Shown piece after piece: positions 1 to 64,000 of a stretch of DNA of 64,000 nucleotides. How positions within the stretch are numbered: position 1 is the stretch's first letter; the number at the start of each line of letters is the position of its first letter. Both the position numbers and the translations under genes were made by a program. Source of the stretch: Euglena gracilis. Lineage: Eukaryota. The DNA lies in NCBI GenBank assembly GCA_039621445.1, contig CP154954.1, forward strand, positions 29,707,411 through 29,771,410. The letters run 5' to 3'. Below the pieces are notes generated by a model that worked only from the letters and a program-made list of their open reading frames with translations, searched no databases and was not told the origin of the DNA.

Positions 1-781
1 TATATATATATATATATATATATTTTAGTTAGGGACCGTCCTGCTCCCAAATAGTTCACACAGGACAGGCTTCCACACCATGCTCATGTGGGTGGGTCCC
101 GTCAGGGGGATTGCACCTCGGGTCAAGTTCAAAGACTGGCCAAAAATTTCATTGAAGGGTGTGCCACTGTTTTTTGTTGGAGGTCCACCCCCAGGGATCT
201 GAACAAATTATTTTTGCACGTAGCAGTTTCATGACCAATCTTCAATCGGCTCACCCGGGGTTCTGCAAGGATGTAAAAGTCATATTGTCCAGAAAAACAG
301 CCTTCTTTTCGGGCGTGATAAACTGCGGGAATTTGCAAATTCCCATTAATCGCTCCTCCATCACCCAGAGTCACAGGGATTGGAAAGGTGGGAACACCAA
401 GGACTTCCACCTGAATGAGCTCCCGGCTTGGAAAGGAGGGAGGACCATTGGGCCATCCAGCGCCATCGCGGGAAGAAGGAAGATTGGCATCCGGGTGGGC
501 GGATTGCGGTGATCAGCGTCGCTGAGAACGAATGTTGGCAACGTGGCTCCCTTGTAAGATAATGATACCTGACCCCTTCCCTGTTGGAAGGTGGTCTCCC
601 AAAAAGAATTGGCCTCGGGTGCTCGCCAATTTGGGCCTACCCGAAGAACTAAGCTCTTTCGGGGTACAACTCCCTGCAAGGCCAGGGCGGCGAGCACAGG
701 CCCAGAGGCCAATTTCTCAGGCAAGACGGGAGTTCGCCTGACCCTCCCATCAAATTAATTTCCAATCAAAAAAACCCCTGC

Positions 782-790
782 ATATATATA

Positions 791-839
<49 letters not shown>

Positions 840-843
840 CATA
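782..843. repeat. (TA)n microsatellite (another at 1-22)
   Basis: Read directly. Confidence 0.95.
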
Positions 844-852
844 CTGATACAT

Positions 853-1271
853 TAACCTCCCCCAAAAATATGACCTGGGTCTTATTTTTGGGTCCATTGC
901 TGGAAACCTCCAGGGGGGGTGTTATTTTTGGGGGGGTCTTATTTTTGGTTTTTTCTTGACCGACCCAAGCCCGAAAAAACATCATTTTTCAGGTTCAGCA
1001 GTAAAAATTTTCCTTCGGCTCTTCGTGCCATGTGTAAATCGGTGTAAGTTGACATTTGGCATGTTTTTTTGAACTTCAAAAAGCTGAAATTTTTTGAAAT
1101 TTCATCATTTTTGTCTGTGAAATTGGGGATTTTGGTAATTTTTCAGGGAAAATTTTCACCGTCTTCGGCGCTTCGCGCCGTCAGGGGGGTCTTATTTTTG
1201 GATTTTTGCTCGTTCGGCCCAGAGGGGGGGTGTGTTATTTTTTGGGGGGTCTTATTTTTTGGAGGGGGCTA
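853..1271. mobile_element. Non-autonomous TIR element with internal GGGGGTCTTATTTTT repeats
   Basis: Imperfect inverted ends TAACCTCCCCCAAAAATATGACC / GGTCTTATTTTTTGGAGGGGGCTA; architecture resembles 40781-41190; no clear TSD. Confidence 0.55.
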
Positions 1272-1417
1272 AAAATATATTTTGTATAGTTTATTCTTAA
1301 TTGTTACATTAGAATCAAAAGTTTAAACAGAGGGGGAGATCGTGGGCAGGCGAGGTTTTGGGGTTGTGGTGGTGTTTTTGGGCCCAGGGGTCCGTGCCCC
1401 ACCCCTGCCGGCCCCAG

Positions 1418-1492
1418 GCAAGGCGTACAAGGCGGCGCTGGTGCGGGACTTCTGGGCCTTCGCGGAGCCGCTGTTCCGCACGGGCCAACTCC
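1418..1492 (+). CDS. Penultimate exon of a NAD(P)H quinone oxidoreductase (zeta-crystallin/PIG3-like, MDR superfamily); gene starts upstream of the window
   Basis: CAG acceptor at 1415-1417, then KAYKAALVRDFWAFAEPLFRTGQL with strongly GC3-biased codons; joins in frame to the 2781 exon giving GQLRPVVHAVLP. Confidence 0.75.
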
Positions 1493-2780
1493 ACCTGGGG
1501 CCCCCCCTGTGCCCCCCCCCCCCTGCCTGGCCCTCACCCCCCCTACACCGCGCCGCCCAACCCTCATCTGGGGTTGGCAGACCTCGGGGTATTTTTTAGT
1601 CTGGGGGGGTGGATCGTGAGCAGCCTGTTCACAATTTACAGGGCGTTGTATTTTGGGGGTTCAAGTAATGCCCTGATAATCGTGAACAGAAACCGTTTCT
1701 ACAAAAAAACCCACATCGGGATCCAGGATTCTGTCTTGGAAACCCAGAAAACAAGAGATGGGCTTAAGTCCAAGCTATTGGGGGGCGCTTTTGGGTTTGG
1801 GAGGGGGACCCGAAGGCGACGGTCCCGCCCCCCCAAAGGCCCCCACAATGCTTGGACCAAAGGCGATTTTCGGTTTAGAGCCTAAGGGTGGATTCCGTTC
1901 AGTTCACCATACCATTCCATCGTGTTCCATTCTGTTTTAATTCTGTGGCCATCTGTTGAAAGCCCTTTGGACGAGTTGCAACAGAGCAACTGAACTGAAT
2001 TGCGAAATCTGACCAACAGATAGTTCAAGTTTCAGATCAGACGATTGGACAGAATAAGAGTGCCATGCAGCGTGGCTGAATTCTGTGGCCGTCTGTCGAA
2101 AGCCTTCGGGAAGGCTTTTGTGCAACAGTTTACTGAGTTTGTATTTAATCAAAATTCTTTTCACAATTTCAAGCCCTAATAATCGTGAACAGCCTGTTCA
2201 CGATTATCAGGGCGTTATTTGGGGGGTCCAAATAACGCCCTGCAATTCATGTTCATGTCCACAAAATTCAGGGCAGGTGCCGGGCCTCTGTTCCCAGTGA
2301 CAAAGAGGGAGGATGAGACAACTTGGAGATATCCTCATTTCACAATTGGTCGAATGGTATTCAAGACAGGCACTCATTAATGTCTAACAGTTTTCAAGGC
2401 GGGCGCGATTATTATAAAACAGTTTTCAGAGTGGCGCCGTTTTCTTGATGAAAACGAAAACAAAAACGCCAAAAAAGCCACCGTACGGGTTTTGAATCGT
2501 CGAACGTTGAACACAGCGTGCGGCTTGTTTCGACTTAGCCGTTTGTGGGCTATTTTTTTCGTGGGTGGGTGGGTGAGCCGGACCCCCTCCCCCCGGGGGA
2601 TACCCCAAGGGCCTCGTGGGTCCCAACCGGAAGTGCGCCGAATTCTTTGGCCCCAAACTTGACCCCCCAAAAGGTGGGTCCCCGGACCCCGGGGGGTACC
2701 CCTGGGTGGGTGGGGGGCACCCCCCGGTCTTAAAGAAAGCTCCCCGGACGGGCGCCGGCGAGAGAGGGGCCCCCCGCCCC

Positions 2781-2899
2781 GGCCGGTGGTGCACGCGGTG
2801 CTGCCGTGGACGGAGGCGGGGGCGGCCCACGAGCTGATGGAGGCGAACCAGACGGAGGGGAAGGTGGTGCTGCTGGTGGAGGCCCCTGAGGCGGCGTGA
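2781..2899 (+). CDS. Last exon of quinone oxidoreductase
   Basis: PVVHAVLPWTEAGAAHELMEANQTEGKVVLLVEAPEAA*, matching the typical QOR C-terminus (AH..ME....GKVVL); TGA at 2897-2899. Confidence 0.85.
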
Positions 2900-5094
2900 G
2901 GCGGCGCCACCCCCCCCCCCCCCACCGGTGCCCTATATGGCACGTGCCCCGCGCACCGTTCCCCCAGCTTTGCCCGACCTGGGGAGACCATCAGGGCCCT
3001 CTCCTTGGCGAGAGGCTGAACGGGGGGGGGCAGACCACGACTCTCCAAGGCAACGATTTGCATAAGTTAACAACATTTAATGCAGTTGTGAGACCAAGGG
3101 ATTGACATTCTTTTTTTAGGTTGGGGGGGATTGGTGTCGGTCTTCAATAAACGTGACTCAACAAGATTTGGAAGCCTCCGGAAGACTGGAACATCCGATA
3201 CAAGAGTTTCAGTCAGGGCATGGCTGCAGGCAGCACACGAGGGATGGCTAAATTGGCATAATGCACAAAATCTGTGCAGGAGGAGACTCGCACGAAATCA
3301 GCGTTGTAAGTATTCTGGGTCAATTCATCAAGACACCAATGGTTACTCCAAATCTTAGTTAGAATTGAATAGGCTTGGTTAGAATTGAATTAATTAAAAT
3401 AGGCTTTTGGGGGACAACTGCTTTGAGGACCACGTGTCTTTTCGGTATTTTGAGGAATCTGTAGAAATTTATTTAGTCTGCAGTTCCAAAATGATTATTT
3501 TTATTCATTAAAAGTTGTCGTCACCACAATATGCGAAATAAATTGCAGAATGTTCCGGAACAACCCGGAATCAAGCCCCTGAATAAATGAGTGTCGAAAG
3601 CGAAGCCTTCCTGGAGGAATAGCGACACATAATTTTTTGACCTTTCCCCCAGGGGGTTGGAGTGCACAACCAAAGAAGGAAGCTCACCCGCCAGTCAACG
3701 ACGCTGTGCTTTGTACAGCAGTTTTGTCATCAGTCCATCACCGCCGACAGAATAGCTAGTTATTGTTGTGCTGCCTTTGGTCGGTGTTCGTGCCTCTTCA
3801 AGGATCATCAAATTTTGACAGGTCAGCGTGGTGGGCATTTTTCCGCTCAATCGCTGCAAGTTCCGGCAGAAAGCACCCCCTCCAGCCCCCTCCAGAACTC
3901 CCTTGAACTCCCTTGTACTCCTTCCAAAAGGCACTCCAAAGAATTCAATGCCCTGGCTTCTTTTTATGTCAACTCACCCCCAATTCGCAGCCCAGCTAAG
4001 ATGGCCCCGGAAGAGGAGCCGGTTGGCCGCCCCCCCCCCCCCCCCGTCCTGGCCCCTGCCCCACGGCCCCTGAGGCTCCCCATCCCCCAGCCCGGAGCTA
4101 TATTAAACATATGGCGCTAACTCCTTGACAGCAACGGATGGTGCCAGCCGATCACATGGCACCTGAGCTGGGGGGGTCCCAATCTAAGTCTAAATCTCCA
4201 GCGATTAAACATTAGTTTGGGAATGGTTTGGCTGGTAGACTGAGGGAGGGGAATCAAGTAAACGATTAATCCAAAACACCCAAAATGTAGGACTGTCTGT
4301 TCTTTGGCATCAAATGCCGGAAATGGCAAAAACAAAAGCCTCTGTGGCACTTGGGTTCTGAAACTGTCATGCCTGCGAACGTGTCGGGGTTCTGGCATGG
4401 GAAATTGTTCGGGCCCCTGGTATTAGCCAACCCGCAGGGACCAATCAATTTCCTGAAACCACCCTGCTGGGAGTTTGTCAGCATCCTGCCCAGGAAACTC
4501 GCAAGGTGTCCCATGGCGGCCAACAGTTGATCAAGTTCGAAGAAGGACGAGGGGAAATTTGATTAAATAGTCATCGAGCGAGAATTCAGAATTTTTTTAC
4601 GAAAAAAAACATAGAATGCCGAAATTACTTTGTTATACACCCCAGAAACAGCCACTGGGAGGGTCTTTCCTTTTTTCACAATAAAGGGGGGTTATTAGCG
4701 CGGTTTGGTGGGCCAGCCCGGGGGATTAATGAGTGGTATGAGTGGGGGGGGGTGGATGGGCAACATCCTTTCACATAAACCGCGTGTCAGAACAGACCCA
4801 GCTGTACGGTTTTGCAGAGAGGGCAGAATTTAAGTCCGCCCCCCCCCCATAGCCGTGACCCCATGTTTTACTTTTTTTTTGTGGGTGGGCCCGGGTTCAC
4901 AGTTAGCTGCAATTTATCATTACCCACTTCTGTTTGGTGGTTTGCTCCTTGGGGCCACCCACCAACCCAGATCCTGCAACCGTCTGGGGTGTTCAAAAGG
5001 GGGGGGTTAATGGAGGGAGGCACGAGGCGTGTTGGGGGGCGGGAAGGCCGGCCCTGTCGTTGTCGCTCACAGGACCGTAGGGGCCTCGGCATGG

Positions 5095-5146
5095 ATGGCA
5101 CCCGGGGGGCCGGCCGACGGCTATCACAGCACGCGGACTGTGCCGG
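5095..5146 (+). CDS. SNM1: SNM1 exon 1 (MAPGGPADGYHSTRTVP); start codon tentative
   Basis: CAG at 5070-5072 upstream, GTGTGA donor at 5147; splices to give TVPGTPCF. Confidence 0.6.
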
Positions 5147-8100
5147 GTGTGACGTTGTGCTTTGTCTGCAAGTTCCGGGTGCAACAGAAGTGAGCTGGCG
5201 GATTCCCTCAAATTTCCTTTTTTTGTGAAACACTATTCAAAAATCTACCCCCCCCCCCATGCCCAATGAACAAATGCCTCTGACGTTTGTCACCTGAGTG
5301 TTCATGGGGGGTTCTCCCTTTTGGCTGGGGGCTATGAGGTGTATTTTTTTTATAGCCAAAAATGATTTGTGACCACTTTTTTGCATACACATCCTTTCAA
5401 AGAATATGAGTGAAATTTTCATTTTGGTATAAAAAAAACCTCCTCGAAAAGGGTGGCCGAAAAATGGCTCTCAGATCAAGAATGCACTGTTGCAACCTGT
5501 GAGGAGAACCATACTGGTAGCACAGTTGGATTTGCAGGCATGTATGGATGGTCTTATGGTGCCATGGGGAGGCGGGGGAGGTTGACTCTCCCACCCGCAG
5601 GTGGGGATCTATACCATCAGAAATTTTTACACCCACATCAAAATGTCACCCCACAGAATAAAGGGAAGGAGTGACCTCTGCCAAGCATGTAAGGTTTCTG
5701 GGCTTGGATAACAGTTGGGGGCGGGGGGACTGTCGACCCCACCCACCAGGGCATTGTGCACAACGACGTTTGGCATTTGTCGAATGCCTCCGCACATTTT
5801 TTTTTGCTTATTTTGCACCTTGTTTCCCCTTATTGTTGTTCTTTTGTATTGAGGAATATGGAAGCCGTGTGCATATAAGAGTGGTTGGTGTGTTGCGTAC
5901 AGTGGTCTGCCTCTTTTCCCGGTCGGCTCTCAGCCCCCTCAGAACACCAGTTCTTTGCTCTTTGCTCGTCTTCTGGTGCGCTGCCTCCCCAGGGACGCCG
6001 TGCTTCACGGTGGATGGGTTCAGGCACGTCCGCCCCGAGTGTCAGCACTTCTTTCTCACGTATGTTCACGGCGTGCAAGCTGCCATCTTCACAAGCTACA
6101 CACTCTGCGTGCACAATGAAACAGAGCCGAAGGCTCGTCGGATGGTTTGAACCTTTCATGGGACCCAAACCTTTTTGTATGATCCCTTAAGGGAAAATAT
6201 TTCTTTCAATCAAAGTTAACTTTGATCAATGGAGGGTGAATGTTGTAAATAAATTGTTCCCCGTATGTGTATGTGTGTGAGTGAGTGAGTTGCGTGTCTC
6301 ATGTTTGCTGAAGGGCACCATTCTCTCTGAGGGAGGGGCATGGGACATGATCTGAGGCGTCATCCAGAGTTGAATGACCCACCCAAATCGATCGGGGTGG
6401 GTCTTTTTCCCGGCACCTGTAACCCCAAAATGGAAGGAATCTTGCCCACAGAACGCCGCTATGCAAAGCCATTTCCATATTCAGTTTTTTTTGCTCCAAA
6501 AACTGGCACCAGGGGTATGTAGCACCCCAGTCTATTCCTCTTCCTTTCCAGTCACTTCCACACGGACCACTATGAGGGGCTGCGCAAGACGTTCCATGCT
6601 GGCACCATCTGTATGCCTCAGCATACCCACCTGCATGGAATATGAACAATTTTTAATGAGCTGACTTGCTGCATTTAGAAATGTGTATATTTCAATCTGA
6701 TTCATTGTTGTGATTGTGAAAATTGCCACGTCCACATAGGCAAGTGTTGCACCATTTTGGTGTAGTTTGGGGCCCTTTTTTTCGGTTTGTCTGAAATGTT
6801 TTTTTCAATGAATCATCAGATGTGCCATTCTGCAACTCATTTCCAGAGTGCCAGTTCCACATTTGAATGAGTGTGTTTTGACGATCTATCTAAAGTCATT
6901 TTTTTGGACAAAAGCTGCCAATTAATTGACAAATTTGTTTGCAACCAGGGCAGGCAACCATTTTTTTTTTAGTGTTGGACCCCGGGGGGGGGGAGAGGGG
7001 AGGGGGGTGGGTCCGGCCGAGCCCCCCCCCCCCCCGGAGGGTCCCCCCAGAGGGGGGTGGGATATATTTTTCAGTGTCGAAGGCGCGAAAATTTTTGAAA
7101 AAGGTGCTATTTTTAGCATTTTCGCGATTTTTGGCCTTTTCGGGTAAAAGTGGGTTGGGTCCCCGGGACCTCACCCCGGTGGTGGGTGGGTGGGGGGACC
7201 CCCCCCCCCGGTTTTAAGAAAAACCCGTTTGCAACCTCTCTGACCCATAAAGCTCTGATGAGACACCAGATTCGTTGTTCTTTGCAGAGTCACACAGGAA
7301 GCATCTTTTAAAATTTTAAGCAATGGAAGGGAGGCGTGAATTTGAATTGTGCAATTTTTCGCACGTTTGGCATTTTTTCTGTTTCTTTTTTTTTGCATGC
7401 CCTTGGAGGAAGGATGTACACGGGATATTTTGTGTAGTTTCAAAGGTTTTTGTAGCTTTTCCCCCCTGCCCCATGGACACACGCACTTGTCTGACAGAGT
7501 TAGTAAATCTGTTATCAAATTTCAATTCAGGGGAATATCAATAAAAAAAATAGCATCAATCGATTGTCGAAATGATTTTTTGTATTTGGCCATGAGATGG
7601 CCACAATTCAGCTGCAGGAATTGTGAAATTTTTGTTGTTCTTTTTATCCAGGGGTTTATGTTTGAGTTCAGGAATGCAGCCTCACAGTTGATACATCAAA
7701 ATCTGTTTCTAGCCATTTTCTTTAAAAGCGGCCTTTTTTTTCAAAGTATTAGGGATCTCAGTGACAAATGCGTATAATACGGTTTGTGCGTCATTAGTTT
7801 GTTTGTTAGTCAACAGTCCCCTCCTCGACCTCTCCAGACTGCTCCCCGATGACGGCCACCCTCGTCACCCACGTCCTCGGTGTCAGCCCGGAGGTGGTCC
7901 GGCCACTGCCCCTTGACACCGAGGTGGACGTCTGCGGTGTGCTCCGCTGTGGCTGCCCCCCCCCCCCCCGCCGCCCACCCAGGATGGGGGCAGGCAGCTC
8001 CCCAGCTGACCACAAAGCACCGACGCGCATGTGGTCGCGCATTTCTTGAAAAGTCAACACGTCTGTGATTCCCCGGAAATTGGACGCGTCGCCGTGGCCG

Positions 8101-11100
8101 GGCAATTCAACTCCGGATGGGCCGCGGGATGGATTTTGGTTGGGACCGCGTCGCGTCCGCATCGGGTGGCGGGGCCGGCAGGCATCCGGGTGGTGGCGGT
8201 GGACGCGAACCACTGCCCCGGCGCGGTGATGCTGGTCTTCCATACCCCCGCCGGCGTGGCCCTCTTCACCGGTGTGGTGGCCCCATCCCCTCCGTCCCAA
8301 GGACCCCCCCCCCCCCAGGGCCAGACTGCAATCTCAGGCGATACCTTCACCCGGGGGGGTCGGGAGGTATGGTCAAAGTGCCTGAACACTCAGTCCAGAG
8401 AATGCATCTCTTTAAGGTTTTGCAGCCCCCCCCCAAGGGGCTGCTTAGCCTGCCGGGGTTTTGGTCCACCCCACCGCAGCACCCCAAGGGCCGGTGGGGG
8501 GAGGGTTGCTGCTAACCCAGCAAGCGCCTCTTGTTGTTGGGTCTGCCGATTTTTTTTGGGGGAAAAGTCACAAAAACGAGCCGCTTTGAGGGATTTAAGA
8601 GTTTACAGTGCTTGCTTGCTTGCTTGCTTGCTGTCGCATGATGACTTTTTTGAAATCAATTTATGGTTGCTCTTTTTTTGACAGTTTTCGAATTTCAAAA
8701 GCGCTGGCCAGCCCAAGTTTCAAGCCTGAGCCCAGCAACCCCCCAGGGGATCGTTAAAGGGCTGTGTGGTCCAGAGCACTCCGGCCCCCAAGGTGCCGGA
8801 AGCCATTTTTTTGTCAAATCAACATCCACCGACCACCGACCGTTCCCCTTGTGCCAACCCCTCCTTGAATCCAGAACAGCCGGTACGGAACCGCCATGTG
8901 ATGCCACGCCCAGGGGTGTGTACCATCCGCCCTCAGGGCTCCCTGTCCCTCCGCAGGGGACTTTCGGTACACCCCGGAGATGCGCCGCCACCCGCTGCTC
9001 CAGGAGCTGGCTGCGCAGCCGACGCTGTGCGGTGTGGACCGGCTCTTCCTCGACAACACGTTCGGTCAGCCAAAGGCTGCGTTCCCACCGCAGGCCGAGG
9101 TGTGTGGCACACCGCCCCGCGTGCACCGGGGACTCCGCTAATGTGCAGTCTCAGTGTCAGACACCCACACCCATACCCACACCCATGTGTGGAAGCTGCC
9201 CCTGCAGCTCGCTTCGCTCGGAGCCCCCCCTCTTGATGACCTTCCCCCTAGACTCCACCGCCACGCTCCGCGAGTCGGCGATCGAGGAGATTGCCGCCCT
9301 TGTCGTCTTCCTCCCCCTGGCGCCCGCCCCGCCTACCCGGTGGTCTCTCAGCCGCAGGGCCCGAAACCGGCGGCAGCACGCACTGCACGGAAACCCCCCG
9401 GCTGAGCAGCGGCGACCCCCTCGCGGCGGCCGTCAGCCGGAGCTCAACCAGCGGCAGCTTCAAGACTTACAGGAGGCGAGGACGCTGCGCGCTGCGGGAT
9501 GGACGATACCGGCTTCGGTGGAGGACACGTCCCTCGTGCGGGTGTATGACACCCGCCTCTCAGTGGACTGGTTGCGCGACGTGGCCGCGGAGGTACGGCT
9601 CATCGACGACCCGGACACGGTCGTGGTGGTAGGGGGCGATTTTGCCTCCCAGGCAGACATCTCTGATGCGTCAGCGCTCGCACCGGCGGTACCGCGGAGG
9701 TGGGGCCAGCGCCCCTCCCACATCATCATCCCGCCGCAGGAGCACCTCGGCGTCTGGATCCAACGGCTGCGCAGTCAACTCAATTTGGAGGACCCTTCCA
9801 CCGTGTACAGCATCGCCGCGGTGGTGGATCGGGACAGCTGCCCCAAGGAGCTCAGCGCCATGGCCCTGCGTCGGCTCCTTCCCGCGGCTGGCCCGCTCTT
9901 CGAGGACCGGCGGGTATCCGTGGAGGCGGTGGCGGTAACTGAGCGGCCTCCCCTCTTGCGCGTGCCCGCCTCTGAACGTCGGCTGCCCCCGGAGGAGTGG
10001 GAGAGGGCTTTCCTCGCCCGCAACAAAGTCCTCATGCTGCTGCATGTCCGGCGCCTGCCTCAGGCCATTCCGGCCACGGCAGATCCTCTGGCGCCAACGG
10101 GAAGGTGGATCCGCGGCTCGTTGCCGGATCCGGAGCCCAACCACCTCGAGCTCCTCCGGGTGGAATTTGAGCTGCCCCCGGCGACGCGGCAACGCAATGC
10201 AGAGCGGGAGCTGCGGCGCGCGCTGTCGAAGGTGGCGGGCGCGGTGGGGGTGGTCTTTGGTCCCGCACACCAGCTGCGGGGCATCCAGCCCACCCATGGC
10301 GGAGTGCTGGCCCTGCTGGCCGTACCGCGGACGGAGGCGCTGCGCTGGCTGAAGGGAAGCGGCTGTGGAGGCCTCTTCGTGAGACCATTCTGGACCCGCG
10401 ATACGAGCCCTTCACTTGAGCGGCAGCAGTTCAATCTGTTGTACCTCAAGAACAGGCGTGCGGAGGCTGCACGGTTGTGGGATGCCCACGACCTGCAAGG
10501 GGTGGTCGGCCTGCTGCCGGCCGAGAAGCTCGTGCGTGCGCAGTGCGGCCTCGGGAGCGCCGGCGGATGAGGTGCAGGCCCGCGTCCGGGTTGCCCTCCA
10601 AGATCCCCAGGCGGCAGTACGACAAGTGCAAGGTGCGGTGTGTGGTGGAGGCGGGGGCCGCTGTCACGCCGACCTCTGCGTGCGGGACCTCATCGCCCTG
10701 ACGGGTCTGTCCCGCTGCGCGACCTCGGTGCGGGCACGCTGCGGAGTGGTCGATGTCGCGTTGTACGCGACGTTGACAAATGGGGAAGTCGGCGCGTCTT
10801 CCAAGCCACGGGCGGCCCGCTCCTCTTCGACGACGGTGGCTGGGGCCGTTCTACGTGCTCCGCCGTGCTGACTCGCGCCGATCCCCCTCCCGCCGGCAGC
10901 GGTCTCGGCATCCCCCCCCTGCCGCCTCCGCCCACACCAGAGACCTTCCCGCCTCGCGATATGGGGCGGCCCGCGGCTTCATCCTCTGCCCCCGCTGCTA
11001 GTGCCAGCTTCAGCCCGCCCGCCGACGCCTCCCTCCTTCCGCGTGCCTCCCGCCGCTGCCGACGGGCCTCCGCGCGGCGCAGCCTGGGTGGGGGGGCATC

Positions 11101-14100
11101 GTTCCGCGGGGCCTCTGTCCCGACGGCCTCGGGGGGCCTGCTGGCGTGGCGGCTGCGTCGGCTCCCGCTGCCCGCCCCTTCACGCTCTCCGCCCTCCGCC
11201 CCGGGGGGGACGCTCTTCCGTCCCGCCGGCGCACGTGCCCGCCGCTCTCGCCAGCCGGCCCCCCTGCAGCCCGCAGCTCGGCGCCCACTCCGCCGGCCCG
11301 GACTCGCCGCCCCCCGTCGCGGACTTGGTGGTGGCTGGCGGTGGCGAGGCCCTTCACCGGCAGGCGGTGGAACTCGCAGAACTCCGCCGGGAAAATGCCG
11401 AGCTCCGTCGCCAACTTGCGGCCTCCCGCCCTGCCCCGTGCGTCAATCTCTTCCAGCATCAACCTTACGCGTCCCCGAGCCCCGCCCCTGCCCACCTGCC
11501 GGACGAGACCCTCTTGAGCCAAGACGAGCGCATCGCCGCCGCTTTGCATGTCCCGGAGCCCGCGGCTGCCGCGCGCCCCGCCACCCCACCCACGGACGTC
11601 GTCATGCGGGTGGATGACAGCGATGCTCGTGGCCGTGCCCGCGACATCGGCGAGGTCACCCCCGAGAAGCCGGCCGCGAAGAAGCCCCTGCGCGCCGCCT
11701 CGGTGGATGGCAGCCGCCATGTCTAGCATGGCAACGTTGGGGGCTCTTGCCCCCACCGGAGGAGTCCAGGCTCCCGTCCTGCGGATCGGGACCTGGAATA
11801 TGTCCCATTGGACGCCTGCAAAGGTGTCCGCCGTCGCCGCCCTCACGTTCGACATCCTCGCCGTCCAAGAAACCCATCTGGCGGCCGTCCTCGTGGAGCG
11901 CGCGCACACCACCGTCCGGCACCTCGACCTGCACCTCCATCATGGCCGCCCTGCTCCCCCGCTGGCGCACTCCGAGCATGGTCGCTCCGTCGGCGTCGGC
12001 TTCCTCTGCCGCCGGGGCCTCCAGGTATCCCCCATCGTCCCCCAATTCCCCGCGTGGTGCCGCCTCTCCCTGATGCGCCGCCTCCATGCCGTCTCCCTGG
12101 CCCCCCGCCCGGACCTCCCCCGCGGCCTCCTTCTGCTATCCGTCTATGCCCCCCTGGACCGGCAATCCGCGGAACGCGCCGCCTTCGACCTGGCCTTCGA
12201 GGAGCTGTCCCACTCCCTCGACATGCAGGTCCCCACTCTCCTTCTCGGCGACTGGAACGGCTCTGCCCTCCCGTCGCGCGACTATTGCAGCCGCTCCGGC
12301 TGCCAACGCCCGCCCTGCCCCCTCCTCTCCCACCTGACGGGTCCCGGCACCCCGTGGTCCGACGTCCACGCCACCCTGCTGCCGGAGCCCCTGCCCATGA
12401 CCTTCCGCTCGCCCCTCTCCTCCGGAGCCGTCGCCGCGTCCCGCATCGACCTGATCCTGGCGAACTCCGCCGCCCTCCCCCTGGTCCGCTCCGCGACGGT
12501 CGACGAGGACTTCCGCGACGGAGGGCACTCCCCAGCCTTTGTCTCCCTCACCCTCTCATCCGGCCGCATCGATTGGTGCCCCCCGCTGCCGCGCCCTCCC
12601 CCCCTTCTCTATGGCCCCTCCGCCGACCTCGCCTCCTCAGAGCTGTGGTCCGACCTGCTGCGCCGATGGACCTCCTCTCCGGAAGCCGCCGCCCTGTCCC
12701 CGTCCTCAGCCCACTCCCTGGAGTCCCTCTCCCGCGCCTTGCACGCCGCCCTGAACCGCCTGGTGGCCCTCGCCGGTGGTTGGTCTACCCAATCCTCCGT
12801 CCGCCGGCCCGCCTATGACTCCCCGAAGGTGATCCAGCTCCGCGGCGCCCTCTCCCTGCTCCATCGCCTGGAGAAGCTCACCTCCGCCCCACCGCACCCC
12901 GGTCCCTGGCCGTTCACCTGGTGCCGAATCCTCGACTCCCTCGATCACCGCGGAATACGTCTGCCCCGCACCTCCGTGCCGCTCCTGCGCTGCGCCATCG
13001 CCTCCGAAGCAGCTTCCTGCCGCTCGTCCCTGGATCGCGAACTCCACGCCCTCCGCCGTGCGCGAAACTCCCGATGGCAAGCCGCGCTACCACGCCTATG
13101 GCACGAACGCCCAGCCGCCGTCTTCCGGTGGCTCAAGGCGGAGTCCATCCCCTTCGGCTCCCGCCCCGTCCTCGACGCCTCCGGCCATCAATGCCTCTCA
13201 CGCCACGACGTGGACGCCGCGGTGCGGGCCTTCTGGGTGGACGAGGTTCTGCGTCAGCACGCGAATCAGTGCCCCACGGAAAGATGGACGGCCTTCGTCT
13301 CCTCGGAGTTCGGCCCCCACATCCCCTCCGCATCATGGCCATCGGCGTCCTGGTCCGAAGACCGCGTCCGGGCTGCCCTGAGGAGCATGCGCGACGCCGC
13401 GGCCCCCGGCATGAACGGCGTGCCCCTCGCCACATGGAAGGCCATGCCGCCGGTGTGGTTCACTGCCATCGCGCGCTTGCTCAACCTCGTGGAGCAGGAG
13501 CGGCGTTGGCCGCCGGAGTGGCTCAACGCCTACGTCGCCATGATCCCGAAGTCCTCTGGCGGCTCCCGCCCCCAGGATCAACGCCCCATCACCGTGCTGG
13601 AGGTGGTGTACCGCGTGTGGTCGAAGGGCACCATCTCGCTGTGGGGCCCCGTGCTCCAACAGTTCTTCCTCAGTGACGCCGTCTTCGGCTTCCGCTCCCA
13701 GCGCAGCACCCTCCACGCTGCCCAAGTCGTCTCCGACCTCATCCATTCCGCCGCCGCGGAGAACTCCGAGCTGTGGCTCGCCTCCTTCGACGTGGTGAAG
13801 TGCTTCGACTCCCTCCCATGGTGGGCAGTCTTTGGTACCTTGCGCCACGCAGGGATCCCGGCGGCCACCGTCGACTGCTTCGAGGCCTTCTACGGCTCCC
13901 TGCAGCGCCGCTTCCGCTACGGCAGCGTCGACGGAGCATCGTGGTCCGCCACTAATGGGCTCGCCCAAGGGTGCCCCGCCAGCCCAGACCTGCTCAACAT
14001 CCTCTTCGAAGCGTTCCACCGGTGGGCGGCCTCCTCCGGTTGTGGCCTCCGTCGCCGGCATCCACGTCGCGTCCCTCAGCTTCGCCGATGACCTCGTCCT

Positions 14101-17100
14101 CGTCGGGCGTAATGCGGCCGCCATCTCCACCCTGGTGGATGGCTATCTCCGCTGGTGCTCCCTCCTCGGCGTGCGGATCACCAAGGTGCAGCTCTGGTCC
14201 TCCCTGGGCTCGGGTCACACCGTCACCGTCGGCTCCTCCACCTTCTGCTCCGCCCCCGGGTTCCGCTTCGTCGGCATCGAACTCGGCCTCCCCAAGCCTT
14301 CTGCCTCCCGGACCCACTTCGGCCCCCGCATCCGCAACGCCCTCGCCGCCGCCAGCCGCCTCCGCTCCCTGCCTCTGCCCGCCGCCGTGTGCTGCACTCT
14401 GTGGCGGACCGCCGTGCTGCCGAAGGCTCTGTACGGCTGTCAGCTCCGCCGCGTGCTGCCCTCCGACCTCGCCCCGCTAGCCGCCGCCGGCAAGTCGTTG
14501 TTCCACAAACCGCCGCTCGAGCTCAACCTCTGGCGAAGTCCGGACATCGCCATGGGCCTCCCCCCGGGCGCTTCCGCCGTCCGCGCTCCCATCGCCGAGG
14601 CCCGCCTCCTGCAGCTCCGTTGGCTGCAACTCCTGGCCAACTCCCCAACCCTCGTCGGCACCATCCACCGCGCCGTGGCCTGCCCCGCTTCAGAATGGCA
14701 TGAGCCCTCCCCCGCCCTCCAGTCCGCCCTCACCGCCCTGGGCTGGACGATCCGGCGCAACCCCGCCTCCGCCCTCGCCGCCGCCTGGCCTTCCCTCGCC
14801 CCCAAGTGCTCTTTCCCCGGAGAGATCTCCCTCGCCCCCGCCGATGGCTTCCCCCTCCCGGAGGCGGCCTTCACCGACGGCTCCCTCGGCCCCCAAGGTG
14901 GTGCAGCGGTCTGGTGCCCCGACACCGCGACGTCCATCCTCCTCACCGTCCCCTCCCCGCGCAGCAGTACACACTGCAAGCTCGCCGCCCTGGGTTCCGC
15001 CCTCTCCCTCTGCCCCCCCGAGGTGTTCACCGACTCGCTGTGCTCCCTCTAGCTGCTCCGTTCTTGGGGCATGCGCCCGCTGTCCGCCGTCCTCCGCTGC
15101 CCGGACCGCTTCGATGTCTGCCACGTCCTCGCCCTCGCCCGCTCCTGCTCCTCCCCGCCGGCCCTCCGCAAAGTGAAGGCGCACGACGACGCGGCCATCT
15201 CCGCCGGCCACCCCCTGGCCTTGGGCAACGACTCGGCCGACTCCTTGGCGAAGAGGGCAGCTCACTCCCCAGGCCTCCCCACCTGGACCCCCCCTGCGGC
15301 ATGCCGAGATGCGGTCGACCTCCTCGACGCCATGGGCTCCCCGGTCCTGGACATCGAACAGCACTTCCCCCTGGCGTGGTGGGACCGCCAGCGCCGGAAT
15401 TGGGGGCCCCCCGGCTCCCGGCCGCGCCTCGAACCCCTCTTTCCCCCAGACGTGGCCTTCGACTGGTCGGTCTCCACCATCATCTTCGCCCGACCCTCCC
15501 TCCGCTCCAACGTCTTCCACCACCCTGTGGCCCCCGCCGTCATCAAATGGGTAGCCCGCGTGCGCTCGGGCTGCCTCGCCACCCAGGCTCGGCGAGTGCG
15601 GTGCGGCTTCGCCACGGACCCCGCCTGCCCATGTTGCGGTGTGGAGGAAGAGGACGACCTCCACCTGCTGGCTGGCTGTCCGGCCACCGGTTCCGCGGAC
15701 TGGTCGGTCGCCATCCCCGAGACCTGGCTGTACGCCGCCCGCCGCTGCGACCTCTCCATCCCCCCTCCGCCGGCCCCCTGGACCGCGCAGCACCACCTGC
15801 CCCTCACCGCCGCGCTCATCCCGACGTCCGCCCTCGCTCACCACCCGACACCCGCCGCCGATGCCCTCCGCTTCCTTCGCCGCCTGCATCTGGCCCTGGC
15901 CGAGCGCCTCGCCGAGCTGCTGAGCCGCCGCTACGCCCTCTTGCTGTCCCCAGACCACCTGTCCGGAGCCCCGCCCGCGTCCTCGTCATCCTCAGCCCCC
16001 CCGCGCCTCCGCCGCCCCTGCCCCCTGCCGCCGGAACGCCAGCTGACCGTCCCCGACCTCCGCCGGTTGGAGATCGCTCGCCGCACAATGCCCGCCCCCC
16101 CCCCCCCCCCCGCTCCGATCCCGCCGCATGGGGAGGCCCGGCGTCTCTGGCTCCGCGCCCGGCTGCTTCGCCTGCTGGCCGAGAACATGGTCGTCTGCCC
16201 CGCCCCCGCCGGCTGCACGGCTCCCGCCATCCTCGCGGTCTTCGAATCCATCACGGGCGAGCACTTCACAGCCTCCCCCGGCACCGCCGCCAAGGCTCGC
16301 GCCACAGCCATCGCCCGTGTCCTGGGCAACCTCATCCAGGAGGGTGCCCTCCTCTCCCCTCCCCTCGAACGTATGCAGCGGCAAGGTACCTGGTACTACA
16401 ACCGCGCCCCCCGCTCCGTCCTGGACACGGACCGCTGGCTCCGCTCCGCCCATGCCCGGGAAGCCGCACACCCGTCCACCGCCCTCCACGTCACCATGGC
16501 CTCCGTGGATGCCTCCCTAGCCGCGTGGATACGCGACCACCGCCACCTCCGTCCGGTCCCCCCGGAACGCGGCGAGTGCAGCATGGCGCTCCTCCTGCTC
16601 TGGGAGACCGATCATGGCCGCCCGTTCCCCACCACGGCTGCTCTCGACCCCTCGAAGGTACTATCCGGCTTCACCCGCCGCCTCCATGACCGCATTCGGC
16701 GCGAACCCGACCTCGCTTGGCTGCAGTTCAAGGATGTGCACCTGCCCTTGGCGCGTGGTATCCCCGCCTCGCATCACGTCCGCTGGTCGGTCCTCATCGT
16801 GGAGCCCCCCGCTGGCCCTGGAGCAGCGTGGTACACCGCCTTCGTCTCTCGATGGCAGTCCTACCTCCGCTCCCTGGTGGACCCGTCTCTCACGCCGGCA
16901 CCGCTCCTCCTGCCGGGGTCCGCCGTCTCCTCTCCCCAGCCGTCGGACTCGACGCAAGAAGTCCCAGCCCCCTCAGCTCCCCAGACGCCCCCGCCGCAGC
17001 ATCCCTCCGGCTCGGACATACCCATACCCCAGCCTGCTGCCCTGCCGGGCCGTACTCGCCCCCCGAGGCCGCCCCCCGCATCCCCACCCGGACGCGCCGC

Positions 17101-20100
17101 CCCGCCTCGCCACCGGCCGAGCCCCGTCCCTCGAAGCGGCAGTCCACCCTGGCTGCCTGGATGCAACCGCCCCGACCCCGGCCGCCTCCCCATGGCCAGG
17201 CGGCGGAGGGCCCACCGACTTAGCATCGGCGGGCCGGGGCGCGGGAAAGACGGTGATGGCCAACCACCACCGCCGTTGAGCCCATACAGCGCCCGGTGAT
17301 GAACGACTTCATCACCAACCGAACCCCCCCCCCCCATACCCACACCCATACCCACACCCGCAGACACACCCGCACACACGCACACGCGCGCACACACACA
17401 CGTGCACACACACCCATATGCATGCACCCACGCACGCATGCACACACACACGTGCGCCTGCACACACGGCCCACACCAGTGCACACGCAAGCATGCACCG
17501 CCCAGGTCATCCAGTACGTGGTGGACCGCTGTGTGGCGGTGGCGGCGGAGGCCCGGCGGTGCCTGTTCCTCGTCGGCACGTATACCATCGGCAAGGAGCG
17601 CGTGTTTACGGCGGTGGGCCGCGCCTTGGCCTGCCCGGTGCACGTCGATGCGGAGAAGTGTGCCTGCGTGGCGCGTCCGCGACATTTTCCATCTTCCCAT
17701 ATCATTTTCATTTCCCGTATTTCCCAATTGGGCAACTGTCCTGGCAATGTGTATTGAGTTTCGACAAATTGCAAATTCTATCACCATTTTTGAGCGGCGG
17801 AATGTGAGGCACAATGTTTTGCCTGTGCTGCATTCCTTGAAGTGCATCCCAAATGTCAGCCCATACCGATGATGGCCTTTTCCGCCTGACGTCATTTGTG
17901 CTCCCGTGCTCCTCTTTTTCCCACCCTTTCAAAAGGCATCCCAATAAAATTCTCTTTTCGTTCACGTGCAAGCAGACTCAGCTGATGTGATTGTGGTGCT
18001 TGTTTTCTCACTCATACCCCCTCCCTGCCCACAACCCCACCCTGCATTGGGCTGAACCTCCGAACTGCGGATTAGCCCCCTTTCCAGTTGGAAGTCGGTA
18101 AGACCAATGCCACCCACCGCCACCAGCAGATCCTGCAAACCCCAGCCGTGATAGGTGGGCTGAGGTTCACCTGCAGGATGGCAGCTGGACCCGGTGGACC
18201 GTGACCCCATTCCCTCCCAACCCACACCCCACCGTCCAGTCAAGAGGACACATTGCCCCTTCCCCCAGGGATGGACCTAGGACCAAATTTTTTTCTTGTG
18301 TTGTGCTGTCGTGGGTAGGTCAGGTGGGCCCCCCATCAGGAATTTCTTAAGCCGCAGGGTATCCTACCCCCCCCCCCCCCGGGGGGGGGCTCCAGCCAGC
18401 CAGCAGCCCAAATTCAGGCTGGAGCCCCCCCTCCTGGGGGGTCGAGTGAAACAAAGTCGGTCCAGGCTGGCCAGCCAAGTGGGCTTCCCAGCTCACCTAT
18501 GCATGCGTTTTTCCCCCTCATCACAGCTTCCTCCATCACAGCCCCCAAGCCTTGATCTAGCTCCATCCATAAAAATGTCGAAAATGGCAAAAATGTTTTG
18601 GAAAATTTTGGTTTTCATCGACCCAGCCCAGCCCAGCCCCCTCCAGCCCCGGACCCCCCCCTCCCCCCCTATCCCCCGGTGGGGGGGGGGGAGGCCAGCC
18701 AGCAGCCTTTTCACCAGCCGGCGGCTGGACCCCCCCCCAGGGGGTCCCTAAGAAAACCCCTGCCCCCTCATGACCCGGGTGGGCCGGCCGGGTGGGCGGT
18801 CGACCACCCCCAGGCGTTCCCATCCAGCCCGGCCTCTCCCCGTCTGCCCGCCTCCCGCCCGCAGGTTCCAGACGCTGCAGCACTGCGGCTTCGACATGGG
18901 GGCGTTCCGCCTGACCGCCGACTGGCGGCCGGGCAGAGACCCCTGCTGCGTCGTGGCGCTGCCCATGCTGGCCCTCTCCTTCAAGCGTGTGTATCCCCCC
19001 ACCCCCTCGGTGAGGGGTCGGGCACACCTCGTGCACCGGGGTCATCGGCAACACGGGTGGGGGGAACTTGTGGGTTCATTTTTCCATTCCTTCGCCGCAA
19101 TGCATATCATCCCCCAAGCCGCCATTTGGTGCCCATTCCTTTGTCGTGCCACTCCAGAGAGAAACACCTCATCGCCTAAAATTGTGGGTGTTGGCAACGT
19201 TTGGTGCATGGGGCTGTCATAAGCCGGAGGGACCCCACCCCCTAAGGGAGACCAGCCATCCAGTTCCCTCTTTCCAGCCAGCAGCTCCCAGGCGGGCTGC
19301 AGCGGGGGGGGGGTGTCCACTGGAATAACAAAGTTGGGGAGGGCGGGCACGGGCCGGTTGGGGTTCGCCGGGCTTCACTATAAATGTTTTCCACACATAG
19401 CGCTGAAAATTTTCAGGAAAAGGGGGGGTTCCAACTGGCCCAAACCGCATTTTTGGAACAAAATTGGTTAACCTGAAAAATCCCAAAACCAACAGGATTC
19501 GGATTTTCTTATCCAGTTTTTGGGTACCACTCGGGTGTAGCCAGGCTGGACCCCCCCCCGCCGGACCTCCCACACTGGGGGAGCTGCCAGCACCGTTTTT
19601 CCAGCCAGCACCTTTTTCCAGCCGGTGGACCCCCCTACCCGGGGGGCCTGAAGGAAACCCCTGATTCAGTGCGGTGGTTCAGCCCAAGGAGAGCACTGGA
19701 GTGGTCAGAATACGTTGGAGGGTTGATTTGCTACCGCCTGCCCTTCCTGCTCATCTTGTCGCGCAGGGTCTTGTTGGAATCCCACTCCCCTTGAGGTGTT
19801 GCTTTTGGATCCCCCGGTGGTGGTCGGGGGGGGGAGGGCTGTCAGGCTTCTTCCAAAGGAAAGATCGCACCCCCAGGGCAGTGGGTGCTTTGGAAAGGCA
19901 GTGGGGGAAGGCCTTTTCGGCCCCCGGAGGGGGATCTAGTTTTTGGTTGGGGTGAGTCTCAGCCGCGCCCCGGCCCAAAAACAGCCCCGCCCGGGACCCA
20001 AAGCCACCCCCTGGAGGGAGATGTGTCTGAATGGGCCGGCACCCTGAAGTTGATGGCCCCTCCTCGTGGTCTTTGAAAAGAAGGGCGGTGGGGACCAACG

Positions 20101-22335
20101 CCACTTCTCATCTTGGATGAGCGGCTCGGCGCCCCCTCCGTCTCTGCACAGGGGTGGCGGCGTACCTGCAGACCGGCCGGCTGCCATTCCTTGTCGGGCA
20201 GCCCATTGACCACTTCGACGCCATCGTTGCCTTCTGCCCCACCGGCTGGGTGTGTGTTTGTGTTGTGCTGTGCAGTGCTTTGCTGTGGTGTGCTGGGTGT
20301 GGGTGTGGGTGTGGGTGTGGGTGTGGGTGTGGGTGTGGGTGTGGGTGTGGGCGTGGGCGTGGGTGTGGGTTTGTGGGTTGTGCCACCCCCACCCCCCGAC
20401 ACCCACCCACACGCCCACACGCGCCCACACGGTCGGTGGATGGGTCGGTGGGTGCGTGTTTGGATACCAGTGCTTGTGTGTGCGCGTCCCATGAACCCGT
20501 AACACACATTTCCACACACCTCAGCACCTTTGTGGAGGGGGAATGGGGAAGGGAAAGGCCACTGCACTCAACAGTACAATGGCCATTTGGAATTGCCCCA
20601 GACCTCCATTTAGTATGTATCACCAAAAATTTTTTTTACGTATCACATGTATCACGGCCTAAAAATTAATGTATCACATATGTATCACCAAAAATTTTTT
20701 AATGTATCATATATGTATCACCAAAATTTTTTTGATGTATCACATATGTATCACCAATTTTTTTAAGAAATTTTTACATTTTTACATCAAAAATGTTTTT
20801 TTCAGCTTCCTGTTCCACTTTTTATCCTTGTTTCTTTGCCTCTCTCCAGACACATGGAACAATTTTCTTGTGATAATGTTTTGCTGGACAACTGCACGTT
20901 CGTCTGTGAATTTTTCAGCTTACGAATTTGTGTTTCACAACTTTTATTATATGTTTCACAAAGGAGAATTTGTGTATCACATATGTATCACCAAAATTTT
21001 TTTAATGTATCACATATGTATCACCAAAAAAAATTTAATGTATCACATACGTATCACCAAAAAAAATTTAATGTATCACAGATACGTTGTGATACGCACT
21101 AAATGGCGGTCTGAATTGCCCGGTACCAACCCTGTGGGAGGAGCGTTGCTCACACAACACATTCGCAAACGGAAACGGTCGTGGGATGGCTGGCGCCGCC
21201 TCCTGGAAATGGGTGGCATCACAGAGTACGGGTGCCTCCGGGGCCTACAGCAAACGGCAGCAGGGGCCATTCGAGGTGCACAGCGTGCCTTACAGGTGTG
21301 GGGTTGGCTGTTGGCTGGAGGATCGACTGACAGCTGGAAGTTGCCCCCTCAATCTTTGATGAGGTAAATGGGGCCAAGGCGGTTGGGGTATGAAAGCTCT
21401 GCCCGATGATGGACCTGGCCAACTCTGTTGCCGATTCCTCTGGACCTGGGGCATTTGTGTGTGTGTGATGATTTAAATAGTTTATATGTGTTGATTGAAA
21501 CTCTGTAGGAATTTTTTTGTGATAATCTCTGACCAAGTGGAAATGGTGGGAATATCTTGGCACATGTCTTCAGAGTCTTTAGCTTTATTTTTGTATCATT
21601 TTGTATTTGTTTGCTGTTTTGAGTCGCTTTTGCAGAGAGTTCAGGCACTCTCTCCCCTCTTACAGGCTGATTGACACTCACTGCCTGTCATCATCCCCGC
21701 AGCGAACACTCCAGCTTCCGCGAGCTGCTTGATTTCGTGGAGTTCCTCCGGCCGAAGAGCATCGTCCCCACCGTGGATGCCAAGGCATTCCAAGTAAGTG
21801 GCCTCCCTCCCCCCAGTTCGGGTCCAGACCCTGCACACTCACCCACCCACCCATCCACCCACCAAACCACCAAACCACCACACACACGTGCACACAGAAC
21901 TGCATCCACGCTGGGGGGCCGAAGAGCCAATAACAGCCACCGAACAGACAGCCGCAGTCTGCAATGGAGTGGTGTTTTTCCCGGGTGGACAACCCGGTCC
22001 TTCGTAATTGTCTTTTTGTCCAGCTGAACGATCTTGCCGCTCCTTTTCTGACCGAAACAAACGGCAGAACGGATTTCACTCGTGCGCGCACACGCGGGCG
22101 TGTTTGCCACCGCCTTTTGGCACATTTGGTGTGCCGTCCAGCTTGGCGGCCGGGCCACCCGCTTCCCCCCGCCCGGCCCTCCCCTCCGCCCGGGCCCCCA
22201 GGCCACGCGGGAGGCGTTCTTGCGGCTCTGCCGGCAGCCCCCGGCAGGGCCCCGCCTCCCTGGGCCACCCTGCCGCCGCTGGCACGGCACTGGGTTCTCT
22301 TCGGGGGGGGATTCTGATGGCGCAGGGTCCCGGGC
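5095..22335 (+). CDS. SNM1: SNM1/PSO2/DCLRE1-family DNA cross-link repair nuclease (metallo-beta-lactamase + beta-CASP), 12 core exons
   Basis: Phase-consistent GT-AG exons 5095-5146, 5993-6059, 6552-6610, 7838-7936, 8182-8271, 8957-9099, 17506-17657, 18865-18986, 20152-20249, 21225-21295, 21703-21793, 22202-22335 rebuild the motifs VPGTPCFTVDGF, FLTHFHTDHYEGL, IYCSPMT, DANHCPGAVM, TGDFR, LFLDNTF, GTYTIGKER, PTGW, VPYSEHSSFRELLDFV, IVPTV. Confidence 0.92.
5993..6059 (+). CDS. SNM1: SNM1 exon (GTPCFTVDGFRHVRPECQHFFLT)
   Basis: AG 5991-5992, GTATGT donor at 6060; MBL motif 1. Confidence 0.9.
6552..6610 (+). CDS. SNM1: SNM1 exon (HFHTDHYEGLRKTFHAGTI)
   Basis: HxHxDH metal-binding motif; AG/GT flanks. 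Confidence 0.92.
6946..7227. mobile_element. hAT-like MITE
   Basis: Perfect 8-bp TSD TTTGCAAC (6938-6945, 7228-7235); ends CAGGG...AAAAACCCG. Confidence 0.75.
7838..7936 (+). CDS. SNM1: SNM1 exon (YCSPMTATLVTHVLGVSPEVVRPLPLDTEVDVC)
   Basis: AG/GT flanks, phase matches neighbouring exons. Confidence 0.9.
8182..8271 (+). CDS. SNM1: SNM1 exon (GIRVVAVDANHCPGAVMLVFHTPAGVALFT)
   Basis: DANHCPGA motif; AG/GT flanks. Confidence 0.92.
8957..9099 (+). CDS. SNM1: SNM1 exon (GDFRYTPEM...LFLDNTFGQPKAAFPPQAE)
   Basis: TGDFR and LDNTF motifs; AG/GT flanks. Confidence 0.92.
9236..11726 (+). pseudogene. LINE ORF1, frameshifted (about 10.5-11.0 kb), with C-terminal coiled coil (ELAELRRENAELRRQL)
   Basis: ATG at 9236 in the 8663-10570 ORF; continues in the 10416-10871 and 11001-11726 frames; TAG 11724-11726 overlaps the ORF2 ATG. 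Confidence 0.7.
11719..17223 (+). pseudogene. LINE ORF2 polyprotein: AP-endonuclease, reverse transcriptase, RNase H, Cys/His finger, unknown C-terminal region; disrupted
   Basis: EN motifs GTWN, LAVQETH, SVYAP, GDWN, SRIDLIL, GHSP; RT motifs QRPITVL, FGFR, DVVKCFD, GLAQGCPASP, SFADD; RNase H FTDGS, FTDS, KVKAH, GNDSAD; CPCCG..EDDLHLLAGCP. Frameshift near 14040, in-frame TAG 15050-15052, probable frameshift near the 3' end. Confidence 0.9.
17506..17657 (+). CDS. SNM1: SNM1 exon (VIQYVVDRC...LFLVGTYTIGKERVF...DAEK)
   Basis: GTYTIGKER motif; phase 0 continues the exon ending at 9099 across the retrotransposon-containing intron. Confidence 0.92.
18337..18762. mobile_element. hAT-like MITE
   Basis: TIR CAGGAATTTCTTAAG / CCTAAGAAAACCCCTG; degenerate C-rich flanking repeat. 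Confidence 0.55.
18865..18986 (+). CDS. SNM1: SNM1 exon (FQTLQHCGFDMGAFRLTADW...LSFK)
   Basis: AG/GT flanks, phase consistent. Confidence 0.85.
20152..20249 (+). CDS. SNM1: SNM1 exon (RVAAYLQTGR...IVAFCPTGW)
   Basis: PTGW motif; AG/GT flanks. Confidence 0.9.
20295..20370 (+). repeat. (GGGTGT)n microsatellite
   Basis: Read directly. Confidence 0.95.
20599..21113. mobile_element. hAT-like MITE with internal about 33-bp ATGTATCACATATGTATCACC repeats
   Basis: 25-bp imperfect TIR CAGACCTCCATTTAGTATGTATCAC / GTGATACGCACTAAATGGCGGTCTG; perfect 8-bp TSD AATTGCCC. Confidence 0.88.
21225..21295 (+). CDS. SNM1: SNM1 exon (STGASGAYSKRQQGPFEVHSVPYS)
   Basis: VPYS joins to EHSS of the next exon. Confidence 0.85.
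21703..21793 (+). CDS. SNM1: SNM1 exon (EHSSFRELLDFVEFLRPKSIVPTVDAKAFQ)
   Basis: beta-CASP motifs B/C; GTAAGT donor. Confidence 0.92.
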
Positions 22336-22439
22336 GTGAGTGTGAAGCAGTTTTCCGTTGGGGGTGATGTGACAGGGGGCAGTGAGCACCCCCTCACCCC
22401 CCACCCCCACCCTGCCTTTCGCCGCCTTTTGGGTTTCAG

Positions 22440-32364
<9,925 letters not shown>

Positions 32365-33867
32365 CGACGGCTTCCTAAAGCCAGGGCGGTCCGAACCTGA
32401 AAATTTGAAGGAAAAAAACGAATCGAAAGCCTGTGTGTTCTGACGTTTTGGATGGGCAATGGTCCCAGGATGCCAGAAATCATTTTTTCACCCAAAGTCC
32501 ACCTGTTTTTTGCTACATATGGCCATTTTTCGGCGATTTTTCGTGTGAATTCTTCATTAAATGTGTTCGCACAGGATTTTTCAAAAAAAATTCACTCGGG
32601 GGCCGCCCTGCCCTGCCTGAAGATGAAAAAAAGAATGGGTGGCACGGCGAGCCAATGTTTTTCCGAAATGCTGCCACAAGGCGGATGAGGGGTATGTGGG
32701 GCGCATCATTATCCGGGGCCTCCTTGGCTCAGATGTGCATTTGGCCCAGACGTCCATCTCGACACATTAGTGCCCTGGCCCTGGGTAGTGCAAGGGCTGG
32801 ACACATTTGTTGTATGGTAGTTGGTGGCTATCTGCCGCTCCCCCCCAACACACACACACACACACAGGCACAACTCTCACCACATTTGAAGTCCCACAGC
32901 CACCGCACACGATGTGTTTCCTTCAACACATCGCTCCTCTCCCCAATCCCCAACATTGCTGGTGGTCCACCCATGCCTGTACCTTGCCCGAAGGAATGCC
33001 GGGCAGGCCTCAGATGCACAGTCACAGAAAGCGGTACCATAACACAACCCCCCCCCCCCGCTAATGCTTCTAACCTCACCACAACACCACCCAGCAGTTA
33101 GTTGGATGTCGGGATGGAACCATGCTTATTTTTTTTTGTAAATTTGGCAGATGTCCTGCACCGTCAGAAATAGTTTTTGAGCAAGGCCAACTCCCCCGCA
33201 AGGATATGATTGGACGTTCCACCATTCCAGAGAGAGAATTTCTGCCACAAAGAACAACAATGGGTTTTTTTTTAAAAAAAAATAGGAGAACTTTGCCACA
33301 TCTCGATTTTCTTGGGCCAGTGGCCAGAGCCAAGCAGTACGCCGTGTTGCAGGGTTGCACAACCAGTTAAGCGCTGGACCATACACCTCTTTAAGGTTTT
33401 GCAGGCCTGTAGGCCTGCCACCCCCCCCCCCACGGGCTCCGTTTCGGACGTTCCACATATAGTTGGAAAGCTAAGGAGATAAGCTTTCCAACCCATCTGG
33501 TCCCACGTCCAAATAAGCTGGGAGTCGACGGGAATCGGCGAAACAATACCCCCCCCCCCCGGGTGGGTGGCCGGGGCTGGCTGTAGTCCTGGCTCCCCGG
33601 CCGATTTTGACTCCAGCAGATTTCGGCCCAGCCCAGCAGCATCAGCACCCTTCCTCCCCGGGGGGGGGGGGGGATGCTGCTAGCCCAACTAGCCAGCCCC
33701 CTTTTTTTTGCTGGACCCATCCGAAAAAAATTTTCGAAGCGCCGGAAACAGGGTTGATCAATTAGCTGACTGTTTTTGGTCAACCGATTAAATTTATTGG
33801 GGCCCTCGGTTAACCGATTAACCGATCTCAGGGCCGAAAAAAAGGCACTCTCCCAGGCTTTTGGAAC

Positions 33868-34308
33868 CAGGCATTTGCTTAAGGGATTGCAGTACCCCCC
33901 CCCCCCGGGGGGGGCTGGACTGCAGCTAGTCCAAATTTGGCTAGTGGGATTTCTAGCAGACCCCCCCCCCCTGGGGGGGTCTGCTAGCAGGGCTAGCTAG
34001 TGGAATTTTTTTTCCCAGTGACCGGCGCGAAGCGCCGAAAATTTTTTTTGGGACCCCCAAAATTGGCCAAAAATGCCCGTTTTTGGCCATTTTTGGGAAT
34101 TTTTGGAACAAAATCAGCCAAAACCCTATTAAAAACCTCATTTTTCCTCCGGCGCACAGCGCCGGGGGAAAATTTTTTTTCCAGTCCTGGGGACCCCCGG
34201 ACTCCCCCCCCCCCCCCCGGGGGGGTTCTAGCTAGTCCATTTTTTCCAGTGTCTAGCCGATTTGCTAGCCAGTACCCCCCCCCCCCCGGGTCCTTAAGCA
34301 AATGCCTG
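33868..34308. mobile_element. hAT-like MITE, family A copy 1
   Basis: TIR CAGGCATTTGCTTAAGG / CCTTAAGCAAATGCCTG; perfect 8-bp TSD TTTGGAAC. Confidence 0.92.
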
Positions 34309-35721
34309 TTTGGAACCTCGTTCCATAGCTGCACCAGCCTCACATCGTTGTGATGCTGACATGTGAACCTGTTTTTTTTTTGCGGCTCCCCTGCTCTTTG
34401 TACCGTGCATTCTCTTCAGGCGGGTCCCCAGCACTTGTGGATCTCTGAGAATTTTTGTGAGCTTTTTTTGAGGAGCTTTTTATCTTTTTTTGAGGAGCTT
34501 TTTTTGGGAAGCTTCTCTTTTGACATTTTTTTTGCTTTCTTTTTTTGGAGATCCATCACCTTCAATCACACCCAAAAGAGCAGCATTCATTCTGACAAAC
34601 ATCAAGCCCCATACTCATGATGTGTCATGATGAGTGGCCCCCCAAAAAAACAAAGGAATCAAAAGAAAACTGATTCCTGCCTTTTTTTGTGGTCGTCCCC
34701 CCCCCCCAAAGTCCTTTTGCCCCCCCAAACAATCCAGGGCTTTGCTCTCCATTACCTTTTAACTGATTGGTAAACTGCACCCCCCCTCAATTAGTCAATT
34801 AATTGGGGGGGTCATGGTTAGTTAACTGACCGTTGGTTAACCAAACAACCTTGCTGGAAATTCGGGGGGACGGTCCAAAGATGGTCGGAAAATGGTCTGT
34901 TTGGAGTTTTTTTATTATGGGTTTTTGATGTTGTCACGTGCGCACGCTGAAGACTGTGTTTCCTCGTTATTTTTCTTTTTCCCCCAAAATTAGTTTCCCC
35001 CACCTGGGGAGGGGCGAGCTAGCAGCCCAAATTTCTAGCCCTTGCCAGCCCCCCCCCCCCCCCCGCGCAAGGTCCTTAAAGAGATCTACGCGCTGGACCC
35101 AAGCTGAACGTTGATTTTCTGTTAAATTTCTCTGGGGGATTCTTTTTTTCTTTCCAATTTTGATGTCGATTATTCCGAGCTCTGAACTCTTCGATTTGTT
35201 TCGAATGCATTGTTTTCCATCGTAGTCAAAGAAATCCTCCGTTACACCCAACCATTCTGGCTGGCAATCGCCTCTTCTTTCCTGTTTGAGTTTTTTTATG
35301 TCCAGTTTGCTTCAACCCCGAACAGGGTTCGTTGGCAATAGTGATGCAACAGTGGTTCTTTTTTCTGAACTTGGGCACTTTCTGAATTGAAACCCAGCTG
35401 AATATATTGAACATGTCGACAGCAATGAGCATAATTCTTGGGGTTCATAACCAACAATGTGTAATTTTTCTATCACGGAATCCAAAGTCCATTGTCACAC
35501 AAGATAGGCAGGAGGGGCAGGATTTCCCCAAAAGTTGACAGGAAGGAGGTTTCGTCCCCCTGTCGGAGCAAAGGTTCTATTGTGTTTGGTGTTCCCCACC
35601 GGAGGTGGTATTTTCCTCTGTTTTCCGAAGAAGAAGAAAATTGGACCCCAGAATTGACCCCCCAGAAGCGGGTCCCCCCAAGCCCCCCCCCCCCCCAGGG
35701 GGTGGGTGGGTGGAACCGGAC

Positions 35722-36127
35722 CAGGCTTTTGCTTTAGGGATTGCAGTACCCCCCCCCCCCCGGGGGGGCGGGGGGGGGGCTGGACTGCAGCTAGTCCAAA
35801 TCTTGGCTAGTGGGATTTCTAGCAGGGCTAGCTAGTGGAAAATTTTTTTTCCAGTCACCGGCGCAAAGTGCCGGAAATTTTTTGAGACCCCCCAAAATGG
35901 CCAAAGATGCCCGTTTTTGGCCATTTTTGGGAATTTTTGGAACAAAATCAGCCAAAAACCCATTGAAAACCTCATTTCCACCTTGGCGCGCAGCGCCAGA
36001 GGAAAATTTTTTTCCAGTTGGGGGGACCTCCGGATCCCCGGGGGGTCTAGCTGGTCCATTTTTTTCCAGTGTCTAGCCGATTGGCTAGCCAGTCCCCCCC
36101 CCCCCCGGGTCCTTAAGCAAAAGCCTG
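35722..36127. mobile_element. hAT-like MITE, family A copy 2
   Basis: TIR CAGGCTTTTGCTTTAGG / CCTTAAGCAAAAGCCTG; perfect 8-bp TSD AACCGGAC; body clearly homologous to 33868-34308. Confidence 0.92.
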
Positions 36128-36316
36128 AACCGGACTCCCTGGGTCCTAACAAAAACCTCTGTGTTGGAAGTTGTCAGAGGCGTTGAAGGCCCCATGCCTT
36201 CCGCCGTGTGACCCCGGCCGTGCCGCCTCTGTCAGTGGCCGGGTCCACCCCTGGCCACCCCTTGCCCCCATTTGGTCGCAGCCCCTCCTCCCCACGCCCT
36301 CACCCTCAAGCCTAGG

Positions 36317-39300
36317 ATGGGGAAGCAGAAGGCCCGGGCGCCCCCCGAGGCTCCATCCGCTGCCCATCAGCCCTTCCGGAAGCGACCCCTGACGGGGGAA
36401 TTCCACCCACGGAGTCGCTTGAGCTGCAGGGGACCCTCCTCTTCATGGGGGTCCAGCCAGCCAGCCAGCAGCATTTGTCCAGTCCCCATCGAGAGTAAAT
36501 GCTGTCCTGCCAACTGAACCTAAAGGGCGGCTGGTTGGCAATGAATTTTCTTGTCTTTGGTGGGTGCAGAAATGGGTCATAAATGGGCAGTGGATCGAAA
36601 AGCTGGCCAGGAAGATTTTGGTCAAAAGATCGATATCTTGCAGAATTAGCCACATGTTTTTTTTGGACATCTTTGTGTTTTTTTATTTTTATTTTTGAGT
36701 CCCCAGTTCGACGCTGGGCAGGGTTTTTTTTCCAGCCCAAATCTGGCAGCCTCTGAGCTGGAGCCCCCCCCCCCCATGGGTCGTCAAGCAACGCCCTGGT
36801 TCCACCGCAGCGGAAGCAGTGCCGATGCGAAGGTCTACGATGCGGAGCGCTACGCCCTACAGCGGGTGTGGCCCGATGTGCATGGCAGCCCTGCATTGCC
36901 TGCCCCCCTCGGCTGCACGCCACGGTTGGGCAGCGTCTTCCCTGCGCATCCGCTGCGCGCATCTGCTGGTTGCGCACACCTTTTTTCGAGTGTTGTCGTT
37001 GTATGATGTAACCAGGAGGTCTCCACTAGCAAGCTATTGCTAGGCTCAATCGATTCAGACAGCTTAAGGCGGGATTTCGAGGACAAGAAGCATTCTTGAT
37101 TGAGTTTGGAGAAGGGAACACCCGTCATCTCCATTGAGGAGCGGGCTGGACTCCCATACCACGGAATAACCCCCCCCCCAGTTATAAACCAGGTTTTTCT
37201 CAGTGCTGAGCTATTTGTTGTCAAAAGTAAATGCCGGGTGGCTCGGCCTGGCCCGCCCCCCCCCCCCCAGGGGGCCAGCACCAGGGTGTATGGGAAGCTC
37301 CGCAGACATGAGGTAGGTGGTAGGGGGGGGGTGCCCACCCCCCCTCCTAGGGGGCAGGCCGTATTTTAGTTGGGTGCCGACCCCACTCCGGGGGGGTAGG
37401 GCACACGGAGTTAGCGCCGGCCATAAACAGACAAGAAGCCTTAGTGCAACTAAGAGGGTAGGGCACACGGCCAAAAGTGCCCTATCACAGACCCCGACGC
37501 CGAAGGCGCTGGGGAGCCAAAAATAGCCTATTTTCAAAGGAATGTGCCTGATCCGACCCCCCGGGGGGGGGGGGGGGTAGTGCCTGCTGGGCAGGCACCC
37601 CAAGGCACTCCGGACCCCCCCGTTGGCGGGTGGTTAAAAAAAACAGCCTGCTAGGGGGGTAAGGTGGTAGGGGGGGGGTCCCCCCACCCCCACCCCCCTA
37701 GTTTTGGAAGGGGGTTCCCCCACCCCCCCCCTTCACGCCGGGTGTGTATTTTAGGACCCTCTTGAGGCTCAGTATGAAATTTTGGGAAAATGGCCAAAAT
37801 TGGCCGAAAAATGGCCGTAACTCAGGCTAGGCAGGGAGTTGCGTGGAAATCAAAATACTGTCAGATGGAGAATTTTAAGGGCTTCAATTCAGGTCTCCGG
37901 ACATTTCCTTTGATTCCCCACCATTTTTGAGAAATTTCAGAAAAAATGATCTTTTGACCCCCCAAAAACAGCCGAAATTTTCGGTGACCGAAAACTGGAG
38001 GTGGAAGGGGGGTCCCCCCCACCCCCCCCAGTTTTGGAAGGGGGGTCCCCTCACTCCCCCCCCCCCGAAATTCACATACACGCCTGGCAGCCCCACAGTG
38101 CTGCAGTCAAGTCTGCAGCACTGTTTTGGACGTAAATCGCCCATAGCTTGGGCCAGGTGAGCAGTTGCAGGGAAATCAAAACACCGTTAGGTAGGGCGGT
38201 TTAATGGCTTCAGGTCTCCGACATTTTGCTTGATTTTGCTTCGTTTTCGAGATGTTTGTTGCGCGATCTTTTGGGCCCAAAAAAATGGCCAAATTGGCCG
38301 AAAAATGACCGTTGCAGGGAGTTGAAATAAAAAACGAACATCTTGGTATGTGGAACGTTCCTGGGGCTTTATTTTAGGTCGCCGATAATTTCTTTTGATT
38401 CCCCACCATTTTTGAAAAATTTTGGATGAATCGATTTTTTGACTCAAATATCAGCAGAGCCTGCAGCTCTGTTTTGGGGCGTAAACTGGCCATATCTCGG
38501 GCTAGGCGGGGAGTTGCAAGGAAACCAAAATACCGTTGGATTCAGGTCTCTGGGTGTTTTGCTTGACTTTACTTCATTTTCGAGATATTTGGCATTTCGC
38601 GATTTTTGGGCCCAAAAAAAAACGGCCCAAAGTGTTGCTGGTGTGCCTGTTTTTGGGCCCCAGACGGGTCCAGCCCGGCAGCCAGGTTCAACCCACCTCC
38701 CTGGACCCCCACCCCCAAGGGGGGGGATCCAGCCAGTCCCTTTTTCCCGCCGGCCGGCTGAACCCCCTGGGGAAGGAATTCCCTGCTCCCCCCACTTATA
38801 AATCATCAAAATGCTTTTTCTGACGAATTTTTGCCAAGATTTGCCAATTTGGCTATTTTTGGGGTTGGTTTTTGGCCAAAAATTCTTTGAATTTTAAACT
38901 CCCGCGTACCCCCCGTTCGGCTGGCCAACCAAACCTGATCCAACAACCCAGGGGGGTTTATAAGCGGGGGGGTCAGGGATGTGTGGGAAGCCCATTGGTG
39001 TTGAGGTTGGTCGTGGGGGGGGGGGCTCCCTACACCCCCAAGGGGGGTCAGGTGGTAGGGGAGGTCTGGATTTCCCATTCCCTCTTTCACAGGTTCTAAA
39101 AACAGCGAATTTTTTCTTCTGCCGTGTGTCAGCACGTGCAAAAAAACTGCCTTTTTCCCCTCATTTTGAGTGTATTGCACATTTTTGGACGTTTTGGTAT
39201 ATTCCACACAAAAAAAACAGCATTTTTGGATCTATATTTGTTTTGGATGAAAAATCAGGGGATTTCCAACAATTTTGGCAGCTTTTTTATTGTTCACATA

Positions 39301-42300
39301 ACCGAAAATTTTCCCAGCAATTTTTTGAGGTTGGTGGGGTTCCCCCCCCTCTGTGTTGGGAGGTCCAGACCCCCCCCCCACTCAGGGCTTCCCGTACATC
39401 CCTGCGGGGGGGGGGGGCTGGAAATCCCATCTTCACAAATTTCTCCGTTGAGGTCAAGTGTGCTTTGCCACCATTCTTTTTTGCTCGCGTCTGCCCCGTG
39501 TCGCCCGCCCGCAGGCACAAGAGCGGAAGCTGGCCAAGTCGGCGGGGCTGCGGCAGCGGCTGTTTGAGTACAAGAAGGTGCTCGGCCAGGCTGGGCGGTG
39601 AGGCACACCAAAGTTCCGGGAAATTGATAGCCTTGCAGCACAGTTTCAGGCATGGAAGGGCTCCAACCCAGAAAGACATTGAACAGATGGCGGGCTTTGG
39701 TCCCCCCCCCCCGTGGCCTGACCCAGGCCTGTGGGGGACCAGATGAAGTTGGAGCCGTCACCGTACATCCAGGAGCTGACGAAGAAGGTCCGCCACGACA
39801 AGGACAAGGTCCTGCGCAAGGCCCGCCCCGACCTCAAGCGAAAGTGGGAGGCGACGGGTGTGCCCCCCACCCCCGGGTGAGCTTCTGGAGCGGAGGGCTG
39901 TGAACAAGAGGACCGGAGGCGCTCTCAGGCGCCAAAGCAGCCCGGAAAAAGCCCCCCCGAGATGCCGTTCTGACTGGGTAAGAACACCCAAAAGGGTTGT
40001 CGTTTTTAGGCCAAAATATGGATGTGAAAACCAAAAAAACCATTTTTCGGTCATTTTTTGACCTTTTTTTCAGTTTTTTTTCGGCCCTTTGCACCGAAAA
40101 TTATTCCGGGCTGGCCCGAACTTTATTTCAGCGGACCCCTGGGTGGGGGGGAGTCCACAGCCCAGCTGGGAGCTGCTGGCTGGAAAGAAAGGTGCTGGCT
40201 GGCTGGACACCCGAAAGAAAATGGCACACAGGAGGCGTGATGCTCAGGGTTTTCTTAAGGACCCCCCCCGCGGGGGGGGGTCCTGTGCGCGGTTGGAGAA
40301 AGGTGCTGACGGGAAAAAAGGTGCTGGCTGGATTTTTGTGAGGGGGTGGGGGTCCATTGGGGGGGGGTCTGAATCCAGGGATACGTTCTTCTCCGGCTTA
40401 AGAAAACCCCTGGTGATGCTCCACGTTGTCTCGGGGAAAATCAGGTATGCAAGTGGGGCCAACCACTCCCCCCTTGACAGTGCCTGACTGGGTCAGCATG
40501 TGAGTCTGTTACCGACATTTTAGCCAGCAAAAAGGTCCAAAATCATAATTTTGGGAGCATGCTGATTCTGGAAATATGATATTTCTCGGTGAGAAATCCA
40601 AAACCGGCAAGCATTGACGAAAACTTTGGTATGAGGTAAAATCTGGTCCAGGATGCGAAATTTTCAAGTCGAAATTATTTCACAGCAGAAAGTGGGGGAA
40701 AACCTAAAAATGCCAAGAAATTGCCAAGTGTGTTGTAAAAATTTGCAAAATTTAGCAAGTTTTTGCAAACTTGCAACAAATAAACCCCCCCCCAAATAAT
40801 AAACCCCCCCGGTTTATTATTTGGACACCCGAAGTCGGGGTCCAGGGGGGGTTTATTATTTGGGGGGGGGGTTATTATTTGGGCAAAAATTTCGAAGTCA
40901 AAATTAGACCCGAAAACCCCTCCACAGGCTCCAATGGTCACTTTTTTGGCATTTTTGGGTTTTTTTGAAAACTGGGTGCTTTTTTGTCATTTTTTCTGCA
41001 CCAATTTGATCCATTTTTTGTGATTTTTTGCAACATTTCTGCTAATTTTTGGCTCTTTTTTTCTTTGTACTCACACCTGCCAGAGGGGGGGGTTTATTAT
41101 TTGGGCGGCCGAAGTCGGTCCTCAGGGGGGGTTTATTTTTTGGGGGGGGTTTATTATTTGGGGGGGGTTTATTATTTGGGGGGGGGTTTAGCAAAAAAGC
41201 ACCTGGTTGCCTTTGTGAAACTTTCAACGAATGGCCGGAAAAATAGCGGATATCAATTTCCCCCTGCCTTCGGTGCCGCAGTGCCTGCCTGGTACTGTCT
41301 GCTATGTACCCTATAGTGCCCTGGGGGTCGTCTCCGTGTGCAGCTAGTGTGTGAAATTTTTAAGTTCCCTCCACCAGGAGTGCATTTAATCTAAACCGCA
41401 ATTTCCGCAATTTTTCCGCAATTTTCCCGCAATTTCCTCGATTTTGCTACATTTTTTCTGCATTTTTTTCCAAAGGGCTCTGGTATCAATTCCCAAGGTG
41501 CCAGGTGTCCAGAAAAGGACCATTTTGGGCCCGGTTTTGGCCATATTTTGTCTGGGCCCCTGTTGACGGGTATGACAATCTGAGATTGTTGTATTTCTGT
41601 ATCTGTTACAGCAGATTGAATCCATCAGTTTTTTTCTGATAGAATTCATTCCGGAACTCAGGTGTGGGACAAAACTGCCTGCTTCTTAGGCAGTCGATCT
41701 GGCATTTCTGCTTTTTTCCTGTCGTCTTGCGTAATTCCGCAGAATTCCAACTTTTTTAAAAAGACAATCATCAACTTCAATTACAGGTTTTTTTATGCTG
41801 GTGACACTCAGAGGCCACCGTGCGTGGATCTTCGCCATTTTCCAGGGTGTTTTTTCCTCCACCTTTTGCTCCCCCCGGGTTAGAACCCCGGTTTGACCCC
41901 CAGGAAATGAGAAATTACTCAAAAATTCACCCAAAATTTTTTCTGTGCTTTCTTTTAAGCCCTGCATCCTGTGGAGTTTTTTGGAGTCAGGTACAAAAGG
42001 AGTGCATATTCCAACACAACGATCAACTGATTGTTAGAGATTTTTTTGTCTTTGTGTTTGATAGAAGAGATGAAAAATACATGAGGTCAGCAAAATACAT
42101 GAGGATAGCCACCAGTTTTTCAATTGACGTCTGTGACAGGTTAGCCACAGACACCCCATTTTGATAAACTGACCACTTCAAAACCAACCAACAGCCTTCC
42201 ATGCCAGCCTGTTTGGAGCTGGAAAATGCATGTGAAATTGTATGGATAAGGTGTATGGACAATGTCTCCTGTCCTTAGAACTTGAAATCACAGACAGCAT

Positions 42301-43125
42301 GAAAAATAACTGCTCTTATAGCTTCGAAAATGAGTTGTATTGGTCCGCTCGCGCAACTGCGTAAATAAACCATTAACACGATTTGTTTGCATGCTTGTGC
42401 AAGCGGACCATTCAAGAATATCCGCAACATTCCTGGGGAGGGGTGGGACCGTTACGCCTCCCTGCGTGGGAGCGCCACCAACGTCGCCACTGACCCCCCC
42501 CCCCCGTCCGCCAGACGCCCCGGCATACGTGGATGACCGGCAGCGGCAGCTGTGGCGGCGGCGGGAGGCGACGCAGACCGCGCTGCGGCAACGGCTGGTG
42601 CAGCGCCAGCTCGACGAGCAGCGGCGGCAGGCGAAGGTGCAGGCGCGGAAGCAGAAGTCCCGCCCATCCCCCGCCTTGGTTGGCCGGGAGAGGGCCGGAA
42701 CCACTGCAGTTGGCAGCTGGCCTCCAAGGTGCTTTTCCAGGTTTGGTTGTGTGCCCATCTTGCCAAAAAAAATACTTATGAACCCCCGTCATTCATACGT
42801 TATACCCGATGTATAGTTATGGTTACGTATAGTTACACACATACAGTTATACCCCCAGGTGTACATTATTCTGAAAAACAAACAACACTCAATTTTATGG
42901 CCTGACAAAAGTTCAATTTGCACACAACCCAGAAAATTGCCATATGGCAACCTCGATTGCCCTGTTGTTTCCCCCCCAGCCTATGAGACAACAAAGGTTG
43001 TGCCAAGCCCACCGTGGGGGATGCACCGACGCTACGGCCTGCGGACGAAGAAGGGGCAGCCGCTGATGGACGTGCGGGTGGAGGACCTGCTGACCCGCGT
43101 GCAGAAGTCGGTGGGCAAGGCGTAG
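36317..43125 (+). CDS. Fyv7/TAP26 (CCDC59)-like rRNA-processing protein, about 6 exons (36317-about 36393 tentative, 36811-36865, 39515-39577, 39743-39857, 42515-42656, about 43020-43125)
   Basis: Basic, coiled-coil-like exons in consistent phase (AKVYDAERYALQR|AQERKLAK...YKK|MKLEPSPYIQEL...|DAPAYVDDRQRQ...) ending in the family-type motif RTKKGQPLMDVRVEDLLTRV; TAG 43123-43125. Confidence 0.75.
37355..37650. mobile_element. hAT-like MITE
   Basis: Ends CAGGCCGTATTTTA / AAAAAAACAGCCTG; 8-bp TSD CTAGGGGG. Confidence 0.8.
40245..40412. mobile_element. 168-bp hAT-like MITE
   Basis: TIR CAGGGTTTTCTTAAG / CTTAAGAAAACCCCTG; perfect 8-bp TSD GTGATGCT. Confidence 0.9.
40781..41190. mobile_element. 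TIR element with TAA...TTA ends and GGGGGGTTTATTATTT subterminal repeats
   Basis: About 29-bp TIR TAAACCCCCCCCCAAATAATAAACCCCCC; 8-bp flanks GCAACAAA / GCAAAAAA (1 mismatch). Confidence 0.8.
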
Positions 43126-45259
43126 CCCGGGCCCGGCAACCCTCCACCCCCTCGACCTCCCCCACTGGTCTTCGTTGAACAGTGGTTCAGCTAACCAGCA
43201 CCCCTCCGAGTATCTCCACTTTACTACTGTACTGGGTGCCCTGGCGAAGCATATGCCATGCACTCCCGCTGGTTTCTGGTTTGTGACTGTTTTGCCAGCC
43301 GGCCGGCAATGAGCTGAAGATTTCGGGCCACGATCACGCATTTTTGGGGGGCAGCCCCCCTGAAATATCGGGGCCACGCTCCACAATTTGGGGGGGGGGG
43401 CAGCCCAGGTAAAAATTCAGGGCCATGATCTGTACTGTTTTTTTGGGCAGCCCAGCAAAAAAAAATTTGGGCCGCGATCGGTGCTTTTTGCCCCCCCCCA
43501 CAGAATTCCCCCCCCCCCTTAGAGCACTCCCGCGGGCCAACGGACCCCCAAATGCTCAAATACCCCCCCCTGATTGTCCCTGGCCCCGGCCGACGGAGGG
43601 TTTTTTTTGACCCGGCCAATGAAATTCCTTTGGTACGGTCTTATTGCCCCCCCCCCTTATTGTCCGATCGGGCCGGGATCGGGCAGGTCGGTGGGACAAT
43701 AAGGGGTCAAAAATTCCTTTAGAAAGAGGGCAAAAAAATTTCGGCGCATGAAAAAAAAATTTCCCGGACCCAAATGCTCAATTAAGGGGGGGTCAAATAA
43801 AGGGGGGGTGGTTTCTGGATCCACACTGTTTTTGAGCATGAAAATTTAGGGCCAGCTTAAAATTTAGGGCGTTGCGGTTGCGAAAATTGCGGTTGGGAAT
43901 TTTTGTTGTTTTTTGGGGTTTTGCGGGTGGCAAGTTTGTTGACCACCTCCCCCCCACCCCCGGCAGCCCAGAGCTGAATAGGGCCACAATTCACAAATGA
44001 AAATTCATGGCAACAATCCGCACTTTTTTTGGGCAGCCCCCCTGAAATATGTGTGCCACAATCTGAACTGTTTTCGGGCAACCCAGCCAAGGTTCCCGGG
44101 CTGTTTTAAACAAGTTGTTTTAAACAGGTTTTTTTCCCTATTTGTAGTGTTTTTTTATTTGAAAAAAACACCCTTTTTACACCTAACGCCCGATTCTTTT
44201 GCACTCCACACCGTATTTATTTGCACTTTTGGTCAATATTTTTGCATTTTATCTCAAAAATGTTTGCACTTTTCAAAAATTTGTTCGCACGTTATCTCAA
44301 AAATGTTTGGCACTTTATCTCAAAAATATTTGCCTACGTTCCGAAAATTTTTGCACACGGATCGGGTGTTTTGCACTTTTGCCCCTGAGTCCGCGTCTTA
44401 GGTGCAGGGACTCAGGACAGGGTTTGCGTCTACGCCGCCGGACTTCAGGCATGAGGTCTGCGTCTTAAAACGCAGTCTCCGTCCAAAATGCTGCGTCTTG
44501 AATAATTATTTTGTTGACCCCCAAAACCGACCAAAATGGTTCAGAAAGCGGAAATGAATGGTTTGAAATGGAAATGTCATGCTGCAAAAGCCGATTGACC
44601 TCAGAATTTGTCCCACTTCATTTTAACCTTTGACAAATGAGTTACATCGGTTCGTTTCAAGCCGTTTTGAGCTGTTTTTCGAATACAATTTGTTGTAAAT
44701 GGACAATAAAACTCCAAGGCCAAGATGTGGTATTGAGAAAAATCAAAGACAGGAGTTCTTGGACATTTCCAAACACCAATTTCTGGTTCTGGAGTTGTGA
44801 AAAATCTTGACCATCACAAATGCACTGGATTCGTTGTTGAGAATTCATCTGCAAGCACCAGTGCATTTGAAAGGGTTTTTTTTCATTGTGCAAAAATAAA
44901 ATGACGGAGGGCAAATATTTTTTGAGCAAGTGCAAATATTTTTGGCGGCGCAGTGCAAAAAATTTTGACAGCTCTGGGCAAAATTTTTTGTGGGCGCTGG
45001 GCGAAAATTTTGACTGGATTGGGCAAATATTTTTTAAGCCATGGGCAAACATTTCGGACGCTAGGTGTAAAAACAGAAAACCGTTTTTAAACCTTTTTTT
45101 ATTCATGAAAGTTTTTTTGCTTTGTTTTAAAACAAAAAAAACGGGAATGAAAATTTTGGGCCACGATCCGTGCTTTTTTGCCCCCCCCCCTGTGCCAGAT
45201 CCATACTGTTTTCGAGCAGCCCAGCTGAAAAATCAGGGCCGAACAGTTTCTTTTGTGTT

Positions 45260-47830
45260 GGTTTTTTTTTTGCAGAATTACAGTTGGTTGCACTTTTTGT
45301 TGCACCCCTGGGGTTTTGTTGGAACCTCCCTTGGGTTTCCCCAGATTTTCAGTTGGCTATTTTTTGTGTGACCACCCCCTTGGTTTTTTTCAGAACTCCT
45401 GGGTTTTTTTCAGATTTGTGGTTGGTGATTTTGTTGCCGGGACCCTCCCCCTGGGGTTTTTACAGAATCACCGTTGGTAAATTTTTGGACCCCCCAAGGT
45501 TTTTTCAGAATAACGGTTGGGGAGTTTTTGGTCCTGGGCTTTTTCAGAATCAAGGTTGGGAAATTTTTGACCCCTTCTGATTTTTCCAGATCTGTGGTAG
45601 GCAATTTTTTGTTGGCACCCCCCTGTGTTTTTTTTCTTCAGTATTACGGTTGGGAAATTTTGGTCAGACCCCCTGGGTTTTTTCAGATTTACGGTTGGCA
45701 AATTTTGGGCACTTATCTGTCATGGTACGTCGGACCCCCCCCTTCCGGTTATGGTACGACGCCCTTTGGACGGTCAGAGACCCGTACGTTGGGATCCATG
45801 TCGGCCATTTGGGTGGTTTTTGTGGTTGTTTGGTTGTTTGATAGGGGTGGGGTCAGGGTTTGGTGACATGGCCCCGCCTCACCTTTCGCACACACAAGAA
45901 AACCCAAAGGCGGCAGGGGGCACCCAAAACACAAATGGCATCACCATTGGGATTTGTGCCATGATGCCAAAAATTGCCACATTTTGTCGGGGGCGTTCCC
46001 CATGACCCCCCATGACAGAGGGGGTGCAACAGAAATTTATCGACCGTGATTCTGAAAAACCTAGAGGGGGTCCAACAAAAATTTGTCAACCATGATTCTG
46101 AAAAAACAAAGGGGTCCAACAAAAAATTGCCACTGAAAAACCTGGGGGGATCCAACAAAATTTGCCAACGGGTATTCCAACAGAAATGTGTTAAGAAAAA
46201 ACCTGGGGGTCACACTTCTGGGTTCCAACAGGCTTTTATGCTGAAAGAATCCCAGGGGGGTCCAACAAAGTTTGCCAACCCCAGGTGCAACTAAAATTGG
46301 TTCTCATTACTTTGGGTAATGGTGCTATTTTTTGTGTAGGGTTATTGGGAGGAATGGGGTTTGGGTTTGGAGTTGTGTCTTGGTGAAGTTTCAGCCTTTT
46401 TTCGAATTGGGCCAAATTTAGAGGTAAATTGCACTGTTTCTCCATGTTCAGAATGAGAAATCCCCTTTCTGGGGGCAGGAGGGTCGGCGGTCTTCATCTT
46501 TCTTCGCAACGAAATTCACCAACCGCAATTCTGAAAAAAACGGGGGGGGGGCAAAAATTTACCATCTTTTTGCATTCTGCAGAATAAGAGTTGAAGGAAT
46601 TTTTGGTCCCCCCCCCCAGGTTTTCCAGATTTACTGTTAAAAAGTTTTTGTCGGACCCCTCTGGGTTTTTTTCAAAATTACGGTTGACAATATTTTGTTG
46701 GAGCCCAGATTTTTGTTGTTTGTTGGAGCCCAGATTTACGGTTGCCCGATTTTGGTCGGACCCGCCTGGGTTTTTTTCAGAATTGCAGTTGACAATTTTT
46801 TTGTTGGAACCCCCGTTGGCAAATTTTGAACCCCCCTGGGTTTTTCCAGAATTGTGGTTTTTTTTTCAGAATTACGGTTGGTAAATTTCAGTTGCACCCC
46901 CTGGGTTTTCCCAGTTGTTTGTTGTTTGTCTCTGGTTTTTTTCATAATCACGTAAATTTTTTTGTTGGAGTTGGATTGCCGTCCTGGGTTGGCAAGCGTT
47001 GGACCCCCTGGTGTTTTTTCAGAATTGCTTTTGGCAAATTTTTGTTGCAACCCCATTGGTTTTTTCACAATGTGGTTGATTGATAAATTTTTGTTGGACC
47101 CCTACTGGGTTTTTCAGAATCACAGTTGGTTTTTTTCAGAATTACGGCTGGTAAATTTTTGCTGCATCCCCTGGGGTTTCCTAGATTTTCGACTGGCAAT
47201 TTTTTCGACTCCTGGGATTTTTTCAGAATTATGGTTTGAAAATTTTTGTTGGACCCCCCCCCAATGTTTTTTCAGAATTACCACTGGCAAAATTGTGTTG
47301 CCCCCTGGGTTTTTTGCACAAATGCGGTTGCAAAAACTTTGTTGGACCCCCCAACAGTTGGCATCGCCCACGGGTTTTCTTCAGAATTACGGCTGGCAAA
47401 AAGATATTGGACTCCTTGGGTTTTTTTTCAGACAGACGGTTCGCCAGTTTTCGTTGGGAATCACGGCAGACCAATTTTCGTTGGGCCCCCCTATGTTCTT
47501 TCAGATTTCTGGTTGTAAAATTTTTGTTTGAATCCCCCTGGTTTTTTTCAGATTTACGGTTGGCAATTGTTTTGGCACCTGAGTTTTTCAGAATTACCCT
47601 CACCCCCCCCCCTTTCAAAGTGTCCCCCCCCCCAAAGTGGCCAAAAGCTTTTGCAAATTTTAGTTCCCCCCCCCAAAGTGGCCATTTTTCTTTGGTTCAT
47701 TTGGCGCCGAAGGCCAAAATTTGACCCCCCCCCCCAAAGTGTCCCCCCTCCCAGAGTGGCCATTTCAGTACGGTTGACGTGTTTTTGTTGGTCCTCCACT
47801 GTGTTTTCAGAATTACAGTTGTTTTCAAGT
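45260..47830. repeat. Degenerate about 45-bp satellite (TTTTTCAGAATTACGGTTGGCAAATTTTTGTTGGACCCCCCTGGG) with an inverted block at about 46020-46560
   Basis: Recurring motif on +; reverse-complement copies (GGGGTCCAACAAAAATTTG...ATTCTGAAAAAA) in the middle. Confidence 0.85.
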
Positions 47831-50800
47831 TTTTAAGAAGAGTGGCGTTGGTGCTTTCATTTTGATGCTTGGTTAGTTTGCACTTATTTTGGTTCTGCAG
47901 GTTCAATTGAGCAATTTTGAATGCTAGACATGCGGCGATTGTGTCCACCAGTGTTTATTGCATTTCATTGTTGCTTTAACTTGCTTTAACTTGCTTTAAC
48001 TTTTTTGTTTTGATTCTCAATGTGCCAAAAAGAGAAACAGCAGTACAAAAACATAAAAAAAAAAAAAAAAAAATAGGATCAAACGTTTTTCTCGTTGGGA
48101 TTGATCATTTTTCATTTTTCATGCGCATTTTTGCATTCGAAAAACCCGCCGAGGTTTTTTAGAATCAACTGTTAAAAAATAACACATCGGAAATGTCAGG
48201 CTTATTAATCACCTTCCTGAAAATACCCCACCAAAGGGTCCCGCTGTTCGAGAAATCGAAAAAAGTTTCCCATTGAAACAAAAACGCATCTAGAGTCCCA
48301 ATTCTTTGGAAGTACCTTTCCCTGAAGTTTCCACCTTTCACAAATACTTTCGATGAATTCGTCCACCTCAAAACCCACACCTGGCCCACACCAATGCCAA
48401 TGTCAAGAACCACACCAGAAAGAAAGGGCCAAACAAAACCTTTGAATCCCCACACCCTCCGCACATAAGTGCTAGATTTTAATCAAAAATCGCCCGCTTT
48501 GGATCTTTCTCTTTTTAAATTCAACGGCTTCCAAAGCAAAAAGTTAATCCAAACAATGAATCGGATATTGCCGGTTTTTAAGTCGCCGACAGGAGGGGCC
48601 TTAGCTGGCCGGAAACAGGACACATCAAAAACGAAACAAAAAGCGCCAAGTGAGGCCGTGTGCCGGCTTTTTGAACGCAAATGTTTTTTGGGGTGGAAGG
48701 CCGCCGTAATGTCGCAGGCCAAGCTCATCACGCGTTCCGATGCAGCAGCCTTCCCCCCTCTCGGCCATCCCTTGGGGATTTCTGAAAGGCCCTTGAAAAA
48801 GCAGCCAAAAAATAGCGGGCGGGCGGCCTCTCCGAGGGGGAGCTGCGAAAATAGTGGAGCTTTCCCACGGCTCTGCTGTGTCAGTCCATTTGAGGGGGAA
48901 ATTCCTTTTTTTTTGGAACGGTGGATATCAAAAAACAGAAACCAAACCGCCCACTTCGGCAGCGTGGGAACAATAGAGATCCCTAGGATATTACTGTGTT
49001 GAATCAAAAATAAAGATGTGGGCCCTCCCCCTCTCGGTCGGCGCTTTAGTATGCGGTTTTTGGGTCCTGCCAAAATCAGCTGATAAACCAACGCCACCTC
49101 AACCATCTGCAAAAACTCCTTTCCGGTTTCCATATAAGGCAACACTTCAAAGCACTTTGTTGACGGTAACATTGCAACAGCTAAAACTTCGGAATTGTTC
49201 ACAAACGGTTTCTTCGGCAACGTCGTTTTCACGTGCGCACGAATCTTTGGGCCACTCTCTGAATGTTTTGGAGGAGGGAAGCCTTGCTGAAAATGTGAGC
49301 CCTGGTTGGTTGGTGTTTTAGGTGCCGCCCGGGTAGTGTTATTGGGGCTTGGGGGGGCGCCTGAATCCACGGGCGAGTAGCATCAAAAAAATTACACCAC
49401 CACCAAAATTTTCTATTCCACCATCAAAATTTTCCACACCACCATCAAAAAATATCACACCACCACAGAACGGGGGTGTAGTTGGGCAAACAGATGCCCC
49501 ACACAAAGGAAAAATATGTGATGTGAATTCTTAAACAAACCAGTCCGGCTCCGCACTGCGAGATGGTAAGGTCCTCACCATCGTCTTTTGCTTCGCCGTC
49601 TTGGTCCCTTCCTCCCCCTTCCTCTGTCGTGGGACCCGGAGTACCCTGTGATATTTGAATTTGGGTACAACCCACTTTTTAGCAGGAGATGGGGTTCGCA
49701 TTTGGAAGGCCGCAATTAACGGCGATGCAGAATAAAGACCAATCCAATGGTTTGTGGATAGACTTTTTTTTTCAATTCAGACCGACGCCGGATCAAAAAG
49801 CCACTACTTTACTTGTTAAAGCGACCCATACTATACTAAGGAAAGGAGGGCCCAACACTAATCACACCTTCAGCTGAAAAGTCACCTTATGATATGCTGT
49901 GGTATTTTGAATGTTTCGGAACTGGTACATTCAAAATGTAAGTGCAACACCATTTTAGCCTTTGGTCTGCAGATGTGTCATCAAAGTGTTTTTTTCATCA
50001 ACATTGTTCCATCAAATTGTGAATTTCTTCCTCTCTACCATAATTCATCTCCTTCCAAGATCTCACATCACATTTGGAACACGAAGTGACTATTCACTTT
50101 TTGATATTGTTGGAATCCGGGTGATGCATGGTTCCTTCGTCAGTGGGATTCAGAAAGAAGTTGAAGAAAGAAGCCGAAGAAATGAAAGCGAAGTGCTGAG
50201 ATTCAGTGCAACAGCGAAACATTATGGAGGTGAAGTACTTGTACTTGTACTTATTTGTGACCAAAGCCTGTTTGTTTGGTTCCACTGCTCGTGTTTTGCA
50301 AATTTGGAAAGAAGGGTGAAATTCCCTGTGAGCAGTCTCTAGTCTCTGCACGACGTTTGTGAGAGTTTCACAAATTGAAATGCACAGTTGGGCAGCCCTG
50401 CCGTTTGCTTGATCTGATTCTCCAAACCGTTTCTAAACAGTAAAAAAAATGGTTCGAACCATTTTTTTTTGTTGGATCAGAATATTTTTTTATTTGTGTA
50501 TTTCGAAAAATCTTCAACACTTTTTCTCAGTTTCCCCCCTCATCCTTTCTTTTTTAGGGTTTTTTCAAAGAAAACAGCAACACCAAAAACGATGTTGAGG
50601 TTTTGGGTGACAACCTTCTTGAAGAATGGAAAGGAAAGTACACCTAACACCACCCCGTGAGATTTTGTTCACATTGTGGAGAGAAAAGCACCCGGCGCAA
50701 GTGGAAAACCACCAAAAAGTGGCCCAAAAATTTCTGGCAGAGTACTAAAACACCAGGGCAGCTGGAAAATGCTTGCCGTAGCGCGTGGAGCCGTAGGACA

Positions 50801-52689
50801 CCACCCGGAAAACTGTCACGGCACTTTTGCATCCAACCGGATGACTTGAAAAACTTGAAAACCTTGAACAAACAAGGATGGTCTGCATAAAACACGCTGC
50901 AAAGGCTTACAAAAAACAACCAACACCGGAAACTAAAATGGACACCTTGCCCACTGGCAGTGAGATGAGAGACATGAAGGCATCCTTTGAGAGGCTTGGG
51001 AGCTCCTACCGAGGCCTGTGGGCTGCATAAATCATGCCGCGAAGGATTGCTAAAAACAACCACCACCATAAACAAAGATTAGGCGCCTTTCCCAATGATG
51101 GTAAGATGAGATACACACAGGCCCCGTGCCGGTCCCACCCTTGCGCCTGTGGCGCAAGGGTGAGGGGCGGCACGGGGCCCATGCTTCTGCCGTCCCACCT
51201 TGATGCTTAACCCCTTTTTCCTACCCGTTCTTGAAACATTTTTTGTGTTTCTTCCCATCATTGGCGGAGTTTAGAGGCCTGTCAAGCGTTGAGCATCACG
51301 CGTTACACCAATCTTCAGAAATAGTTTATAAAGGTTTATGGAAAGAAAAACTGCAAGTCCAAGTGATAATCTGGGTGAAGGATGATTTGGGTTTGCTAAT
51401 TTGAGCGGGCTCTAAACAGCAAGTCAACCTTTACATTCATGCATTCAAGTAAAAGAAGCAAAAAAACTGTTTTCATCGATAAAACTGAAATACATTGACA
51501 AAATTTTGAATTTCAACCTTCGGGCTCTTGTCGTTCTTTCTTACTAGTCATAGGTTACATCCCGGCGTCAAATCAGTAAACTTTGAGGGAAAAGTTGGGT
51601 GTGAATCTTTTCAGATACATTTTTGGAATGGGAAATGTCTCCTTCGGAGAGGCTCACACCAGTTCCGCACGGAAGATCGGCCCATCAGATATTGTAAATT
51701 TTTCCCGGCTTGTTTGTTTGTCGTTCTATTGTTTGGGCTGACATTCGGTACACGGGCGGCCGCGAACGACAGCGTGGCCATGGTCCATTAGTTTGAGAAT
51801 ATTTCTCCTTTGCTAAACCTTTTCTGCAATTAAAATAAAGGCACAATTGAATGGACAATTTGTTTTGCTGGTTGAAACAGAGGAATGTTGGGTTTGCACT
51901 TTGACCTCATTCTGTGTTGACATTCGAAGGTATGATCCCTGATGTTGGTCCTGTTTTGCTCTTTTGCGGTGTTTGTAAACTCCCGAGAAACTTTTGTTGT
52001 CATGTGCTTTTGAATGCAGCTTTTGCAGCTTTTTGTTTTTGTCATGCGGGTACGTAATCATACCAAATCACCTCCTTATAATTGCATTTATTGTATTCTT
52101 CTGTGTTTTTCAACTTCTCTGTCAAATCCCCAGCGAGAAACCAAGCAACAACGCCATCACAATATATGCACTATTCACTACAACTTTCAATGAAAAGACG
52201 TTGGAGGAACATGAATATGGTGGAGAGGAAGGAGGAGCAACGATGCACATTACGTCATTTGAAAGTGTTGGATTTTTTGTAACATAGCCCCGATTTGTGT
52301 CAATTGCCTTGCTTGCACTTCACCAGTTTGGGCTGTGATAAACAAATGAAATTCATTGTGAACCTGATTTACGTCGTTTTTTTGGAAAATTACTGCAAAA
52401 TTGATTTTAACACGAGTTGCAGGTCACACACACATGCTCTTTTGTTTGGTTTGTTTATCCAAACATTAAATGTTACATAATCTTGCTCTTTGTTCTTTTC
52501 GCAAAAATAATGTTGAGAAAACATTTCTCACTTGGCAAAAGTGTTCTTTTGTTTTCTCCCACCAAAAGGGAACCATTTCGTTCTCCTCTTTTTTTTTGGA
52601 CAGAATGGGAAAAAATTGGCCCTAAAAGGGTAAGGTATGGTTCGGTTGCACGCTTGGGGAGAAACATTCAACTCCTTAATGGTTTGTCA

Positions 52690-52893
52690 TCGCACTACGA
52701 AAAAGTGTTCCTCACACACGTGTATTTTCCTAAATGGTCTAGATTTTCAAAAGGAGGTATCTCGGGGCTGGAGGTTAAAGGTTCGAAATCCTGCTGGCAA
52801 ATTGGGCAGACCATAAGGAATTCTTTGACAACTCCTCACCACAACTGCAAGTGTCCACAACCAATGTCTAAAACCTGCAGGCACATCTTGTGA
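52690..52893 (+). pseudogene. SWIM zinc-finger-like fragment, possible Mutator/MULE transposase remnant
   Basis: NCKCPQPMSKTCRHIL fits CxC-x(n)-CxH; surrounding frames are interrupted by stops. Confidence 0.4.
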
Positions 52894-53501
52894 GCCTCAG
52901 GCGTGTGTTGATATCGTTTGTTGGAAGTAGCGGATCACCATGAGGAGGCTTGGAGGCTTGGGATCCTGAAGTTATGTTGCGGAATTTAGCAAAAATGGCG
53001 GATCCTGAAGCCCACGCCCAGAAAGTACTCCCCGCAACGGGTACACCAAAGAAAGATGAGCAAAAACAAGTTGTGGGCATTTGAAGGAGCCTCACGTCAA
53101 AGAGCAATTGTTGGGGTGGCCCCCAAAAAGTGTTGTGGATACCTGGATACCCCGCACAATGAAGGTATGATGAGAGGCACGATAGTCCCTGCCCCTCCAC
53201 CTACACATGTGGAACTTGGCGCCTGCCTACCCATTTGCTTCTACTTTAGTAAACGGGTTGTTTTAGTTTTTGCTTTTGTTTGTTTTGACGTAAATTTTCT
53301 CCCAAATTTCTGTTTTTTTAGCAACTTTTAAAGAACGTTCGGAGATGCTGTAAAGTCAACACTACACTGATTCAAAACAAAATCAGTGATATCGCCGAAT
53401 GATTCGTGTTCAAGAAGGTAGGGTAGATCCAATTATTCAAGTATTAATTTGAGTCTGTAAACTTTTCATACTCTTGTAGTCCGTTCCTACTCTAGTTTAA
53501 A

Positions 53502-54320
53502 GCGGCGTTTTAGAGACGTCGGGTTCAGGACAGAACCGGCGTCCCCACCCTTTGGTCAAAGGACACTCCCAGGGACCAATCTCGACCACTTATCTGCAAT
53601 GCCACGCCACTTTGCATTTCACCAAATTCCGGCGATCACGAGGGTATTTCTGGCTGTGTCAATCGTCCAAGTACAAACTCACCCCTCAATCGAAAGCTCT
53701 TTCATCAGACGACTGGCGATCACCACCAAATTCAGCCACGCTGCCTGGATCTCTTATTTTCTGTCACTGGGAAATCCTAATTTCACAACTCTGGTGCCCC
53801 TTGGACCCCTCAGGTGTTCGATTCGAAGAGAAAAAACGTTTCTGTAAGGTTTATTCAGCATCTCAAACCAAAAATAACTGAAAATTACCACAAATTTCGA
53901 CTAAGATTCTGGCCGATCCGACGATCGCGAGCGTATCTCGGGCTGCGTGCAATGTTAGGGTACCAAGTTACCCCTCGATCGAAAGCTCTTTTCAACAGAC
54001 GACCAGAGGTGCTCATCAGATCTTTCCACGCTGCACGGTACTCTATATCCAAATCTGAGCCAATTTTCACCAAATTTGGATATCCACCCCAGTGGTCCCT
54101 AGATGGAAAAATTCATTGTCCTAGATGGTTGAAACAGTCATACCAGCACCTTAGGGCCACTTTTGGGCACTTTTGGTGACATTTTTAGGAATGTAAACCG
54201 GACGCCGGGCTTTGGACAAAACCGGCGTTCCTAACGCCGGGCTTTAGGACAGAACCGGCGTCCGGAAAACCCGTGGGGGGGACGCCGGTTCTGTCCTGAA
54301 CCCGGCGTCTCAAACGCCGG
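53502..54320. mobile_element. Non-autonomous TIR element flanked by TTTAAA
   Basis: About 48-bp TIR (GCGGCGTTTTAGAGACGTCGGGTTCAGGACAGAACCGGCGTCCCC / GGGGACGCCGGTTCTGTCCTGAACCCGGCGTCTCAAACGCCGG); TTTAAA at 53496-53501 and 54321-54326; internal diverged duplication about 53620-53755 vs 53915-54045. Confidence 0.85.
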
Positions 54321-54829
54321 TTTAAAGCTTTTCTCAGCACAGGCCAGAGTGCAGAAGCCCCCCCCCCCCTTCCAACACCATTTTTACAACCCTGGCCTGC
54401 CAGCACCCTTAATCCCAGATGTGGCACTGGCATCACCATCATTCCTCCACTGTGCTTTTATGCTTGCATTCTCTTTTGACTCACAAAATCCCCCCCAAAG
54501 AGGGGAAAATTCAGCAAAAAACCCCCACCCACTAACACATGAGGATCATGAATCCCAGCCAGAGACAGCTACAAATGAAAAGAAGCCAGATGCAGCCCAA
54601 CAAAGGTCAACACCACTCCCCAACATCCCCCTGGAAGAGGGGGGGGCAGGCCACATTTCGAATTTTTAAAACTCCAACAAGCCCACCATGTTTGATGGCA
54701 CACAGTGGGCAAAACTGGGCACAGTGATCCTGCAGGAAGAACCTTCCCCCTGTCATTGGGAAGACGCCCCACAGACAACATACTTCCCAGCCTCCTCAAC
54801 CAACACCCCCCTGGAAGGGGTCCCAGTTA

Positions 54830-56430
54830 GGGGTAAGGTAACGGACCTGAAAATTCACACAAATTCACCCTTTTTGCGTAAGATTTCAGAGGCCATTTTC
54901 CAGCAAGTTTCAGTAAGGATTCAGAGTTTTTTGTCTGGGTGGGTTCCGGCTCACTTCTGAGCCTGGCGCCCTCACGGTGGTTAATATTCTACACCCCAGA
55001 ATCGTGATGACCCTTATCCCGGTATTAATGCTAAAGGCTAATGGGTTTGCGGCCTACAATTTTTTCAAAAACCGCCTCACGAAGGGGGTGGAGCTTATTC
55101 AAAACCCCAAAATGCCCAACACCCAAAACGCAGGGGGTGTCGTCCCCGTGACCCCCCCTGTGACCCCCCCCCGTGACCCCCCCGTGACCCGGATTTGAAC
55201 ACCCCCCGATTTTGGGGTCCGCAAACGCACGTGCTTCAATCACAACTGCTTTCAGTATTTTTTTTTCAAATGTCGCGGAAGCCGGAAACATTGAAGAGGA
55301 GGCCATATCCCCCCCGTGGCCCCCCCCCCCCCGCAACCCCCCCATAACCCGGCCCACCCCCGCAGAACACAACCCAAAAAAAAACCAGAACAGTCCAAAG
55401 CCCCAAAACACAGCCCAAAACCCAGATCACAACCAAACCAAAAACCCAAAACCCCAGAACACACCCAAACTAAAAATCCAGCCGAAAAACCCAGAAAACG
55501 GGCCAAAAACCTGGATGACAGCCCAGAAACCCAGAACACAGCCCAAAAACCCAGAACACAGCCCAAAAACCCACCCACAGCCTGAAAACCCAAAACACAA
55601 CCAAAAACCCAGGTGGAAGCCAAAAAACCATCACGCCCCCCAGAAAACCCAGCACAACCCAAAACAGCCAAAAAGCCAGAACACACCCAAAAAACCAAAA
55701 ACACAGCCCCAAAACCCAGAACACAGGCCTAAAACCTGGATGACAGCCCAGAAGCCAACAACACCAGCTCAAACTGGCCCAACATGCGGAAATTGGCCCC
55801 AAGATGTGGCACCAAACTGGTTTTTAAAACTGCCACCCACTCCTCTCGATTCTCAGAATACACTGTACAGAATTCACTTAAACCAGTTTCAAAAACCAAT
55901 CACTGCAAAATCAATCCACAGGACAGGAAAAAAATGGCTTTTAAATCTAATCTTGAGTCAAATGACATGGCATGATACAAAGCAAACAAACACAAACCAG
56001 GTGTTCACAGCTTAATCCGGAACCTGAACACAGGGTTTTTCCACAGGGTAACCCAGAACCTGCTTTAAAAATATTGGGACCTGCTTTAAAGACATTGGGA
56101 TGGACATGATGAACATCTGTACACCACAGGGGGAGAATGAGGTGTCCAGGTCATCCAACAGCCGCGTAGACCTCATCCATGTACCAAAAACCTGTGAAGA
56201 GAACGAGGTGAAAAACCACTCGCAGAATGCCACAGACCTTTGGACGGAGGTGACAACCAGACATGTCGAAACTCTGTGTTCCAGTACGTCAGTAATATCT
56301 TGAGACACTAAACATAATGAGAACCTTGAGTTTCGCACAGGCAACTCACTTTGAAGTGTTCCTGTAAGGGGAAATAGAACAACAACAACACAATCAATTG
56401 GTGTGTTGAGTCATACCAGAAAGGAGGTTT
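54830..56430 (+). repeat. Long dispersed repeat, copy 1
   Basis: Shares GGTAAGGTAAC(G/A)GACCTGAAAATTCAC..., an ACCCAAAA-rich tract and an about 650-bp block (CAGCTCAAACTGG...CATACCAGAAAGGAGG) with 60540-62420. Confidence 0.85.
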
Positions 56431-57199
56431 TTTTTTGAGGGAAGATGGGCACCCAGCAACAACGGTGGTGGGGCGTCCACCGACCAGTGGCACAGCCTAC
56501 TGGATTTTTGTGTTCGGGGGTGTGAGGCTACCCTCACCCCCCCCTAATTGCCCCCCCCCCCTAATTGGCCAATTGGGGGGTCCTTAAGGGAGGTCCATTA
56601 GCCAATTAGGCGGGGGGGTAGCCCAATTGGCCAATGGACGTTCCCTTGGCCAACTTTGGCCAATTTCGGCAAGGGCTCAGAAAACCTCCAAAAACGTCCG
56701 TTTCGAAAATGTTAAAAATTGCCGGATAAGAAAAAGTCATGACAAATCCAAAAATGCACAAAAATCGACCAATTTTGCACACGTCAAAAATTATGGGGTC
56801 GGGGTCCTCGAGCCCCCCCCCCCCCCCCTAAATATCCCCCCCCTAATTGGCCAATTAGGGGGCTGAAGGACCCCGGCCCTTTGCCAAATAGGGGGGGGGG
56901 TGAGGGTATATACAGAGGATCAGACAATCTTTTTTGGGGGGGGCAAGGAGGGGCGGCGGAATGGCGGAGGTTTGGAGAAGTGCGGAGAAACAAGGATCAG
57001 CGGTGCTGGTGCGCGTGTCCGGGGTCAGGAGAGTTAGGGATGGTGAGTGGCGCCAATTCATGGTCGGCATTGTTATGCAATACGGGTTTGCTGATGCACA
57101 TGGGGAATAAAGGGAAATTCCCCCGTGATGTGTGCTGTTGTCGTGGCGTAGTTAAGACCACGGAGTGGTTCTTGGTTGTTCCAAGGGGCATTCTTTGGA

Positions 57200-58100
57200 C
57201 ATCATGACATGGTCCCGATTCGCTGCCCCCTTGGTTGTGCGTGGCGGGCCGTTTCCGGGCCTCCGCTAGTTCAGGAAGTACCGCCGGAGGCGGAGGGGTT
57301 GCTTCGGGACAGTGGAGCCCGAAGGGGTAGCTCATGTGCTGACTGCACCGCCCCGTGTCGCCGAACAATGTTGTTCCGGTGGCAACAAACGAGGTGATGG
57401 CCTCTTGCGTCCAAGGGGTTGTGGCACCGAGGGCACCCGGGACAGGCATTTGAAGGCGAAACAACCGGAGCACCCATGGACCATTGCATCAGGGCCTGGA
57501 ATTCGCTTGTTGGTATGAGCGTCCTTGTGGAGGCTGACGGCGTAACGGAGGCTCAAGCCATAGCATATGGCTTCATCTGACATGCCATTTTCAGTTTATC
57601 GCTACCCGTGAGTGAGTTGTACAGAGCTTGCTGTCGGGCCTTTGCACACTGTTGCCCCCAGAATTTCTGTGCCGTCATTTCTCGGTCCTCAACAGAGGCC
57701 TTTGCAATCGGTGGGAGCTCACATAGGCCCTTGATGGCCTCCACCTGGACGGTAAATTCCGAAGGTAGGGGGTTCATCCCACAGATGGGTGGTAAGTCGA
57801 GGACGCGGTCGCCGCGAACAAGAAAGTCGCCCACCTGGCGGTCGGGCACTCCGTGGTAGGGCCCCGGATGCCCAACCCACCCAACTGGACAGGCAAGGTG
57901 GCCTGGCGCCACTGGTCCTCTTCCAGCGGCCGACCGACAATGATGCTGGCGGTATTCCGCAGGGTTTTGCTTAGCAGCGTGCACTGCATGGTTGCAAGGC
58001 CAATTGGAGTAGTCCAATTGGCCAATTGGAGTAGTCCTCAACAGGTCGTTAACCTTGCGTGCGTCCAGACACAGCCTTAAAATAGTGAACTGGATTGGCA
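57200..58100 (-). pseudogene. C-terminal part (thumb + CCHC knuckle) of a CRE-like retroelement, frameshifted
   Basis: ILRLC...LLRT, QWRQATLPVQLGGLGI, and CPRCHNPLDARGHHLVCC..RRHGAVQ across several frames. Confidence 0.75.
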
Positions 58101-58641
58101 AGAGAATTGGCTCGCCAGCTGGCTTGGGGGGCAGTGGCGGAGCCATCAAGCGACGTGGATCTCACTACCCACACCCCATATGCCACGGAGTCAAATAGGG
58201 TCAGGGCGAACACCATGTAAACACCTGTGGCCGCTTATGCCAAGCCAAGGCAGCATACACCGGCCACCAAGGGCCGGTATTATCGGCTCTGTCCCGTAGA
58301 GACAACATGGTAAACACACCTGAGAGAACGCCGAAAGGTCGGACGAACCCGAAACCTCCATTGAGCACACCGGGGAACAGCCTGCCCCCATCAATGCCAC
58401 GCCTGCTCCCTGCCACCTCACCCCCCCGGACCCTGGCCCCTACATGTCCGATTCCGGGTTCACCTGACCACCTTACCCCTGAACCATGGGCACAGCCCAT
58501 CTGTACATCACCTCACCTCGGAACCTGTCAAATCCAGTAGGCTGTGCCACTGGTCGGTGGATTCGGCTCGCCCCACCACCGGGTCGATTGTTACCTCCTT
58601 GCCGTGCCTTGCCTGCCGTGCGAAAGTTTACCCAAGATGGG

Positions 58642-59281
58642 ATGCCCGGGAAGTTTGGGGTGGGTTGTCCTGACGCCTGTGGCCTGATCGGAATGCGCCT
58701 CCAACACCTCGTGACCAGCCTCCATCATGGAGGCTATGGTGACTGGGGAGTCTTGCAATTGGACTTCAGGAACGCATTCAACCGGATCCGGAGGGATAAC
58801 CTTCTCGAAGCAGCACGGGAACGATGTCCAGAAATGGTGACGTGGTTGGAGACCTGTTATGCAGAACACTCGAGCCTCTTCTTGAGCGACACATCCCTCC
58901 GAAGCCAGTCGGGGGTTCAGCAAGGCGATCCTTGTGGACCGGCTGCCTTTGCCATGGCAATTCAAAGTCTGGTGGAGGAAATCCATGGCGTTTGCGGATG
59001 GCAGGCCTGGTACCTGGACGATGCCCACATCATGGGGACTACACGCCAGCTGGAGGAGGTTGTACATTTGGTCCTTGAAAAGGGACCACCCATTGGTGTT
59101 GACCTGAATATCAACAAATGCACCCTTTGGGGGCCCTTCCAACCCGACCGTTTTCTCTTCCTGGAGGGGACAAGTGTATTGCAACGCATCCCTGTAACTC
59201 CATACATTCCTGGTTCCGGAATCAAGTCCCTCGGGGTTCCAATTTGCCATCCGGAGGACGGGACATTTGCCGAACGTGTGT
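58642..59281 (+). pseudogene. CRE/SLACS-clade-like non-LTR retrotransposon RT core fragment
   Basis: FGVG, LDFRNAFN, GVQQGDPCGP, AWYLDD, LNINKC, LGVPI motifs; truncated at both ends. Confidence 0.85.
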
Positions 59282-60539
59282 GGTTTGGGCGGTGCGAAGA
59301 AGCCCGGGGTCCGGCCAGGGGGGGGGTTGGCGTGGCGAAAGGGTCCTGGAGGGGGGGAGGGGTGCGCGAAGGTCTTCCGAATTTTTTTTTTCCCGGTTTG
59401 GAGGCTAGGCACGCCGCTCGGAGGGGTCCGGGGCCCCCCCCCCCCGCGCGGCGCCCGCGCGGCCGCTCGCCCCCCTCTCTCCCCTCTCCACCCCCCTCCC
59501 CCCCATTGTGCCTAGCATGCCCAAGAAAAAGCATTTTTTGAGCAAAAATGGCCCGAAAATGGCCAAAAATGACCACTTTTTTGACCCGAAAATAGGCCGC
59601 GTGCCGCCCGCGCGGCCGCCCTCGGACCCCCCCCACCCCCCGCGGTGCCTAGTCTCCAAGTGTCTCTCGCCTCCTTTGAAAAAGTTACTAGTGCTAGGGA
59701 CATTTTTGCCAGTGGCAAAAGCTTTGAAAAAAAATTGACTGCACATTCTTGGTCATTTTTACGGTCTTTTTGGTCATCTTTGCCAAAAAAAAGATGACAA
59801 AATATGTTTGCAGTCCCGATCATAGTCCCGATCCCCATTCAGTGAATTCTTGCCCATTGTCCAGCAATCTCATTTCATTCATAAGGGCATCGGCGTTTTG
59901 TGTATCGTGGTCCATTTTTAACATGAGCGTCAAAAAATGAAACAACACCAACAACTTTTCTTCGGCGCCTTCGGCGCCAAATTCCTTTGGTTTTCCTTGT
60001 TCAGGTTATTTCAAAAAAACATTTTTAATTTTTTCTGTCTTTCAGGGGTGAAACCCGAAAAGGTGGGAAGTGTACGAATACAGGGGGGGGGGCTCCCTAC
60101 AGGACTCTGTGAAGAGTGCTGCAAACAAAGAGCCGTTACAATAGCCAGTGTACCTGGTAGTTCGTCCAGGTAATAAAGGTGCTCACTGCGCCCCACCTCG
60201 AAGTGGGAGGGGGCATTGTCGGCCACAAGAATGACAGACACAGGGTGCCGCACACTTTACGTTTTCGGGTGGCTGGAAAAAGGCTGGCTGGACCCCCCAC
60301 AACTTTTTTTGTCTTTTTTGTCTGTCCAGGGGTCTTAAAACGAAGCCCGCACATGGTTTTTTGAAGGAAACCACCATTTTTCACAAAAAAAATCTCTTTT
60401 CCCTGAAGCCCAAAATGCTCGATTGAAAGTTTACGGTTTGGGACACCCTGATTGGGACTGGGAGGCTCAGTTCTGTGACGTCTTTCTTTTATCACGTCCA
60501 TCACCTTCCTTAGTGACCTCATCCAAGATAGGGCCGGCG

Positions 60540-62420
60540 GGTAAGGTAACAGACCTGAAAATTCACGAAAATTCACCCTTTTTGCGTAAGATTTCAGAGC
60601 CTATTTTTCGGCCACTTTCATTAAGTTTTCTGATGGTGCCGCTGATGTCAATCCTGCTTGGCGAAAGGTCGTTCAGGCTGTATTGCAGAAGTAAGGTGAA
60701 CGTCCCTCTATTCTTGTCCGAAAACACATTGGTTCTTCAGGAAGAACTGCTTTTCTCAGGCCTGAATTTGGGCTGCCTAACCCGCCCCACTGCCCCAAGG
60801 GGGGGGGGGTGGCTTGCCCCGAGCTGGGGCCGGCTGGATTGAAATCAAAAAATTGACCAAAAATGACTTGAAGAACACAGTTTGGTTTAAATAAAATTGT
60901 CTGAAACCGCTGTAAAAAACATGCCCCAAACACCCCCAAAACACCATTTTTGGCCCTTTTCGGACCCTTTTTTCCGGTGTCCCCCTTTTTAAGGGTCTTG
61001 TTTTTAAAAAAAAGTTCAGGAGAAAAACCCAGAACAGTCAAAAACCCTAGGACAGCTCAAAACCCCAGAACACACCCAAACCAAAAACCCAGAACACACC
61101 AAAAAACCAAAAACCCAGCCCAAAAAACCAGAATACGGGCCGAAACCTAGATGACAGCCGAGAAACCCAGAAAACAGCCCAAAAACCCAAACCACAGCCC
61201 GAAAACCCAAAACACAACCTAAACCCCAGATGGAAGCCAAAAAACCATCACGCCCCCCAGAAAACTCAACCCAACCCAAAACCCCAGAACACAGCCCAAA
61301 AAGCCATAATTCACCCAAAAACCCCAAAACACAGCCCAAAAACCCAGAACATTTGCCAAAAACCTGGATGACAGCCCAAAAGCCCACAACACAGGAGCGT
61401 TGGCAGGGGGGGGAGGGGGGTCCCGAGGTCAGTTTTTTTTGCAATTTTGGCACTTTTTGCTTTTGCATTTTTGGCACTTTTTGCTGTACTGTCTCAACAT
61501 AGGGGGGGTCCTGGGGGCCCAACTATACTGCCAACCCCCCCTCAGAAATCGGCCAAAAACCCGGCGCCAAAGGCGCCAGAAAAAAATTTTAGGGCCTTTT
61601 TTTGGTCTAAAAAGGCCATTTTTGGTGTCAAAATTTTCATCTGTCTCGGGGGGGGGGTCGGCACTCGGGGGGGGTCCCGAAAATCCCAACTGTACAGGGG
61701 GGGAGGGGGGAGGGTCCCCAAAAAACCCCAACTGTACTGCCGTCGCCACACAGCTCAAACTGGTCCAAGATGGGAAAATTGGCCCCAAGGTGTGGCCCCC
61801 TCCTGAACACGTTTTCAGGCTGAAATCTGGGCTCAGCCACAATTTGTGTGTAAAAACTGCCACTCACCCCGCTCGATTCTCAGACTACACTGTGCAGATT
61901 TCACTTAAAACCAGTTTCAGAAACCAAGGACTGAAAATGAATCCACAGGAAAATGGTTTTTTCCAATCTGATCTTGAGTCAAGACATGGCATTATACAAA
62001 ACAAACAAACACAAACTAGGTGTTCACAGCTTAATTCGGAACCTGAAGACAGGGTTTTTCCACAGGGTAACCCAGAACCTGCTTCAAAAATAGACATTGG
62101 GATGGACATGATGAACATCTGTACACCTGTGGAGAAGGTGTCCAGGTCATCCAGCAGACCTCATTCATGAGCCACAAACCTGTGAAGAGAACGAGGTGAA
62201 AAACCGTTTGCAGAATGTCACAGACCTTTGGACGGTGGTGACAGCCAGACATGTTGACTCTGTGTGGCTGTTCTTGTACATTAGTAATATCTTGAGACAC
62301 TAAACATAATGAAATCCTTGAGTTTCACACAGCCAACTCACTTGAAGTGTTCGTGTAAGGTGGGGAATAGAACAACACACATCAATTGGTGCGCTGAGTC
62401 ATACCAGAAAGGAGGTGGCC
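60540..62420 (+). repeat. Long dispersed repeat, copy 2 (carries its own insertion at about 61392-61747)
   Basis: Collinear similarity to 54830-56430. Confidence 0.85.
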
Positions 62421-63208
62421 TACTTTTTTTTTTTGATGCTCAACATACAACAGTGGCGGCCTGGGAGGATCACTCCGAGCCGAAGTGCTGTAGGGTGAGA
62501 GTAATGTACATCGCGGCGAGAGGGGAGTCTTGGTGTGCGTACGGGGTAAGGGATGCGCCCCATGGGGAGCGTGTGAAGCGTGAGATGCATAGGGTACGGA
62601 GTGAGCAAGAGAACAAGGAGTACAGCGGAAAGGAATGTTCAATGGTGCGGCTGCAGGGACAGAAGAGAGTTGTGGAAGTGGTGGCGAGTTTAGGGATAAG
62701 AGAGTTGGTCCGGGGGAAGGCTTTGCTTTTGGTGAGGTAAGGACTTTGGTGTCTTTGTGGGCTTGGTCTGTTCGTTGCGGGGTGTGATTTGCTTCTGTTG
62801 TTTGGTTTATTTGGTCATGTTGTTGGCTATGTGTATGGTTGGTGAGTTGTGGTGTCTTCTGCCCTCTGTCGTTTCTTTGTTGGCGTCATTGCTTGCCAGG
62901 CCATGGGCAATGCATTGCCCATCCGATCAGTCGCTTGTTCCTTCGGAGCTCCACCCTCCCAGAGGGCTGGTTGCACTCCTGGGCTGGAACCTTTCCGTGA
63001 CACTCGGTTCAGGGCCGGGCTATTCAAGGCCCGAAGGCACCCAGAGTAGTCAGGTCGGGCTAGTCAAGGCCCCATGGGCACCCGAACGCGTGGTGTGAGG
63101 TTTGCTCGGCCCCCAGGGCGCCCCACACCACACGACGCTCCTGACTGCTGCTCCTGCCGACCCCTCACCGTGGTGGTGTGGAGATGGGCTCGTCGAGGCC
63201 GAGGATTG

Positions 63209-63583
63209 CCATGCCCCCCCCTTTGCTGTTCCCCCCCCCTGCTGTTCCCATTGGGGTGACGGGAACAGTACAGTGTCATAGCACTTTTTGTAAAGGATTC
63301 TTGGAACACAAGGTTAAAAAGGGATTTTTTTGGTCGGTTTTGGGTGCTTTCCATCCCACCAAATCCAACCTAATGCCAAAATGGATGTTGTGAAACCAAA
63401 AAAGCTTCATTTTGGCATTTTAGGTCGCCTTTTGGGTCTAACTTGGTTGGTTGGTTCATGGCCCATGGGAACAGTAAGAGGGGGGGGAGCTTGTCCCCCC
63501 CCCCTTACTGTCCCCCCCCCCTTACTGTTCCCATGGACCCAAAAGGCGTCCACGTGACGGGAACAGTAAGGGGGGGGACATGG
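63209..63583. mobile_element. MITE with CCATG(T/C)CCCCCCC ends and internal CTGTTCCC/GGGAACAG repeats
   Basis: Inverted ends CCATGCCCCCCCCTTTGCTGTTCCC / GGGAACAGTAAGGGGGGGGACATGG; TA follows the right end only. Confidence 0.65.
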
Positions 63584-64000
63584 TACACCCGCGCGGTGCT
63601 GGCATCCATCCTCCTCCTGCCATGTCACCCTCGGGATTCGGAGCTCACCACTTTTCATGGATCGCCTTTGTCCCGAGGCCATGCTCGCCCCAAGGCGCTC
63701 CGACTGCTTCCACAGGGGCTTACATGGGCCTGACTGTACATTGAGCCACCATGCGCAGGTGCCTCCACGGCGACCGCCCTGTGTTTAGGTGACCGGCCGG
63801 TGACCCAGTCGATAGCGATCCCCGACACCGGTGCGCCACACTCCGGTGCTACCCAAAAGGGGCCAGAGCCCCCGCTGGGCCACCCAGGTTTCCCCGGGGA
63901 GGAACCGACGGTCTGATCCACAGCCCCCCGCCGGGGGCTCCCGGATCTGGCCTCGGGGGGGGGGTTGTGGGCCGACCCTAGGGTCGGCCCACGGTCGCCA

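What the first reader, a model, noticed from the sequence alone, without database searches (positions are those of the whole stretch)
6946..40412. CAG...CTG MITEs with 8-bp TSDs match the geometry of euglenid nonconventional introns: candidate intron-generating transposon system
Seen: five elements (20599, 33868, 35722, 37355, 40245; four unrelated sequence families) begin CAG, end CTG and have perfect 8-bp TSDs. Two more have perfect 8-bp TSDs with variant ends (6946 CAG..CCG, 29392 CAA..TTG). Established: 8-bp TSDs with short TIRs are the hAT signature. Euglenid nonconventional introns lack GT-AG, have base-paired ends, conserve CAG at +4..+6 pairing with CTG at -8..-6, and show Y|R at both junctions. 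Inference: 3 nt before CAG plus 5 nt after CTG is 8 nt, one TSD. Cutting both TSD copies between positions 5 and 6 would remove the element plus one TSD and restore the exon exactly. This would also explain why both junctions share one dinucleotide pattern. These MITEs would then be ready-made nonconventional introns. Every copy here sits in intronic or intergenic DNA, so splicing is not demonstrated. A general MITE origin has been suggested before; the specific hAT 3+5 register is my inference.
Basis: partly seen in the sequence, partly recalled or inferred. Interest (0 to 1): 0.9.

Follow-up and report, generated by a model that had tools for sequence, protein, structure and literature searches.

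The report
Euglena MITEs shaped like nonconventional introns
This stretch of Euglena gracilis DNA carries small cut-and-paste transposon relics whose ends and 8-base target duplications fit the published rule for Euglena's odd non-GT-AG introns, so they are a concrete candidate source of those introns, though no copy here is shown to be spliced.

Summary
Observation confirmed. All seven elements lie at the stated coordinates with perfect 8-bp target-site duplications (TSDs); five run CAG...CTG. I found two more (38974-39404; 53503-54319, CGG...CCG). Among 696 inverted-repeat candidates, flank identity is 0-6 of 8 for 691, never 7, and 8 of 8 for five.

The window is Euglena gracilis: 637 of 642 residues of EP00667_Euglena_gracilis_P005109 map onto 22 exons.

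Interpretation partly supported.
- The 3+5=8 arithmetic matches the experimentally defined code 5'-N3-CDG...CH'G-N5-6|R (PNAS 2025).
- A recently gained E. agilis intron has 8-nt junction repeats (Milanowski 2016).
- The MITE end variants match the published CGG-CCG and CGG-CTG intron classes.
- TSD positions 6-8 show the same R-A-C bias as exons downstream of such introns.

Not shown: every copy is intronic or intergenic, no RNA joint removing a copy was listed, no transposase is in the window, and six old N3/N5 introns here keep no clear TSD relic.

hAT is likely but unproven: 8-bp TSD, CAG ends, nTnnnnAn bias in 10 of 16 half-sites. Merlin, also with 8-bp TSDs, is documented in E. gracilis.

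The general MITE origin is published. My searches found neither free-standing families nor the TSD register.

The parts
6946..7227 (.). MITE-like element, CAG..CCG ends, TSD TTTGCAAC at 6938-6945 and 7228-7235. It probably lies in an intron of the SNM1-like gene.
   Evidence: The inverted repeat is weak. The right end resembles the 40245 terminus in 13 of 19 positions, counted by eye. The direct repeat extends to 10 bp, so the ends are ambiguous.
20599..21113 (.). 515-bp AT-rich MITE, CAG..CTG ends, TSD AATTGCCC, inside conventional GT-AG intron I6 (20250-21224).
   Evidence: TIR 15 of 16. GTATCAC subterminal repeats: 8 on the left, 7 on the right.
29392..31320 (.). 1929-bp non-coding TIR element, CAA..TTG ends, TSD GAAGGCAC, inside conventional intron I19 (28406-31645).
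   Evidence: GATGCTGG repeats: 10 on the left, 6 on the right. DNA depth is about 10^6 against about 150 for unique DNA. DNA contigs of a related locus lack the element, but the site is not a precise empty site (table 7).
33868..34308 (.). 441-bp MITE, CAG..CTG ends, perfect 17-bp TIR, TSD TTTGGAAC, intergenic.
35722..36127 (.). 406-bp MITE of the same family as 33868 (79% identity end to end), TSD AACCGGAC, intergenic.
37355..37650 (.). 296-bp MITE-like element, CAG..CTG ends, TSD CTAGGGGG, intergenic. Weakest case.
   Evidence: TIR 11 of 14. The flanks are a G-rich tandem palindrome.
38974..39404 (.). New: 431-bp MITE, ends CAGGGATGT.., TIR 18 of 20. The TSD is obscured by a G run (6 of 8).
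40245..40412 (.). 168-bp MITE, CAG..CTG ends, TSD GTGATGCT, intergenic.
   Evidence: 55 DNA contigs end their match at 40412. The RNA fold pairs the two ends.
53503..54319 (.). New: 817-bp TIR element, CGG..CCG ends, 47-bp TIR, TSD GTTTAAAG.
7849..32266 (+). Host gene: SNM1/DRMBL-like, 22 mapped exons. It has 14 conventional and 7 nonconventional introns.
25182..25231 (+). Comparator: 50-nt nonconventional intron I13, AAA-CAG...CTG-ATGGC|A.
   Evidence: The fold leaves exactly 3 nt unpaired at the 5' end and 5 nt at the 3' end, z = -3.9.
27682..28327 (+). Comparator: nonconventional intron I18, AAG-CAG...CTG-GCTGC|GAC.
42660..43025 (+). Nonconventional intron of a small two-exon gene. It is the only intron here seen directly in RNA. 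It has no GT-AG in any of its 4 registers.
   Evidence: table 8 (X15 record 12, depth 512).

Best explanation
These are non-autonomous cut-and-paste DNA transposons (MITEs and one 1.9-kb relative) of Euglena gracilis. They were inserted by a transposase that makes an 8-bp staggered cut, most likely of the hAT type. At least seven sequence families appear in 64 kb, several at very high copy number in the genome.

Shown:
- real termini
- perfect 8-bp TSDs
- ends CAG...CTG or the variants CGG...CCG, CAG...CCG and CAA...TTG
- inverted repeats of 12-47 bp
- non-exonic positions

Inferred: the element ends are the same cis-signal that the Euglena nonconventional-intron machinery needs, namely a stem closed by CAG/CUG, 3 nt before it, 5 nt after it and a purine next. 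A copy landing in an exon in either orientation would therefore be cut out of the pre-mRNA together with exactly one TSD copy (last 3 nt of the left copy plus first 5 nt of the right copy), restoring the reading frame.

On this view the N3/N5 rule is the RNA-level image of the 8-bp TSD, and elements of this kind are the source of most CAG-CTG nonconventional introns. The copies in this window are not themselves acting as introns.
For: Elements and statistics.

Copy number and boundary, from DNA run X1:
- Unique pieces have depth 114-175.
- Bins over the elements read 47,000 to 1,170,000.
- 55 contigs diverge exactly at 40412.

Organism: (637 of 642 residues).

Published code: N3 is strict, N5-6 is allowed, purine at the exon start, and a synthetic 50-bp intron built on these rules is spliced (PMC12501133). 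In this window 6 of 8 nonconventional introns obey N3/N5, and I13 folds with 3 and 5 nt free.

Links between the two:
1. 3+5=8.
2. A gapC intron gained within E. agilis has 8-nt junction repeats, longer than in the other introns studied (PMC4770533).
3. 69.1% of E. agilis nonconventional introns have junction direct repeats.
4. Variant MITE ends CGG..CCG (53503) and CGG..CTG (6946, reverse orientation) match the two variant intron classes shown to be spliceable.
5. TSD positions 6, 7, 8 here are R in 6 of 8, A in 5 of 8 and C in 5 of 8. Published exon +1, +2, +3 are R in 55 of 55, A in 43 of 55 and C in 30 of 55.

By my own tally from the table, 8 of the 12 element-orientations of the six elements with perfect TSDs and CAG..CTG or CGG..CCG ends would meet the full code. 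For all eight perfect-TSD elements the purine rule alone is met in 11 of 16.

hAT indicators:
- 8-bp TSD.
- CAG termini.
- nTnnnnAn half-sites in 10 of 16, P = 0.0008 (consensus from PMC10368747).
- Clustered subterminal repeats.
Against: - None of the nine copies lies in an exon. The listed RNA joints include none that removes a copy. The list was cut to the best supported and dominated by DNA contigs, so this is weak evidence.
- No nonconventional intron in the window resembles any of the nine elements.
- The six N3/N5 introns show only 2, 3, 2, 2, 2 and 6 of 8 identities in the predicted TSD register. The 6 is in a C run.
- The palindromic target bias predicts T at exon -4, which is seen in 0 of 6.
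- Milanowski 2016 reports intron +2 and +3 as not conserved.
- Y at TSD position 5 occurs in only 2 of 8.
- Two nonconventional introns here have overhang sums of 6 and 7, and 38.8% of E. agilis nonconventional introns do not fit the code.
- No transposase domain was found in 300 ORFs of 74 aa or more.
- Merlin with 8-bp TSDs exists in E. gracilis.
Confidence: 0.65

Rival explanations
1. The elements are ordinary MITEs with no causal link to nonconventional introns. CAG...CTG ends and 3+5=8 are coincidence, and nonconventional introns arise otherwise, for example by double-strand-break repair as Milanowski 2016 proposed.
For: - No exonic or spliced copy, and no sequence similarity between MITEs and the 8 nonconventional introns here.
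- Putative TSD identity in the old introns is near chance.
- The junction Y|R and the purine are functional signals, not relics.
- The authors of the 8-nt repeat observation attributed it to break repair.
Against: Five independent concordances would all have to be chance: the end triplet, the spacer sum, the variant end classes, the 8-nt repeat in a young intron, and the R-A-C bias. Break repair does not explain terminal inverted repeats.
Confidence: 0.15
2. The intron link holds, but the elements are mobilised by a non-hAT transposase that also makes 8-bp TSDs. Candidates are Merlin (documented in E. gracilis), P-like or Mutator-like.
For: - Two Merlin families with 8-bp TSDs are reported in the E. 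gracilis draft genome (PMC8101967).
- No hAT transposase or hAT report for Euglena was found in my searches or in the window.
Against: - All Merlin TIRs are reported to start with GG. 0 of 9 elements here do; they start CAG, CGG or CAA.
- The TSDs fit the hAT nTnnnnAn preference in 10 of 16 half-sites.
Confidence: 0.17
3. Reverse direction: these are former nonconventional introns that spread as excised circular RNAs by reverse splicing or retro-insertion, not as DNA transposons.
For: Excised nonconventional introns form full-length circles (stated in PMC11282704). A circle would carry N5+N3, that is 8 nt.
Against: - Each copy has its own different 8-bp duplication on both sides. This is the mark of a staggered DNA cut, not of a carried-along sequence.
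- Copies lie in intergenic DNA with little or no transcript coverage.
- Subterminal repeat arrays are typical of transposase binding.
Confidence: 0.03

Closest known systems
hAT-superfamily non-autonomous elements (Ds-like or hAT MITEs; Hermes as the studied transposase)
   Same: 8-bp TSD, short imperfect TIRs starting CAG, subterminal repeat clusters, target bias nTnnnnAn.
   Different: No hAT transposase with matching ends was found. C-run/G-run palindromes lie next to the TIRs. One family ends CGG..CCG and one CAA..TTG. That hAT TIRs typically begin CAG/TAG is recalled, not from a call.
Euglenid nonconventional introns (code N3-CDG...CH'G-N5-6|R; PMC12501133, PMC4770533)
   Same: The end triplets, the base-paired ends, the 3+5 spacer sum, the variant CGG classes and the R-A-C bias after the 3' junction all coincide. 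Real examples lie in the same window (I13, I18).
   Different: The MITE copies here are not between exons and are not shown to be excised. They have intact 8-bp TSDs, whereas the window's introns do not.
Introner elements of Micromonas, Aureococcus and dinoflagellates (transposon-derived spliceosomal introns)
   Same: A TIR DNA transposon whose insertion plus TSD creates a removable intron (as summarised in PMC11282704).
   Different: Those supply or co-opt GT/AG sites for the spliceosome and have 3-5 nt TSDs. Here removal would be by the non-spliceosomal CAG/CTG-stem pathway, and the whole 8-bp TSD is split 3+5.
Merlin transposons of E. gracilis (PMC8101967)
   Same: Same host; 8-bp TSD; near-perfect TIRs.
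   Different: Merlin TIRs start GG and the elements carry DDE_Tnp_IS1595. Neither is seen here.

Membership tests
hAT superfamily (non-autonomous member) | 8-bp target-site duplication | tested here: met
   8 of 9 elements have perfect 8-bp TSDs; one is blurred by a G run.
hAT superfamily (non-autonomous member) | Target preference 5'-nTnnnnAn-3' | tested here: met
   T at position 2 in 5 of 8 and A at position 7 in 5 of 8, so 10 of 16 half-sites, P = 0.0008. The sample is small (consensus from PMC10368747).
hAT superfamily (non-autonomous member) | Short TIRs with CAG/TAG-type termini and subterminal repeats | tested here: met
   7 of 9 elements start CAG. Subterminal arrays occur in 20599 and 29392. 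The terminal consensus is recalled from memory.
hAT superfamily (non-autonomous member) | Autonomous partner with BED and hAT-dimerisation transposase sharing the termini | not testable with these tools
   No genome is held. No transposase domain was found in 300 window ORFs. Collection scans for the termini gave 0 hits.
Merlin superfamily | TIR begins 5'-GG | tested here: not met
   0 of 9 elements; rule from PMC8101967.
Merlin superfamily | 8-9 bp TSD | tested here: met
Euglenid nonconventional intron | cis code N3-CDG...CH'G-N5-6 followed by a purine, with paired ends | tested here: met
   In silico only. The TSD supplies N3 and N5 for every element. The purine rule is met in 11 of 16 element-orientations. 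End triplets fit in 7 of 9 elements (fold).
Euglenid nonconventional intron | Lies between two exons and is absent from mature RNA | tested here: not met
   All nine lie in conventional introns or intergenic DNA. No listed RNA joint removes one.
Introner-like element (transposon family that populates intron positions) | Family members found as introns in many genes | not testable with these tools
   This needs the genome plus an intron annotation. Within the window, 0 of 8 nonconventional introns match a family.

The most novel reading that the evidence does not exclude
Most CAG-CTG nonconventional introns of euglenids (over half of all introns in E. agilis) are exonic insertions of hAT-like MITEs of the kind seen here. 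The strict N3 and N5 spacers are the RNA-level imprint of the transposase's 8-bp stagger. Euglena therefore evolved, or recruited, a stem-measuring excision system that makes such insertions harmless. A bolder version, that this machinery is itself transposon-derived, is not excluded but has no support here.
Probability: 0.5. Interest if true: 0.85.

Novelty: new variant of a known kind. Interest (0 to 1): 0.74.

Why it matters
The origin and removal mechanism of euglenid nonconventional introns have been open since the 1990s. A MITE origin was proposed in 2014, when no euglenid transposons were known (PMC3935182). The 2025 splicing code gave spacer lengths without explaining them.

Free-standing element families with the same ends and an 8-bp TSD would explain why the spacers are 3 and 5. 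They would explain why most such introns have 'slidable' junctions, and how thousands of insertions into exons could be tolerated.

They also make the idea directly testable with the published knock-in assay and with existing genome and RNA-seq data.

In my searches no paper linked hAT, or an 8-bp TSD, to these introns. Supplements and figures could not be seen, and Fig. 1B of PMC12501133 (the sliding-distance histogram) may already contain the relevant peak.

Tried and rejected
- Whole genome: none is held, so no genome-wide test was possible.
- RNA evidence. No RNA holder was listed by the run index. RNA depth over the elements was low, and 0.88-0.91 of laid RNA reads ran on into unlike sequence, meaning other repeat copies. 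The two listed joints near elements that have any RNA read (37329>37654; 40208>40391; one read each) also stand in DNA contigs and are not precise, so they are paralogues, not splicing. The joint list was truncated (1131 not shown).
- Empty sites: none is precise. Contigs joining 29380 to 31346 come from a diverged related locus.
- More copies from public collections: 0 hits in two metagenome scans and one viral scan.
- Earlier findings of this scan: nothing.
- Rfam and tRNA scans: nothing.
- Organism by LINE protein: only unnamed hits.
- The repeat finder was swamped by microsatellites. A BLAST inverted-repeat scan added nothing.
- Transposase in the window: none. ORFs under 74 aa, low-entropy ORFs and the two LINE regions were left out of those scans.
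- TSD relics in the window's own nonconventional introns: not seen.
- Rejected: chance and Merlin by the terminal GG rule.

Full report
WHAT IS THERE

- 6946-7227
- 20599-21113
- 29392-31320
- 33868-34308
- 35722-36127
- 37355-37650
- 40245-40412

Each is flanked by a perfect 8-bp direct repeat. Five run CAG...CTG, one CAG...CCG and one CAA...TTG. I found two more:
- 53503-54319 has a 47-bp inverted repeat, ends CGG...CCG and TSD GTTTAAAG.
- 38974-39404 has an 18 of 20 inverted repeat starting CAGGGATGT, with its duplication blurred by a G run.

The statistics are clean. Among 696 candidate pairs with CDG/CHG ends and at least 11 of 14 inverted-repeat matches, the 8-bp flank identity was 0 to 6 for 691, never 7, and 8 for five. 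A TSD-first scan gave hits at length 8 only, among lengths 6-9. Thirty dinucleotide shuffles gave six hits in all at the same threshold. That scan's left-maximal filter dropped two true elements, and one of its four hits is a by-product of two related copies.

Boundaries are independently fixed in two ways:
- 33868 and 35722 align end to end (79%) from CAG to CTG.
- 55 DNA contigs of run X1 match up to 40412 and then diverge into unlike sequence.

Weak members are 6946 (almost no inverted repeat; the direct repeat is 10 bp) and 37355 (TIR 11 of 14; G-rich palindromic flanks).

ORGANISM AND CONTEXT

A translated exon found EG_transcript_5142, recorded as EP00667_Euglena_gracilis_P005109. Of its 642 residues, 637 are identical to 22 window exons between 7849 and 32266 on the + strand. 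So this is Euglena gracilis or a very close strain.

The gene is SNM1/DRMBL-like. Its 21 mapped introns are 14 conventional (GT/GC-AG) and 7 nonconventional.

Positions of the elements:
- 20599 lies in conventional intron I6.
- 29392 lies in conventional intron I19.
- 6946 lies upstream of the first mapped exon, probably in an intron.
- 33868 to 40245 lie between this gene and a small two-exon gene at 42.2-43.2 kb.

The small gene's 366-nt intron (42660-43025) is the only one seen directly in RNA. It has no GT-AG in any of its four registers. A LINE (endonuclease plus reverse transcriptase) fills 8.65-17.3 kb inside intron I3.

DNA-run depth is 114-175 on unique pieces and 47,000 to 1,170,000 in bins over the elements. 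This points to very high copy numbers, with the caveat that summed contig depth is not a copy count and that C/G runs and tandem repeats inflate it.

THE GEOMETRY ARGUMENT

In PMC12501133 (abstract, passages, sections 5 and 11), knock-ins into EgGSL2 defined 5'-N3-CDG...CH'G-N5-6|R. The 5' spacer tolerates no change. A fully synthetic 50-bp intron built on these rules is spliced.

An element ending CAG...CTG with an 8-bp TSD gives N3 from TSD positions 6-8 of the left copy and N5 from positions 1-5 of the right copy. Removal takes the element plus 8 nt and restores the target. This is arithmetic, but it is not trivial that the sum equals the TSD length of CAG-ended elements in the same genome.

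In this window 6 of 8 nonconventional introns follow N3/N5. The 50-nt intron I13 folds with exactly 3 nt free at the 5' end and 5 nt at the 3' end.

INDEPENDENT SUPPORT FROM PRINT

1. Milanowski 2016 (PMC4770533, passages) found a gapC intron present in one E. agilis strain only. It has eight-nucleotide direct repeats at its junctions, longer than in their other introns. They attributed this to break repair.
2. 69.1% of E. agilis nonconventional introns are 'slidable', meaning they have junction repeats.
3. The variant intron classes CGG-CCG and CGG-CTG, shown spliceable, are the variant ends of 53503 and of 6946 read in reverse.
4. For 55 introns the same paper reports:
   - purine at intron +1 in 51
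   - purine at exon +1 in 55
   - pyrimidine at exon -1 in 49
   - pyrimidine at intron -1 in 49
   - A at exon +2 in 43
   - C at exon +3 in 30

Under the 5|6 register, exon +1..+3 is TSD 6..8. In the eight non-exonic TSDs here those positions are purine in 6 of 8, A in 5 of 8 and C in 5 of 8. Because these copies are under no selection for splicing, the shared bias looks like a target preference carried into exons.

WHAT SPEAKS AGAINST, OR IS MISSING

- No copy is exonic.
- No listed RNA joint removes a copy (the list was truncated and dominated by DNA).
- No nonconventional intron in the window resembles an element.
- The predicted TSD register in the six N3/N5 introns shows 2, 3, 2, 2, 2 and 6 of 8 identities.
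- T at exon -4, predicted by the palindromic bias, is seen in 0 of 6.
- Intron +2 and +3 are reported as not conserved.
- Y at TSD position 5 occurs in only 2 of 8 elements, so the Y|R rule is a splicing requirement, not a target preference.
- Introns I9 and 42660-43025 have overhang sums of 6 and 7.

These points fit old, decayed insertions plus other intron classes. They equally mean the link is not demonstrated here.

WHICH TRANSPOSON

In favour of hAT:
- the 8-bp TSD
- CAG termini
- the nTnnnnAn bias (10 of 16 half-sites, P = 0.0008, the highest of 16 symmetric tests; consensus from PMC10368747)
- subterminal repeat clusters

Against certainty:
- No transposase domain was found in 300 ORFs of 74 aa or more.
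- No hAT report for Euglena turned up in my searches.
- Merlin elements with 8-bp TSDs are documented in the E. gracilis draft genome (PMC8101967, passages).

Merlin TIRs start GG, which none of the nine elements does, so Merlin is less likely but not excluded.

NOVELTY

The MITE origin was proposed in 2014 (PMC3935182), when no euglenid transposon was known. A 2024 review already labels CAG/CTG as TIRs and the junction repeats as TSD-like (PMC11282704). The 2025 code paper repeats the MITE idea without mentioning TSD length or superfamily; 'duplication' and 'hAT' have no occurrences in its text.

Searches found no paper that describes free-standing families with these ends, the 3+5=8 register, or a hAT assignment. 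Figures and supplements were not visible, and the sliding-distance histogram of PMC12501133 may bear on this.

VERDICT

Splicing of such elements and the hAT assignment remain to be shown.

Noticed in passing
window 8650-17300 (+) and 58480-59540 (+): A GC-rich (about 70%) non-LTR retrotransposon with endonuclease and reverse-transcriptase domains sits inside conventional intron I3 of the SNM1-like gene. A second reverse-transcriptase fragment lies at 58.5 kb. The closest database proteins are 50-74% identical and unnamed.
   Followed up: partly
window 37394-37469: Inside element 37355, a 47-nt stretch (about 37409-37455) is flanked by a 15-bp direct repeat GGGTAGGGCACACGG. Over 100 RNA reads in each of X21 and X24, and 28 DNA contigs, match only this stretch and continue into other, mutually similar flanks (table 7). 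It looks like a fragment of another expressed repeat captured in the MITE.
   Followed up: no
window 30631-30667: A 37-nt stretch inside element 29392 is shared with a very abundant RNA in the size-fractionated run X24. There were 591 and 682 reads with consistent unlike flanks (agreement 0.99-1.0), also seen in X15. Its identity is unknown.
   Followed up: no
window 42206-43210 (+): A small two-exon gene encodes a basic coiled-coil protein; its last exon probably gives the Pfam rRNA_processing hit (E = 2.8e-5). It is the only well-expressed locus in the laid 20 kb (X15 contig depth 512). Its nonconventional intron has a CAT/ATG-closed 10-bp stem with a 3+4 overhang, not 3+5.
   Followed up: partly
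window 22243-22682 (intron I9): This nonconventional intron has CAGGGC/GCCCTG ends shifted one position outward (CAG at +3..+5, CTG at -7..-5), so the overhangs are 2 and 4. Pairing at +4..+6/-8..-6 is kept (AGG/CCT). In register 1, four introns (I9, I13, I17, I20) have a terminal or near-terminal helix in which the 3' overhang exceeds the 5' one by 2 nt.
   Followed up: partly
window 33600-40300 and elsewhere: Long C-run/G-run palindromes (CCCCCCCCGGGGGGGG) recur next to the inverted repeats of several element families and in the flanking DNA. They draw many poly-C and poly-G RNA reads (loose ends at 31939, 35049, 35779).
   Followed up: no
window 22750-23240, 25270-25390, 27470-27600: Long (GT)n/(AC)n and related microsatellites lie inside introns of the SNM1-like gene. 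Nonconventional intron I17 (201 nt) is mostly such a repeat.
   Followed up: no
window 29380 / 31346: DNA contigs join the left flank of element 29392 (up to 29380) through CA to sequence resembling 31346 onward. This implies a diverged paralogue or allele of this intron that lacks the 1.9-kb element and about 29 nt around the site.
   Followed up: partly
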